Shown: positions 1-64,000 of the stretch, one piece after another | Layout: the number at the start of each line of letters is the position of its first letter | How positions within the stretch are numbered: position 1 is the first letter of the stretch | Assembly: GCA_026770705.1 (NCBI GenBank) | Contig: JANJGN010000030.1 | Location: forward strand, 13,206,001-13,270,000 | From: Isurus oxyrinchus | Lineage: Eukaryota | Length of the DNA: 64,000 nucleotides | Direction: 5' to 3' | Position numbers and translations under genes: made by a program | Notes under the pieces: generated by a model | Told to the model about the DNA's origin: nothing | What the model saw: the letters and a program-made list of their open reading frames with translations, nothing else | Databases searched by the model: none

Positions 1-289
1 TGGGTGATGGCTGGATCTTGAAGGCAATAATGGCTCAAACCAGCCTGTGGTCAGTTTAACAGCCTGCACTGGGCAAAACTTTGTGTAGTATGTCCCAAAG
101 GTGCACCAAAAGGTGTTAGTGCTTTTGATTGTGGGTGCCTACAGGCGATCTTGAATCTGGCTTCCTGTTGGAATAGAGAATGAGTGGTATTGAGTTCATA
201 CTTTAAAAAGAGTGCTTCAAAAGAAACACTGCTGCTGCAATAAATTATTTGCATATCCTGATGAGTAGGCTACAAATGCTGCAGAAGAA

Positions 290-835
290 GAAGCCTGCAG
301 CACTCTGCAAACTAACTTCTGAGTCACCCAAAAAAACTGGTGGCCGGTGTTGAGTGGATACAAATGCAGGTGTGGGAGATGCGATACTTCTACGAAGGTT
401 TGAGATCTGTATATGGCCCTTCCTACTGGATGCAAGCGCCACTAAATCTTTGGATGGCACAACCCTGGTCATAGAGTCCCACTGATGGCAAGAAAAGAGC
501 CTATTTGGTGTAGGAGATTTCCATGGCAAAGGGAAGTGAAGCCGGAGATGGATGAACCACCAACCTATGAAGAGATCGAGACAGCTACAATGCAACTAAA
601 ATCGCACAAAGTCACAGGAATAGATGGAATTTCTGTCGAGGTCTAAAAGTGGCAGGGGATTTGATCCTTGACAGGCTTACAGAGCTGTAGCATGCTGGGA
701 GAAAGGGAAAGTGCTTCAAGTTGCATTGATTCTCCCTCTTCAGAAGTAAGGGAGAGAAGTCTGACTGTTCAAACTATCTTACTCTCTATTGCAGGTAAAA
801 TCTTGGCCAGGAGTAACAGCGATTTTCCAGAACAA
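290..835 (+). mobile_element. Degraded RTE-clade LINE ORF2 fragment
   Basis: Broken frames read RYFYEGLRSVYGP, PTYEEIETATMQLKSHKVTGIDGISVEV* and LSIAGKILAR, typical of the RTE region before the RT domain. Boundaries approximate. Confidence 0.7.
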
Positions 836-1044
836 GCTTGGAAAGACTCCACAGAGACCCGGTTCTGTGTATTGATATTAACCCAGCAGAGCAGTGGGAA
901 CAGTTCCATTCTACAAGAAACAACTGCAGAATTGGTTGGCTTCTCCAATAGAAGAAACCACGATTAAATTGATGAAGATGAGGTGTGGCACTATCACTAT
1001 GTTAATGGGATAGATTCAAAAAAGATCCAGCAATCCCAAACTGG

Positions 1045-3327
1045 ATCTCCGTGAGGCGCTGTGGACCATCAGCAGCAACAAAACTGCATTCAACCACAAT
1101 CTGTATCCTCACGCCCTGACATATCTTTCACTGTACTGCAGGTCGAGTATCCGTTAACCGAAATCCTCGAGGCTGGTGTTTTGGATTTTGGTTTTCAGTT
1201 ACAGGCCTAATTGCACTTACTTGCAGACAAACAACTAGGCTTCCTGCACTAAAGGTTAGGTGTGGTCTGTAAAGTTTGTGCCAGCTCAGTCAGGGCCTTC
1301 CCATGCTAAAGGTCAGTGCATTTGGTGAGGTTTGTGCTGGCTGTGGCTTGGGTCAGGGACTACCGGTGCTAAAGATCGATGAGGTTCAAAAAAGTGCAGT
1401 TTTTTGATGTGTTTGGTTTTTGGATTTATGGGTAAAGGATACTCGACCTGTATTACCATCAAGCCAGGGAATAACCTTCATTCAATTAATTGTTCAGAAG
1501 AGCATGCCAGGAGCAGCACCAGATATACCTAATAATGAGGTGCCAACCTGATGAAACTAAAGCACAAGACTACATCTGTGCTAAGCAATAGAAGCAGCAT
1601 GTAATAGGGCTAAGTGAATCCCACAACTAACGAATCAGATCTAAGCTCTGCAGTCCTGCCATATCCAGTCGGGAATGGTGGTGAACAATTAAACAATGAA
1701 TTGGAGGAGGATGATCCATAGATATTCTCATTAACAATGTCAGTGCAAAAGACAAGACAAGACTCAAGCATTTGCAACTATTTTGAGCCCAGAAATGCCA
1801 TTGATGTTCTGACTCTGCCTCCTCCTGAGGTACCCAGCAGCACAGATGCTAGTCTTCAACCAATTTGACTCACCCCATGTGATGTCAAGAAAAGGCAGAA
1901 GGCACTGGATACAGCCAAGGCTATGGCCCCTGAAAACATCCCAGTTGTAGTGTCAGAGTTGTGGTCCAGAATTAGCTGTGGCCCTAGCCAAGCTGTTCCA
2001 GTACAGATACAACATTGATATCTACCCAAAAATGTGAAAAAAATTCCAGGTATGTCCAATCCACAAAGAGAACACGCTCAATCCAGCCAGGTACCATCCT
2101 CTCAGTTTATTGTCAGTCAACAGCAAAGCAATATCAAATGGCACATAGCAATAACCTGCTAACTGATCATCAGTTTGGGTTCCACAAAAGCCACTTGGCT
2201 CCTGACCTTGATTACAGCCTTGGTCCAAATATTGTCAAAAGAGCTGACCATGGTGTGTTGACAACAAGGCAGTATTTGACTAGCAACAAGGAGCCTTGGC
2301 AAAATTGAAGCCAGTGGGAATCTGGTGAATCCACTGTGTGTAGACATAACTAGTGCAAAAGAAAATGGTTGTGATTGTTGGAGGTCAAAGCATCTCATTC
2401 CCAGGACATAACTGCAGGGTCTTCTCAGTGTAGTGTCCTAGACCCAGCCATCTTCAGCTCCTTCATAAATGACCTTCCCTCTATCATAAGGTCAGAAGTG
2501 GGGATGTTTGCTGATGATTGCAACTCAGATACTGAAGCAGTCCACGTCCACATGCAACAAGACCCTGGACAACATTCAGGCTTGAGCTGATAAGTAGCAA
2601 GTAACATTTGTGCCAATCTTGTGCCAGACAATGCCATCTCCAACAATATAACCTAACCATCTCCCTTGACAATCAATGGCATTACAACCACTAAATTCCC
2701 CCCACAATTAACATCTGGGGTTATTGACCAGAAACTTAACTCAACCAGCTATTTGAAACCTGTGGTTACAACAGCAGAGCAGAAGCTGGGAATTCTGAGT
2801 AATTCACCTCCTGTCTTCCCAAAGAATGTCCATCCACAAGGAACAAGTCAGGAGTATGATGGAATGCTCCCTTGCCTGGATGAGTACAGCTCCAGCAACA
2901 CCCAAAGGTTGACACCATCCAGGACAAAGCAACTTGCTCATTCACTCCCTTCAGCTGCACCATTGGCACATAGTGACATCAAGTGTGCACCATACACAAG
3001 ATACACTGCAGTAACTCCCATGGCTTTTTTGACAGCACCTTCCAAACCTGTGACCTCTACCATTTAGAAGGTGCATGGGAATGCCACCACCTGCAAGTTT
3101 CCCTCCAAGCTGCACACCATCTTGACTTGGAACTATATCTTGTTCTTCCACTGTCACTGGGTCAAAATCCTTAAACTACCTTCCTCATAGCACTGTGGGT
3201 GTACCACCTGTTCGAAGCACTACAGTGCTTCAAGGTGGCTCACCAGCACCTTAAAGGGCAATTGGGGGCAACGGTTACTGGCCTTGCCACCACTGCTCAC
3301 CTTCCATGATCAAGTTTATTTAAAAAA
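1045..3327 (+). mobile_element. Degraded CR1/L2-group LINE (family with FADD RT motif), 3' portion with tail
   Basis: NNLLTDHQFGF, SQCSVLDPAIFSSFINDLPSIIRSEVGMFADDC (ORF 2375-2590); 3' tail ends in an A-run near 3320. The same family occurs at 24730, 27165 and 62970. Interrupted by the MITE at 1139-1450. Confidence 0.8.
1139..1450. mobile_element. Tc1/mariner (Tigger/pogo-like) MITE
   Basis: Perfect 14-bp TIRs CAGGTCGAGTATCC (1139-1152) and GGATACTCGACCTG (1437-1450). Right flank is TA, left flank TG (likely decayed TA TSD). The end sequence resembles MER46/Tigger4 termini as I recall them. Confidence 0.8.
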
Positions 3328-3472
3328 AGCATTCATTCCTTGCTAGAGTATGGTTTGAGTGCCTGACACCCAATTTCCATGATTGGCTCAAGTGTCAGCA
3401 AACTGTTCAGCTGGGCAGCTGCTCCCATGAATGTTTCTTTATTTTTAACCATTTTCTTCCCCTCTTTCTCTG

Positions 3473-4292
3473 TCAGCTGTGATCAGTTGATAGCACTTGC
3501 CTGAGTCACAAGGTTCCAGGTTCAAGTTCCACTCCAGGGTGTTAGTACAAAAATCAAAGCTGTCACATGCCAGTGCAGTACTGAGAAAGCGCTGCAATGT
3601 TGGAGGTGCCATCTTTTGAATGAAGCATTAAACAGAGGCCCAAACTGTCTGCTCAGGTGAAGGATCCCACGGCACTATTTTGAAGAAGAGCCAGGGAATT
3701 ATCCCTGGTGTCCGAGCCGATATGTATCCCTTAGCCAACATCTCTCTCTCAAAATCTGGTCATTCATTGCCAGCCATGTTTCTTGATTTGAGGATGATGT
3801 CTACATAAGGTTGCGAGTTTCTTCCAAGGGTCTTCCTGTGACTGAGTAAGCTGGTTTTTCAACCTGCACGTAGGGCAGAGCATCCCACAAAGTAGTTGGA
3901 TCCAGGGTGCTGTTACTCTGCCTCAGCAGTAATACATTGGAACTAAGCCATAATGCAGCTTAATGGACAAGTTGTTGCTATTCTGAGCAATTGGTAGCAA
4001 GCTCCTAGTCATTATCAATGCCAACACATGTCAAGTAGAGCTTCAGTGTGTTTGAATCATTTTCCTTATCCTCCCTGGTATGTTGATCATTTGAGAGTTG
4101 TGAACAGGACCTGATGGGGGGGGGCTACTTTCAGCAATGTGGGCGCAGTGGCTATTATCATGTTGCTAATTGTGGGAGCTTGTTGCACACAAACTGGCTT
4201 CTACAGTGACTACATGTCAAAAAACACTTCATTGGCTGTGAAGTCCTTTGGGATGCTTGGTACCTGTGAAAAGCTTTAGATAAATGCAAGTC
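3473..4292 (+). mobile_element. tRNA-derived Deu-domain SINE (SacSINE1-like), split by an ~390-bp insertion at about 3766-4152
   Basis: tRNA-like head with B-box GGTTCAAGTTCC; core gatcccacggcactattttgaagaagag...; L2-like tail ...taaatgcaagtc. Similar copy at 6180. Confidence 0.7.
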
Positions 4293-4395
4293 AGTTTTCT
4301 TTTCCCTACCTAATCCTGTAGTTAGTAATTAGTCGGATAATTTTCCCCTCCTTAGACTAGGGGTCTTGGTCAGCATTCCTAAACACAAGAATCAG

Positions 4396-4495
4396 AACAA
4401 CAACAACAACTTGCCTTATTTTAGCATCTTTAACATAGTAAAATGTCCCAAATCTGTGCACAGGAAGGTTATCAAACAAAATTTGACATGATGCA
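4396..4495 (-). mobile_element. L2 LINE/SINE 3' tail fragment
   Basis: (CAA)n followed by cttgccttattttagcatctttaac, the reverse complement of the L2-type tail seen at about 44400-44460. Confidence 0.55.
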
Positions 4496-5704
4496 ATGCT
4501 CACTGGATCTTCTATCGTTGTCTGGATAGGATCAAGTAACTCAGCAAATATACTGAAACCCAAGACCAGCCATTCGCAGTCTTTAAGATGTACTGCATGT
4601 CAATCATTTGTCTGAACTCCACAAATCAGTTAACATATTGCATCATTCAACAGGGTGGGAGGAGGTCACTTTTTGGAGTCACTGCCTTTACCAGAATTGG
4701 GTCTTAATTGAGCTGTTCCTTTAATGTTGCTTGGTATTCTCTTTTTCCATCATTGACAATGTTACAAGCACAATTGTGTGCTGTTAACATTTTTGCATTC
4801 TTTTATGTTATGAAATCAGTAGTTATCATGTTGTATTTTTGAAAAAAACCAGTTTTGAAGATTTGGATTCCCATTTTTGATTGAGAGCTGTTATTATTAT
4901 TACTTTGATTAAATTGCTTCCAATTTTGGGGAAGCTTATTGACAGTTAAAGATAGCTACCAGAAAGACTTTTGAGATCTTGTCCAATGACTGATAGTGAA
5001 AACTGAACTCTGTCTAGCACCAGTTTCGAGAAATGCACAATCTGTTCCAAGCTACCCTGCTGATCTTGTCATGAATGTTTTAAAATGTTGGAAGGAGATC
5101 TTGGAGGATAGGGTAACACTGGCCAATATTATACGACAACAGACCTTAGAGCACCTACACCTTGTTGACAAACAAGAGTCACAGGTCAGAGATTAAAGCT
5201 TTGCAGATTTGGGCTACCTTTGGAGTATTTGAGACCTGGAGCGCTATTGAGGTATTCCCCGTTAATGAAGAGGACTACAATAAAATACTTGGGATCTAAT
5301 CTCTTGAATGTCCCCAGCTCTTGATCTGAACTGTCAAAATTGGAGTAAGTACTTGATACATTTTGCAGCCTGGAATCCCAGTTTCAGCTTGGTCTCCTTA
5401 TCAAAGCCTCGGCTGGCACTTTGAGAGGAATTCTTGATTACTGCAACTGAGTGGCATACACTGAGGCTTTGGTCATCTTCCAAGCATGAATGTTGGCCAT
5501 TGGTCCGTAACATCTATCAATGCTGCAGCTAGATGAGCAAAAGGCAAATCAGTAAGGTGTGATATAGTAGAAAGCTTGATTATCTCACAGCAACAACAAA
5601 AAGATTTCACAACCCATATGGTTAAATTGGTTAGACTGTGTTTGTGTCCTGGCTGAAGGGAAAGAATGTTCTGTGAATACTGGCCTCTGATGCTAGACCC
5701 CTAC

Positions 5705-5997
5705 ATGATAAGGTGCCAAGTGATGTCATTCCATCTACCAAACAATTTGTTAAGTCGACATTTCAACTTGATTGGCATTGTACCACATACAAGATGCATT
5801 GCAGCAACTCGACAAGGCTCCTTCCAAATCCTCTACCACCTAGAAGAAAAGGGCAGTCGATGCATGGGAATGCCACCACTTGCAAATTTCCCTCCAAGCC
5901 ACACATCATCCTGAATTGCAATTATATTGTTCCTTCATTGTCACTGGATAAAAATCCTGGCACTCCTTTCGTAACAGCACTGGGTGTACCTACAACT
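5705..5997 (+). mobile_element. Short 3' fragment of the FADD LINE family
   Basis: Aligns by eye with 2990-3205 and 25460-25690 (tacaagatgcattgcagcaactc...aaaatcctgg). Confidence 0.7.
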
Positions 5998-6179
5998 CTC
6001 TGATTTTACTTCTCTGGAGATAGGAGAAGACAGGTTTTGGAACTTACCAATTATTGTGCATGTGTCTATTGAATAATATCCTGCCAAATGAGTGATTCTA
6101 TTTGTTTTCATGAAGCTTTTCTTGTGTTGCTGATGTACACCGAGGTGCTGAATACCTGGTTCCTGTCTTGAGTTTTATA

Positions 6180-6494
6180 GCTTCAGTCGTGACTTGGCTC
6201 TTAGTGATAAGGTTCTAGGTTGCAGTCCCATCCCAAGACCCGAGCACAAAAATCAAGGCTGATGCTATAGTCCAGTACTGAGTTGTCGGAGGTACCATCT
6301 CTTGGACAAGATATTGAAGCAAGATGTCTGGCCCCTCAGGTGGCTGTAAAAGATCCTATAGCACTATTTTTGAAGAACAGGGATGTCATCCCTGGTTCCC
6401 TGGCTAACATTTTCCCTGAAACAACACTACAAAAGATTATCTGGTCATTATCGCATTACTATTTGTGTGAGCATGCTGTGCACAAAGTGGCTAC
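6180..6494 (+). mobile_element. Deu-domain SINE, 5' part (continues briefly at 11218-11240 after the LTR element)
   Basis: Similar to 3473-3765 and 4153-4200. The sequence cacaaagtggct resumes as gccatgttaactacatta after the Gypsy element. Confidence 0.7.
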
Positions 6495-6727
6495 TGTAGT
6501 ATCAGGGGGTTTGGGACTGGGGGGGGGGGGGGCACTAATGTGGGACTGGGGAAACAGCACTGTCCACATTATTTAGAATGTCACATGGGAGCAGTAGAGT
6601 GTAGGAGAGAGTCTGGTAGCAGTTATGGAGATACAGTCAGGACTAGGTGCTATCATTCATAAATAGTTATTGTTCAACCATACAAGCCTCTAGAACTCTA
6701 CAGGAGACAGCATACAGCCTTACAACG
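6495..6727 (+). repeat. 5' LTR of the Gypsy element
   Basis: TGTAGTATCAG...tacaagcctctaga...agacagcatacagccttacaacg; matches 11079-11217. Confidence 0.88.
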
Positions 6728-9700
6728 TTTCAGCAGCAGGTGAAGGACCCCAAATCCCTAAGAACATAGTAGTAAAGAAACTGCAGCCTGACATGAGAGA
6801 AGTGCACCTAACTTGAAGACCTCATATACACAGCTGGAGATTGCCTAAGAAGCTCCATTACAGGTGTGGAGGCTGAAGGGCAGAAGAAAGATGCACTGTG
6901 CAGTGTATAAAGATTCCATTAGAGTACTTGGAAGGTCTGTTGTGAGAACCAATCGAAAGCCAAGTTAAAGGACCTAACAGGACCGCAAAAGGGTAAGCAA
7001 GCTCCAAAAAAAGGCTGAATTGGATGCAATAATCAGGAAGCACTGGCAGACCAATCATTCTTCAAGCGGCACTCATTAAAACACTGAAACCGGTATCCAG
7101 AATCAGCGCTATAACACCGTGCACGAATGGAAAAAAAAATTAAGTTAGAGCAAAAAATTGGTTTCAATTCCGTTCTCCAAGCTTAGGAAAGTAACCAGCT
7201 GGCCAAAACAATCGTTCAAAGCTGTGATGGGAGCCCGTCCTATCTCAACAAGCACAGGAAGAGAAAGCAAAACCATTACTGCAGTGCCATTTCCCAGCTG
7301 TGAATGGTAAGTCAACAATGTCAGATCAAATAAAGCAGATGGAAGTGCTGGACCAGGTGCAAAATTGGGTGTACGGGGAAGATTTTTAAGATAGATGATA
7401 ACAAGAGGCTTGTATAAGAAAATAGAGGCTGAACAAGTGAATACACTTGTTTTCAGCCAGTCCAATCACAGATGACATAATTGCAAGGCAAGGATTAAAT
7501 TAATCATCCGAAAACTTAAGTATTTGACACGTACTTTAAGATAAGAAATAAAATTTTGGAGTAAGCAAAATTTAATGAATCTAAAAGCTGGGGCAACCTG
7601 TAGCCTCTCAAATTAGTTATACAGATTAGCTGAAAGCTGTGACTATGATGACCTTTAAGTCGGAGCTCAGAGAGACCAAATAGTATTGGGAGTGTCTGAT
7701 CTTATGCTTTCTGATGTACAGCAATCTAAAGAAGATCTGACTTTGGAAATGGCCATCCAAATTATCAATAGGAAATCTGCCAGTTAATCCGATCCATTTT
7801 GCATGGCAAAGTTATCCCATGGTACAGAGCAACCCCAACAGTCCAGTTCATAAACCAGTAAAAGGGAAAGGAGACTCCAGGACAAGGAAAGCAATATCCA
7901 AGCAAAACACAAAATGGTGGCAGATCATGTCAGCACTGTGGCGCCAAAAGACATTGCAGGCACGAGCAGTGTCCAGCAGCACTGTGCAGTGCTTTCACTG
8001 CAACCACCTGGGGCACTTTGGAAAGATGTGTAAGTCTAAAAGCTTGATGTGCAGAGGATCACAAACAAGTCCATGAAATAGATGAGCCACACCAAGAAGT
8101 GCAACAATGCTGCTTCGGTGAAATTAAGGATCCCAGATTCACCTTTTGAAATGCCGACATATTTGTAAATGGTCACCGTATGAATTTCAAATTAGACACA
8201 GGAGCCAGTCCTGTTGGGTAAGGAGCCATGGCTCGTGAAACAGTATATGAAGCTATCCATAACACAATTTTATATGGACCTGGAGACATCAAGCTCCATG
8301 TCAAAGGTATTGTGCAAGCTGCTCTCCAATTTAAAAATTAAACATATGGGAGACGCTGGGTGTTCCACAACCAAGAATTTTCTTTACTGAGCAGGAAGTC
8401 CTGTGTCCACGTCTACCTCATCCAGAAGATCAGGATTAACCAGCAACGATTTGGTTCAGATTTCAAAAAGGATGTTCCAAAACTTTTGACTGGGCTGGGA
8501 TGACGGATGAAGACTTGTATGCAGCATAACGCAGAAATGATGCCAAACCCATGTTTATATTTGTACAACAGCAACTTGATAAAATGACTTAGATGTAACT
8601 CAGCTGACAGAATGGTGTTCTGGAATGGTCCCAGTTCTGAAACTAAACTGGGCCATTCGTATCTGTGTTGACCTGACGCAACTTAAGGCAGTGGCAAGGG
8701 AAGTTCACCCTAAACTCTCCAAGAGCACAATGTTCTTGAAACTTGATACCAACAGTGGCTTCTGGCAGGTTCTTTTAGATGAGAAATCTAAGTTGCTGAC
8801 AACTTTTGTAGCCCCCATTTGGCAGATTCTGCTTCAGACATTTACCCTTCAGCAGTACCTTGGCATCCAAGATTTTTCAGTGTACCATGTCTGCCATGTT
8901 ATAAGGACTGAAAGAAGTCATCTGCCATGTGGATATTGCCTTTGGTCATGGTCCGACTGTCAAGGAACATGACAGTAGACTCACAGCTATCTTGAAATGC
9001 TTCCAGGAAGCAGGATTGACACTGAATGATAAGTGCAAGTTCCCCAGGCCCTCCATTTGGTTCTTGGGTCATATGTTGTGAAGGCATCAGGGTGGACCCA
9101 TCCAAAACAAAGGCACTTAGTGAGTTTTCAACCCTGTCATCCATTCTAGACCTCCAAAGGTTCACTGGCATGTTGAACCAATTTGTGAAATTTCTGCTCA
9201 ACTTGGTACAGGTCACAGGCCTTTTTGGGGGCAGAGGCTCTAAGTGTGGTGTTAAGATGCACATCAAGAGCATACATTCTGTCAGGTCAATGCTCTCAAC
9301 AGATCCTGCTCACTGTCACCCATCCCTGCCAACTACAATTGCAGTGGATGTCTTGTCAACAGGACTAGGGGCAATTCCAAGAGCAACTGGTGGATGTCAT
9401 TGACCAGTATATTACTTGTCTAGGGGGCTGTCAGACACAGACGCGTTACATAATTATTGAAAAAAAGGCCCTCAGTAATGTGGGCTTGAGAAGTTCTCTG
9501 ACTCTATTGTTGGGCTGAAAGTAATCACCGAGACAGATCACAAGCCATTGGTCTCACTATTGAACGAGAAAATTTACCAGGATGCTCCCCAGAATTCAGA
9601 GATTCTGCTTGCGTCTTGTGTACTTGGCATATGAGATAGTGGATATCCAGGGGAAGCATCGAATGACTGCAGACACACTGTCCAGGGCGACAATCGACCA

Positions 9701-10570
9701 TCCTGCACATGATCAATCTGGTCGACAAGCTGAAGTCGTATTCCCAGTACATGACAACACAACTGCCAGGGAGCTCCAAAAAGCTTCAACAGGTACACCA
9801 GGAGTAGATGCGAGATGGAGTGTGTGCCCACATCTCAGTTCTGCCTACGAGGTTGGTCACTGCCGCATCCAGATGGCAATGTTATGAAAATTTACTTCAA
9901 ACAGCAGAAACACTTCACTGTTATTGATGGACCTGCTATTGTATGATGAATGTTTGGCCATTTCTGTCTCACCCTGGCCAGAGATTCTACAATAAACCCA
10001 CCAACGCCACTTGGGCATCACCAGTGTAGAGCAGGAGCCCAGTCTGCACTGTGGTGGCCGGGACTATTGAGCGATTGAAGAGATGATTTTAAACTGCCAT
10101 GTGTGCGTGCTGTGCAAACCAGTCCAGAAGGGGAATCCCTTATCCTCATACAGTTCCCTACCAGACTATATTAACTTTTGGGAATGGATCAATTCATATA
10201 TAATGGCAAGTCCTTCCTCATTATTGTTGATTATTTCTCTCGGATCGAAGAGAAGTGTTTACACACAACCACAGAGTCGGTCATTAGGTCGTTGAAAGAA
10301 ATTTTGTGATCCATGGCATATATTCATTTGCTATTGAATAATTCACTTTTTTTCTGGAATTGCTGCTTTCAACACCTCATCAGCTCCCCAAGGCATCCAC
10401 AGTCTAACGGTGAGAGGGAAAGGGGCGTCTGCACTATTAAAATCCTCCTGAAAAATTATGACTTTCTAATGGTGCGTTTGAGACAGATCCACCCCACTAC
10501 AATGTGAATTAGCCCCATCAGAACTGCTGATGGGCAGAAAACTTTGCACTTAACTTCTCATGCTGCCAGA

Positions 10571-10626
10571 GAAATTAATCCCAGGGTTGGCAGTCGGGGA
10601 AATTAATCCCAGGGTTGGCAGTCAGG
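10571..10626 (+). repeat. 28-bp tandem duplication inside the Gypsy integrase region
   Basis: gaaattaatcccagggttggcagtc(g/a)gg occurs twice in tandem. Confidence 0.9.
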
Positions 10627-11078
10627 GACTATCAGGACCGAGAACATTCTTACAGTCAGTGACCAAGCTTCCACTTAAAATAAGAGATGCCATACTAGAA
10701 ACCAGCCCAGACTAAACAGAGGTGTTGGAGAAGGCATTATTGTCCTGAGGGATGAAGATCAACAACATACCCCAAAAGGCACAATCAGTCAGAACAAGAG
10801 GAGTCTTCTCCTCATTCCTTGTGACGAACTTCCTATCGTATACTTGAGAAAATCAGATGTAGAAACCCAAATAATTGCAAACCAAGTACTACAACTTCAA
10901 CTCCAGACCAAGAAAATCACCCCCAAAGTAATTGAGACTACCACTCCTCCAAACTTGAAAAGAACGAGATCTGGTAAAGCCTCCAGACTGTCTGAATCTG
11001 TAAAGTCAGAAACTTGGGACGAGGAAGGGTAGCATGTAAATATTATTGTAAATACATTTGGATGAAGACTTGGGGAGA

Positions 11079-11217
11079 TGTAGTATTAGTGTGTTCGGGA
11101 CTGTAAAGGTTAATGTGGGACTGGGGAAGCAGTAATGCCCACATTATGATAGAGATAACAGTTATTACTATACAAGCCTCTAGACCTCTTCATGAGACAG
11201 CATACAACCTTACAACA
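11079..11217 (+). repeat. 3' LTR of the Gypsy element (internally deleted)
   Basis: TG...CA ends, preceded by purine tract GGGGAGA; 139 bp versus 233 bp for the 5' LTR. Confidence 0.88.
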
Positions 11218-11459
11218 GCTGCCATGTTAACTACATTAAAACTGATGATTAAATACAAGGGACTTGGAACTGAAAGTAGGAGAAACATTAAAAAAAACGT
11301 TGTGAGACTGGAATTTGAGTTTGAAGCAGAGACAGCATCAACTTTTTAAGAATAGGTTGGTTAGGTAATTGAGGAAAAGGGAATGAAAGATGTATAGGAC
11401 CAGAGCATGCACGTGGGATTAGGACAAACAGCATATCTGTGGTCTTATGGTATCGAGGT

Positions 11460-11950
11460 GGCAGATTCCTCATTCAAGTATGTCCAGGCTATAAGTGACT
11501 GTCGTCTGTGAGTCTTCATGACTGAGGAGTCCAATGAGAGATCAGCATGGAACTGGAAGTTCATGTTGTTTTTGTTGTTGTTTGTACTTGCATTGGTAGC
11601 AACAAATGGCTTTGTTTGCAGGTTTATTTTCTTTGTCACTAATGATTGCATAGAATTAGATAGAAATGACGATACTCGGGAAACAGCTGCAGCCGACCGA
11701 CCCATGAAGAGATGAGCGCTGAAATTTAGTTCAGTGTGCAAGGACTGTCTGCATCAAAATCACAACTTCCACCGTGTCCAGAGGAAGGCCAGTGTTAGCA
11801 CTGTCTTGGGAAAACACTGCAACTGACAGGCCCATTTAGAGGCAAGCACTAAAATTTCATTCAGTATGCTTCAAGATCATCTATGTCAAACTTGCAATAT
11901 CCAACATGTCCAGAGGAAGGCCAAAGGTGGCGCAGTTGCAGAAGTTCCCC
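11460..11950 (-). mobile_element. Degraded RTE LINE 3' fragment
   Basis: Minus strand reads SLIGLLSHED, like the RTE C-terminal SxIGLxSH motif at 24420. Confidence 0.5.
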
Positions 11951-14900
11951 AAGCATCAAAAATCCCTTGCATTTAAACGTGTATATACGTCTATTTGTTC
12001 AACCTCTCAACCACAGAGATGGTCTTCTCTATGTATCCTAAGCCCCCCTTCATAATTTTAGATGCCTGTCAAATTACTGCGTAATTCCTCTGTTCCAACA
12101 TACTCATAATAGGAATCTGCGTTTATGTGGCATCTGTTGCAATGATTTACTGTTTGAGGCAATAATTAAGGCTTTTGGAGAATCTAATTATTGTACATGG
12201 ATAGTCAACCAGTGGTTATAACCCGTATTGATTTATTTAAAAAAAAATGTAAAATGTAACAGTGTCCCGTTGTTGAGGGAAAAATCTAAAAACCGACTTG
12301 GATATCTGGTGCTCTTTTGTGTGCTGCTCTCTTTTTGTGTGATCAAATGTAAATATAGTATTAGGGAAGCATTTCTTTCAGTAACACTTGAGCCTTGGTT
12401 GCAATGGACTGCTTGTACTTATGGTTGAGATTTGGGTATTCTTGGTAAATCACAACCCAAAAGGAGCTTGTAGATCGCTGTTCCTAACCTTGCATCTCAT
12501 TACGTAAGGAAGATTGTCAGTCGTCAAATTCCAGTTAGATTTGTAGCATTTGCTGAGGGATGGCATCGTCAAGCCCATTTGAAGCCTTTCCTCGTATCAT
12601 TGGTTAATTTTGAGGCAAACAAATTCTTGACTATGACCACTTGTCTCATTCCTCCTGTTATGTACGCTGAAACAGGAAACCTGGATTGAAGTGGGTATTT
12701 TAAGAGCCTAACAACTGGTATGCCTATTGTACTCTGCAGCTGCTCAGTGTACCTGTGAAATGGTTGCAGTTGAAATTTAGGCTGCTGGGTCTAAGGTATC
12801 ACCTCAAACTGACTGAAGGAGAATTATAAAGGTACATGTAATGGATTCAGGTCCTTCAGTGGTGTGGTTTATTAGCTTTGGACATTAAAGCAAAACGTGT
12901 GTATGAATAAAATTATATATCACACATGCATGAACATTTGTAACTATCTTTGCATTCATGTTGTTCTAGAGTGTTGATCAATGCAGCTAGGAATAAAAAT
13001 AAAAGTTAGCAACAGATTTTGCAGTAATTATAATGGCAGCTTTGTTTTAATGCATATGACTATCTGGTAATTACATGGGTTCTATATATGTTGTCCAGAG
13101 GGTTAGGGCGTCTGTCTTCCGTCGTGCAGCCAAACTGGTCAGCGCCCCAACAGTTATGTCAGAAAGCACATTTTCAATATCAACACATGGTGCGGCAAGT
13201 TAATGTGACTAAGTTCACTAGAAACGCCTGCTGCAGGGAGTGACAGTTTTTTCGTGTACAAGAATATTCATCGAGTAATTTTGACAGCTATGGAGTAAGT
13301 AACCTTGAGGCATCCAAGTGAAAATAGGGTGACTGCTTTCTAAAAGAGCCATGAATGTTTGTTTGTGATTGGGCACATCTTCAAATGTTAGTGACTCTAA
13401 CTAATAGTGTTCTATAGGAAAATTTGTGGGGTATGGGTGGTTATGGAAATGGAATATGAAAATGATTCTATACCCTAGATGTTTTCACGTCTCTTTCTCG
13501 TTCTTCCTTTGCCACCCATGCTCTTGAATGTACAAGTATAATTCGTATTTATTGTGGATGGGAGGAGAAGAGACAGCGAGGGAGGCTGTATGTTTATTTG
13601 AGGTAATTGTGTTTTTGAATTGCATCCGTGGGCCACTCAATTAATGTCATAAGGGAACTGTGAAGAACAGGTATAGTATTAGCTGCTGTTTCGACAAATA
13701 TGGTCTGACCTCATGGCATGTTTAAAGGCTAAACGTTGTTTTTCGTGGGGAAATTTTAAGGTGATGAGAGAGCTGTTGCATCCAGAATGATATTCTATAT
13801 GCAGCATGCTATCCCTGTGCAAAGATATGTAGCTTCTTCTAATCGTGTTAATTGATTAGCGAAGCTTTTTCTACTGCAGTGGACAGAGGTGTGTTCGAGT
13901 AAACCAGGTTGGGAAAGGGTTTTTTTATTCTTGTGATCGTTTATATTTTAAAAGCAGCCAATTTATGTAACTGGCTCAAGCTATCAGATTCTGATGATTG
14001 TCTTCAGATTTCCAGCAATATGTCTCTTTTTTTTCACACCCTCCTTTCATTACCATATAATCACCTCCTTTGCCCCTCAGTCTGTTGCCAGGCGAACTTC
14101 GCAGGGCTTACTGCTGATTGCTCAGCTCTGAGCAGTTCCTTTATTGGCTGTTGCTGGCTTGATTATGCAGACCTATCAGACAGCAGGTATTCATCCCTCC
14201 CCCCACCCAGTGCTGTGACTTCAAAGAAGGTGAGGTCTTTTTGCTGCTGTTGCTGAGACTGAGTTACAAAATGGCTGCAGGGGGCTCCCTCATGGGTATG
14301 TCCAGTATTTTTACATTTGTCTTTCCACAATGAAGAAATTTCTTAAAGCTTATTTTCTGGCGCATATATTTTGCAAATTACATTTATCCAAAAATTATGT
14401 ACACAATCAGGGAAATTTAACTTTGACATAAAAGCGTTTTCCATACTTCAAGATTAGAGCTCTGGCGTGGATGCATCGAACCAGTTAAATAATTAACAAA
14501 TACAGCAGTTCTGTTATTTCAAACAATGAAGAATTGGGGCAGTGATTATTTCTCCATTGATCCCCATTTTAAAGTAATTTTATCACGTGCAGCAAACAAG
14601 GATTGAAAAATTGGAAGAGTATGCATGATGCATCATGGGATGGATGAAACCGATTTAATTGGGATCAAATTTTGGCAGCATTTTTCACTAATGTTAAAAT
14701 AGTTGGGGGGTGGAAATGGGGAGCAAAGGCTCAACATGGTTAGCTGGGAAAACTTGGCGGATGATTAGTAGCATGATTACCTGTAACCAATGTCCGCTGT
14801 TTGTTTTGAGTTACCCCCATCTCTGTAAACTGGTATTTTTATGCTGATTTAACTTTAATTGAGTTTACTGATTCACACAAAGCTGTTAACTGTGAACTTG

Positions 14901-17900
14901 CTTTTGAAATGGCAGTGATTTAAGATGTTGCTTGCACTATCTTTTTTTCTTGTTTTGAGAATTTAATCAGCTTTTGAATGAAGAGCCCTCACTGGCGGAT
15001 CTTTCGTAATCTAACAGCAAGGCAGGAAAACAGTGTTTGGATTTGCTTTAAGTGAGAACTTAAATGTCAGCATGGAGACATGTGAATTTTTTCAATTAAA
15101 ATTTGATTGAATGCATTGCAGATTATGAAAATGCAGATTTCTTAAGCACTCGATTATTTGGCCTTTTTGTGACACGACATATTGCAGGAATTGTTGACTG
15201 CAGTAAAATAGATTACCGTAAATTGCCCAGAAGGAAGATTTTTATCTACCAATGATGGCAGGCCTTCCCATGTTTGTGTTGGAGGGCAGATGGATGATCA
15301 TTGCTTAGCATTTCCCTTTTATCTCCTTCAAATTACAAGGCCAAGATTACAGAATATTTTACAGATTATAGAATAAATTTCACTGTTCTTAACAGTAGCA
15401 GAATTCACTTATGACATTAAGATTAATGTTATGGAAATAATCCTTGCCGCATGACCTTTGTTCCAACCAAGGACAAAAAGGAGCTCATCTCCCTGATTGA
15501 TTGTCTAAATTACCAAGTGAATGTAAACACAATTTATACTCTCAAAACGACACCTCATGAGGAAGACTTGCACAAATGTTGGTGAATTGCAAAAGTTTTG
15601 AAACAATGATTAGTAATTGCTATATTATGGTGAGCTCAGCTTGAAAGATCTGTTGCATGTTCTGCAGCATTTCACTTCATGTTACCCAAAAGACCTGTTT
15701 ACCAAATAACAAAATGTGCAAAAACTTCTTTTGCCGTTTCACAATATATGGTTTTAACTACCAATGAGAGTTGATTGCTTATGCATTATTGCAGAGATTT
15801 AAAAAAAACCTAAAGGAGTTCCCCTTAAGAAGTAAATGGCATGTAACAAATTTAGAATGTAAGAGAACTTAGTTTCTTTTGATTAAGTAAACCGTGAGAG
15901 CACTACCTATAGGAAGCAAGTCGGGTTCCTTTTCAAAAATAAGCATGTTGTGTGTTTGAACTAGCCTCTGTCTAAGGATACAGTTTGTTCATCCTTTTCA
16001 ACAGTTCATATGCCCTGTATATGCATATTAAAAAAAAATGTTTTTAAAAATTCCAGCAACTGATGCACTCATGCTCAGATACACTTTTTTGGTGAAAACT
16101 GGCATGTAGCTGGTGAGCAAGATTGCCCTCTGGTGTCACTATGAGGGGCAGACAACCAGAGGAGATTATATGGCTACAGGGTTTGTTGCACATTTGTTAA
16201 GGGGAAATGACCTATTTAAAAATAAAACTTGGCCACTTCCCATTTTGCAGTTAAACCCTATCACAGATGAAATTTTTTCATACCTGAATATCAACTTGAG
16301 ATCCCATGTGTTACATGGGAAGGACAGGACCAGAAACGATTCTGCAGATCTTTTGGCCAGTTTTGCGCACTCTTGTGTTTATCTTGTGCAGCTGTTCAAA
16401 ATTCCCTTTCTTACATCACATTAGTCGCATATAGCAAGTTAACTAACCTATTGACTGTAAAATAATACTTCCAGCTCCAAAGGTTGGGATTGTGAATTGT
16501 TCATTTTGCTGCATATAAGTGGTGGTTATAGGGTAACCCCCCACTGGGGGTGGGGGGACGGACGGAAACCGGTTAGATGGCATTCCATCTATACACTTTT
16601 CTCAAGAGAAACTAGTGGGTGAGTTAACAGGCAGGATGAAGAAATTTTCAAGAGTACAAAGTACATTGTAGGGATAGAAGAAAAGATTTCATTCAGCACG
16701 ATATTGGGACAAATTAAGTGTCTAATGAGGCACTTTAGAGAACAGGAACTGACTACTGGATTTGAGCACTAGGATTATCAAACTGAAGTTAAGTGACAGG
16801 AAGAAATTGAGGGGAGAAAGAAAGACATTTGGTAAATCTAATAGTATGATTCTAAAGTCAGGTGAAGCTTAAGATGGGGAGTCACTATCTGTCATAACTG
16901 TAACAAACCTCTTTGAGAATCACTAATTAAAATTTGCTTTCTTGGTAAATGTTGCATTTTTTTCATAAAATTAACTTTATCTGCCACAAAATAGATGCTT
17001 GACTGTCAATTTTGGGAATTAGTCTCAATGCTTTATTTAGCAATTGAGTGCAATGTAAAAATAGCCAAAGGAATTGTTTTGGAAGTCAATTTAAAAAACA
17101 TAGATTCTTCCAAATGATTTTGCTGTGTGTGAATCTTGCTCCTTTTGTTGTTTTCAGTTTGTACCATCATAAGTGCTGCATTCTCCTGGCACACGAGTCT
17201 TGTGCAGCTATTGACAAGTGTAAAATAAACTTGCCAGAGCAATCCAGTAAAAGGGCTGTGCGTCATTAGTGTGGTATAAAAGGAACTCCTGATACAGACT
17301 ATCTTTTACCTCAGTTTTATTTGCTACTGCTCCATGTATTAACTGAAGAACTTTGCGTTATTAAATTACATACCTAATGGAGTAAAATATTTTATCAGCC
17401 AGAGCCAATATCTGTTGTCACAAGTGTATTCAGAATGCTTATGATGTTTGCCAAATTAAATGAAAATGGCCACATGTCTGTTGTATCTTGAAACCTAGTG
17501 GTTAACGAGGCAGAAAGTGCTACCCAAGTAAACACTGGGGAAAACAGGCCATATGAAGCGAAGCTCAGGCCATTCCTTTTTATTTCTGTAGGCCCCACCT
17601 TTTTCCGGTGGCCAGTGCCCTCAGGTCGTCTCCAGTGGCTGGCTGTCTGACTCTCTCAATTCTTGAAAAATGCGCACAATGGATTGTGAAAAACAACAGT
17701 GTGACAAGGAATCAATTCTATATTCTTCTTATCATGCAACATCGGTATCAGCAGAGGTTGGGTAAACAGGATGTTTCAAATTTGGCTTTGTAATTTTAGG
17801 GAGGGAAAGAAGCTTTAATGCGGCCAAACCTTTATCTTTGCTGCTGTTGTATCTAACATACAGAATCAAATTCTTTCTTTGCCAGAAAATTCTAGAAGCA

Positions 17901-18879
17901 TTTACTGAAGTACCAACTGTCTACAATTCACAGCCTCGTTGCTGCTCCCTGTTGGTGTGCATAAGAATATCCGCTAACTTGCAGTTAGATTCTTTGAGTG
18001 GCTATTTCACACTCAATCTACTTCCATTCCTGTCGGATATTCTGATCATAACCTAGGGTTGTGATTCCTGGTATGTTTTAATTAAAAAGAAACCAGAATT
18101 TTGATTACACTTCATTGCGCCATGTTTTCTTGAGGTTCTTCAGTGCAAAACATGAATTGTGAATGGCACTATAATTCGTAGTCATTTTAGTGTTAGGCGT
18201 TAGAGTGGAATGTGGAATAGTGTGCTTTGTTTTTCCATTGCTTACATCATCATGTAGTTTTAGGTTGGCAATTTATAGGTGAAATAAAAATGAGTGTAAA
18301 AGTGCTTTAAAGTATTGACTGGCGCTGAGTGCTGGCACATTATGCAATGAGTTTATTGTTTCACCTGCCCTTGAGACAGTATATTTTCACATATGCTGTG
18401 TTGTAATTTTCTTTCTTTTCTCTTTTACGTCCTGCATGCGATGACTTTTAGAAATCTTACTAAAAATGTCACTACTCACTAAATATTCTATCAACCATTT
18501 CTGTAAAACATCCATTGTTAAGTTCAGCTTTTACAGTTTTTAAGCTACTTTGAATGATTATAGTGCATCATTCTTTTTGAAATTCTGCAACAAAATGCAG
18601 TTAAGTTGAAGAGTAACATTGCTGGAAGCAATCCTTTTGAATCCAGTCTTGACATGCACTAGTCACAGAAACCCTTCCTCCTTGCCCCTGCTGTAAGGGT
18701 GAATGCTTTTCTTCTTACACTTAATACAGTTATTAATCTGTTTCAGTTACATGTGCTCCTGTGCAGTTGGATGATATTTCCTTCAGATATGTTTTCTGTT
18801 CTGTGCTATGTTAGGATCTTGCTCTTTTTTAATTTGAAGGGTGTTGGGTAAACAATCATTTCTGAAGGAGGTGATCCTG

Positions 18880-19925
18880 TCTGACCAATAACCTCTCTCT
18901 CTCTTTGAGGAAGCAGTGTCATAAGTGAGCTATGGAAAGTGTATGACAGTGTACCTAGACTATCAAAAGGGGTTTGACCAAGTTCTAAATGAAATGCTAT
19001 TAAATGCCAGGTAAGCCATGCGACTGAGTAAGAAACTGGCTGACGGATGTTGGAGGAATTACATCCGGGTGGGATGGTATAGATCCAAGTCGGGGACTGC
19101 ACATCTCCGTGTTGGAATCACTGCTGTTCCTAACTTACATAAATGATCTAGATTCCAATAACTCAATGCAAAATCTTCAGATTTGCAGTCAGTATCATTC
19201 TAGGAGGGTCAGTTATAAATTTTGAGCTGCCTCCAGATGCAGTGTGTGAAATGTGTGTGCACAAGACATTTGCATGTGAAATATAATGCATAAAAGTGCA
19301 GAGCCAAGTAAGGAGGAAAATAAGCAATACACTTTTTCAAGTTGCAGTTAAAATAACCTGGATGAAACTAAAGAGACCAGGGTGTCTTTGAAGGCTCAAC
19401 ACTAGACATGTCTAACTGGTGCAGAACCGCAAGCATTAAAGCTGAAACAACCGAATACAAGGTGGTGGAAGTTATGGTCAAACTGTATAGTGGCCTAATG
19501 AGACCACAACTGCTTGCAGTAATAGCTATCAAGACATGGAGGAGGTATTAATGTAATGGAGGGAGTGCAGATAAGAGCCATGATGCCAATCCCTGGTGTT
19601 TTACCTGGAAAGGAGTCCTCTGAGAAGTGATAAGGTGTGCAAGATAGGTAAGAGAATGGAAAAGGTAATCTGGAATACCAGTTCATATTAAAATGTGATT
19701 GTAGAAAAAGAGAATATGTATTTGAGTTAGTTGAAGTTATATTTATGACCAATATTAGGAAGTACTTAATCTCGCATCAATATCTATTCAATGTGTGGAA
19801 TAGACTTCCAGAAAAGTGTAGTAGAACCAAAAATCCAGGAACCATTTAGATTTTGCAATGGGAGAAGTTCTGGATCATTCTGGTTGGGTGGATTTAAATG
19901 GTTTGAATGACCTTCTGCATCCAAA
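18880..19925 (+). mobile_element. Old CR1 LINE 3' half
   Basis: LFLTYINDLD...KIFRFA RT remnants and a CR1-like tail (gtttgaatgaccttctg). Confidence 0.65.
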
Positions 19926-20764
19926 CTGTGATTATGCTAAAGTTCCTATGTGCAGTACTGGCTCTAATAGTTGAATATGGGGACAGTTAACCAAATCATT
20001 TTCAAGACTTTTTTCCCCCAATTGTTGATCTTTCATACTCCATAAATTGCCTCACTGGAATTCCTTATCTTCCTGGATCCATTGAATTGCTTCCAACTCT
20101 TGACAAGATGTTAAAAGGGTGCAATACACTAAAAAGATAAAACCTTGTGGAAAAAGCCAGTTTCCAGTCTTAAGTGTCGATCACTCACTGCAGCTGTGAG
20201 AATTTGTTTCCATGAGTTTCTCTACTGCTGTTAAATTTCTATAGAGAAACCTTCTGCACCATGGCTAGTTCTTTTTCTCCTTGAATACCGAGCTCAGATA
20301 ATCGAGCCAACACTTTGCAGATTAATGGATGAATTGAGTTGTCAAATGAAAGGTGATATCTTGCAGATTGGTTCTACCAAGTTACTGAATTTTATGCCTT
20401 GGTGTAATGAGTGAAATATTAAATATGCATTTGTTCAAATTCCATTTGAAAACTAATTGAACTCATCTAATGATGCATCCAGATCATGCAGCTCCCCATA
20501 TGGTTCTAAGCTTGGGTGGCAATTTGGGCACCAGCGTCAGCATCCTTGAATTAGCATGGAAGAATTAAGTAGGGGTAAAAAAACGGATAAAGCTGGAAAT
20601 ACTCAACAGATCAGGCATCCTCTGTGGAAGGTAACAAATTTAAATATTTAAAATTCCTTGTTGCTTGCCTTAGGCAGCAGAAATCTAAGGTGACTGATTC
20701 AGTTTAACAGGAAAAGTGGAAATGGAAAAAAATGGTATCAGTAAAAGTAATAATAAAGCTGTCG

Positions 20765-21300
20765 TATTAGGGAAGGCAACCGTACCCAGTCTGGCCTATG
20801 TATGACTCACTGCTGCCACAGTGTGGCTGACTCTCAACTGCCTCCTGAAGTAGCCTAGCAAACCCCTCAACAACTCCTTACATTTATATGGTGTCTTTAA
20901 TGTGTCAAGGAGCCGCAGAGAAGCGTTATCAGATGAAATTTGGCAAAACCATAAAGAGATTTTAGGAGAGACAACTAAAAACTTTGCCAGATATGGTTTG
21001 AGGAGCACTTTACAGGAGCGAGAGAGAGAGAGGCAGAGGGGTTTAGGGAGGGAAATTCAGAACTAAGGGCTTAGACAGCTGAAGGCATTGACTGCAAGTG
21101 TTGGACAATGGAAATTCAAGATGGACAATTGTCAGAATTAGAAGAATGCAGAGGTCTTGGAGGATTATAGGGTTGGAGAATGCACTCAGTTGTAGCTGCT
21201 AACAGAGGTTCAAGATGCTGACCCATCACCACCACCACCTTGGCAACTAGGGATTGACATTAACCGATGGCTTTGACACTCGCTTTCTGAGAATAAATTT
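20765..21300 (+). mobile_element. tRNA-type SINE body interrupted by a minus-strand L2 3' fragment (about 20870-21180)
   Basis: cagtctggcctatgtatgactc...actctcaactgcc is the reverse complement of 52525-52580. The tail resembles the FADD LINE tail. The insert matches the L2 tail. Confidence 0.55.
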
Positions 21301-21959
21301 TTAAGTCCAGGCCAAGATTTAAAGCTGAGAATATGACAAAAGTGCTACGTAGCATTCCCTGGTGCCTAGCATTTGGAACAGCAGGCAACTGTAAATTTCG
21401 TTTTTAAAACCATATAAAAATGCAAGCCTTTAATAAATGTGAATGAGCGTCACAAGTATTGTGACTGGCAAACACGTTGCCTGAAATTTTAATGAAGTGC
21501 ATTAGGTTGGGAAAGTCTCATCATAATGCTACTTGTAGGCATTGCAGACACCATTAACATTGAAAACTGCAGAAGGGGAACATTTGACTAATTTTTAAAA
21601 AAATGTATAGATGTTTTTTGCGTGGCACAATGTATATCATGATTTACTAAGTAATAAAGGCCTTGAAGCCTGATCAGAGTCTGCTGAACCATTGTAAATT
21701 TACAATATGTTTAACTACATTAAAATTTTCTGAACCAATCTTTCAGGGTCTAAGAAACATTACCAAATGATTACCCAAGGGCAGGTTAAATGGATATATG
21801 GCAGATTTATCAATAAAGTTGAATTTTGAGTTGCATTGGATTGCAGAGATTTTCAGCCTTTGATACTTCTACAGAGCCAAGGGAAAATTAAATTGGTAAA
21901 CTTTAGGACAGTAGAATTAATTCAAAAAAGTGTGGGGGGGAGTGGGGGAAGAGGACCTG

Positions 21960-22690
21960 GAGGCAGTAATCACCACTAGAAGAGCTACCCAATCTAGTCC
22001 AATCTGTGGCTCTGGAGCAGAGTGGCCACATTCTGAGAGAAATCCATGTGTGACATTGCAGGAAAACGGTTGTGATGGGTGAATATTTAGCTTGTTTATC
22101 TTAAACGTGTGTAATTTCTTCATAATTGTAAAGCTTTTAGTTGAGGTTTTCTAGCAGTAGCAAAGGTTATTGGGAGTAGCAGTGTTTATTAATTATAATT
22201 AATAAATTAGTTAACAAGTAATAAAGATGACAGGGCAGATGATGTGTTGCAACTGCAGAATGTGAGAGTTCCTGGACGCCGGGTTGATCACACCGGGAGA
22301 ATGAGCTAACACATCTGCAGTAAGTGACTGTAGCTTCAGCTTTGGCTCAGAGTCATTGAGTTGGAGGCCGAGCTGCAGACACTGCAATTCGTAAGGGAGG
22401 GAGAAAGTTACTCGAACACTTTGTACCACACCCCTTAGGATAGGGTCTTCTGATTTGGTCAGTGGTCAGGGACAGGAGAGAGTGACTGCACTGCAAGTGA
22501 GGCAGGTATGGGGACTCGGAAGGTAGAAGTGGAGAAGCCTTAGCCTTTGCAATTATCCACCAGGTTCAAGGTTCGTGCAGTCTGTATGGATGAAAGTGGT
22601 GGCTTCAGGATGGGTGGGCAAACCAAGGTACAGGAAGCCATTCAGGCAAGGGGAGTTAATAGGAATGTGGTGGTAATTGGGGCCATGCAG
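21960..22690 (+). mobile_element. CR1 LINE 5' region / ORF1 relic
   Basis: MTGQMMCCNCRM*EF...ICSK...LRVIELEAELQTL (zinc-finger/leucine-zipper ORF1), then VVVIG at the start of the esterase-like region. Confidence 0.65.
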
Positions 22691-22789
22691 TGAAATTGGA
22701 ATCTTTAAAGAGTCTCGGTGCTGGAGAATGAGTAGTCGATATTGGTAGAGTTTGTGGGATACACAAAATGTATGTGTTGGTGAGAAAGT

Positions 22790-23620
22790 GTGCAACGTGT
22801 TGAACCTTTAAGTGCTGGCAGAGTGAGTCAGACTAGAAATAGCATAATGGAAAATATAGAAAGACTTTTGGCAGTTGGATTGAAGACCAAAATGACTGCC
22901 AGGTGCTTCTTAGTTTGATGGTCTTGCAAGCAAGAGCCAAAATTCTGTGTGAGGATTTAGAGAATGAGCAGGATGAGAATTCCTGTGTCAGAAAATTTCA
23001 ATGCTAGTTGTGGATGGTTCACACGTTTCAAGAGGCGTTTCTATCTGCAGAACCTTAAAGTGACTGGCGAAGCGGATAGTGCCAATACATGAGTGGCTGA
23101 TGAATTCCTTGCCAACTTGAGCATCTTTGAAGAATATGGCTACTCATCAAAACAAGTTTTTAAAAGTTGATGAGACAGGGTTGTATTGGAAGTGTATGCC
23201 ACAGCAAACATCCATTTCCAAAGAAAACATGGCATCAGCATTTAAAGCTGCAAAAGATCATCTGAATGCTGTTCTTAGTGGCAAAAAAAATGAAGTGGTG
23301 TGGTTGACATGGTGAAATTGCTTGCATATCATGGAGAGGAATTGCCCAATGAAGAATTAATACAGATAGAGTCAACAAACTGAAGAGGAAGACTTTGCTG
23401 AAACACCATCCTCCCTCAAATTTTGTCAACAAAATGACTGTCGCAAACTTTCCAACTCATGGAAGAGGCAGTGGAAATCTTCATGGGGGGTGGGGGGGGT
23501 GACCCAAACTGAAAACGCAGTGCTAAAGTGAGCAGGATGATGACATTAACTTCTGTAAGATGATCTATTGGTAGAGGAAAAAGAAAACCATCCAACAGCC
23601 CTTGGATAAATTTTTCAAGG
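22790..23620 (+). mobile_element. Tigger/pogo transposase pseudogene fragment (internally deleted)
   Basis: MENIERLLAVWIEDQN...LQARAKIL, FNASCGWFTRFKRR (CENP-B HTH), NLKVTGEADSAN, VDETGLYWKCMP...AFKAAKD (first Asp of the DDD motif). A possible 3' end lies near 24520-24628, beyond the RTE insert. Confidence 0.85.
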
Positions 23621-23739
23621 TTGTTGACAATTTTAGCCTTTCATCCATTAACTCCAGGGCCTGGCTATTCAATCTATATCACTTTCAAATCCAAACCGCA
23701 GTCACTCCAACTTCAGTCGTTTTATAAGCAGAAGACACT

Positions 23740-24490
23740 TGTGTTTGCACTTAGTAAGAACATGCATGAGAAGAAAATGAGCCTTCTCATCAGCAACACC
23801 TAGAAAACAAAGGCCCTCTTACAATCAGTTCCCACAGCGCAACAACACCTGTTGATTAAGATCAATTTAGACCATTTTCCACACATTGCCAGCCACCCCT
23901 TGATGAAAGCAAACATTGGCAATGAAATTCTTCATCACTTACAATGTGCCAGTTCATTGTTCAGCCAACTGAGGGTAAGAGCATTTGAGGACCAGGATCT
24001 CCAGACCAAGGTCATGGTTCACCAGACAGCAGTGATGTCTGCACTCCCACCTATGTTTTTGAGATTTGGAAAGCCTGCAGCATTTACCTCAAAGCATCAC
24101 CGGCAGTGTCCTTGAAAGATCCTCCAAATCCTGTGGCAAGAAAGGCAGTGCAACAGCAAGGTTGCACCAAATCAACATGCCCAGCCTATAGGTGCTAATT
24201 GCTCAAAGCCATCTCCACTAAAAGACTTTTTAGGGATGATCTCAAAGCATCCCAAAGGAGGTCAAACATCTCCACCGACTCATGGCAACCAAACAAAATG
24301 GCAGAAAGTTCATTCAGGAAGGCAACGAATTCATTGGGAACACACAGAGACAAAGTCAAGTCAGCGGAGTCAGTACAAAAGCCTCCAAACAACACCTGCC
24401 TCACATGTGGCCGAGTCTGCAGATCACACATTGGACTTAACAGCCACCTCCAGAACCCATCAAACAAGGCAACCCTGAGCCCAAAGAACT
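23740..24490 (+). mobile_element. RTE LINE 3' fragment
   Basis: HFPHIAS...NEILHHLQCASSLFSQLRVRAFEDQDL.TKVMVHQTAV and terminal zinc finger CLTCGRVCRSHIGLNSH. Confidence 0.8.
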
Positions 24491-24729
24491 GCATAAGAAG
24501 AAAAACTAGTGAGTCTTAAAACTGCTTTACTACTGATTCCTGTGGGAACCTATAATTCACTTAAAAACACTTAATTTAGTCTGATTTTCTAGGAACACAT
24601 CTACAGTGTTTAAGTGAGGACTTATTATACCAAATAGTTTGATAATTCCTCTGAATAAATTGCTTTGCCATACAGCTCTGATGTCAATAAGTGTTTTTAA
24701 AATTAAATAGTTCCTAGTTATTCACATTC

Positions 24730-25819
24730 GCCTGAGTGTGGCATTAAGGAGCCCTAGCAAAACTGGAGTCAATGGGAATCGGGAAAACTCTCCACTGGCT
24801 GGAGTCATACCTAGCACAAAGGAAGATAGTTACGGTTGTTGGAGGTCAGTCATCTCAGCTCCAGGACATCACTGCAGGAGTTCCTCAGGATGGTGTCCTT
24901 GGCCCAACCACCTTCATCAATGGCCTTCCTTCCATCATAAGGCCAGAAGTGGGGATGTTCACTGATTGCACAATGTTCATCATTCGTGACTCCGATGCTG
25001 TAGTAGCCCATGTCCAAGTACAGCAAAACCTGGACAATATCCAGGCTGACAAGTGGCAAGTAACATCTGTGCCGCACAAGTGCCAGGCAATGACCATCTC
25101 TAAGAAGAGAGAATCTAACCATCGCCCCAAGACATTCAATGGCATTGCCATCACTGATTCCCCCGCTATCAATGTCGTGGGGGTTACCATTGACCAGAAA
25201 CTGAACTGGACCAGCCATTTAGATACTGTGGCTACAAGAGCAGGTCAGAGGCTAAGAATCCTGCAAAGAGTAACTTGCCTCCTGCCTCCACAAAGCCTGT
25301 GCACTATCTACAAGGCACAAGTCAGGAGTGTGATGGAATGCCCTCCTCTTGCCTCAAGAAGCTTGACATCACCCAGGACAAAGCAGCCCACTTGATCAAC
25401 ATGACATCCACAAACATTCACTCTCTCTATCACTGATGCACAGTAGCAGCAGTTTCTACCATTTACAAGATGCACTACAGGAATTCACCAAGGCTCCTTA
25501 GATAGTACCTTCCAAACCCCTGACCACTACCATCTAGAAGGACAAAGGCAGCAGACACAAGAACACCAACTGGAAGTTCCCCTCCAAGTCATTCACCATC
25601 CTGACTTAGAAATATATCACTTCTTTTACTGTCGCTGGGTCAAAATCCTGGAACTCCCTTCTTAACAGCAGCGTTCCTAACAGTACCTACACCACATGGA
25701 CTGCAGCAGTTCAAGAAGGCAGCTCACCACCAGCTTCTTGGGGGCATCTAGGGATGGACGATAAATGCTGGCCCAGCCAGCGAAGCCCACATCCCGTGAA
25801 TGAATTTTAAAAAAAAAAA
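24730..25819 (+). mobile_element. 5'-truncated FADD-family LINE with poly(A) tail
   Basis: ORF 24772-25395: WLESYLAQRK...ITAGVPQDGVLGPT...TIYKAQVRSVME; tail ends cccgtgaatgaattttaaaaaaaaaaa. Confidence 0.88.
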
Positions 25820-27164
25820 TCATCTTTGGAATGTTTAAGCATGTCAAGACATTATTTCTGCTGTTTTATAAAACACTGCTACTTTTCTGCTGCTCTTTGT
25901 GGTTTTTGTGATCGTCAGATTTAACGTTTCCAACCTTCCAGCACTGCCCAAACCTGCACCCTATACTATATAAGCTTCGATTCTTTTGGAATTCTGCCAG
26001 CCGCATCCCATCTCACAGGAAGTCCTCTTCATCTGTCATTCCTTTTTCCTAATGCCCTTCATTGGTTTTCATTCCTTCATACATATGCAACTTCACTGTT
26101 TCTTACCTCTGCAGTTCCCTCCAGCCTCTAATCCTTTCTTTCATAGTCCAGCTTTTCCTCTCAAGATTATGGATACTTCCTCTCTACACTTCAATTATCA
26201 CTGACGGAGCCTCCAGACAATTCGTCTCACATTCAAGAACATGTTCTCCAAACTGCTGCAGGTTGGTCCCACCTAATAAAAGCCTCCTTAAAACTCAGAT
26301 CTTTGACCATGTCTTATCCCTTAATATTTTTTCGCCCTCTCCTGTTTGTTAGATCCTGATCAAAAAGGCACCTGAAAATGTTTTTTTGTTGCAGATGCTA
26401 TTTTAATAATTTTTATACTGTTACTGTCACCTGTGGGAACATGCAGAAGGAAAAAAGCTAATTTTGGTTGTTGGAAAAAGCATATTGTGCTGAACAGACC
26501 AAAAATTGTCATTGCTTAAGTAATTTGAGTGATTCTCAGCAGCAGAGTGGAAGAATTGAGAAGTAATGAGCAACTTGTGAAGAAATGTTATGAAATTATG
26601 GAACCACCAAATAAAAATGGAAAGGATAAGTTTGTGTGTTCAGGACTCAACTGATACAGCTTCAACAAGCCCAAGCTCCAGAATATTCATAATAAGAAAG
26701 ACTGAATAGTAAAGAAATTTGGAAGAAGATGACAGTGTGAACAATGGATGGCTGACGAGATCCCATCTACGTTATCATTGCGTTAAAAACATGCACAACA
26801 AATTCAAAGAACCTGTTGAGCAGATACACTCAATTTGCTGCAGCTGCATGTACAACTAACAAATTGTATCTTTTGAGCTACATCTGATTAAATAATTAGC
26901 TTCAAAGATGCAGACATTAGGAATAGAAATGGAAAGATGCTGGTGGTAGCAGCAAAACGGTGCTCATGGTCATTCTGAGATGATGCCTTTGGTTTTCTTG
27001 TGGGGTCACAATTTCCTGCCACATTGGGAAATTTTACATGTGGATGACTGGCAGTGTTCAATATGTCTAAATGTTTTAGCGAAATTGTAGAAAAATTTAA
27101 AATTGCTTTTGATCAAAGACATTTTGCAGCGTTCATCCCCCATATTAACGAGCATTTTCTTTCT

Positions 27165-28185
27165 ACTTTTTCTTGGGATGTGGGTGTCGTTGGCAAGGCC
27201 AGCACTTGTTGCCCGTCCCTAATTACCCTTGAGAAGGTGGTGGCGAGCCACTTTCTCAAACTGGTGCAGGTACACCCACAGTGCTGCTACGAGGGGAGCT
27301 CCAGGATTTTGATCCCGTGACAGTGAAGGAACAACAATTTAGTTCCAAGTCAAGATGGTGTGTGACTTGGAGGGGCCCTTGCAGTTGGTGGTGTTCCCAT
27401 GCATCTGCAGCCCTTCACCTTCTCGGTAGTAGAGGTTACGGTTTAGAAGGTGCTATTGAAGGAGCCTTGGTGAGTTTGCCACAGCGCTGCTTGTATATAG
27501 TGTACACTACAGCCACTGTGCTTCGGTGGTGGAGGGAGTGAATGTTTAAGGTGCTGGATGGGGTGCCGATCAAGTGGGCTGCTTTGTCCTGGATGGTGTT
27601 GAGCTTCTTGTTGGAGTTGCCTTCATCCAGATAAGTGGAGAGTATTTCATCACACTCCTGACTTGTGCCTTGTAGATGGTGGACAGACTTTTGGTCAGGA
27701 GGTGAGTTACTTGCCGCAGAATTCCCAGCCTCTGATCTGTTCTTGTGGCTACAGTGTTTATGTGACTGATCCAGTTCAGTTTCTAGTCAGTGATAACTAA
27801 AGTATTCAGCGATGGTAGTCCCACTGAATGTCATGGGGGATGGTTAGATTCTCTTGTTGGTGATAGTTATTGCCTAGCACTTGTGTAGTGCAACTGTTAC
27901 TTGTCAGCCCAAGCCTGAATATTGTCTGTGTCTTGCTGCATACGGTTATGGACTGCTTCAGTATCTGAGGAGTTATGAATGGTGCTGAACATTGTGCAAT
28001 CATCAATGGACATCCTTAGTTCTGACCTTATGATGGACGAAAGGTTACTGATGAAACAACTGAAGACGGTTGGACCTAAGACACTACCCCAAGAGATTCA
28101 TGTTACGATGTCCTGGGTGTGAGATCATTGGCTTCCAACAAGCGCAACCATCTTCTGTTGTACCAGATATGACTCCAACCAGTGG
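27165..28185 (-). mobile_element. 5'-truncated FADD-family LINE, antisense copy
   Basis: Reverse complement of 24880-25800 (e.g. cacactcctgacttgtgccttgtagat; tgggatgtgggtgtcgttggcaaggccagca). Confidence 0.85.
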
Positions 28186-28284
28186 CCAAACTTCACCCAT
28201 CAACCAGCAAAGTTGTCAAATCATTTGTTTGTGGAACCTTACTGTGTGCCAGTTACATACTATTTTTGTTCACTGCAAGGTTAA

Positions 28285-28695
28285 ATCCTGTCCATACATG
28301 ATCCCTATGCTCACTGATCTACTCTGGCCTCCAACAGTTAAGCAACACCTTGATTTTAAAATTCTCATCCTTGTTTCAAATCCCTCAGTAGCCTCACCCT
28401 TCCCTGTCTCTGTAAACCCCTCCAGCACTACAAACCTCCAAGATATCAACACTTCTCCAATTCTGGCCCCTTGAAGTTCCCTGATAATTGTTCTGTTGGT
28501 GATCGTACCTTCAGCTGCCAAGGCCCTAAACTCAAGAATTCCCTTCCTAAATATCTCTCAGCTTCTCTACTCTCTTCTCCCTTATGATACTCCTTAAAAT
28601 CTAATTTTTTGACCAAAGGTTTGGTCATTTGCCCCCATATCTTTGCATGGCTTGGTTGTCAAATTTTATTTGATAACGTACCTTGAAGCAGATAA
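28285..28695 (+). mobile_element. L2 LINE 3' fragment
   Basis: IPMLTDLLWPPTVKQHLDFKILILV and ggtgatcgtaccttcagc (GDRxFS); tail similar to 44300-44420. Confidence 0.75.
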
Positions 28696-29190
28696 AACAA
28701 GTTGTTTGCACACAATGTAAAAATCACTAATTCCTGGCACTGAACTGGAGCAGGAACTCTTGCATCTTCCAGCATTGATGTCACTGTCGTGTGCCTTTTG
28801 TCCATTGAAGTCCCACACTCCCTTGTTGCCTCCATCGCAACTTTGTGTGCTGCGAGCAAGGGCTTAGGAGAAGGGCAGCAAAGAGTTGGGAGTGGGGCAC
28901 GGAGCAAGACGGCGAGGGGTTGGTGGCAGCAAGCGGGAAGTGGTGAAAACTGTTCTTTTCGGGCTGAATTCAAATTGCCACTTTTGGTGCAGGTAGCTAC
29001 TTGGGACATCACGTCCCAGGCAGTATAACTGCATGTGTGGTGAGTGTGCCTCTCTGCAGTTCCAGTGTCAGTAAACACACCCCTTCGTTCGGACAGTCCT
29101 GGGCAGAGGAAATTAAGTGCTAATTTGCTTTTCTTAAACACAGACCTGGAATCAGTCCCAGAATTTAAGTCCCAGTTGCTAACTGGTAAG

Positions 29191-29779
29191 ATAAAAACAA
29201 AAAACTGCGAATGCTGGAAATCCAAAACAAAAACAGAATTACGTGGAAAAACTCAGCAGGTCTGGCAGCATCGGCGGAGAAGAATAAAGTTGACGTTTCA
29301 AGTCTTCATGAGCCTTCAACAGAACTAAGTAAAAGTAGGAGAGGGGTGAAATATAAGCTGGTTTAAGGGGGGAGGGGGGTGGGGGAGAGAAGTGGAGTCG
29401 GGGTGGTTGTAGGGACAAGCAAGCAGTAATAGGAGCAGATAACCAAAAGATGTCACAGATAAAATAACAAAGAGGTGTTGAAGGTGGTGATATTATCTAA
29501 AAGAATGTGCTAATTAAGAATGGATAGCAGGACACGCAAGTTGCAGATAGCTCTAGTGGGGTTGGGGTGAAATAAGACTAAAAGGGCATAAAAGGTATAG
29601 ATTTAAAAATAATGGAAATAGGTGGTAAAAGAAAAATCTATATAAATTATTGGAAAAAACAAAAGGGAGGGGGAAGAAACGAAAAGGGGGTGGGGATGGA
29701 GGAGGGAGTTCAAGATCTAAAGTTGTTGAACTCAATATTCAGTCCAGAAGGCTGTAAAGTGCCTAGTCGGAAGATGAGG
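29191..29779 (-). mobile_element. Penelope-like retroelement 3' end with target-site duplication
   Basis: Minus strand encodes HLIFRLGTLQPSGLNIEFNNFRS* (GIY-YIG endonuclease C-terminus). Flanks TGCTAACTGGTAAG (29177-29190) and TGCTAATTGGTAAG (29780-29793). Confidence 0.8.
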
Positions 29780-31850
29780 TGCTAATTGGTAAGGTCTGAT
29801 CCATTCTTGAATCACTCATCTGTAACAATGAAATTATACAGGTGCTAACCACTTGTGAAAATCAGTATTTCTTTCATGACATCAGTTCTGTCACTAGAAA
29901 GGACAAAGTGCAAAATATTAACCTATTTCTTCACCATCTATAATGATCTGAGAAGTCAGCTCATAAATTACAATGAATTAGACAAAATATGAGTTGGAAT
30001 AGTTTTGACCTCGTGAATCAAAAGGGCATTGAATACTGTGAAAATTGGCCGCATCCTATCCTGCTGACCAGGTTTCCCTGCTTTTATTGAATGTCTATCT
30101 TAAAACGGTCAATGCTGATTATTTTTTTTTTGCGCAAGGCCAAATTGGTTTGAACGGGAAGCTGAGTTGCCTGGCTAATAAAATGGGCTGTCAGTGTTTT
30201 GTTTGCTGTTTTCTTTGTTCAGTATATGTTTGAGTTTGACTGAACAGTAGAAGATCTGGTGAATGGAATATCATCAGTATCAAGCATTGCAAAAGATGCA
30301 TACATAGAGCTTCCTGTATTCTGCTTTCATTTGAGTTGTGGTGAATCTATATAAAACTTAGTTTGATAACAGTTGGGCTACTGAAATCTTGCTTCACATT
30401 ATAGGAAGAATATCGAGGCAATGAGAGTGATGGCACACAGGTTCATTAGGATGACCTTGGGTATGAATATATAACAAAAATGAAGAATGGACAGATTTAG
30501 TTAGTGAAAAAGGTTGCAAAGTGTACAAATTTATAAATAAATGAGGTGGACATTTTTGAGATATTTAAAGTTGGGGGAGGGTTGTTACTTAAAATTGAAA
30601 GTGCCTTTCCTTCCCCACTCAAACATCCTTCTAATATTTTTGAATTTTGTGCAGACACCAGGAGGTGACTATAAAAGGAAAGTAATCAGAACTGTGCCAG
30701 CATTGAGTTTGTAAATCTGAAGTTGTTGTAAAGAAGATTTTGCGTAGCCTGAGGTTGCCAGCACTTTGTAAAAGCTAATTTTACTGAAACATTTAATTAA
30801 TCGACTGGAAAATGTGTATGGTAGCCATTGGTTATGGTGTTTGATTGGTATCCCGGAGATCATGAGTAAATATCACCATGGCGGCTTGTAAAATTGCCAA
30901 TGAACGGACTGGCACCAGCAAAAGAACCATGAAAGATTCTGGATTTTTGTAAAATATCTGCAGCTTCGCCAGTACCTTTTGTTAGGGGGAGTGAGATGGG
31001 GTGGTGGCGAGAGTCTATTGTCTTTACCTGATCTGGCCTGCATGTGACTTCCCACATTAAATTGCTAACGCTTAATGGCTTTTAAAGTGGTTTAGCAAAC
31101 CGCTTTATTGTAACCAGTCTCTGTGAAGTTTAGCAAGAAGAATTTCCTATCTAATACATTTATGGGAGCACTGTAACCATGAGGAGTGCAGTGATTCAAA
31201 GAGAAGCACCAGTCCGTTGGGGCAGCCACAAGCCACAGGTGTTCCTATATTCCAATATCAAGTTTAAAAACTAATTGTACATCACTGTAATACCACAACA
31301 CAAAGTAGTAATTGCAGCTGTTTGCACTTAGAGTAAGCAAGGAAATTAATACTTCAAGAAAAGGGTATTCAAATTTATCTACTTTTTGTATCCTTGCCAT
31401 CCCGTATATTGTTTTTTTTACTGTGACCTGTAGGTCAGGTTTTGTTGCTCTGATTTTATATCAGAGACCATTTGTATGTTAAGAGTTTGATACTGAAATA
31501 AATGTGGTGAACTTAAATTGCATAAAAGCTCTAAACCTGAAAATGCTCTGATTTGCCTTAAGTACATTAGAGATGTGTATCAATTTAACCCAAATGTATG
31601 CAGCACTTAAATTGAAAATATAATTCTAGTAATAGTTATTAACTAGGTTAAAACTGTCAGTAGTTGGTTCTGAATCACATGGATTTTAACTTGGCAATTT
31701 TAAAGTATGATTAATTTTACTGAGATTCTTTTGCCTTTAAGAATTAGTTGACTATAGGGTTGCGCTAAGTTTACGGTGTGCTGAATGCTAGAAAACTGCT
31801 TTGGAAAATGACCATACTGGGCAGATCTAAGTATATTGGAAGCCAATGAT

Positions 31851-32330
31851 CAAAAACAGAAAATGCTGGAAAAACTCAGCAGGTCCAGCAGCATCTGTGG
31901 AGAGAGAGACAGTTAACGTGAATCCATATGACTCTTCAGAGCTAAAGAGAAGTAAAAATGTGATGAAATTTATACTGTTTAAGGGGAGTGGAGCAGGTGA
32001 AGATGCTTAGAAGGCCAATGATAGGTGGAGGCAAAGAGATTGACAAAGATGTCATGAACAAAAGGACAAAGGAGTGTTAATCGTAGTGGTACTGGCTAAA
32101 GGAGGTGCTGATGGTGGCATTTAAGGTAAAGCCAGCTTCAGCATCTCCACCCCACCGCCCCCCCCTTAAACAGTATAAATTTAATCAGATTTTAACTTCT
32201 CTTTAGCTCTTAAGAAGAGTAATACAGACTTGAAACGCTAACTCTGTTTTTCTCTCCAAAGATGCTGTTAGAACTGTTGAGTTTTTCTGTTTTTGTTTCA
32301 GATTTCCAGCATCCGCAGTATTTTGCTTTT
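31851..32330. mobile_element. Penelope-derived inverted (hairpin) repeat
   Basis: Left arm 31851-31986 is approximately the reverse complement of 32162-32300. The arms resemble the terminus at 29191-29330. Confidence 0.75.
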
Positions 32331-32440
32331 AACTAAATAATGTGTAGTTATTGGTTTAATTGCCTGACCTGTTGAGTTTGCTATATGAGTTTTATCTCAC
32401 AGTTCTTCCTTTTAATTTTCTTGCTTTCAGGAATTCTGAG

Positions 32441-33548
32441 ATGGATACCAGTGAAGAGCTTCCAAAAAAAGTCTTCAAGGCCAGAAAAACAATGCGCGCA
32501 AGTGACCGACAACAGCTAGAGGCTATCTATAAAAGCAGAGAGGAACTTTTAAAAGCCAATGAAGAGACCAAAACTAAACTGTGTAATGGTAGACATGAAA
32601 ATGGAGATTGTGACAACAAAGCTTCACTAAATACTAACTGCATGGATGATGCTGACATTGATAGTATTAATGATGTGAGGCTGGGACCTGAGGAACTGCA
32701 AGGCAACTCCATTGATGAACTTAGTATCACACAAACACCTGAACTAAACTTTGCTGAAAAATGTCTTAATGAAACTAAGGATTTAAGCTCAAAAGATGAA
32801 AAAATGGACTCGACATCCCCAGCTGCTAAAGATGAACAGATTTCTACTGGGAGCACAGGAAACCAAATTTTGGTAGATGTTGAGAGCAAAAGAGATGACA
32901 CTGTGGAATCAGACTGTGTTGAGTTGAAGCAGGATTCTTTAATTGCAGATAAATCATGTTCTGATTCTCAGAGCCTTTCAGAAAAGGAAAGACCACCTTC
33001 TGTTGATGACAGCAGGAGTCAGGAAATACCAGATGAAAGTAGCCTTAAGCTCCAGTCTTCCTCTTCCTCTGTGAGAGAAAAGGAAGACCATGAAAGTTCA
33101 TTGGACATTAGTGAAGAGGCAATAACAAGTAGCATAGAATCTGTGCAGGAGAAAAATGATTGTGAAAGCTCTAAGATGGAATGTGCAGAGACTGAAAGTG
33201 AGATTGCAACAAAAGACAAATTAAGTGAGAACAAATCAGCTGAGAACAACCAACTGGAAATTGAAGAAATAATCCCCATTTTGGAGAAATTGGCCCCAGA
33301 GAAGGACAATGAAATAGCCTGTAACCAAGGAATTGTTCCTGTAGTGGATTCCCCAGCACCAAAGGACAGTCCATCAAAAGACTTGCAGGAAGAACAGATG
33401 GACGCATCTCCATGCAGTTCTCCAACAAAAGAAGAGTGCAATGGCAACTTGCCAGAAGAAGCATTCCTTGTTTTATCAGATGAGGATGAGCCAATAATTG
33501 AGAGTAAAACAGAAAGTGAAGAGCTGGTACCAAAAAATGATGATCCAG
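32441..33548 (+). CDS. ATF7IP: ATF7IP/MCAF1 first coding exon (exon starts 32431, ATG 32441, ends phase 1)
   Basis: MDTSEELPKKVFKARKTMRASDRQQLEAIYK, NGRHENGD, EEIIPILEKLAP and LPEEAFLVLSDED match the ATF7IP N-terminus. Acceptor ttttcttgctttcag, donor CAG/gtatgc. Confidence 0.96.
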
Positions 33549-36500
33549 GTATGCTTGCTTGGTGTTGTGCTGCATTGTCACTGAAAATATTTTGGATGTA
33601 ATTTGGTGCTAAATTTAAGGGTGCTGATTCTCCCTTTCACTTGTTAGGCCTGTTCTCATCAATTGTAAATGTCCTACAATTGTAAAACGTATATGCAGTT
33701 CTGATTGGCAATGACTCCATAACTTGGGCTGGAAGGGTGGCTGGCATGTAGTTGTGGGAATTTCATATTGTAGATGTGGGTATTTTTGAGGCTGTGCATT
33801 AAAACAGAATAGAAACAGTTTTACTCAAACTTAAGTGATATGAATGGTTTAGGGTTGCAAAAAGAAGGAACATAACCCCATTTCTAAGCATTAAGATTTT
33901 TCTTTGATCAGTTCCAAAAATATTTTTAAGTAATTGTTACCAAAGTGATGAATGTCATATCCTGAATATATCATATAGATGCAGAAACAATGGGAATGAG
34001 TAACAGAAAAACCTGAAAAGTAAAATAATAGCTCTATATAATACCTTTAATATAGAAAACACTCAAAGGGTCTTCAAAGATGGAATGGGACAAATAAAAA
34101 CGGAAGAGCTTAGAAAGGGTATTTCCACAGGGGCTAGATGGCTGAAGGAAGCCCTCCAATAGGAGAAGGGAATGAAAGATTTACAAGTGGCCAACCATAT
34201 ATAAAACTGTGAATCATTTTATTGCCTAAGTTTGATTGTTAATTTGGTAAAATTAAACATATACAACTGTTAAATGCATGTACTTGCAATAGACTACAAA
34301 TGCTGTTGGGAGGAGTAAAGAAGGAAGATGTCAATGATTTTAGTATTCATGCTTTTTGATATATAATTTTGCCCTCCTCAGCTATTTGTAATGCCTTGTT
34401 TTCTGTTCCTGTTATGTCATTAGCACAAAAGTTTATAAATGTCTTGGTTGCTTGATCTTTGTACCTTTTTGATATCGGTCCACTGAAGCTTGCCTCTGCA
34501 TGGTTAACTCTCTGGACTGCAGTTTTAAGACATGCATCTGAATCTTTCCTAATAACTGCGAATCACAATGCCGCTCTTTCAGCATTGCACAACATTAGAT
34601 GGAATATAAAAACTGAACCCTCTGCCTTAGCAGCTAAATATGCTGCTTGGTTTGGATCAGGATTATGGAGGGAAAGATCAGATTGCACTCCACATAGCTA
34701 TCTAGTTCCTGCTGGAAATTACAAATGAAGACAGAATTAGCCTCACTGTGATCAACTAGCCAATGAATAGCTTGATGGCCGCTGTTGCAGCTGGCCATTT
34801 AGACCCCATGTGCCCTGGAGCTGCTTATAGCTGTGAACCCGCATCCCTCCATGATTCACTTGGGAGAGGAGTGGCAAAGAGTGTGACAAAATATGAAGTT
34901 ATGGAATGGGAAAAGGGTAATTTGCCCATCAAACCCCATTCCTCCTCCCACAATGTATAATCCAGCTTCAGGATGGAAAATATGCTCTTTCAAATTCTGG
35001 ATAAGATCTGAAGAAGACTGTTTAATTGCTGGAAGGCAGCCCTGACTGCAAAAGTGTCCAGCCCTTCTGTTGCAGTGAATTTTGGTTCCTTGTCCCCATA
35101 GAAGTAAAATTCAGCTTTGTGGATGAGATGGAGAAAATCAAACATACACACACACACCCCTGCTCAATATTCATACTTAGCATTTATTTCCAGCACAGTT
35201 CTGTTCAATTTTCACTGGACGTTTAGCGTTCTCATTAACACGCAGTTATCAGTGCCATTAGAAGCAATCATTTGGTTTCAGTCTAGATACCAATCCAGGT
35301 TAATATCAGCAGAAAGGATCAACAGTAGGCTGTGATGGCTCCTGTTAAATGGAAACATAGGTGCAGCAGTAGGCAATTCGGTCCATCAAGCCTGATCCAC
35401 CATTCATGAGATCATCGCCAATCATCTATTTTTTGAAGGCAAGGCAGGAAGAAGACTGTTTAGCTGTTGAGTTTGTCTCAACATATTGCTAGTTTTTCAT
35501 TTGAAGATGGTTTTACAGTACCTGCAACTGCCTAAGAAGTGCAGGCTTTGACAATTCAAGTATTTCCCCGTAGTGCTGTGTGCTCGGTTCTGTCTGAACT
35601 CTAAAGTTAGTTGTTTTGCTAACCTCTAAGAAGACTTCCCTCTTCTCGGAGAGGAGCTTTATCTCAATATTTTCTTCTGGCAAAACCCTCAAGTTTCGTT
35701 TTGCCATTCCACGATTGGAGAAGTATTCATTTGACACTCTACATACTTTTACAAATTACTTCCTAACAAGGACTCTGACCCTTGGATCCCAAGAAGACTA
35801 CAGGTCAAATATTTCCAAGCTCTAATTAGCTATTTGTATTGGTAGAGATAACAAAAATAAATTTCAACTAACCACCTGTTCGATGACAATAACTTTGTAT
35901 ATTGGAAGTTTGTACAAAGGTCCGAATTATTGGTTCTTTTTATATATTTGCCTGTATTCAGCTGTTTTTGTTCTGTGGCCTGACTGGTTACAGTCATAAT
36001 AAATAATTGCTCTGATGCGTTTCAAGGTTAGCAGCTTGACTTTAGGACCTGCTCTCAATTTTAGTTACAGAGGTGCTGGTCACAGATAGTCAGTGACTTG
36101 TGCTAGGTGTTCTACTGCTGCTACCTAGTACCAAATGATGCAGTAGCGTAACCCAGGCATGGAAAAATAGGGTTGCATAGTGATCAGAACTAGACATTCT
36201 GTCTTTTTGTGTATGCCCTCCCCATGTGTTTCTCTAGTCACTTCAAAAGCATACTGAGAAAAACTTGGTGAAACAAGACCAGACAAAAATTCATTACGCT
36301 GCTTTAATTCACTAACTGCAGGTGAATTTAGAAAAGTTAGAGTAAATTCCACTCTGTTAACTCAATCTCACTTCACTCATCAAAAAATCATTGAAGTAAT
36401 AAACTATACACTGTCTTTTTTGCAGGCAGACTGACTGACAAGTTTTTGCATGCTGTTGCCTTTAGACAAGTTCTAACTCTAAGACCTAACCTGCATTTGT

Positions 36501-37139
36501 AGCTTAAGCCAAGAGCTGTGTCTCAGTCATTTATTCTAAACCCCTGAGCATGGGCTTTCTTTTTAGTTCCTATACCAAGTGGTAGGGCATGTGCAGTGTT
36601 GTTGACACCTTCCTGTGCATGGATTCACCAAGAGTTTTGTCAACTAGACCCTCCTTGGCGCATATTGTTTGTTAACGTCTATGCAGCATCCATCTGCCAC
36701 CTACAATGAGGTGATAAGTTACTGAATGTCCCAGCTCATTTGACTAATGGACCTGAGATGCAATAATAGATCTTTGCATCAGTCTGAAATTGTGATATTC
36801 CCCACACTAGCTTGTTTGGTTCGAAGGCCACAACCTACAGACATTGACAATATGTATTTCATTTTGCAAATTCAATTTGTTTTAAACATAACTCTGCCCC
36901 AAAATTGTATGTGAAGATGTGAAATATAAATGTTATCAAAGATATTTGAGGACATTTTGAACCCATAAGGATGAAGACAGTAAATTTCAGTTAAATGCTC
37001 AACTATATGCAACATAAAAACATCTTGTCCTCCCCCTCATTCCACTAGTTTTGTGACCTTTCACTGTTACATTTGGCTTTACAGTTAACATTAAACCTGA
37101 ATTTTCCTCTGTCACTGATTGAGGTATTGGTATTAGACG

Positions 37140-37525
37140 TGAGCATAGGAGTAAGAGTAGGCCTTTCAGCCCCTTGAACTTTCTCTGCCATTCAACTAGA
37201 TCATGGTTGATGATCTACCTCAATGCCATTTTCCCACACTATCTCTCTTAACCCTTGATGCCTTTGGTATTCAGAAATCTGTCAACCTCAGCTTTGAATA
37301 TAATCAGTGACTGAGCTTTCACATCCCCCTGGATAGAGAATACCAAAGATTCACCACCCTCTGATGGAAGAAATCCTCGCTATCTTGGTCCTAAATGGTC
37401 TACCTCTTATTCTGAGACTGTCACCTGGTTCTAGACCCCTCCCCCTCCATGCCCCAAACAGGGGAAACATCCATTTGCATTTGCCCTGTCAAGCCCCATA
37501 AGAATTTTGTACACTTCAGTGAGGT
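37140..37525 (-). mobile_element. CR1 (HER1-like) LINE 3' fragment
   Basis: Reverse complement of the tail at 45700-46090. Confidence 0.75.
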
Positions 37526-37606
37526 AGAGCACTACCACAAAGTGGATGTTTCACTGTTGAATTATATAGTGACTCAACAGATTTTTTTTTACATTCTGCT
37601 TCATAG

Positions 37607-37657
37607 ATACAGACCATAAAGAGCAAGCAGCTGATACAAGACAAAAGCAAGAACCAA
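37607..37657 (+). CDS. ATF7IP: ATF7IP second coding exon (51 nt, phase 1-1)
   Basis: Acceptor ttttacattctgcttcatag, donor A/gtaagt; open in frame (DTDHKEQAADTRQKQEP). The call rests on splice signals and position; sequence similarity is weak. Confidence 0.75.
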
Positions 37658-38859
37658 GTAAGTAGTTTCTTCATTGGAAGCGTTGCGCAAAATTGATTAT
37701 TAAGATACGATGGTATCTGAATACTGTTTATCTGTATTCTCTCTCCTTTCTAAAAAAAAGTAGCAATGTTAGTCACTTCACACCATCTCCTTTACTGGTA
37801 TAAGGGTCCAGGCTACTGGCTTCTGTAGCAGTCGTCTATTTTAAACATGTTTAAATAGCATTCCATAAAATAAAGCCCCCAGATGTTAAAAGGAGTGCTA
37901 TAGTCAGTGGCAATAATTGTACTCCTATGTGGTTGTGATTTAATTTGCTGAAACTAAAGGCGTAGGTGAGGTTCAGTGGCCTTTGAAATCAGTGATTTAG
38001 CATACACTTAATGGTCCAAAACAGTTTCTTTAACTGAAAGGTTTTTCATAGTTTGAAGAAGATAATAGTTTGGACATAATCAACTATCATGGCAATTGTG
38101 GACATTTAGCAACACAGATCGTGTTTGGTCGTACACAATGCTAACTATGCATATCAAAAAAGTTATGAACAACACAACCATGATTTCCATATGCATTCCA
38201 AGTGGCAAGTGAGGTTTTCTTCCAGTAGCACACACTTCGAAAAATCAGCCCTTAAATTCCATTAAAACATAGGCTTGGTCTTATAAAATTGTTTCCAAGC
38301 ACATTGCTGGGATGGTTTCTGGTATTAGTCTAACCTAAGTAACCTGCGCTTATGGAACAAATAAGTCAACCTTAAGAATAAGCCTTATGTAATCTGAAAT
38401 GATTGTGAAAGGTAGTTCTGAATAACTTGCTCATTGAGTAGCCATACATAAGTATAAATTGAGCCCTTCACATCTTGCAAATTGGATGCCACAGTTGACT
38501 GCAAACAGCATTGATTTCTGGCTATTGCTCCATCAGTATATCCTCAAATAAATTGCCAATGAAACCCTACTTCAAAAAGTTTAAAAATAATTAAGATGAT
38601 GGTTATATCTGGTTTTAGGTTTGTTTAAATAGTGCTAATGACCTCATCAGGATAGTTGAAGGAGCTACTGACCCTAATAGTAACAGCAGTTTGAATTGAC
38701 ATTCAGAGTTGGTCATAAATCCACAAGTGATTGAGCATCAGCTGTACAGTGCATAATCAGTGGCCCTGCACAGAATCCCTTCTGAGTCAGTATCCTAACA
38801 TTCACACAAAAATGAAAAAGCAATTAAAAAGGACAAAATTGATGTTTGCCATTGTTACA

Positions 38860-40010
38860 TACAAACATACAAATTAGGAGGAGGAGTAGGCCATTTGACC
38901 CTTTGAGTTTGCCCTGCCATTCAGTAAGGTGATGGCTGATTGTTGCTTCAACGCCAGCCACTTCCCTGCTTACCCCCGATGTCCTTTCACTCCTTTGTTA
39001 GTCATCTACCTCTGCCTTAAAAATATTCAATGACCCTGCCTCCACTTCTCTCAGAGCCAAGTGTCTGGAGAACTCTTCCCCAGAGAGCAAATATTTCTCC
39101 ACAGCTCCATCTTAAATGTGGGGGCCCCTTATTTTTAAACTGTGTCCCCTGGTTCTGGCCTCTGCCACAAGAGGAAACACCCTTTCAGCATTCACTCTGT
39201 CACGCCCCCTCAGGATCTTCTATGTTTCAATAAGATCACCTCTCATCCCTTTAAATTTCAATGTATACAGGCCCAGTCTGTCCAACCTTTCCTTATGAGA
39301 TAATCCTTTCATCCAGGAATTAGTCGAGTGAACCTTCTCTGAGCTGCTTATGATGCAGTTATGTGTTTTCTTAAATAAGGAGACCAAAACTGTATACAGT
39401 ACTCTAGATGTGGCCTCACTAATTCCTGTAACAAAACACCCCTACTTATTTATTCCATTCCCCTTGCAATAAACAACAACATTCCATTTGCTTTACTAAT
39501 AACTTGCTGCACCTGCCTACTAACTTTGTGATTCATGTACCAGGACACCTAGATCCCCCTGTACCTCTCTCCATTAAGATGATATGCATTTTTTTAATTC
39601 TTCCTGCCAAAGTGGACAGGTTCACAGTTTCCCACGTTAAATGCCATCTGCCAATTTTTGCCCACTCATTTAACCTATCTATAACCCTTGCAAACCCCTT
39701 ATGCCTCTTCACAACTTATTTTTCCTACCTATCTTAATTCAATCCCTTCATCCAGATGATTGATACAGATTGTTAAAAATTGAGGCCCCAGCACTGATCT
39801 GTGGCATTCCACTTGTTACATCTTGCCAACCTGACAGACCCATTTATGCCTACCCTGCGTTTCTTGTTAGCTTACCAGTCTTTTATCAATGCTAATATAT
39901 TACCCTCTACGCCATGAGTTCTTATTTTGTGTAGTAACCTTTTATGTGGCGCCTTGTCAAATGCCTTCTGGAAACCTAAGTACACCACATCCACAGACTC
40001 CCCTTTATCC
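38860..40010 (-). mobile_element. CR1 (HER1-like) LINE 3' half
   Basis: Tail taggaggaggagtaggccatttg; minus-strand RT remnants (LEYCIQFWSPYLRK; VYLGFQKAFDKAPH). Confidence 0.85.
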
Positions 40011-42329
40011 TTTACAGTTTTTTGCAGACACATTTTCTTTAAAAAGGGTTGTCTTTGGCTCTCCAGCTTTTGAATTGGAAATGCTCATAAAAACAAATAC
40101 TTAAAGATTTAAAATGCAAAAATATATTCCCATCTCATTACTTCGGAAATTTATGGTACGTCCTGGTTCAGAGACTGTACAATTTAAATAACCTTTTGGG
40201 AGTAATTTAATCTTTGGATGTCATTGACTTCACAGAACACTGCAAGTCAGCATTCATTTTCTTGTATATCCTGGGTGAGTTATATAAACATACCCAATTT
40301 ACAGTACAGCTACTTTGCATTAAAGCACAACAAACAGAATATTCCTTAAATCCACAATACCAACGAGTCTTTACAAGATCTAGCATGCAGTGGGTGGAGA
40401 AGAGATGTTAGTATTTATTGAATGTCAAGCATAAAAAGTGCTTGTACTTATAACCAACTGTGGCGGTAGTAGATGTAGTTGTCACTTTTATCGGTAGTTT
40501 TGCACTTTTATGTTATTAATCCTGAAAGAGCCATGAAATGTAATTTACTCATTCAGATGTCATTGGAACTTTGAGGGGATCTGACTCATTGTTGGTTGAT
40601 AAGCAATACCTGAATTTAATGTGGTTTTTGTGTAAAGGTTGGTGGTATGTGTTAATCTTGATCTAAAGAGTTTTTGTTTTCTGAAAACCGACCTTTAAAG
40701 CTGATTCTCAGCCACTGAAAACTGATTATTAAAAATTAGTCGCTCCCATCAAAATAATAGTTGAAAACATCCGTTCAACTTGGAGATGGCTTCCTTGGCC
40801 TTTTTTGAGGGAAGCGGAAGAAAGTAAAATAATTGATTCTGTTTGGCTCTAAGCTGGGAGAAAAATTGAGCTCTTAGGTTTCTTGAGTAATATTTCTATA
40901 CATACCAAATAAAGGCATTATCTACACTGCAAGGAAATTCAAGGAAATGCACTTTGGGGGCAATTGAGACACGTTAATAAATACAAATTCTGTAAGCGTT
41001 TCTATCTTTCAAACTTATGAAATGTTGTAATGCTTTCTGTTCTTGAGATGCATTGTATGTTTTTAAACTAATTTGCATCTGTTATAAATAAATATGTACC
41101 TCTTCATAAAAATGAGATTTTGGGAGTTTGGCAGTGGGAGGCAGTTGTGACTTCACTTTCTTTTTGTTGGTTTGCTTAGCTGTCTAATTTTATAAATTGT
41201 AATTCCATGTTAACCAGGGTCATTTGCCAAAAAAAATACATCATAGACCTATGAAATTTTTGTAAAGCCCAGAATGTTACAAACGGGCTTACTTTAATAA
41301 CCATATTTTTATCGGAACTGTAGGGATAGGATGGTGGTGAAACTGAAGACCTATCTTCTTTACCTTTTTGATGCTCATCAAGGAAACGAGATGACAGTAC
41401 TGTTGAATGGAACACTTTTCTTTGCACCCAAAGACAGCATTAGGTACTTCCAGGATAGCTGTAGTACATGTTAGGTAATAATTTAGTGATGCCCAGCCCA
41501 GTAATGTGCTTTCATGTTAGCTTATAAATAACAGCCACTACTGCACCAGCTCAAAACTACCATTTGCTCTTCTAAGCCCTTATGGCCTCCAGGAATCACA
41601 TTGCCCATTTCGTGCAAATCACGGTCTATGCTTCACCTGGATTTGACTTTGAATGTGACTGCCCAAGCTTGACTTCACTAGGAACCTTAACCATTATTTT
41701 CCCTCCATCTGCTTGGTGTAAATTTGGGTCCAGGTCTGGTTACTGAACCACAGAGTCCCCGGCTTATTGCCCCACTTGTATGAAAGGCAAAGGATATAAG
41801 GTAAAGAAATGCAATAATTTGTTTTGTATTATAGTCCCTCCCATCAAAATAAAAGAAAGTGTATTGAGTAGAGAAACAATGTTCAGAGAAGGTCAAGAAA
41901 TGAGTAAATTGAATTGTTAACAAAAGTGTAGGGCTTTAGTAGCCACTTGAAGATAGAATACATTTTTAAATTACGAAAATATTGCACAGTTTATTGTCCT
42001 GCAGATTGGCCAGCAACATAAACTGGTGGTATAGCTTCCAGTAATGAATGTATCTTGCCAAAACCCTAAACCAGAAGCATTTATCCTGTACGTTTGGTAC
42101 CCAATTTTAAGTGTTCACACCTAGAAAGCTGATGTGTTACGAATTACGCTCCCTTCAGCCTTCGCCATCTAGAACATGAGCATCTGATCAATCAGTGAAT
42201 GTGAGAAATGCTAAAATATAGATCAGAGTTCACAATGAATCTAAATTTTGTATGGTGGTGTAAATCCAAAGATTGTCTCTTGTAACTGAAAATTATTCTG
42301 GTTACTTTTTTTTGGATCCATCTTTGTAG

Positions 42330-42475
42330 ACGAAGTTGTGCCACGAAAAAGGTCCAAGTCTGAAGATGCGGAAAGCAGTATATCCAAGCGGTGTCGGTTT
42401 TCTGAAGATGAATATGAGGCTGCCTTAAAAGTGAAGATCACTGCCAGAGGGGAGATCCGCCAGACGCTGGAGAAG
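42330..42475 (+). CDS. ATF7IP: ATF7IP third coding exon (146 nt), with basic NLS-like segment and start of SETDB1-binding region
   Basis: (N)EVVPRKRSKSEDAESSISKRCRFSEDEYEAALKVKITARGEIRQTLEK, similar to mammalian RRKRSKSED...EYEAEFQVKITAKGDI. Acceptor tctttgtag, donor AAG/gtatgt. Confidence 0.95.
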
Positions 42476-43194
42476 GTATGTGACCTGGACTGTTGAATCA
42501 GTGGTTCAGTCTTCTGCCCATGTCATTTGGGAGAAGATCATTTTATCACGTTTCATCAAGGAGCAAGCTTAGTGATCTCAAATATATGAAAAAGTCTGCT
42601 TCTGAACTATTGGTTCTGCTGATTATTGGCTCTGTTGTTTTTGTACAGAGGAATTCAGTTAGTTTGCCTATTCAGTACATTTATAGTTTTTTTTTTTGTA
42701 AAGTTCTAAAATATTTTGTTTTTGGCATATTATTTGTAGACACGCTGATGTGACTCTTCCAGTAAGGATGCATTTCTTTTCATCTTTTCGCATCTTATTT
42801 TTTTTGACTGAAGCCTTTTACTGAACCCAGGTTTTTGTTGGTTTATTCCACACAGGAGCATTAGAGTTAATCCCATGTATCTACTCTATTCATATATCCC
42901 TATATCCCTTTATTCCCTTTCCTTCAAACAGCCATCTAAACTACTTTGCAGCAGAGACCATGTCAACATCAGATCAGTAACACTCATAGAGCATTCCATA
43001 GTCTCTCAGTCCTCTCTGACAATTTAAATTGTGCATCCTTACTTGTGATGAGTTTAAAAATTTACTGGCTTCGCTGATTGGGAACCATAAAAAAAAACAC
43101 TTGCCATACCTCATCCAATCTCGGTTGCCAGTATGCCAAAGGTTTCTTAATTCATGTAGCTGTTGTCCAGGTAAAGTATAAATTTGTAAAGTTT

Positions 43195-44461
43195 AACCAA
43201 GCATCATAATCTTGACAGTCCCCACAGTGCAATTATTTTCCTGCTCCAAGACTGCATGTTCAACAGTATCACCAACTGCTATTATGACATCCAAAGTGAC
43301 TGCGACAAAGGAAGGCTTTCCCTCCTCGTGCTTCTCCACCTGTCTGCACTGACTGCACCATACTCCTCCAAAAACCCTCCTCCGCTGTCCAACTGGTTGG
43401 ACCAACTCTTACCTGGTTCCATTCTTATCTATCTTATCGCACCCACAGTATTGCTTGCAATGGCTTCTCATTTGGCACTTGCTCGGTGTTACCTCTGGTG
43501 TCCCCCAAGGATCTATCCCTGGCCCCCTCCTACATCTCATCTATATGCTGCCCTGTGACGACATCAACTAAAACACAAGGTTGGTTCTCACATATATGCT
43601 GACAACACCACTATCTCACCACTAACGTCTCTCTCAACTTCTCCACTGTTGATAAATTATCAGACTGCTTATCTGACATCAGTTCTGGATGAGCAGAAGC
43701 ATTCTCCAATTAAGTATTAGGAAGATGGAAGACACTTTTGGTCTCCACTCCAAACTCTGTTCCTGAGCTACCGACTCCATCCCTTTCCCTGCAATAGTCA
43801 GAGATTAAACCAGCCTGGTTGCAAGCTTGGTGTCGTATTTAACCCCAAGTTGAGCTGTCCGACCACATTTGTGCCAGCACTAGGACCTTTGTATCTTCAC
43901 CCCTTCTGAACTCATCTGCTGTTGAATCCCTTCATTCGTGCCTTTGAACTTGACTATTCCAATGTATTCCTGGCTGGTCTCGTGCACTATACACGCCATA
44001 AACATGTCATTTAAAAACTGTTCTGAACTTGCACCAAGTCCTGTTTACCTATCACCCCTGTCCTCACTTGTCAAACAACGTTTGGATTTTTAAGTCCTCA
44101 TCCTTCCATGGCTTTGGCCCTCTCCATGTCTGTAATCTTCTTAAACCCCACAATCCTTTGAGATATTTACGCTCATCAAATTCTGACCTCTTGATCCATG
44201 ATTTTAATCACCCCACCGTTGGTGGCCACATCTTCAGTTGCCAAGGCACTAGGCTCTGGAATTCCTTCCATATACCTCTCTGCCTCTCCACCTTGCTTTC
44301 CTCCTTTTGAGGCACTCCTTAAAACCTACCTCTTTAACCAACCTTTTGGTCATCTGGCTTAATATCTCCTTTTGTGGTTTGGTGCCATGTTTTATATATG
44401 CTCCTGTGAAGCATCTTGGGGCGTTTTAATATGTTAAAGGCGCTAAATAAATAAAAATTGT
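43195..44461 (+). mobile_element. L2 LINE 3' half, degraded
   Basis: LSLLVLLHLSA, SGVPQGSI, HIYADN, LDYSNVFLAGL; tail ggcgctaaataaat. Confidence 0.85.
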
Positions 44462-44611
44462 GTAATCTGATGCATATTCTAGGGAAAACACTCCGCCTAC
44501 TAACTTTTATTGGAGAAAAGAGTTGGAAGGGAAGAAAAACAATCAATGTAGATCATTTGAAACTGAATAATGGAAAAAAAGTTTGTAGTAAGTAACTATT
44601 TTTTTATACAG

Positions 44612-44749
44612 ATTGTTCAACAGATTATTGAAGAACGCATCAGTTCCATGCAGAGTGGTGTTTTCGACAAGAAGCTGGCAGAGCTGAAAAACAGAGTAGA
44701 AAAGATTGAATGCAGCACGAGGCATGAATCTTTAATCAGTGGCTTACAG
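44612..44749 (+). CDS. ATF7IP: ATF7IP fourth coding exon (138 nt), SETDB1-binding coiled coil; GC donor
   Basis: IVQQIIEERISSMQSGVFDKKLAELKNRVEKIECSTRHESLISGLQ, similar to mammalian VFDKTLAELKTRVEKIECNKRH. Acceptor tttttatacag, donor CAG/gcaagt. Confidence 0.94.
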
Positions 44750-45529
44750 GCAAGTACTAGAATCTGTAGCTTTCTGCGATGTAGAGGGTAGAAATAATTT
44801 GGAAATTCTGGGCTGACACTGATGCAATTTTACATGCCCTGTGCATGAACAGCCAGAGCATGGTAATTTTTCAGAATTAGTTGAGTTTTTTCTGTAGTCC
44901 AAAATCCCAGATTAACATACAATAAAAGCTGACTTTGCCTCAACATGCACAGTTGAAAATAAGATGGTCTGCCATTGTCCAGTCAGCTAGAAAGATTGTC
45001 ACTGCTGAATAGTAATCATGTTTATTAACATGTAACTTTTGTTCCTACAAGAATTTATCACAAACAATGCAAACGCTGTAAATTTATGGCTCCCAACCTA
45101 ACTTTGAAGGATGTGGATTTGCAGCTGCCTTTGACCAAAAGAAGGAAGCAAGAGCAAATAAATGTGTGCCATATTTCTCTGCCTTTCATTAACTCGCATT
45201 GACAAAGACCTATTGGCAATTCAGGCTTGCTGCTTTACCATGTTGCTGTGTGAAGTACTTTCTTCAAGCAGAACTTGCTCTTTTAATGATCTTATCACAA
45301 AAATCCTGAAAGGTACAATGCAAAAAATATAATGACTAAAAACTATCAGTCATAAATTATTGATTTGAAATTTCTGCTTGTTTGCTTGATCTGTTGTGAT
45401 GGTCCCAGAATCAGACATGCACAGCAATTGCCTCCCAAACTATACATGATATCAACGATGAAAACACAAACCAAAAACGCTTGGCTATTTTTGAACGTTG
45501 CAGAAATCTTAACAGGCGCTATCTTAACT

Positions 45530-46093
45530 CTGCCACATGTCACCTGGAATATTGTGTGCAGTTTTGGTCATCTTATCTGAGGAAGGATGTTCTTGCTATA
45601 GAGGGAGTGCAGCAAAGGTTTACCAGACTGATTCCTGGGATGGCAGGACTGACACATGAGGAGCGATTAAGTCGGTTAGGATTATATTCGCTGGAGTTCA
45701 GAAGAATGAGGGGGGGATCTCATAGAAACCGATAAAATTCTAACAGGACTAGACAGGGTAGATATAGAAAGGATGTTCCCGATGGTGGGGAGTCCAGAAT
45801 CCGGGGTCACAGTCTGAGGATAAGGGGTAGACCATTTAGGACTGAGATGAGAATTTCTTCACCCAGAGAGTGGTGAGCCTGTGGAATTTACTACCACAGA
45901 AAGTAGTTGAGGCCAAAACATTGTATGTTTTCAAGAAGGAGTTAGATATAGCTCTTGGGGCGAAAGGGATCAACGGATATGGTGAGAATGCGGGAGCAGG
46001 CTATTGAGTTGGATGATCAGCCATGATCATAAGGAATGGTGGAGCAGGCTTGAAGGGCCGAATGGCCTACTTCTCCTATTTTCTATGTTTCTA
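45530..46093 (+). mobile_element. CR1 (HER1-like) LINE 3' end, well preserved
   Basis: HLEYCVQFWSSYLRKDVLAIEGVQQRFTRLIPGM...LGLYSLEFRRMRG; tail gaagggccgaatggcctact...ttctatgtttcta. Confidence 0.9.
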
Positions 46094-46685
46094 TATTTGT
46101 CTACTGCTATGTGTTATGATTCTAGTGTACAAATACCTGATATACCTTTGCACCAGATAGGTTCAAGTTTCATATTCATCAAATCACAATATACCAATCA
46201 GTAAAAAAACCTATCAGTAAGCAGGAATGAAAAATTGGCAGCTACCAATAAAATGAAAAAGCAAAAAAATTACATTACTCAGTATTGTCATACTCATTAT
46301 TGTCAAATGACTTGGCTCTTATGCTCACAGCAGTTGTAAAGGGCTCTAATACAAAATACTTTTTTTTTGCCTTACTTATCTTGTGATGGGGCTAAAGGCA
46401 AGTATGTTTTTATGAAACACAATTCACTGAAAATTTAATTTGTGGTAATCTCTGCCCATGGAGCAACCCATCATCTGACTTTCCCTGAGCAATGCCATAC
46501 TACGTCTAATATTTGAAATCATAGATTGAAAATAATTTAAATTTATTACACCATAAATACAGGGGAGTCCTAATGAATACCACTGCCTAGATGGGTTGAT
46601 GGGGTGTAGCATTATGTCCAGTAATATCAATGAAAGAGGTATTAAACATCAAACCCGTTAAATCTGCCACCTAATCAGTGTACAC

Positions 46686-48017
46686 TAGCGGTTCCCGTAC
46701 TTTTTTGGTTGTGTACCCTTATTCAGATTTACTGACTTGGTGCATACCCCTACACGCAGTTCCTTTTATGACCAGGCATTTTGTAACTCATTATAATTAC
46801 ACTTTATTATAAACATATATTTACCTGTAATAATGTTTTACTTGCCTTTAATGTGATGGATGAGCTTGTTTGTTGGAGCATAAGCACTTGAAAGTGGGAG
46901 AAATGGGTGACAATTTCGGTCACAAACTGTTTTCAACACATACGTTGATGGCTCTTAGATTTCGATCCATTGAATGCCAAAAATCATCTTTCATAAAGTT
47001 AAGTCATGATGACCCAAGTGCCCCTGCCCCAGTTCCCCCCATTCACTCAGACAGTCAGGAGCCCCTCTTCCAATGCACACACGTGCGCAGACTCTCGCTC
47101 AGCCCCTCTTCTCTTTTTCCTCCGCCACGGTGTTTGGTCTTGTTACCAGTGCCTGTGAAGCAATACCGCTAGCATGGGGTAAGGAGGTTGCTCAACAGAC
47201 AGAAGGAGCAGAAACATAAATAAAAGTAGATTTCCCTGTGGATAGTTCCACTCAGAAAGACAGTGATTTTGAAGTATTTGGATGTCCTTGTTCCCTCTGC
47301 CAGTTATTACTCTGTGCAGCAGCAACTGAGCCAAGCACTCCTTGTGTTTGTGAGACAGCTGCACCACGGTGATGGCTGCAGCCAGGCAGGCCATGGCCCC
47401 CCAGCAGTCCGCTGACCTGTGGGTCAAGCAGTTGTCTCTCCCACAATGTTTTGGCCACCAGCTGCTGCTCTCGCACCACCACTGCGCTGATGCTCAGACT
47501 ATTGTGCCACCACTCATCATCCTGGTTTTTTTTTCTGCACTCAGAGACTTGATTACACTTGCCTACCACTGCCTGTGCTAAATCGGTGCCCAGCATCCTG
47601 GGCCCGTTTGGCATTCTCTTTAAGTCTGTGGTTAAAGGGCAGCTCACGACCTCAGATGTATTCTCCAATCACAGATTTTTCTCTCTCCTGCACTCACTGC
47701 TGCTCCAATCACGGATTCCCTCTCTACCCGCTTGTTGCTCCCCCAATCACAACTGCATCTTTTTTCCACTCTTGACTAGAGAAACCTATGCTTTTGTTGC
47801 AGTTTATGTTTAGCCCCGCCCTCTGCTTGAGTTCGCTGCTGTGAATGGCCCACAGTTTGGGAACCCCTGGACGATAGCAAGGGGTGGCAGAGGTCACAAA
47901 CATTTCTCATCTCTGAAAATAGAACAAAATCCACCATTGCACAATTTCTATTAAGTACCCCCGAGGGACATCTGCTGTATCCCAAGGGGTATGAGTAACC
48001 CACTTTGGGATCCACTG
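46686..48017. mobile_element. Non-autonomous hAT (Charlie-like) DNA transposon
   Basis: Imperfect TIRs TAGCGGTTCCCGTAC and CTTTGGGATCCACTG; subterminal GTACCCC motifs at both ends; 8-bp flanks GTGTACAC/GCATACAT differ only by transitions. Confidence 0.6.
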
Positions 48018-48541
48018 GCATACATTGCTGCAATTGCCCTGTGTTCAATGTTTGATGACTAGTTTGCCTCTGCTCCCTATTGTGACTGATAACCTGATGA
48101 GCCAGTGAATGAGATGCAGTATCGTAAAGGATGTGTGCTTGTATATCAGAAAATGCAGCAGCTATTGAAAGTGTAGGTGGAGGAAAAAGAACTAACCAAC
48201 TTGCTTTCATTCATGCTCTCAGGAAACCCCAGTTAGTTACTTTTGAAGTGTAGTGTTCCCTAATATAGGAAGCATGACAGCAAATTTGCAATGACGTAAC
48301 GACCAAGTAATCCGTTTTGGTGATGTTGGTTACACTTGAAGCCTTTACCTCCCTTTTAGATGCTAACTATCCTGTGTGCATTTCCAACTTTACAACACTT
48401 ACAGTTCTTACTTTCAAGGCAACCTAACTTAATAACTATTATATCCAGAATCATACTTGACTGACCTGGGTGCATTGGGTCACTCTGGTATTATTTTATG
48501 ACTCAGTTTTTTTAAATTATTGTGTTTTGACTTTTCTGCAG

Positions 48542-48622
48542 GCAAAGCTCATGCAAATAGAGAAAAGGCTAGGCTCAGCAAATCAAGCTCGCAATGATTC
48601 TGCCTTGAAAAAAGCACAAGAG
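48542..48622 (+). CDS. ATF7IP: ATF7IP fifth coding exon (81 nt, phase 0-0)
   Basis: AKLMQIEKRLGSANQARNDSALKKAQE, similar to mammalian AKIARLTKRF...LKKRHE. Acceptor cttttctgcag, donor GAG/gtaggt. Confidence 0.9.
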
Positions 48623-51600
48623 GTAGGTATCAAATGGGACCATTGCTTAATTTGCCTTGGAAAAATAATGTGTTTGGGCCTTATTGCAGTGACCAAGTAG
48701 TATCTCAGTAGTGGCTCAGTACCCTTCTGGATGTATTGAGGGTTAACTTTGAACTTACAGTCATCTCTTTCTAAAAAAAAACTACCCTGCTTTTCTTATT
48801 GTGTATCAAGATCTTGGAATTAGTTCCTGCAAATCTATGTGATTCAAACAGTTGCATCAAGCATCTACATATTGTATGCACCCATACTCCTCTTCTGTAT
48901 GATTACAAATTAACTTTAATTACCTACTAACTCATACAGATCATTCCTTGGGAGAAACACAAATGTTTTCAATAAAAGAATAACCCTCACTGCAGCTTGA
49001 AACAACATATTCTGGCATGCGTGTACTTTCTGTTTGTAGAGCAGGAGAAAGGAATAGAAGTAAGGAATCTAAAATTGATCTAGCGATAATAAATGGAAAA
49101 GACTTATAATTTTAATTTGGAAGTTTTGCTTGACGGATGTAGCTTTATAAATTACTTTATAACCATTGTTTACCTTTTGGAACCTTAATGGGCCTTTGCA
49201 GATACCAATCTGGTGGAAATATTAATTTGTGAATGTGCAAGAAGTATCTTAAACTGTGGGATAAACTTCAAAGTACAAATTATAAAGTAGGGAGGTAAAC
49301 TATAAGTCAAAACTGTCATGGGTCTAAGCAGCCTCCATTTATGCATTAGCTGTTCTTTAGTCTTGGGGTCACCACTGTAGAGTCTGGAAAGTCCTCTTAG
49401 TAGACCAGATATTCAGTAGATGTATGGCATCCTCACTGCATCATCGCTACACAGAGGGCTATTTCTGAGTTTCCAGATGCGGCCATTTGCCTGCACCTCC
49501 GCCTGGTTAAACTTGCACCACAGGTGGCGTGGCAGTTTACAGCAATGCAATCTCTCCTCAGTGGATGCTGGAAGTAAACATGCATTGCAAACAGTATCAA
49601 CCATGTGTGAAATGCTGTTTGAGACATTTTAAGAGCATAAATATGTATGTAAAATTATTTCAGGATTGTTACAGCTTTAGCTTTACTCCTTTAGTACAAA
49701 TTGAGCTCAGGCTATTCTTAGCTGTTGCCCCATTTTCTGCATAATTAACTTATATTTTGCATATCATGTGTAGAAAAAAATGACAAAGTCGATGTCATTG
49801 TGTAGGAGCTGGTTGAGCTTACCCAGTAAATCTATACTTGGACAAAAACAAAGTTTCACTGAATATAATTGTTCCAGTAAAATAAGCTTATCATGTTTCT
49901 GCTCTCAGCCAAGAGAGGAACAAAGGCCAGAAGAGAAGCCCTGGTTTTCTCTGAGCACATAGCTGTGTTATTCCTGATGTAGAATTTATTAAACTCCTTT
50001 AGCCAACTATGCAAGGAATTAAAATTGGACAAAAGTCAGACCTCAAGTTTTCATCCACTGACCTGTGTCACCTGTCTTTGTAAAATTGCTGTTAATTTTC
50101 TCTCTTTCCTCTATTCATGGCTGCAAGAGAGGAAAGAGTTTTGTCGTTGCTGAAAATGTAGAAGTCCCTAGATTATTTTTATCAGTTGGTGCTGATGCAT
50201 CTGTTAAGTTGAGCCATTTTGCTTAAATATACAATAAAAGATGTGTTGATTTAGTTAACTTCCATCGGATCTCTTGCCTGGCAGAGGTTAATTAACAGTG
50301 ATGCACAAGCAAAGATTCAGTAGAATTTTATCAAGACTTTTTTTTCTATTTGGTGTATATGTGTGGCTGCTGAAGGGACCTAGTTTTCACGCTAGCATTT
50401 CAGTACAAACGATACAGTGGTGTCCTTGCATCGTGAATCACACTTTTACAATGAATTTGCAGGCAACAAACACTTCTGAGGGTTACCGACGACCATGTAA
50501 TACTGTCAGGATCCCAAACTTGTATTGCAGCTTGTAAGGTGCTTCTCTTCACTGTCCTCAGCATGCGTGGATATCCATGGTGATTTGTTTATTTCTTCAG
50601 GAACTATTGTTTCTGTGTTCTATAATATGTTAATGTACACGATTTAATAGTTGGCTATTTTACAAGTGCCCTTTTATTTTACACACTATTTCTGCAGCTG
50701 AGGCTTGCTTCTCATTTCAAATCGTCCAATCCCAACTGCTGCCTTTTAGCTTGCGTTCACATGAGTTAAAGGGGAGAATGTTATATAAGGACCAGTTCTC
50801 TGAGTTGTTCTACATTTCGTTTTGATGTGTTTCTAACTTGTGTTGGTCAGAATGCTGTAAAGTTTTATTGGCAACGTTGATTTACATTTCTGCTTGTGAC
50901 TGAAGGAGCTTTTGTGCAATTGAGACTTCAGTGCATTAGCTATCCTGCTGGTTTTGGGACGTGTCTAAATTCTGAATAGCTGCAGGCCGGCACAAAGGTT
51001 GAGTGTGAAGTGAACCATTTTTCAGAATGCAAAATGTTTCTTCCACAAGAGCGTATTTATTTTGATAATTTGATAACTAAAACATTCTCTCTTGACTAAA
51101 ACTTTATAAAAGAGAATGGGAAAATTATGATAAATGCCAAAATTGTGCATTCATTAAAATATTATCTATTAGTGGGATATAACCTGAAGTTCAGTGTTAA
51201 GTCAAACATTCTTAAAATCTTCAGACTTCTGTAACCTTGGTTTATTTTCACCCTCCTGGAGTTTGTCATTGCAGCTGTTTGCCTAACAATATCGAAATGT
51301 GTTCACGTAAAACTGTTGATAGCAAGGTAGTAAGGTAGCAGTGACTCCAGCTGGCTACTGCGTCCATGGAGAGAGAGAGAAATGGTAAGCCTGTTTTGGG
51401 TTTGACACCACGCCATGATAAATGCTCTGTTCATTGCACAAAAGTTAGGACGAGTAAGGCATTGCACCAGAGTTGAAGACCATTTTGTGTAGGAGATGCT
51501 GATTGGTATAAACTAAGAGAAATGCTAAGGGCTTTAAGAAGCTAGCAATAGCTGGCATTTAGACTAGATGGCTTATGGGGGGATATCAGATTTCATGGTC

Positions 51601-51911
51601 TACTGGTCTGCTTTTGTCGTGGAACATTGATTTGGTAATGTGCAAAACTGCTGTACTCATCTGAGATGCTAGGGACATTAACAACTCCTTAATCCTCAGC
51701 ACACAATGTCTGCTTGAATACTGGTCCAATTTGCTAGGGCAGACAAGCTAATTGGTCACTTTATGGTGTAAGGAGAAGCTAGATAAGTTCATGAGGGAGA
51801 AAGGAATAAAAGGATATGTTGATTGAAGGGGGTGAAATAAAAAGAGTGGGAGGAGGCTCATGTGGATATAGACCATTTGGACCAAATGACCTATTTCTGT
51901 GCTTTACAGCT

Positions 51912-52076
51912 AAGCAAATCTTGTGATGCTGGAAATCTGAAATAATAACAGAACATGCTGGAAAAACTCAGCAGGTCTGGTAGCATCTGTGGAGAGAGAA
52001 ACAGAATTAACACTTCCAGTCCAATATGACTCTTGTATGAATCATATTTTACTTGAAATGTTAATACTGTTTCTCT
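51912..52076. mobile_element. Penelope-terminus-derived repeat with partial inverted arm
   Basis: gatgctggaaatctgaaat...gctggaaaaactcagcaggtctgg, same family as 31851 and 59847. Preceded by a CR1 tail fragment (about 51760-51905). Confidence 0.65.
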
Positions 52077-52519
52077 ATACCTGCAATTATAGTACCAGGC
52101 ATGAGTGAATTGCTACATCAGATCTGTTACCTGAGATCTGCTGAATACATGTAGATGGTTATGGAACTTCATGGCATAGTCTTCAACTACTACTACAAAA
52201 TAATTTTGGCCCCCACAAATTTGCACAATTAAGGCATAGTTGTAATCTCTATTTAGGCTGTTTATAGTATTTTGTATGTTTTGCAGCTGTTGCAGTTTCT
52301 AGGATTAAGAATGGGGTAAATAAAACATTTTGATAACTTGCTTTGCTGCAGACCAACAGTTGAGGCTTTCACCTTTTTTAGAATTGCAGCAATGCTTTGG
52401 CTAGTGACCTAGAGAATTCTAATCTACTGCAGCATAACTGTAATTCTAACATTCCTGCTGTTAGTTCTGAAGGTATTAATGCTCCTAATAGTGCCCTCAA
52501 CAATAACATGAGAGTTACT

Positions 52520-52795
52520 ACATAGAGGGCATTTAAGAGTCAACCACTGCTGTTGGAACTACATGTAGGCCAGACCAGGTTAAGAGTGACAGATTTCCTC
52601 CCTTGACAGAGGAAGGACACTAGGGAACCAAATTGGATTTTGCAGCAATTTGGTAGTTTGATCACTATTCCAAATGTAAAAATTAATTGAATTTAAATTC
52701 CTCCAGCTATCCTGGTGGGATTTCAACTCTTGTCCCCAGAAATTTTGTTCAGGCCACTGGATTACTAGTCCTGTAACATGACTATTATGCTACCA
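52520..52795 (-). mobile_element. tRNA-derived SINE
   Basis: Minus strand begins ggtagcataatagtcatgttacaggactagtaatccag (tRNA-like) with B-box-like gagttgaaatccc; the body matches 20785-20850. Confidence 0.6.
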
Positions 52796-52910
52796 TCCTC
52801 CCCTGGCTGTGTACTTGGCTCAGAAACCTCCTAATTTGGTATTTGGAGGGGAGGTGGGGAATAAATGCAGACTTAATAGATTTCCATTAGAGCTGCACCT
52901 AGACAATCCT

Positions 52911-53012
52911 AAACAAAAACAGAATTACATGGAAAAACTCAGCAGGTCTGGCAGCATCGGCGGAGAAGAAAAGAGTTGATGTTTCGAGTCCTCATGACCC
53001 TTCAACAGAACT
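52911..53012. mobile_element. Short Penelope terminal fragment
   Basis: Near-identical to 29224-29326. Confidence 0.75.
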
Positions 53013-55477
53013 GGGTGAATCCCCTGTTCACCAACTTCAGCAGAACAGCTCCTCCGCTGAGTGTGGAGATACAAAATGTGGGTGTTTGTGAGAAGATGAA
53101 ATATCACAAATCCTTTAATAAGGGATATTTAACCTATCAGTGGGGAGCAAGGAAGTACTTCAGATTGAAATTATTGCTCTACAATTTTTTTCCAGGAGAT
53201 ATTCTAGGAGTTCTAAATGTTCTAGGAGATATTCCTATTTGTAGTATATTCTGGCTCGTAACAGGAACATAACCAGGCACAATCATGAACCATGGCCCTG
53301 TGGGTTGCATTTTTTAGACAACTTTAATATTAGTTGGATGTTACTACTTCGTCCTGTGCGTCTTACCACTGTTTAAAGTGTCATAGGTTACTTTGTTTAT
53401 TTTGTATTGATCGTCAGTGAACTGTCATAAATGAGCTTTTTGTAGCAGTTTGGTACAATGATTGACATGCAGTGGCTGCTGTTTGAAAGTAATCTGCTGA
53501 CCAGATGCCAGTCATGCTAAATTTTCCAGCCAAAGCAAATCTCTAATTTGTTCTTGTGCAAACAACCTGTTTGTGGGCAGGTTGGGGGGTGGGGGTCTGG
53601 GGCGGGGGGGTGGGGGGGTGTTGGGGAAGCAAGGATTCAGACAAATTGTAGTCTGTTGAAATTACAGTGTGTGACTGAGATTGGAAGGTGATGCAAAAGA
53701 GGGAAAAGATTGTGAATTTTCTTTTGGAAACTTCAAAAATTTAGAGGTACTATAGGATCTGCACCTAGTGGAGGTATAAATTAGAACTGTTGTATGGGCT
53801 CAGTATTCATGCCTACTGCCCTGCCACCATTCTGTACAGGCTCAGACATCACAACCACTGTTCAGCTGTCATTCTGTTCCATACTGGGAGCTTGAGAGCA
53901 CCTCAATTTTCTAACAGCACGATGGACCTCATGATTGGCTCAAAAATGTTATTCAGGCTGAAACTTCATTTGGCTGCATTATGTTGGAAAATAGTTTGAT
54001 TTACACTGAAAATTAATAATGATTTTTTGAAACCATGCATATACTTGATTTTGTTAAAGAATTTGTTCTCAAAAGCTGGAAGATGAGGTTCTCGTGAAGT
54101 GTGAAAACGGGAGTCCAAATACTTAGATAAAATTAAAATTTTACTGTTTACTGCCATAAGCAGAATTTTGGAACCATGTTACTGACAAACACTTTTTAAA
54201 TTGGATGGATTTCCAAGCCAGTAACTTGGAGTTTTGAACCACCTTTTGTTATCAGGATTGTTCCTCACTTATTACTGTAGTTGTACAATTGCAGTCTGTC
54301 TTAGATGTAGAGATTTGCAGGAAGTACAGATTGATTTTGCAGTGAGCATTGAACACATTGAGAAAACTCAATGGGCTGATTTCCAACTGCCATGTGGAGA
54401 AGTGCACCTTTGGTTTCAGAACCATTCACATGGAGTTTACAGCTTTTTGATTGGATGATCCACCAAAGCTAGTGTGTTGTAAAGATCCCAGTTAAATTCC
54501 TGATGCACTGAACTTGTATCTGCAAGAACCCTGAAAAAACAGCCTGGTTTTCCTCCTCTTCCTCTCGTGATTGATAAGTTATTGATGTCACGATGACTTG
54601 ACAGCCTTCATTCGTTGACATGTAATGACACTGCTGTGGCATCACTGAACAGGATGAGACAAGTACATTTAACTCAAGTAAGTGAGCAAAGTTCTTTTTA
54701 ATCTAATGAAACCATCTGTAAAGAAAGACCTTTAAAGTTAGTGAACTGAGATGAAATGTTATGGGTTGAATAATATATACTATGAGTTGTGATGTACCTG
54801 TTATATGATTCATTTGAATTCTTTGGGCAATTATGCCGGAGCACAAGTTATTTGAAATCTAATTCTCAACTCTGTAATTGGATAGGCTAACAAATGTTTC
54901 TGTTGTTTGAGGTTCAGACTCTTCTCTATTTGGGTTGTAACAAGCCTCCACTATTTGTGGTCTTGAGCTTCTGACTCGATATTGAAGCTTTGCAACTATC
55001 AGGAAATCAAAATCATGCTTGGGTTTTATTTTGAACCAGGAGTGCAATCAATTTGGATTTACTTTGTAGAGTTGAGTAGTGAAAAATTACTAACGCCACT
55101 CGACCCTGAAAATAAACAAATGAGTCCTTGGCTCATAACCAGCATGCTGAAGTTTCAGTGCTTTGTTGTAACCCTAATATTGTGGAAACTGCTTTTAACA
55201 GGAGTGCTGTACATTCAGTGAAACAGACTGCTGGCTGCAATATTGTATAACAGGTGGTGGCATTGCCCCAGACTCTACATGTGATGCACTGAAACCGCTG
55301 AAGTAGTTGCCATCACCAGATGGTTTCTCGTGTTTTCTTCTGCCACCATCCAAAAAGTCAATTGTTCATTGAATCGATTGAAACTCAAAGGAACACAGTT
55401 TAATCATATTTATCTTGCCCCAAATTTTAAGAGGTTCGCTGGCTTTACTGGCAGGTTCTTCTGTTTCTTTGTCTCAG

Positions 55478-57196
55478 ATTCTTGCACCTTTTCAACCAGA
55501 AATGCAATTTGACTTGAGCAACAGAGAGGAGTTCAAGTTGGCAAAGAAAAATGAGACACACCAATTTGGCAAGTCCATTGTGGAGATGGAACAGGTTCTA
55601 CTGCAACTAAATGAAACTCTGTCTCCAACAGGCCCGGCAAGTGTATTGCGCAATCAACAAGTTGCATTACAAGATAATAGATCCGGTAAGCCTTTGAAAA
55701 AGCAGAAAGTTCCACTGGAGGATTGGAGGGTTTTTGCTGAATCAGGCAAAGCTGTTACATTAAAACAACAGGCTCTGTTGCAGCATAACAGAACTCTAAG
55801 TATTAAACAGAAACCCACTACAGATAAACAGCCTGCATTAATAAATGATCAAGGTTACTGTAACTCATTTGGGGACATTATAGTGGAGGAGCATGAGGCG
55901 CCATTAAAAATTAGTAGAACTTCAAAGAGTATGTTTGTCCAGTTAACCACAAGGAAACCACAGGCTTATAATAGTATGTCTGTCAGGCAAAAGTCAGTTC
56001 TTTTACTAAAGGCTAATGGCCCCAGCAGTATATCAAGAAAACCTGACCCAGGACAGCAACAGGTGATACTACTTGAGGAAGTGACTCCCTCTGTTGTCCT
56101 TGATGAGCCTGATGTAAGTAAACCACATGTAATATTACAAGAAAATAAGACTCAGTATAATGAGAGAACTTCAGAAAATCAACATACAGTATTGCTAGAG
56201 AATAGAGCTCCCTTTAATGCATTTGCTGAACCTCCTGTGGAGCAGCAGGTTCTATTGCCGGATGACCAAACTCCCAAAGGCATTTATAAACCTGTCCCAG
56301 ACAACAGAAAGAGGATGATCATACAAGATAGCATAATTCCCTACAATACAAAGAGAGCCACCGCCTGGGGCATTCAGGCTTGGGATGAGTGGGCTAGAAA
56401 CCGAAATAACTGCTTCATGGAAAATAATATGGAATGCTGTGAGTCAACCCTTTATGTGCCGGTACTGTCTCATGAAATAACTCACAGTGAACTGAATTTC
56501 TGGCTGTGCCACTTTGTGGAAGAAGTCCGTCGGCGGGATGGATCATTTTATCCACCTAATTCTCTCCGTCTCCTGTGCTGCTCCATCTTGCGATACTTGC
56601 GTGAAACCTGCCAGCGACTAGACATTGATTTCTTTAACGAATATAATATGGAGTATGCTGCATTTCGGGCTATCCTTGACAGACGCATGAGAAAACTTAA
56701 ACAACAGGGGATTGGTATAGTAAGGAAACAAGCACAGCCTTATTCAGAGGAAGAGGAAGAAAAACTGTGGCAACTAGTTTTTCAACTTCACGATGCAAGA
56801 AGTTACAGTTATGCTGTCTATTTCTACCTCTGTAAAGTCTTTGGTGTACACGCAGCAGTAGAACACAATAAATTGATGGTTGATCAGTTTACCTTTGGAG
56901 CTGATGAAATTGGAGAATATTTGGAATTTGTGGCAAAGCCTTACAGAGGCGGGATCCAAAGAACTAAAGGACACACTTGGCAGTATGCAGATTTAACCAA
57001 CCCAAGGTGTATTGTTTCTCTTTTTCGTCGCTACCTCAGCATGGTTCCAAGTAATGGTCCGTTTTACCGGCGCCCTCTTCCCGGGCGGCTGGAATTCTGT
57101 CAGCAGGCTATTGGAGTTCACACACTGGAGCGTTACTCCAAAGAAATCTGTGAGGCAGGTGGCATTTCAGGACGGCATACTGGCCAATCTGGAAGG
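55478..57196 (+). CDS. 1719-nt exon: degenerate repeat region plus Crypton/DUF3504 tyrosine-recombinase-like domain; predicted alternative ATF7IP exon
   Basis: Uninterrupted 573 codons. IPYNTKRATAWG...W..W, ELNFWLCHFVEEVRRRDGSFYPPNSL, LDRRMRKLKQQGIG...EEEEKLW, FGVHAAVEH, NPRCIVSLFRRYLS, FYRRP, IGVHTL and HTGQSGR are DUF3504/Crypton motifs (ZMYM2-4, QRICH1, KCTD1, KIAA1958 type). Acceptor ttcttctgtttctttgtctcag, donor AGG/gtaagt, both phase 0. Confidence 0.9.
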
Positions 57197-59846
57197 GTAA
57201 GTATGAACAGTGTTTTGTTAATGTTGCAAAGACAGTAGGTGTTTTACTCCCTGGTGTCTATTATATGCATTTCAATGCATCTAACAGTCTGTGTAGAAGT
57301 TAACCCATTGTAGGTATAGTTTGTTGTTAGATGCTATATTTATGCATTCTGTATTTTAAAGGTCAAGTGACAAAGCCTCTTTTTTTACACAATTGTGAAC
57401 TGGAAGAAAACTTAAGTTGCATATACTACTGCATTTTAATTTGATTGCTTTGCCTATTTTAACCCCAATCACTGGTTCTGCTGCCTCCACTTTTGGCACT
57501 TGCTTATAGACCAAATTTAGCCTTGATGCAGCCTTCACTGAGACCCAAGATTGTCTGGTAGGAGCTAATATTCAAGAAGGCTGTCAGATTATATTGTTCA
57601 TATATTCTTCATGCTTTCCCCCTTCTACCCCCTCATCCTTTCCAGTAGGTTTCTGCACGTTGGTCCTTCCAGTGCTCAGGAGTCTCGTCCAACTGCAACA
57701 GGGGTAATGGCAGTCAGTCCTGGAACTTGAATTGCAACTAATAGGCTAAAATTCTACTGCGTGCCACCTGCATTTCTGTTAGCTTCCCACCAAAAGGATG
57801 TCATAATTGTCTAGTAACTGGGAAGCTCTGAGAAACCAATTCCATAATGTTAAAAATGTTGCTTTTAAATTGGGACTCATTAAGATTGTACTGTAAGTAG
57901 ATCAAGTCATCTTCAAAGTGTTGTGGTTACAATTCCATTGAAATTGATGAAGTTTTTGTCCAGCCAGAAATAAATTTGCTCCAGTAACAGACATGGTTGA
58001 ACATGATCTGGAGAGATTGCACCTGTATAATTATAGCCTGCTTCCAGAGATGGTAAATAGTTTCCCAATACACTCTGGTAGCCTTTTCTGAGATTATTTC
58101 AGCTAGGATGAGACTTTTCATGTTGCTTCAGTGGGAATATGAACTTATTCGAGTGTATGATACCATTCAAAAAATCAGCTCTGATTTCCAGTGTTGTAAC
58201 CCCAAAACCAAATATAACCAACTAGAATAAAACTTTATCCTGTTTCCTCCCACCCTGACCTTTTCATACATTAACTTTGCAGTAAGCAGTGATTTACAGA
58301 GATGTGTGAGATCCGTCCATCAATTATCTTTTACTGCAGAAACTTTTTTTCAGTTAATGAAATTTCATTGGTGAGAGCACTCTTGACAGGACAGCTAGAT
58401 TAATTCAAAATTGACATTGATTACCTCTCAGATCATAGCATATATATAAAATAATGTTTATTGCAATGTGCAGCTGCCACCTCCTAGCAATAAAAGTTTT
58501 CAAATTGTTTTTTGACAAAGATATTTTAACTAGGCTTACTGTATTAGGGTCCAAAGTGGGTTCCACTTAGATTGCATTCCTTGCATTATATTCAACAATT
58601 TAATGAAGAATTTGTTTAACCTTTCCAAAAGAATATATTTTCAATTATATTAAAATTTAGGTTCTGAATTATCCTAGTCAAACTCTCCAGACGTTTGACG
58701 GAACCTTAACGAATCATGTAAAATATTAAACTTCATATTTTAATTATTCTGTATAGGACCAGAGAAATTAGCTTGAATAAGAATAATGCCATTTTAAAAC
58801 TAGTATTAGGAAGAATTACTTTACGAAGGGTGATAAATTCTGGAATGAACTGCCAAAGTAGGAGGAGGAAAAGGGTTTTCTACAAATTCAGCAGTTTGGT
58901 TGCTAAAGAGATGAGTTTTGGTGAACTCATTTACCATCCTCACTATAACTGTTTGATATGACTTTTGAATAAGTTGGAAGACTTGATAAATCTGCATTCC
59001 AACTGTAGCAAATCCTCCACTGTTTCCGTGGCTTATGGAGGACTTCCATTTTAGTACATGGTCTGTCTCATTAGAAGGTTTGAGAACCTTATTTCAACAG
59101 TGTTCAGTCTTGGGGGCAGTACAGTGAGGTTGAAGGTACTAAGAGCATTTGTAGGTAAGTGTTAAATCATTTTTCATCAACATAATCTGACAGCACAGCT
59201 TATATGTCATCACTGAGTTCCCTTCCTAGCTATTGCCCTTATTTTCATAGTTTAATATTGCCAGACCTAAATGTTTACCTAAGACAAAATTTAAAAACAC
59301 CATTATCCGAATAGTTTCATTTTTTGAAATTGGATTTGTATTTTTTGTTCACAATGACCATTGACGTTCTAATCAGAAATTGAGAAAAGCTTTGTCATTT
59401 GAACTTTAAAAAAACTTTCTGATAATTTTTAATACTTGATACTTGTGGCTTATTGGTGTTAATACAGCGGAGCCCTGCAACAGATCAACATCCAAATTGC
59501 AAAAGGATTTTTCCCCCAGTGTTTAACCATGTTAAAATAATATTAGCTATATTCTAAAGTAGCAGCAAATTTTGTTAACAGTATTGTGATTTCAATAAAG
59601 TTGATCTGAAGTGGACTTCGTCACAGTCTTGAGTTATTGCTGTTGAATTAAAAATGCAGGGTGCTGTATGTGCTACTCTCTCTGATAAATTGTTCATTGC
59701 AAGTATGTATACAATAAGCCCTCACTTTTGCACTGTGACAGACCCCGGTACTTTTTACATTGGGTATCAACTGTCAGTGATGATGGAAACCACCATTTCT
59801 GTATCTTCCTTTATCCTCTGCTTCCCCACCACAACGATGAAGCTAA

Positions 59847-60060
59847 CTGAAATAAAAACACAAAATGCTGGAAAAACTCAGGCCTGGCAGCATCTGAGGC
59901 AAGGGAAATGGAGTTAATGTTTGACTCTTCAGAGTTCTGAAACGGACTCGAGACATTAACTCTATTTCTCTCTCCACAGACACTGCCAGACCGGCTGAGA
60001 TTTTCCAGCATTTTCTGTCATTATTTCAGATTTCCAGCATCCACAGTATTTTGCATTTAT
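59847..60060. mobile_element. Penelope-derived hairpin repeat
   Basis: ctgaaataaaaacacaaaatgctggaaaaactcag pairs with ctgagattttccagcattttctgtcattatttcag. Confidence 0.75.
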
Positions 60061-62029
60061 CTTGATGAAACTGTGTGACAGGAAATGAGTTCTGACATCA
60101 GACACTGCACATGCCTGAGCTATAGTTATTACTAGCTGGCTTTTTGTTTGCTTGCACTAGCAAACCTGATGATCAATCTTGATCAATGCTGCTCATCGAA
60201 TTGCTAAGCTGTTGTTACATCAGTCGACAACAGGATTTGTCCAAGTGGCTGAGATCAAAATTTTGAAAACTGAAATTCAGCTGCAAAGTAAAACTGATGC
60301 AGTATGCCCATGATCTCACAAGTACACTTTTTTTGTTGGCATCAGTATATTGGAGAAACACATCAATTACTGTATTCTGTTTTTTGTCCAATGGTATAGT
60401 GGGGGCCTATTGTATATTTGTTGCAAAAATAATTTAATTCATCTTAGACTGAAACATTCAACAACAGAAATTGCTGACTGTAGTTATACAAATTTTTATT
60501 GAACAAAGAGTTCAAACTCTTCTAACTCCAAGCCCTTGCTCATAACTTTGCATCTAGTAAATTGACCAGTGACAATTTACTTAAGATTGAGCATTGTAAC
60601 AAGTGTTTTTCCTTTTTTGGGGGGGGGGAGGGGGGTTGGGACAGGAGAGGGAATTCTTTTGTTGATGTCTTTGACCATCCAAGCTATTGAAGAGATTTTT
60701 TGGGGTCAAGTATCAGCAAATTCTGTATATTGCTTAATATTTTGTTTTTTAGTGATAGTGGTTTTGAATGTATAATGTGGCTCTCACTTGGGTTTTCTGA
60801 AACTGCCAAATTAATTTATGTTTAACAAAAAAAATCTCTGGTCAAATTGGTTTTGCAAGGAAAAAAAAATATTGACTTGTGCTGTGGTAGAAGTCCATGA
60901 GTCCTGTCTTCACTGGGCCTGCAAACAATTGAACTTGCTGGATGGATGTGCATCCATTGCTATTGAAAATTGACTGGATCACTCAATTTATGTTCACCAG
61001 CTTCACTGTTGCTAAACGCACAAGAGTGTAGAATATGATGTAATTAACTGAGGTGCAATGTTGTTGTTACAGAATTTAAATTAGCCAACCCAAAAAATTC
61101 AGAATGGAAGTGATGTCATGGCATATTTTTTTGGACCTTGCTGTTATAAAATTCAGAATTAAAAGATAGATAAATGTGCCCTTGGGTTTACCCAGAATAA
61201 AGCCTTCATCATGGTTCTCTTGCCCTTCAATTAAATTCTGCTTGCTGTCCTATTTAATCCCTTTAATCCCACTTCTTCCCCCTTGTCCATTTTTTAATTC
61301 ACTTGACACAATCACTTTTTAATGTGAATTTCACACTTTTTTAAGGATCTATTTGTGTCACACTGGTTAGTTATAAGTGTTTATAGGTGCTAGGTGACAA
61401 CCTAATCCCCACCAAATTGCAATGATAGTCATTGCAGAAGTGAGCTGAATGGGTGTTCAGCGATTTTAAGATGTGTTGAATGTATCTCCTCTGAGAGAAA
61501 TCTATTATACTGGTGAAACCCTATTATTGTCATTTCACACTATTGCATTTGTGTTGCCTTTTAGTTTACTTAAAAGTCAACTAGGCATTAACAGAATTCA
61601 CCACTTGAGTTGTATTGGCAAAATGTTTATTTCTTTGTGGAACCATAATTGCAAGTACTGTAAATCCTTTTGCTATTGTGTTTCGCAAACCTTTTGTATA
61701 GGGGAATGCATTAAAGGTTTGGATTTCCTAAATGGCTTTCCCAGTTCATGATATGGCTGACCAATGGGGCATTACAGTCATTCTGGCAAACAAAAAGTAG
61801 TGCTACTATGTTGTACCTTGCAAATGTTAATTAAATTCACCCCAATTTCAAAAAGCCAAAACCGTAAGAAGAAAAACCATTTTGATGCAGTTCAAATCAG
61901 TAGCGCCTAAGTGGTTATCAAATGAAAAATCTTAACGACGAACATCAGAAATCTGTCTGCACAACCCCAGTGACTTGTTCATCTACGCAGGCCTATTTTT
62001 ACTTTTTGTGTGTGTTCATTTTGTTGTAG

Positions 62030-62287
62030 GCCAGCAGTGTAGCTGCCCTTCACAGTCGTGGCTTTGATGAAGAGCTAATTAAGGAACGAATGGGAAATGG
62101 CAGTAGTGCAATGATGTCCTGCAAAAAGACTCAAATGAAGGCAGTATCTGACTGTTTGCAGCCTCCAAATCCTTTGAAGAAAATCTCAGCTTGTTCACAG
62201 TCGTCATCTGCCTTGAGACAGCAAAGTGTTTGTGCACACGAAGCAGTGACCAATAGTCCCCAGCCAGAAACTGAAGTTACAAACTGA
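62030..62287 (+). CDS. Terminal coding exon completing the Crypton/DUF3504 domain
   Basis: Acceptor ttcattttgttgtag, phase 0. ASSVAALHSRGFDEELIKERMGNGSSAMMSCKKTQMKAVSDCLQPP continues the recombinase box II pattern (AT..T.L...G.DE.LI.ERTGH.S.....YK......VS..L). Stop TGA at 62285-62287. Confidence 0.88.
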   Translation, partial: ASSVAALHSRGFDEELIKERMGNGSSAMMSCKKTQMKAVSDCLQPPNPLKKISACSQSSSALRQQSVCAHEAVTNSPQPETEVTN

Positions 62288-62780
62288 GAAGAATTGGTGA
62301 TGGTTGAACTGCCTTGTAGTACACTTTCAACGTTACCAATGTCTTTGTCAAAGTTGCAGTAATGTCAACCTATTATGCTGCTAGAATCTTAACAGTGGTG
62401 TGAAATGACTCCATTTTTATCAGGTTGTAAGAATATGAAACAAACTGATGAGGGGAGATGTGATGTACCTCCTGATTTCTGTGTGTAGCAGTATTTGAGT
62501 TTTTAAGCTCCCATCTGGAAGTGGCTACATTGAGTCAAGAACTGGGGAGGGGAGGCTGGGGATAATGCAAACGTTTTAGTGTTATTTCCTACTAGTGTAA
62601 GATGGTTAAATTTGCAAGGTGATTCTTTTCAAGCACTTTCTCTTCTGTTATGCTATAAATGGATTTATCGTATGTGGTTGTCAGTAATACTAAGGTATTT
62701 TTATCCTTTTTAATTTTGAGATTTCACGTGCAATAAGCAACTAAATGTTAATAACAAAATTGTTACCCTGTCTCCTCATA

Positions 62781-62786
62781 ATTAAA
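62781..62786 (+). terminator. Candidate variant poly(A) signal ATTAAA for the Crypton-ending isoform
   Basis: ATTAAA about 500 nt after the stop, in AT-rich sequence with T/GT-rich sequence downstream; a chance match is possible. Confidence 0.3.
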
Positions 62787-62967
62787 ATTAGTTAAGTCTA
62801 TATAATATATATATATATAATCCCATTGGATTTTATTCTCATTTGCCTAGCAAAGTTACCATCTTTGTTGCCTTGTGTCATTCCTCTTACCACATTGCTT
62901 ATGAGAAAAGATTGGTCTTGTACTTAATGCAGTTTCTGTGCAAGCACTAGCTGTAAAAAGCAAATAC

Positions 62968-64000
62968 TTTTTTCAGTCCGTGGGATATGGGTATCACTGG
63001 CCAGCATTTGTTCTCCATCCTCAATTGCCTTTTAAGGAGCTGGTGGTGATTAACAGTCTTGAACCACTATGGTCCATGTGGTCTTGGTACAACCATAGTG
63101 CTTTTAGGTAGGAAGTCCCATGGTTTTGACCCATTGACGATTAAGGCATGGTAGTATGTTTTCAAGTCAGGATGGTGTGTGACTTGAAGGGAACTTGCAA
63201 GTGGTGGTGCTCCCATATATCAGCTGCCCCCTTCTAGGTGGTAGAAAACTTAAGTTAGGAAGGTGCTGTCAAGGGAAGCCTTGGCAAGTTGTTGCTGTGC
63301 GCTGTGTAGATTGTAAATCCTGTCAGGTGTGCCATTGGCAGAGGGAGTGAATGTTTTAGTGTGGTGGATGGAGTGCTGATCATGTAGTCCTGGATGGTGT
63401 CAAATTTGAGTGCTGTTGCAGTTGCACTCAGGAGTGTGATGGAATATTCTGGCTGATGCTTGTGGACAGAGTTTGGGGAGTTGGGAGGTGAGTTACCTAC
63501 TGTAGAATACTCTGCCTCTGGCCTCTTGTAGCCACAGTAATAACTGGTCCAGTTAACTTTCCTGTCAATTGTAAACCCCAAGATAATGTTAGTGGGGGAT
63601 TCAGCAATAGTAATGCCATTGAATTTCAAAGGGACATGGCTAGATTCTCCCTTGTTTGGGATAGTTTTTCCTGGCACTTGTATGGCATGGATGTAACTTG
63701 CCACTTAACTGTCCAAGACTGAATGTTGCCTGGATCTTGCTGCATATGGACATGGACTGCTTCAGCATCTAAGGAGTTATGAATGGTGCTGAACATTGTG
63801 CAATCATCAGCAAACATCCCACTTCTGATTTTATTATGGAAAGATCATTGATGAAGCCGCTGCAAATGGTTGGGCCTAGAACATTGCCCTGAGGAACTCC
63901 TGCAGCGATGTCATAGCCTTTATGCTAGGTTTGACTCACAACTAGTGGAAAGTTTTCCTCCTGATTCCCATTGACTTCAATTTTACTAAGGCTCCTTGAT
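62968..64000 (-). mobile_element. FADD-family LINE, antisense, runs off the window end
   Basis: Minus ORF MFADDCTMFSTIHNS (63626-63817); tail tgggatatgggtatcactggccagcatt. Confidence 0.85.

What the first reader, a model, noticed from the sequence alone, without database searches (positions are those of the whole stretch)
32441..62287. Predicted 1166-aa ATF7IP-Crypton (DUF3504) fusion isoform: a SETDB1 cofactor joined to a domesticated transposon recombinase fold
Seen: seven exons (1108+51+146+138+81+1719+258 = 3501 nt) join with matching phases into one ORF. The ATF7IP exon ending at 48622 (phase 0) matches a strong phase-0 acceptor at 55478. The Crypton part is intact while the other transposon-derived coding sequences here are broken or truncated. 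Known: ATF7IP binds and stabilises the H3K9 methyltransferase SETDB1 through this coiled-coil region, and recruits partners such as MBD1 and ZMYM2 through a C-terminal FNIII domain. ZMYM2-4, QRICH1, KCTD1 and KIAA1958 carry Crypton-derived DUF3504. Inference: alternative last exons replace the SIM/FNIII half with a putative DNA-binding or oligomerising recombinase fold, building a ZMYM2-like module directly onto a transposon-silencing factor. Novelty caveat: I recall a Crypton-derived sequence in vertebrate ATF7IP being noted in the Crypton domestication literature (Kojima and Jurka; verify). The complete intact two-exon structure and its function are the less-characterised parts.
Basis: partly seen in the sequence, partly recalled or inferred. 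Interest (0 to 1): 0.9.

Follow-up and report, generated by a model that had tools for sequence, protein, structure and literature searches.

The report
Second transposon tail on shark ATF7IP
Inside a shark gene for a partner of the gene-silencing enzyme SETDB1 lies an intact, conserved transposon-recombinase sequence that has lost its cutting residues and differs from the one already published in this gene; it is likely spliced on as a minor alternative tail and would then help steer silencing on DNA.

Summary
The seven exons are real and join into a 1166-aa frame. The Crypton part (Cry1) is not the ATF7IP Crypton of Kojima and Jurka or Frith. That one (Cry2, catalytic residues intact, 23% identical) lies about 20 kb further 3' in the same gene. 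Cry1 has a Cre-like fold and has lost four of five catalytic residues. Its core is 79-91% identical across five other sharks and skates. It has one sibling in this genome, a stand-alone gene found across cartilaginous fishes. The two lost their catalytic residues by different changes, so they likely split while still intact. RNA-derived contigs of two studies show the Crypton intron splice. The key ATF7IP-to-Crypton junction was not seen in the 5 of 23 runs laid. NCBI models fuse the two parts in 5 of 8 species, but not in the two closest relatives. Best reading: a minor isoform that keeps the SETDB1-binding coil and swaps FNIII for a dead recombinase; function untested. The scan reached this reading before on another genome (e1-8578460). 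I found no paper describing Cry1.

The parts
32441..33548 (+). ATF7IP first coding exon (ATG to donor), acidic low-complexity N-terminus, aa 1-369
   Evidence: 71-93% identical to five chondrichthyan models
37607..37657 (+). ATF7IP exon, 51 nt
42330..42475 (+). ATF7IP exon, start of the SETDB1-binding coil (PF16788)
   Evidence: spliced to the next exon in contigs of X1, X2, X4
44612..44749 (+). ATF7IP exon, middle of the coil; GC donor
48542..48622 (+). ATF7IP exon, end of the coil; phase-0 donor shared by the canonical route and the predicted fusion route
55466..55585 (+). Acceptor at 55478 and start of exon 6; homologous to the 5' coding end of the stand-alone sibling gene on contig C14, so the acceptor lies inside former coding sequence
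   Evidence: blastn 67.5% over 120 nt, E 1.4e-4; 11 of the 12 bases before the acceptor match in codon-fixed register
55478..56335 (+). Exon 6, 5' part: linker of about 22-aa degenerate repeats (aa 509-794), fast-evolving
   Evidence: best self-similarity lag is 22 in window and Heptranchias; the Heptranchias score exceeded all 200 shuffles; length 279-472 aa across six models; 39-74% identity
55683..55691 (+). Internal splice donor after 55685, used in one contig to join the canonical next ATF7IP exon (contig position 13278485); as a 208-nt cassette it would shift the frame
56336..57196 (+). Exon 6, 3' part: Crypton tyrosine-recombinase core-binding and catalytic domains; first Arg replaced by His, His of HxxR replaced by Gln
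57197..62029 (+). Intron inside the recombinase coding sequence, at the same codon as in the C14 sibling
   Evidence: spliced in contigs of X1 and X3; same position
62030..62287 (+). Exon 7: end of the recombinase fold (second His replaced by Asn, catalytic Tyr by Cys) and a short non-conserved tail to TGA

Best explanation
Exons 55478-57196 and 62030-62287 are an intact, conserved Crypton-derived recombinase sequence without its catalytic residues, likely used as a minor alternative 3' end of ATF7IP, so that the protein would keep the SETDB1-binding coil and carry a predicted DNA-contacting recombinase fold in place of the FNIII adaptor. History (inferred): in the stem of cartilaginous fishes, an intron-bearing Crypton that still had R-H-R-H-Y came to lie in sense orientation in the intron just after the coil. 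A phase-0 acceptor formed inside its own 5' coding sequence, one base away from the sibling's sequence. The catalytic residues were then lost while the fold stayed under purifying selection, and the spacer grew by 22-aa repeats. Working (inferred from mammalian data): SETDB1 binds two ATF7IP chains through a 93-residue coil. This isoform would join such trimers, keep SETDB1 nuclear, lose FNIII partners such as ZMYM2, MGA and MBD1, and tether H3K9 methylation through the dead recombinase. Shown: exon structure, conservation, fold model, residue loss, exon 6-7 splice, shared transcription unit. Inferred: the fusion junction in this species, SETDB1 binding, DNA binding.
For: Frame and phases hold. 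NCBI models join the coil to this domain in Mustelus, Heptranchias, Heterodontus, Rhinoraja and Scyliorhinus canicula; four of these five use the same acceptor. No start Met is shared near the exon start: the Met at residue 9 is missing in Mustelus, and the Met at 37 is missing in Heptranchias and Heterodontus. Core identity is 79-91%, against 39-74% for the linker and 89-95% for the coil. dN/dS against the sibling is about 0.10. Only 2 copies were found in the genome. The model has pLDDT 92; it matches Cre with Z 17.6 (rmsd 8.6, 273 aligned), and QRICH1 of the Zincore-DNA complex is the best Foldseek hit. Pfam coil positions 4-99 of 219 match just upstream of the junction, about the length of the minimal SETDB1-binding piece (PMC12167477). 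An FNIII-less ATF7IP still binds SETDB1 and keeps it nuclear (PMC7706265). The exon 6-7 splice is seen in contigs of two studies, and one contig splices from inside exon 6 to the next canonical ATF7IP exon.
Against: No contig joins 48622 to 55478. There is no loose end at 55478 in X1-X4, and no such joint among those shown for X1, X2, X4 and X6 (150 joints were not shown). Contigs of X1 and X3 cross 55478 unspliced, and intronic contigs of like depth occur, so part of the signal may be pre-mRNA. One X2 contig crosses the 57196 donor unspliced, and one X6 contig crosses the 62030 acceptor unspliced. 3 of 8 NCBI models are not fused, among them the two nearest relatives, Carcharodon and Cetorhinus. 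The skate model uses a different acceptor. dS in the dN/dS estimate is near saturation (pS 0.73), and it compares paralogues, not orthologues. No test of DNA or SETDB1 binding was possible.
Confidence: 0.6

Rival explanations
1. Cry1 is a nested, separately started gene like its stand-alone sibling, and the fusion is occasional read-through that annotation pipelines picked up.
For: Contigs of X1 (from 55132) and X3 (from 55263) run into exon 6 from upstream without a splice. Three NCBI models are separate genes. The sibling on C14 has its own ATG with a stop directly before it. In-frame Mets exist at exon residues 9 and 37.
Against: No Met position is shared by all six models compared. The region that aligns to the sibling's start has turned into a pyrimidine tract and carries a 2-base indel in X1. 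The three separate models begin in three different ways. Five species are modelled as fusions.
Confidence: 0.2
2. The fusion is real in other sharks and skates but is fading in mackerel sharks, so the 1166-aa form is rarely made in this species.
For: The Tyr-to-Cys change is seen only in the window, Carcharodon and Cetorhinus, while 6 of 8 models keep Tyr. Both lamniform models are unfused. The window stops 26 codons earlier than the Carcharodon model. The junction was not seen in the runs laid.
Against: The frame is intact, and the core is 99% identical to Cetorhinus and 92% to Mustelus. Of 12 differences to RNA contigs, the core has 1 non-synonymous and 2 synonymous, and the linker 7 and 2 (small numbers). 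The tail after about aa 1150 is in different frames in other sharks too.
Confidence: 0.1
3. The exon mainly tunes ATF7IP dosage: the 208-nt cassette would send transcripts to nonsense-mediated decay, or early termination would make a coil-only competitor, with the recombinase domain secondary.
For: One X1 contig uses the internal donor after 55685 to reach the canonical next exon. Read as a cassette, it shifts the frame and stops 33 codons into that exon.
Against: It rests on one contig of low depth whose 5' side is unspliced. It does not explain why 333 residues of fold are conserved as strongly as ATF7IP exon 1.
Confidence: 0.08
4. It is a recent or still active Crypton transposon, or an active recombinase.
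For: The frame and the two-domain Cre-like fold are complete.
Against: Only 2 copies were found, 68% identical in DNA. It follows the coil in shark and skate models alike. Four of five catalytic positions are replaced.
Confidence: 0.01

Closest known systems
ATF7IP intronic Crypton of Kojima and Jurka 2011 (PMC3212892) and Frith 2022 (PMC9004415), here Cry2
   Same: Same host gene, same orientation, Crypton recombinase used as a predicted alternative 3' end without FNIII.
   Different: A different element. Frith's alligator translation (Fig. S4) matches the 456-codon frame at contig 13287943-13289310, which is 23% identical to Cry1. Cry2 keeps R-H-R-H-Y, lies in one frame, joins four exons later, groups with KCTD1, and is modelled as fused in birds, turtles, a frog, sharks and a ray.
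KIAA1958 isoforms a and b (PMC3212892)
   Same: One host gene with two alternative, distantly related DUF3504 last exons (26% identical in human).
   Different: Different host and lineages (18-23% identity). The KIAA1958 exons have no intron, and ATF7IP also keeps a third, non-transposon end (FNIII).
QRICH1 / ZMYM2-4 DUF3504 proteins; Zincore structure 9HJT
   Same: Recombinase fold fused behind a host N-terminus. QRICH1 is the best Foldseek hit (E 1e-8), and its solved complex sits on DNA with a zinc-finger factor (entry title only).
   Different: Only 19-22% identical. No MYM zinc fingers. Cry1 is nearer to hemichordate, lancelet and mollusc Crypton-like proteins. ZMYM and QRICH1 rows were not in my trees.
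Stand-alone chondrichthyan sibling gene (for example XP_051867999.1; contig C14 here) and coelacanth XP_005994024.1
   Same: 65% and 47% identical in the core; the C14 gene has the same intron position and a homologous N-terminus.
   Different: Own start codon, different inactivating changes, longer C-terminal tail. All are 'uncharacterized' or 'QRICH1-like domain' in NCBI and UniRef.
Host-transposase fusion genes such as SETMAR and KRAB-transposase fusions (recalled, not looked up)
   Same: A chromatin-effector module captures a transposase by alternative splicing.
   Different: Those use DDE transposases; here it is a tyrosine recombinase on a methyltransferase cofactor.

Membership tests
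ATF7IP gene | SETDB1-binding coil (PF16788) and C-terminal FNIII (PF16794) in one gene, next to GRIN2B | tested here: met
   the second FNIII gene on C15 lies next to the other GRIN2 hit and is taken as ATF7IP2 (gene order recalled)
Crypton-derived DUF3504 domain | DUF3504 / QRICH1 family match | tested here: met
   PF25561 at 60 bits (cut-off 30.8); PF12012 at 29.9 bits (cut-off 29.7); PF12012 is under its cut-off in the three full-length Cry1 fusion models scanned
Crypton-derived DUF3504 domain | Tyrosine-recombinase fold with core-binding and catalytic domains | tested here: met
   AlphaFold model of the 99%-identical Cetorhinus protein, pLDDT 92; Cre Z 17.6, rmsd 8.6, 273 aligned
Active Crypton transposon | Intact R-H-R-(H)-Y catalytic residues | tested here: not met
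   H-Q-R-N-C in the window; H-Q-R-N in 8 of 8 Cry1 models, Tyr kept in 6 of 8
Active Crypton transposon | Several near-identical dispersed copies | tested here: not met
   2 DNA matches: self and a 68% sibling; 3 protein matches among 25 candidates scored; counts are lower bounds
Published ATF7IP Crypton (Kojima and Jurka; Frith) | Same sequence and position as the bird, alligator and chimaera element | tested here: not met
   The published translation matches Cry2, not Cry1 (compared by eye); Cry1 versus Cry2 is 23%
Domesticated transposon gene | Intact orthologues under purifying selection | tested here: met
   Protein models in 8 other species; core 79-91% in the five fused models; paralogue dN/dS about 0.10; orthologue dN/dS not computable without their DNA
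Domesticated transposon gene | Spliced transcript of the element | tested here: met
   57196 to 62030 joined in contigs of X1 and X3, two studies; runs are only guessed to be RNA, but the join itself shows splicing
Host-transposase fusion gene | Transcript joining host exon to transposase exon in frame | tested here: inconclusive
   Not seen in the 5 of 23 runs laid; present in 5 of 8 NCBI models, whose read support I could not see
Host-transposase fusion gene | Fusion protein made, and binds DNA or the partner enzyme | not testable with these tools
   needs proteomics, co-IP and ChIP
WOC/ZMYM/QRICH1 lineage | Groups with ZMYM/QRICH1 DUF3504 domains | tested here: inconclusive
   19-22% to QRICH1 by structure alignment, phmmer E 0.0012; nearer to invertebrate Crypton-like proteins, but ZMYM rows were not in the trees

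The most novel reading that the evidence does not exclude
ATF7IP is a repeat captor of transposon recombinases. In sharks one gene offers SETDB1 three swappable tails (FNIII adaptor, dead Cry1, catalytically intact Cry2), and mixed 1:2 trimers use the Crypton tails as built-in, sequence-reading targeting modules that place H3K9me3 on Crypton-like or other defined sites. Cry1 also marks an undescribed Crypton lineage domesticated three separate times in early jawed vertebrates.
Probability: 0.2. Interest if true: 0.8.

Novelty: new variant of a known kind. Interest (0 to 1): 0.56.

Why it matters
SETDB1-ATF7IP is the main H3K9me3 silencer of transposons, and how it is aimed outside mammals is open. 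If the fusion is made, a transposon's own DNA-handling protein has been wired to that silencer twice in one gene, by unrelated elements. The case also corrects a likely misfiling, since the element is not the published one. It adds a conserved, uncharacterised Crypton lineage (ATF7IP tail, stand-alone gene, coelacanth gene), and it shows a probable one-base route to exon capture. The tests are direct: junction reads, co-IP and DNA binding.

Tried and rejected
No RNA holder is on record (all 'RNA?' are guesses); this blank is not used as evidence. The first read-laying was swamped by repeats and hid 150 joints, so the second used a repeat-free stretch. Contig depths were not used to rank isoforms. 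The homodimer prediction of the domain gave no verdict (score 0.01). An exact pattern search for the loose end found nothing; a mismatch scan then placed it, with 2 mismatches, on the next ATF7IP exon. A free local alignment of the bases upstream of the acceptor was not above shuffles (258 of 1000 reached it); only the fixed-register comparison and blastn support that homology. The C14 sibling is not an ATF7IP2-linked duplicate: ATF7IP2-like and GRIN2 hits lie on C15 and C30, not C14 (one search used a stricter first look). AU tests rejected a split after the holocephalans (p 0.003) and rejected the coelacanth protein as sister of either copy (p 0.008, 0.009) (14 of the 38 rows used). The motif I recalled for the ATF7IP SUMO-interacting site was not found in six Cry2 fusion proteins, so loss of that site is recalled, not shown. 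No PDB sequence match was found for the full fusion. No CpG-rich 1-kb block was found in the window. The wide structure search was not run. Literature searches for Cry1 and Kojima's six supplements gave no description. Two chimaera 'fossil' contigs in Kojima's Table 3 could not be read and might hold Cry1 or its sibling.
Full report
Observation. The first five are ATF7IP. The coil family PF16788 matches exon 44612-44749, the FNIII exon lies 61 kb beyond the window, and a GRIN2 gene lies 0.7 Mb upstream. The last two exons carry Pfam QRICH1 and DUF3504 matches and sit in the intron before the next canonical exon, at contig position 13278485. The nearest listed proteins are from Carcharodon (100% over 170 aa) and Cetorhinus (99% over 289 aa), so the genome is a mackerel shark.

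It is not the published element. Kojima and Jurka (PMC3212892; passages, sections 9 and 10, supplement search) and Frith (PMC9004415; passages and part 1 of 2 of the supplement) describe a Crypton in an ATF7IP intron, intact in zebra finch, alligator and chimaera. A tblastn with the fusion proteins showed a second Crypton-like frame about 20 kb past exon 7. The alligator translation printed in Frith's Fig. S4 matches this second frame, Cry2, along its length (compared by eye). Cry2 keeps R-H-R-H-Y, groups with the KCTD1 exon (100/96, long branches) and is 23% identical to the finding's Cry1. A search for longer relatives of Cry2 gave 110 proteins among 4865 candidates, nearly all named ATF7IP isoforms of birds and turtles, plus a frog and three cartilaginous fishes. 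Heterodontus has models of both fusions. So the shark gene holds two unrelated Crypton tails besides FNIII.

What Cry1 is. Exon 6 has three parts: a 41-residue start homologous to the N-terminus of a stand-alone sibling (0 of 2000 shuffles reached the score), a linker of about 22-residue repeats that varies from 279 to 472 aa, and the recombinase core, which exon 7 completes. The model of the Cetorhinus orthologue (pLDDT 92) matches Cre and other tyrosine recombinases; human QRICH1 in the Zincore-DNA structure is the top Foldseek hit. The catalytic columns read H-Q-R-N-C. All 8 Cry1 models share H-Q-R-N, and 6 of 8 keep the Tyr. Cleavage is therefore very unlikely. The core is 79-91% identical across five fused models, as conserved as ATF7IP exon 1 and well above the linker. 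The genome gave one other copy, on contig C14, 68% identical in DNA.

Origin. The C14 gene has its own ATG with a stop just before it, and the same intron at the same codon. It falls in a 20-member cluster of elasmobranch proteins (15 listed) and has a chimaera orthologue. In trees of 38 and 14 rows, Cry1 and the sibling are sister groups, with the coelacanth protein outside, then hemichordate and mollusc proteins. AU tests place the split before the holocephalans branched and after the coelacanth line did. The first Arg codon is CAC in Cry1 and TGC in the sibling, each one change from CGC and two from each other. The second His became Asn in one and Pro in the other, and the sibling keeps the first His and the Tyr in 16 of 16 models. 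I infer that the common ancestor still had all five residues, so these are two separate domestications of one intact element, and the coelacanth gene is a third. The acceptor lies inside former coding sequence: the 12 bases before it match the sibling at 11 positions, with CAG opposite a Pro codon CCG (p between 4e-6 and 3e-4 in fixed register), and blastn finds the same stretch. The direction of that change is inferred. Among the 329 proteins fetched, 28 reach 50% identity over 100 or more residues: 27 are named cartilaginous-fish proteins and 1 is unnamed. Unannotated copies in genomes could not be searched.

Is the fusion made? I laid 5 of 23 listed runs, all contigs and only guessed to be RNA. 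Exons 3-4-5 are joined in X1, X2 and X4. The Crypton intron is spliced out in X1 and X3, from two studies. One X1 contig leaves exon 6 at an internal donor and joins the next canonical ATF7IP exon, so exon 6 and ATF7IP share transcripts. The junction 48622/55478 was not seen. Two contigs cross 55478 unspliced, and intronic contigs of like depth exist. Outside evidence is mixed. Five NCBI models are fused, four of them at this very acceptor; three are separate, including both mackerel-shark relatives. That NCBI isoform models usually rest on transcript alignments is recalled, not checked. No start Met is conserved near the exon start. I put the fusion's existence in elasmobranchs at about 0.8 and the exact 1166-aa form in this species at about 0.65. 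The last 15-20 residues are not conserved, and the stop differs among species.

How it would work. In mammals, ATF7IP residues 574-666 bind SETDB1 as a 2:1 trimer and form mixed trimers with ATF7IP2 (PMC12167477, passages). An FNIII-less mutant still binds SETDB1 and keeps it nuclear but loses ZMYM2, MGA and MBD1 (PMC7706265, abstract and passages). The Pfam coil match ends three residues before the junction in the Mustelus model, so the isoform would keep the whole binding piece. This mapping is by length and profile, not by alignment to the human protein. The likeliest role is a SETDB1 partner whose adaptor is replaced by a non-cutting, DNA-contacting fold on a long flexible linker. DNA contact is inferred from the fold and from the title of the QRICH1 structure; the Zincore paper itself was seen only as a reference entry. 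PMC13465315 and PMC10579616 (passages) add only that animal DUF3504 domains usually lack catalytic residues. Rivals are a nested gene with its own start, decay in mackerel sharks, and dosage control through the cassette.

Novelty and score. Crypton domestication, a Crypton in ATF7IP and two-tailed genes (KIAA1958) are in print, and the fusion exists as uncharacterised database models. Four searches of the open library and Kojima's supplements gave no description of Cry1, of its sibling, or of two Cryptons in ATF7IP. Subscription papers and two chimaera contigs listed by Kojima were not seen. Verdict: real, a new variant of a known kind, junction and function unproven; interest 0.56.

Noticed in passing
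L041:895-2262 (G000:C30:13287943-13289310, +): Second Crypton frame in ATF7IP (the published one), 456 codons, full R-H-R-H-Y kept in this shark and in 6 of 6 fusion proteins checked; a possibly active recombinase fused to a SETDB1 cofactor.
   Followed up: partly
G000:C14:27616186-27621942 (-); L002, L019, L020: Stand-alone 507-aa Crypton-derived gene, 97-98% identical in the core across elasmobranchs and 85% in chimaera, uncharacterised in databases.
   Followed up: partly
protein P0007 (XP_005994024.1): Coelacanth member of the same lineage with its own set of lost catalytic residues; locus unknown.
   Followed up: partly
L003 / L032 (G000:C4 near 108.247 Mb) and L027 (near 108.222 Mb): Two DUF3504 exons 25 kb apart that look like KIAA1958 b and a (labels recalled; order fits the paper). 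Kojima and Jurka reported isoform b absent from cartilaginous fishes; here its frame is open.
   Followed up: no
L031 (G000:C8:45636758-45637207, -): Broken DUF3504 copy with two stops, perhaps a KIAA1958L-like remnant.
   Followed up: no
window 55478-55685: Internal donor after 55685 joins the canonical next ATF7IP exon in one contig: a frame-shifting cassette, or an alternative first exon (an ATG at 55611 is in frame with the downstream exon).
   Followed up: partly
window 62285-62365: The stop comes 26 codons earlier than in the Carcharodon model; other sharks end in a different frame.
   Followed up: partly
window 44749-44750: GC-AG intron in the SETDB1-binding coil, spliced in contigs of three runs.
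   Followed up: yes
window about 7700-11000: Fragmented element with a weak zinc-knuckle and a reverse-transcriptase match on +, Gypsy-like by recall; LINE-type pieces elsewhere (for example 24748-25392, 45400-45732).
   Followed up: no

Follow-up and report, generated by a model that had tools for sequence, protein, structure and literature searches.

Vertebrate genes are already known to carry dead tyrosine-recombinase domains of Crypton transposons (DUF3504) and to have captured such domains as isoform ends. KCTD1, KIAA1958a/b, ZMYM2/3/4, and QRICH1 each carry a dead Crypton domain that is strongly conserved within a host nuclear protein (PMC3212892), and the locus described here is like them in this respect. 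In the same paper, the DUF3504 domains of KIAA1958 are given as alternative isoform ends, and all seven human DUF3504 domains are listed without the nucleophilic Tyr and the second catalytic Arg; a general account of DUF3504 domains, intact and dead, is given in PMC13465315. A Crypton tyrosine recombinase within an intron of ATF7IP has also been described previously (Kojima and Jurka 2011, PMC3212892; Frith 2022, PMC9004415). As far as these descriptions go, the published element shares with ours the host gene, the superfamily, a possible use as an alternative exon, and an ancient presence in jawed vertebrates. Residues 574-666 of ATF7IP constitute the minimal SETDB1-binding fragment, which forms a 2:1 coiled coil and includes C631 (PMC12167477). 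The FNIII domain of ATF7IP was reported to be dispensable for SETDB1 retention and to recruit ZMYM2 and MGA; when ATF7IP lacks FNIII, SETDB1 stays nuclear and silencing is weaker (PMC7706265).

The stretch of DNA analysed in this study, hereafter the window, is 64 kb in length (G000:C30:13206001-13270000, from an assembly of 5.0 Gb). Proteins encoded in the window were nearest to those of lamniform sharks; a Carcharodon protein was 100% identical wherever it aligned. Of ATF7IP, the window contains the 5′ half, with coding exons mapped by tblastn to 32441, 37607, 42330, 44612, and 48542; it also contains two exons (A and B, 55478-57196 and 62030-62287) encoding a Crypton tyrosine recombinase. 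Our main reading, to which we assign a probability of about 0.6, is that these exons encode a conserved, dead Crypton recombinase that likely serves as an alternative end of ATF7IP and would act there as a non-cutting DNA or chromatin tether for SETDB1. The features are:

32441..33548, + strand: first coding exon of ATF7IP, with the ATG and an acidic N-terminus (93% identity with the opening of P0025, the fused Mustelus model)
37607..37657, + strand: 51-nt exon of ATF7IP (tblastn; AG/GT borders)
42330..42475, + strand: ATF7IP exon that opens the ATF7IP_BD domain, PF16788 (tblastn, Pfam)
44612..44746, + strand: ATF7IP coiled-coil exon (tblastn; joint 44746-48539 in 4/4 contig runs)
48542..48622, + strand: ATF7IP exon closing the SETDB1-binding coiled coil, with a phase-0 donor; the last ATF7IP exon 5′ of the Crypton exons
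55478..56320, + strand: 5′ part of exon A, with a phase-0 acceptor and a variable linker of degenerate 22-residue repeats (pLDDT mostly <50)
55502, + strand: internal ATG of exon A, 8 codons past the exon start
56321..57196, + strand: 3′ part of exon A, encoding the core-binding (QRICH1, PF25561) and catalytic (DUF3504, PF12012) domains (Pfam, AlphaFold2, fold search)
57197..62029, + strand: intron between exons A and B, GT-AG, phase 0; the paralog has its intron at this position too
62030..62287, + strand: exon B, with the stop TGA at 62285, carrying the sites of the last catalytic His and the nucleophile

The Crypton exons lie within an intron, immediately 3′ of the ATF7IP coiled-coil exons. 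In contigs of runs X1 and X5 (no contig run is on record as RNA, and the RNA nature of the runs is a guess), exon 48542-48622 was usually spliced to an exon at window+72485, ∼8.5 kb past the window. Given that this splice occurs in two runs, the Crypton exons fall within a single ATF7IP intron. The last ATF7IP exon, which encodes FNIII, lies ∼61 kb downstream of the window end. A frame at 52383 was also considered as the next ATF7IP exon and was ruled out, because the contigs join 48622 to window+72485. A PDB search for a structure of the ATF7IP coiled coil found none, and an Rfam search gave no match.

Exon A is contained in a 618-codon open frame (55382-57238). Pfam analysis of the window scored PF25561 at 60.3 bits (E 2.4e-16) and PF12012 at 29.7 bits, equal to the cut-off (E 8e-07); the spliced Cetorhinus ortholog scored 59.4 and 30.8 bits, respectively. 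Splicing of 57197-62029 brings SGR next to ASSV, and the Carcharodon and Cetorhinus RefSeq proteins have the same joint. It is also present in one 416-nt contig of run X3 (letters 1-333 matching 62029-62361, and letters 332-416 matching 57113-57197), whose two mapped parts were paired by length, depth, and strand, with the RNA status of the run assumed. The 22-residue period of the linker was reached by 1/300 shuffles for the window and by 0/300 for Heptranchias. In Heptranchias, three of the linker units are similar (p 0.005-0.033) to the 21-residue stretch at the start of the recombinase domain; for the window units, similarity to that stretch was not significant. The C-terminal tail is labile, the stop at 62285 being a Gln in one contig and in the Carcharodon protein. 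Run X1 differed from the window at 12 positions in exon A, of which 4 were synonymous and 8 non-synonymous (single low-depth contigs), and within the recombinase domain 1/3 differences was non-synonymous, a very small number from the same kind of contigs.

Catalytic sites were assigned by profile alignment (profile from 13 homologs; 1.84 billion representatives searched; 180 relative domain rows tallied). A sequence-only reading of this DNA had named six codons as the catalytic set, and all six were found at the positions it gave and in frame. When aligned with intact relatives, the first catalytic Arg is replaced by His (56849..56851), as it is in 10/10 ortholog species. The HxxR motif reads QSGR (57185..57196), with its His changed to Gln (57185) and its Arg kept (57194); the last catalytic His is Asn (62096), and the nucleophilic Tyr is Cys (62120). 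That reading also held the catalytic Lys to be kept at 56936, which proved incorrect: the Lys column is occupied by Arg (AGA, 56945..56947). Lys 56936 lies three residues upstream, at a position that varies among the relative rows (R 74, K 16, G 14, and D 12 of 180) and where the chimaera ortholog has Arg, whereas the column aligned to Arg 56945 is Lys in 146/180 relative rows. Identification of the latter column as the general-acid Lys comes from its conservation in the profile alignment and from the established anatomy of tyrosine recombinases. Every replaced codon is one base away from a codon for the catalytic residue. Profile alignment therefore placed His and Cys, not an intact Arg and Tyr, at the first and nucleophile sites, and in place of the R-K-HxxR-H/W-Y set of an active tyrosine recombinase the window has H-R-QxxR-N-C, with 5/6 sites replaced and the second Arg as the sole one kept.

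Among the 180 relative rows, the first Arg was present in 149 (14 gaps), Lys in the 146 given above (18 gaps), the His of HxxR in 128 (37 gaps), the last His in 112 (58 gaps), and Tyr in 105 (64 gaps), and the second Arg column was Lys in 80 and Arg in 55 (41 gaps). The intact set R-K-H-[R/K]-H-Y was found in 90 of the 108 rows in which all six columns were filled. The window retains 30/37 conserved non-catalytic columns versus 1/6 catalytic ones (Fisher p=0.004; p=0.03 with Lys scored as kept); as judged from sequence, the loss is specific to the catalytic sites and beyond chance. Moreover, the first Arg, Lys, and both His were replaced in all orthologs, and sites 1-5 read His, Arg, Gln, Arg, and Asn in 10/10 species. 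Because the chimaera has the same four replacements, they do not represent recent decay. Tyr was retained in 8/10 ortholog species, Cys being restricted to two lamniforms and the window; Tyr loss is thus late and lamniform-only, which suggests that the enzyme died via its Arg, Lys, and His sites. The three residues directly after the Tyr site are missing in all orthologs, and the domain has a lower net charge than intact relatives do (mean +7 versus +13).

The sequence-only reading had also called for a structure prediction, and the AlphaFold2 model obtained points to a tyrosine-recombinase, Cre-like fold. The model is of the Cetorhinus ortholog P0043 (93% identity to the window, the same six residues; input alignment of 116 rows). 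Confidence was high over residues 300-630 (pLDDT mostly >90) and low in the linker and tail (mostly <50). The best matches of the model were to Cre/Tre (Z 16.8, rmsd 5.2, 282 aligned), and Xer was matched at Z 16.4, rmsd 2.9, and 173 aligned. Foldseek and VIA-align likewise placed Cre/Tre, Xer, and other integrases on top, and QRICH1 of Zincore on DNA was also matched. Both domains of a Cre-like clamp, core-binding and catalytic, are therefore predicted to be present.

Orthologs were identified in 10 species (Carcharodon, Cetorhinus, Mustelus, two Scyliorhinus, Heterodontus, Pristiophorus, Heptranchias, Rhinoraja, and Callorhinchus), with the open frame and orthologous position held from chimaera to sharks. 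Among the fused orthologs, the catalytic part of four other sharks matched the window at 90-94% identity, that of the skate at 81%, and that of the chimaera at 83%; for the first coding exon of ATF7IP, the corresponding values were 86-93%, 71%, and 64%. Across the six fused orthologs, chimaera included, the first 50 codons of exon B were 88-94% identical, the N-domain 73-91%, and the linker 21-74%. By these sequence identities, the dead domain is as conserved as the exons of ATF7IP itself. Chimaeras and sharks split ∼400 million years ago. That a dead enzyme has been conserved like its host exons since then argues for selection on a non-enzymatic role. We found the family in chondrichthyans, with one coelacanth relative, LOC102346282, a distribution that does not imply absence from other bony vertebrates; a small-alignment homolog search yielded 2 proteins from 7997 candidates scored.

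The family is represented by two single-copy loci in the 5 Gb genome, 67% identical to each other (a lower bound on copy number). The paralog (G000:C14:27616186-27621942, minus strand) has its intron at the same codon and lies antisense between exons of a BMPR2-type gene, so named from the reading of its exons (Pfam gives Activin_recp). Its six sites are Cys, Asn, His, Arg, Pro, and Tyr, and its conservation extends from rays to sharks, in a cluster of 20 members, and to chimaera. The presence of the copies in two different host genes suggests two insertions of one Crypton family, both copies having been domesticated and both being dead. No literature on a Crypton in BMPR2 was found.

The sequence-only reading took the window element to be non-catalytic and domesticated, a view upheld by the two single copies, the site-specific catalytic loss, the strong conservation, and the failure to find terminal repeats of 16 nt or more; on these comparisons, the recombinase is almost certainly dead and domesticated. 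The opposing view, a decaying or still mobile transposon copy devoid of host function, could accommodate the labile C-terminal tail and the recent loss of Tyr. However, a mobile CryptonA should be present in multiple copies, and only two family loci were counted in 5 Gb (a lower bound); such a copy would also hardly keep an orthologous position and an open frame from chimaera to sharks, with conservation equal to that of the host exons. No bracketing repeats of at least 16 nt were found in 54500-63500, and repeats of 4-6 bp there were indistinguishable from chance. We consider a decaying or mobile copy extremely improbable.

Gene models in 6/10 species carry an in-frame fusion of exon A to the ATF7IP coiled-coil exon that replaces the FNIII tail (Callorhinchus, Rhinoraja, Heptranchias, Heterodontus, Mustelus, and Scyliorhinus canicula, all predictions). 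The junction residue is identical in 5/6 of them, the Rhinoraja acceptor lying further downstream. In a chimaera UniRef entry (P0028), presumably cDNA-derived, this ATF7IP exon is followed by exon B with no exon A in between. Pfam detected ATF7IP_BD together with the recombinase domains in 3/3 fused models scanned, and the fused proteins retain PF16788 positions 4 to about 100. Models in the remaining 4/10 species (Carcharodon, Cetorhinus, S. torazame, and Pristiophorus) are unfused, and they favor a free-standing nested gene that would have an intronic promoter or 5′ exon to itself and start at ATG 55502, the fused models then being minor read-through or annotation joins. Such a gene would also suit one X1 contig (55132-55685), which is unspliced through the exon A acceptor, as well as the paralog, a free-standing gene with a stop directly ahead of its ATG. 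The joint from ATF7IP to exon A (48622-55478) was not seen in contigs of runs X1, X3, X5, and X6, and contig depth over exon A was not above that of intronic contigs. ATG 55502 is shared by 6/8 aligned orthologs but is lost in Mustelus and absent from the Rhinoraja model, and no upstream Met is common to all 8. Against a nested gene, moreover, the frame from the acceptor to the ATG is open in 7/7 aligned orthologs having this stretch, and one in-frame junction recurs in six species, from chimaera to catshark. A nested gene thus seems to us unlikely, if by no means far-fetched, and the Crypton exons are probably spliced to ATF7IP as an alternative tail.

In the shark fusion, the joint lies 39 residues past the coiled-coil Cys, which we take to correspond to C631. 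If so, it falls beyond residues 574-666, and the SETDB1-binding module would be whole. We propose that the Crypton inserted prior to the chimaera-shark split, and that its own in-frame acceptor, just 5′ of its start codon, captured splicing from ATF7IP. Catalysis would have been lost early (Arg, Lys, and both His) while the fold was retained; the linker may have expanded by duplication of a 22-codon unit, and Tyr would have been lost late, in lamniforms. The resulting isoform would combine a complete SETDB1-binding coiled coil with a built-in DUF3504 domain, exchanged for the FNIII adaptor; in the mouse, FNIII of ATF7IP recruits ZMYM2 (PMC7706265), itself a DUF3504 protein. Such an isoform would direct H3K9 methylation to sites bound by the domain, directly or via zinc-finger partners. 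The SETDB1 tether role, taken by itself, is offered tentatively.

Alternatively, DNA binding may have been lost, leaving a protein-interaction module or an FNIII-less competitor that titrates SETDB1. The lower positive charge of the domain would be in keeping with either form; an interaction role has already been proposed for other DUF3504 domains, the related domain of QRICH1 has been solved with SEPHS1 and a zinc-finger protein (title of PDB 9HJT), and the effect of FNIII-less ATF7IP noted above, nuclear SETDB1 with less silencing (PMC7706265), is what a competitor might produce. Yet every ortholog has kept the second Arg as well as both DNA-clamping domains, and mere competition would not need a domain conserved at 90%; we judge a loss of DNA binding improbable. 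Under the tether reading, a bolder and rather doubtful extension is that the dead domain, hard-wired to the SETDB1 module, still recognizes DNA sites, plausibly its own Crypton ends, and that ATF7IP captured Cryptons twice as swappable tails. If true, a transposase would have become the address label of the transposon-silencing machinery.

The published type of ATF7IP Crypton is also present in this genome, as an intronless ORF 18 kb past the window (G000:C30:13287943-13289310), three ATF7IP exons further 3′ than the window element. It retains R, HxxR, H, and Y, and the published chimaera sequence (PMC3212892 supplement) matches it. In contrast to the window family, to which it is 21% identical, the downstream ORF groups with KCTD1, and the AU test rejected the two as one clade (p 1.9e-58; 18 rows). 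Sequence, position, and the AU test thus rule out that the window exons are the published element. Donation of a Tyr in trans to the intact downstream recombinase was also considered and dropped, given the 21% identity and the disappearance of Tyr in this lineage. ATF7IP is therefore host to two Crypton recombinases that are unrelated, the one being dead and the other intact. In a quick tree (41 rows picked from 142, themselves kept of 178; long branches of KCTD1 and KIAA1958 unsure), the window family fell with the paralog, a coelacanth protein, and invertebrate Cryptons, the vertebrate group having an SH-aLRT of 98; ZMYM and QRICH1 were left out of the trees because of their split exons. By this phylogeny, the family is a lineage separate from the KCTD1/KIAA1958-type domestications. 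The literature covered, including the 2011 supplements, holds no description of it (subscription papers and Repbase were outside the scope), and no member is among those given in the available part of PMC5753468. Table 3 of PMC3212892 has two chimaera accessions that may represent fragments of the window family. Apparently, this is an undescribed, independent Crypton domestication, to be added to the four described for vertebrates.

Its nearest relatives in the tree are intact CryptonA-type proteins of Ptychodera (P0045), Branchiostoma (P0049), and Patella (P0052). P0045 is 55% identical over the catalytic part and has the same domain order. These invertebrate proteins have R-K-H-K/R-H-Y where complete, many with Lys at the second Arg. 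Cre and XerA share the predicted fold at ∼11-17% identity, but the catalytic pocket is gone from the window protein. The predicted fold is also like that of QRICH1 in the Zincore complex (PDB 9HJT), Zincore being a zinc-finger coregulator (PMC13538652). If the fusion is expressed, it would constitute a natural test of DUF3504 function, the domain being joined directly to a SETDB1-binding module. Unlike the human domains as listed in PMC3212892, the window family has kept the second Arg (10/10) and usually Tyr (8/10) and has lost the first Arg, Lys, and both His; this distinct pattern of loss provides a comparison for separating residues of binding from those of chemistry.

The sister dead-recombinase gene and the other loci considered here are as follows (G000 is the genome; C8, C14 and C30 are its contigs).

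Loci and repeats in the genome and the window
G000:C14:27616186-27621942 (stretches L056-L057), minus strand: sister dead-recombinase gene, nested antisense in an intron of a BMPR2-type gene
G000:C30:13287943-13289310 (L005:7943-9310), plus strand: published ATF7IP Crypton, 18 kb beyond the window
G000:C8:45636758-45637207 (L030), minus strand: KIAA1958-like DUF3504 locus, a Pfam match with two stops inside
Window 7700-9900, 24750-25400, 45400-46000, 51775-53020 and 59850-60060: short repeats of high copy number, together with pieces of retroelements

Conservation of the C14 sister gene exceeded 90% across elasmobranchs, and the tail of its protein carried an IIIISED stretch, which we take to resemble a SUMO-interacting motif. 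In the window's own gene, the C-terminal tail of the exon B product is labile. At the position of the stop codon (62285-62287), Gln was read in one contig and in the Carcharodon protein, extending the product by 24 residues more; in other sharks, the C-terminal end was shifted in frame. Within exon A, the fit of one contig from sequencing run X1 ended at 55685 with 29 letters unplaced, at a GTAAGC site (55685/55686) that is a possible alternative donor. The repeat at 59847-60029 had inverted arms that were nested.

The published ATF7IP Crypton was found in this genome as an intact 456-codon frame in which R, HSLR, H and Y were present, and a strong, pyrimidine-rich acceptor was located at its 5′ end. 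This element could encode a live recombinase, and it could also provide a second alternative tail for ATF7IP. The C8 locus is possibly a decayed KIAA1958L.

A large group of invertebrate Cryptons (e.g., Ptychodera P0005/P0045 and Branchiostoma P0049/P0192) carried HSGK in place of HxxR. Because near-identical pairs were found on separate long contigs, recent mobility of this group is hinted at; some unspliced records in the group stop directly after HSGK/HSAK, which suggests that these share the intron of the window's family. The coelacanth (Latimeria) protein LOC102346282 (P0004) fell in the same clade as that family. It retained the first Arg and had lost His, His and Tyr, a pattern of catalytic loss that differs again from those of other clade members.

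What the first reader, a model, noticed from the sequence alone, without database searches (positions are those of the whole stretch)
55583..56332. About 12 degenerate 21-22-aa repeats with SIM-like cores ahead of the DUF3504 domain
Seen: recurring units EQVLLQLN, QQVALQDN, QKVPLEDW, QQALLQHN, QPALINDQ, HEAPLKIS, KSVLLLKAN, QQVILLEE, PHVILQEN, HTVLLENR, QQVLLPDD, KRMIIQDS, mostly 20-22 residues apart and hard to see at DNA level, so probably old. Several cores (VILLEE, VVLDE, DIIVEE, VLLE) fit the hydrophobic-plus-acidic SUMO-interacting motif. Inference: the isoform would lose the single canonical ATF7IP SIM and may gain a multi-SIM array, as in multi-SUMO-binding ZMYM2. I do not recognise this repeat as a described family.
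Basis: partly seen in the sequence, partly recalled or inferred. Interest (0 to 1): 0.7.

Follow-up and report, generated by a model that had tools for sequence, protein, structure and literature searches.

The report
Shark transposon-derived repeat spacer in ATF7IP
A shark gene-silencing gene has captured a disabled transposon enzyme whose first short segment was copied 12 times into a fast-changing and likely floppy spacer; the repeats are real and apparently undescribed, but they do not look like the SUMO-binding sites first proposed.

Summary
The repeat is real: 12 units, 8 of 11 spacings 21-22 aa, periodicity z up to 6.1. It lies in a Crypton-derived, catalytically dead tyrosine-recombinase (QRICH1/DUF3504) exon inside the ATF7IP gene of a shark-like genome. 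Seven other elasmobranchs carry the array, with 5 to 21 units. The unit is a tandem copy of the Crypton N-terminal cap. A repeat-less paralogue in the same genome is colinear with it, and the last unit is predicted as the first helix of the domain. The other units are predicted disordered.

The SIM reading fails. No published SIM pattern occurs in 8 of 8 species. The array is net basic. The acidic look-alikes are mostly private to this species. Cores are no better conserved than linkers (p 0.26). The array changes about three to four times faster than the domain or ATF7IP's own acidic region.

The isoform inference is partly supported. RefSeq models of five species join ATF7IP to this exon, which drops the downstream SIM and FNIII domain, but I saw no read of that junction.

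Verdict: an old, decaying, lineage-restricted spacer in a likely new Crypton domestication; modest interest.

The parts
32441..33548 (+). ATF7IP first coding exon (acidic N-terminal region)
   Evidence: 91-93% identity to shark fusion proteins; donor at 33549
37607..37657 (+). ATF7IP small coding exon
   Evidence: tblastn; splice sites read
42330..42475 (+). ATF7IP exon, start of Pfam ATF7IP_BD
44612..44749 (+). ATF7IP_BD exon (GC donor)
   Evidence: Pfam PF16788 match; joined to the next exon in contigs of 4 of 4 runs
48542..48622 (+). Last ATF7IP exon before the Crypton exon; phase-0 donor
   Evidence: joined to the Crypton exon in RefSeq models of 5 species
55323..55477 (+). Relic of the ancestral 5' end of the Crypton-derived gene; the old start codon is lost, and the present acceptor lies inside old coding sequence
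   Evidence: DNA alignment to the paralogue L004, score 107.7 against a null maximum of 67 in 500 shuffles
55478..57196 (+). Crypton-derived exon 1 (573 codons), phase 0 at both ends; in-frame ATG at 55502
   Evidence: orthologue gene models
55565..56350 (+). Array of 12 degenerate units, mostly 21-22 aa; units 1-11 predicted disordered
   Evidence: pLDDT below 50 for exon aa 1-257
56033..56098 (+). Unit 8, the best SIM look-alike; its aliphatic run plus acids is not kept in most orthologues
56099..56155 (+). Unit 9, holds a strict PxVxL here; PxVxL in 2, LxVxL in 1 and PxVxF in 3 of the 6 other sharks
   Evidence: fails the expanded HP1 signature
56285..56350 (+). Unit 12, the source-like unit; predicted first helix (56303-56335) of the recombinase N-terminal domain
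   Evidence: helix 276-286 with block pLDDT about 85-91; 1:1 orthologue in all species
56360..57196 (+). Tyrosine-recombinase-like fold: Pfam QRICH1 (56360-56683) and DUF3504 (56744-57055); first catalytic Arg and the His of H-x-x-R replaced
62030..62287 (+). Crypton-derived exon 2, end of the recombinase fold; catalytic Tyr position is Cys here; early stop at 62285-62287
   Evidence: spliced to 57196 in contigs of runs X1 and X3, two studies

Best explanation
The array is a run of 12 old tandem copies of the 21-22-residue N-terminal cap of a disabled Crypton recombinase, and it likely serves only as a loosely constrained, predicted-disordered spacer between the ATF7IP part and the DUF3504 domain. 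Shown: periodicity; colinearity with a repeat-less paralogue; unit number of 5-21 across species; fast change; no SIM patterns. Inferred steps: (1) a standalone two-exon Crypton-derived gene lay in an ATF7IP intron; (2) its cap segment was amplified in frame by unequal crossover or slippage before sharks and skates split; (3) the array then froze and decayed, and one shark lineage lost about nine units by a crossover between two units; (4) an acceptor inside the old coding sequence lets ATF7IP splice into it, giving an isoform that would keep the likely SETDB1-binding helices but swap the SIM and FNIII domain for a DUF3504 domain. Only the last copy is predicted to keep its job as a helix of the domain.
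For: Origin: the paralogue's N-terminus aligns without gaps to the exon start and unit 1 (34% over 47 aa, E 2e-6; DNA score 107.7 vs null maximum 67), and its next residues align to the end of unit 12. A profile built without the first and last units ranks unit 12 at p 0.005. Its best HMM hit falls on the cap in 7 of the 28 Crypton-like proteins that gave any hit (52 searched; 1.9 expected). Copy number: 12, 12, 12, 10, 17, 21, 20, 5 in window, S. canicula, S. torazame, Mustelus, Heterodontus, Heptranchias, Pristiophorus, Rhinoraja. Window units 2-12 map 1:1 to Heptranchias 11-21. Rate: 1.12 changes per site in the array vs 0.29 in the domain (7 sharks), and 0.78 vs 0.24 in ATF7IP's acidic region (4 sharks); cores 1.06 vs rest 1.16, p 0.26. 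Run X1 against the window: 7 non-synonymous and 2 synonymous changes in the array vs 1 and 2 in the domain (Fisher p 0.03). Both AlphaFold models leave the array below pLDDT 50 and make the last unit a helix.
Against: The core Leu shows a non-significant trend to extra conservation (0.64 changes per site, p 0.07) and is still present in 74 of 97 units. Nine differences cannot exclude moderate constraint (omega 0.5 gives P 0.33), and they come from contigs of depth under 5. Low pLDDT may reflect only 8 close homologues in the array part of the alignments. The match of the unit profile to the paralogue's cap is weak (p 0.04 and 0.17 in two paralogues; not significant in 4 of 4 more distant proteins), and all HMM scores on distant caps are below threshold. 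The ATF7IP-to-exon junction was not seen in the five runs laid; two contigs read unspliced across the acceptor. Orthologue sequences are gene models, and no orthologue DNA was available for dN/dS.
Confidence: 0.7

Rival explanations
1. The units form a multivalent weak-binding scaffold that is not SUMO-based: spare copies of the cap helix dock on DUF3504 domains or their partners, or the Val-x-Leu cores bind a shared surface such as the HP1 chromoshadow dimer.
For: The unit descends from a helix of the domain. Val-x-Leu occurs 11 times in the window vs 2.1 by chance, and two strict PxVxL occur (p 0.014). HP1 motifs are described as sitting in disordered, basic regions (PMC12526061, abstract and sections 4 and 19). 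The core Leu trend has p 0.07.
Against: The expanded HP1 signature is met 0 times in 8 of 8 species. The -2 position is mostly Gln, Lys or Arg rather than hydrophobic. Strict PxVxL is absent from 4 of 8 species. Proline interrupts the core in 5 of 12 window units and 8 of 21 Heptranchias units. Unit number ranges from 5 to 21.
Confidence: 0.15
2. The array is a multi-SIM module that replaces the lost ATF7IP SIM and binds poly-SUMO, as ZMYM2 does.
For: The isoform would lose the canonical SIMb. The region is predicted disordered. Four loose aliphatic-plus-acid look-alikes occur in the window vs 0.6 expected. ZMYM2, another DUF3504 protein, is a multi-SUMO binder (passages of PMC10629813), and weak SIMs can act by avidity (passages of PMC3901395).
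Against: 0 SIMa, SIMb, SIMr or V/I-x-V/I-V/I in 8 of 8 species. The array is net basic (+3 to +23). Two or more acids follow the core in 3 of 12 window units, 0 of 21 in Heptranchias and 0 of 20 in Pristiophorus. The source unit is predicted as a helix, whereas SIMs bind as strands. Four of the seven amino-acid differences to run X1 fall in or beside cores without pattern.
Confidence: 0.07
3. The array is mostly translated as the leader of a standalone DUF3504 protein from the ATG at 55502, or is rarely translated, and the ATF7IP fusion is a minor or model-only product.
For: The paralogue starts at its own ATG just after in-frame stops. Two of seven orthologue models are standalone (P0001, P0002). 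Two contigs read unspliced across the acceptor. Array-bearing proteins were found in 7 species, whereas the paralogue's cluster has 20 members.
Against: Five species have fusion models, four with the same acceptor. Donor and acceptor are both phase 0. The ancestral ATG is lost in the window. The domain is 87-92% identical among sharks, so the exon is under selection. This rival is compatible with the spacer reading.
Confidence: 0.08

Closest known systems
Crypton-derived YR sequence in an ATF7IP intron of birds and mammals (Kojima and Jurka 2011, PMC3212892; sections 9 and 10 read, supplements searched)
   Same: A Crypton recombinase sequence inside ATF7IP, conserved, and predicted to be spliced to ATF7IP.
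   Different: The bird copy has an intact recombinase frame. This exon lacks catalytic residues, has an internal intron and carries the array. A second Crypton frame with a full R-H-R-Y set lies further down the same shark gene (L008) and is the better candidate orthologue of the bird copy (not tested; no bird sequence was retrieved).
DUF3504 proteins QRICH1, ZMYM2/3/4, KCTD1, KIAA1958
   Same: Dead Crypton recombinase domain at the C-terminus of a chromatin protein, behind a long N-terminal region. The best PDB match by sequence and by fold is QRICH1 in Zincore, 9HJT.
   Different: Only 18% identical to QRICH1 over the fold match. The human genes lost the Tyr and second Arg; this family keeps the second Arg, and the Tyr in 7 of 7 orthologues, but lost the first Arg and both His positions. 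No such repeat was reported in the text I read.
Multi-SIM arrays of RNF4 and ZMYM2
   Same: Repeated short hydrophobic cores about 20 residues apart in a predicted disordered region of a nuclear protein.
   Different: No consensus SIM, no acidic flanks, net basic, cores not conserved.
Repeat-less elasmobranch paralogue (uncharacterized 507-508 aa proteins, P0003 cluster; own copy L004 + L006)
   Same: Same two coding exons, same intron position, colinear N-terminus, 66% identical domain.
   Different: One cap segment only, own ATG, 94% identical between this genome and a ray, and no ATF7IP-like sequence in 50 kb fetched around it.

Membership tests
SUMO-interacting motif array | Consensus core (SIMa, SIMb, SIMr or V/I-x-V/I-V/I) | tested here: not met
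   0 in 8 of 8 species; the same kind of search finds the gene's own SIMb downstream
SUMO-interacting motif array | Acidic flanks beside the core | tested here: not met
   Two or more acids after the core in 3 of 12 window units and 0-2 units in each orthologue; net charge positive in 8 of 8
SUMO-interacting motif array | Cores conserved above their surroundings | tested here: not met
   1.06 vs 1.16 changes per site, p 0.26
SUMO-interacting motif array | Located in a disordered region | tested here: met
   pLDDT below 50 in two models; a prediction on shallow alignments
SUMO-interacting motif array | Binds SUMO or SUMO chains | not testable with these tools
   needs pull-down or ITC
Domesticated Crypton / DUF3504 gene | DUF3504 / tyrosine-recombinase fold | tested here: met
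   Pfam QRICH1 60.3 bits and DUF3504 29.7 bits, at the cut-off; Foldseek QRICH1 E 9.5e-10, Cre E 2e-6
Domesticated Crypton / DUF3504 gene | Loss of the catalytic set | tested here: met
   First Arg to His, His to Gln and second His to Asn in orthologues; same in the window, plus Tyr to Cys
Domesticated Crypton / DUF3504 gene | Low copy, fixed locus, purifying selection | tested here: met
   One array copy and one close paralogue in the own genome (lower bounds); attached to ATF7IP in 5 gene models; domain 87-92% among sharks
Domesticated Crypton / DUF3504 gene | Expressed | tested here: inconclusive
   Internal intron spliced in contigs of two studies; the runs are only guessed to be RNA and no protein evidence exists
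One of the four known animal DUF3504 clusters | Groups with KCTD1, KIAA1958a, KIAA1958b/L or WOC/ZMYM/QRICH1 in a tree | not tested
   No tree built; the nearest non-elasmobranch hits are Latimeria P0005 (48%) and invertebrate Crypton-like proteins
HP1-binding PxVxL / HAC array | Hydrophobic -2, Val/Ile 0, aliphatic +2, basic +4, three or more basic residues | tested here: not met
   0 in 8 of 8 species; signature from PMC12526061 section 19, defined for Drosophila

The most novel reading that the evidence does not exclude
Sharks and skates hard-wired what mammals do in trans. In mammals the ATF7IP FNIII domain recruits the DUF3504 protein ZMYM2. Here an isoform drops FNIII and the SIM and tethers its own transposon-derived DUF3504 domain to the SETDB1-binding helices. 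The amplified cap repeats act as a tunable multivalent arm that oligomerises the domain or grips heterochromatin partners, so that repeat number (5-21) tunes silencing per lineage.
Probability: 0.15. Interest if true: 0.7.

Novelty: new variant of a known kind. Interest (0 to 1): 0.35.

Why it matters
The array is a clean case of a protein repeat born from a domesticated transposon's own cap segment, with a readable history of gain, freezing and block loss. If it is only a spacer, it matters little by itself. The host exon matters more. It appears to be a Crypton domestication that I did not find in print, and it gives cartilaginous fishes a predicted ATF7IP isoform that could aim the SETDB1 silencing enzyme through a recombinase-derived domain. 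That offers a natural construct for testing what DUF3504 domains do.

Tried and rejected
Tandem Repeats Finder found no array. Pfam gave nothing for the array. The Atlas did not hold the window's sequence and gave no usable hit for the S. canicula array. A search of 1.84 billion representatives gave array matches only in P0001 and P0010 among the best 150 rows; other long or upstream matches that I opened were multi-domain Crypton-like or low-complexity proteins. The array has one place in the own genome, so it is not a dispersed element. SUMO-attachment sites, CDK sites, basic clusters and FAM-like motifs were not enriched. A folded solenoid was not predicted for 12 or 20 units; one low-confidence hairpin appeared in the second model. 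No RNA holder was on record. The ATF7IP-to-exon junction was not seen in five runs laid; cover was sparse, so this is no evidence of absence. I first took P0003 and P0004 for repeat-less ray orthologues; one search showed a 94% copy on another contig, so they are paralogues. The idea that the paralogue sits in an ATF7IP ohnologue region found no support: no GRIN2 tail match on that contig under a stricter first look and no ATF7IP-like match in 50 kb. The window row was out of frame and was not used. No complex prediction was run, as no SUMO or HP1 sequence was held. Earlier findings: none returned. Literature: 'DUF3504 + ATF7IP' gave 2 papers, 'Crypton + domesticated + shark' 6, 'Crypton + KIAA1958 + tyrosine recombinase' 1; none described this repeat in what I saw. 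Subscription journals and bioRxiv supplements were not searched.

Full report
Setting. The window holds the 5' half of ATF7IP in a 5.0-Gb genome. Its coding exons match shark ATF7IP proteins at 89-94%. A GRIN2-like gene lies 0.7 Mb upstream and the FNIII exon about 61 kb beyond the window end. The finding lies in a 618-codon open frame, 55382-57238, with Pfam QRICH1 and DUF3504 behind it. The predicted fold matches QRICH1 in Zincore and Cre recombinase. Kojima and Jurka (PMC3212892; passages, sections 9 and 10, and a term search of 6 supplements) show that DUF3504 is a domesticated Crypton recombinase and report one such sequence in an ATF7IP intron of birds and mammals.

Observation. The repeat is real. 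Autocorrelation peaks at lags 21-22 (z 4.7 and 6.1) with harmonics, beyond all 2000 shuffles. An iterated profile finds 12 units against 0.12 in shuffles, spanning 55565-56350. Across 97 units from seven species the core has Val at position 8 (49), Leu at 10 (74), then Gln (52), Asp or Glu (55), Asn or Ser (64) and Arg or Lys (59), and is preceded by Lys, Gln, Gln (44, 47, 42). The DNA signal is weak.

Gene structure. The exon runs 55478-57196 and continues at 62030-62287. Contigs from two studies carry the splice between them. RefSeq models of S. canicula, Mustelus, Heterodontus, Heptranchias and the skate Rhinoraja join ATF7IP to this exon; the skate model enters further downstream. These proteins keep about positions 4-100 of the 219-position ATF7IP_BD profile. 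That this includes the two helices needed for SETDB1 binding (mouse 627-694; passages of PMC7706265) is my inference, as I held no mouse sequence. The canonical SIMb and the FNIII domain lie in later exons and would be lost. I did not see the upstream junction in five runs, and two low-depth contigs read unspliced across the acceptor. Two other models are standalone. Both transcript forms remain possible.

Origin of the unit. The genome holds a paralogue on another contig with the same intron and no array. It starts at its own ATG. Its N-terminus is colinear with the start of the window's exon and unit 1 (E 2e-6; DNA score 107.7 against a null maximum of 67) and runs on as the end of unit 12 does. 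The DNA homology reaches upstream of the present acceptor, so that acceptor arose inside old coding sequence and the old start is lost here. Unit 12 is predicted as the first helix of the domain in both models and aligns with the 21-22-residue cap that precedes the first long helix in invertebrate Crypton-like proteins. The statistical link of inner units to distant caps is modest: best hit on the cap in 7 of 28 proteins with any hit, of 52 searched, 1.9 expected, all scores below threshold.

History. Units number 12, 12, 12, 10, 17, 21, 20 and 5 in the window, two Scyliorhinus, Mustelus, Heterodontus, Heptranchias, Pristiophorus and Rhinoraja. Window units 2-12 are 1:1 with Heptranchias 11-21. 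The window, Scyliorhinus and Mustelus share one gap of about nine units that cuts through a core, as a crossover between two units would. Heptranchias units 7, 10 and 13, and 9 and 12, resemble each other, which points to block duplication. The skate shares four inner units and the last one, so the array predates the shark-skate split (inference). Paralogous units are 21-24% identical, so there has been no recent homogenisation.

Constraint. The array is 63-74% identical among sharks, the domain 87-92% and ATF7IP's acidic exon 86-94%. Parsimony changes per site are 1.12 against 0.29, and 0.78 against 0.24 on four taxa (the species tree is from my own knowledge, and columns with more than one gap were dropped from the core test). 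Cores are not better kept than the rest (p 0.26); the core Leu shows a trend (p 0.07). Against run X1 the array has 7 amino-acid-changing and 2 silent differences over 604 and 166 sites, and the domain 1 and 2 over 670 and 184. This fits near-neutral drift and rejects domain-like constraint (P 0.009) but not omega 0.5 (P 0.33). These contigs have depth under 5 in the array.

SIM test. With definitions from PMC3395311 (passages), SIMa, SIMb, SIMr and V/I-x-V/I-V/I occur 0 times in 8 of 8 species. Looser four-residue cores are no more frequent than chance. The loosest look-alike is enriched in the window (4 against 0.6) but occurs 0-2 times in each orthologue, at different sites. The array is net basic in all. 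Flanking acids matter for SIM affinity and SIMs bind as strands (passages of PMC3901395). An HP1-type reading also fails its expanded signature in 8 of 8 species, though unit 9 holds a strict PxVxL in three species.

Mechanism. Shown: repeat, homology to the cap, variable number, fast change, lack of SIM patterns, loss of catalytic residues. Predicted: disorder of units 1-11 and helix in unit 12. Inferred: in-frame amplification by slippage or unequal crossover was tolerated because the region only has to stay open and flexible; it now spaces the ATF7IP helices from the DUF3504 domain. I put this at 0.7, a non-SUMO multivalent role at 0.15, a multi-SIM role at 0.07 and a mainly standalone or rarely translated product at 0.08.

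Comparison and novelty. The exon works like other domesticated Crypton domains and meets the tested membership features; which cluster it belongs to was not tested. It is probably not the copy described in birds: a second Crypton frame with the full catalytic set lies downstream in the same gene (L008). My three targeted literature searches showed no description of the repeat or of this exon. In mammals the FNIII domain of ATF7IP recruits ZMYM2, a DUF3504 protein, which makes the predicted shark fusion a suggestive parallel. The array is a new variant of a known kind, with interest 0.35.

Noticed in passing
L008:1318-2685 (G000:C30:13287943-13289310, beyond the window): A second Crypton frame of 456 codons inside the same ATF7IP gene, with a complete R-H-R-Y set. 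If it is the orthologue of the bird intron copy, that insertion is older than the amniote date in PMC3212892 and may encode an active recombinase.
   Followed up: partly
L004 and L006 (G000:C14, about 27.616-27.622 Mb): Standalone two-exon DUF3504 gene, 94% identical to a ray protein, with a 20-member cluster across sharks and rays and a 48% relative in Latimeria; unnamed in the sources. A candidate further Crypton domestication.
   Followed up: partly
window 57196/57197: The intron falls right after the H-x-x-R-equivalent motif, at the same place as in the paralogue; several invertebrate Crypton-like proteins end or diverge at this spot, hinting at an old intron.
   Followed up: no
window 62285-62287: An early stop shortens the C-terminal tail here; run X1 reads a sense codon at this place, and Scyliorhinus and Mustelus end in another frame. 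The tail seems dispensable.
   Followed up: partly
window 55119-55254: The S. torazame model uses a homologous stretch as an upstream exon joined to the Crypton exon; a GT donor is present at 55254 but the frame has a stop here. Possibly a non-coding leader exon of a standalone transcript.
   Followed up: no
window 55436-55477: Fourteen residues of the old frame upstream of the acceptor are identical in Pristiophorus; splice-signal constraint or residual coding use.
   Followed up: no
window 44749/44750: The ATF7IP_BD exon ends in a GC donor that is used in contigs of 4 of 4 runs.
   Followed up: partly
L009 (G000:C4, about 108.247 Mb): A further DUF3504-like frame; it resembles KIAA1958 (recalled, not tested).
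   Followed up: no
window 7741-9887: Fragmented LTR-retrotransposon-like gag, reverse transcriptase and RNase H frames (by eye); broken LINE frames also lie at 23804-25395, 45400-45735 and 63255-63704.
   Followed up: no
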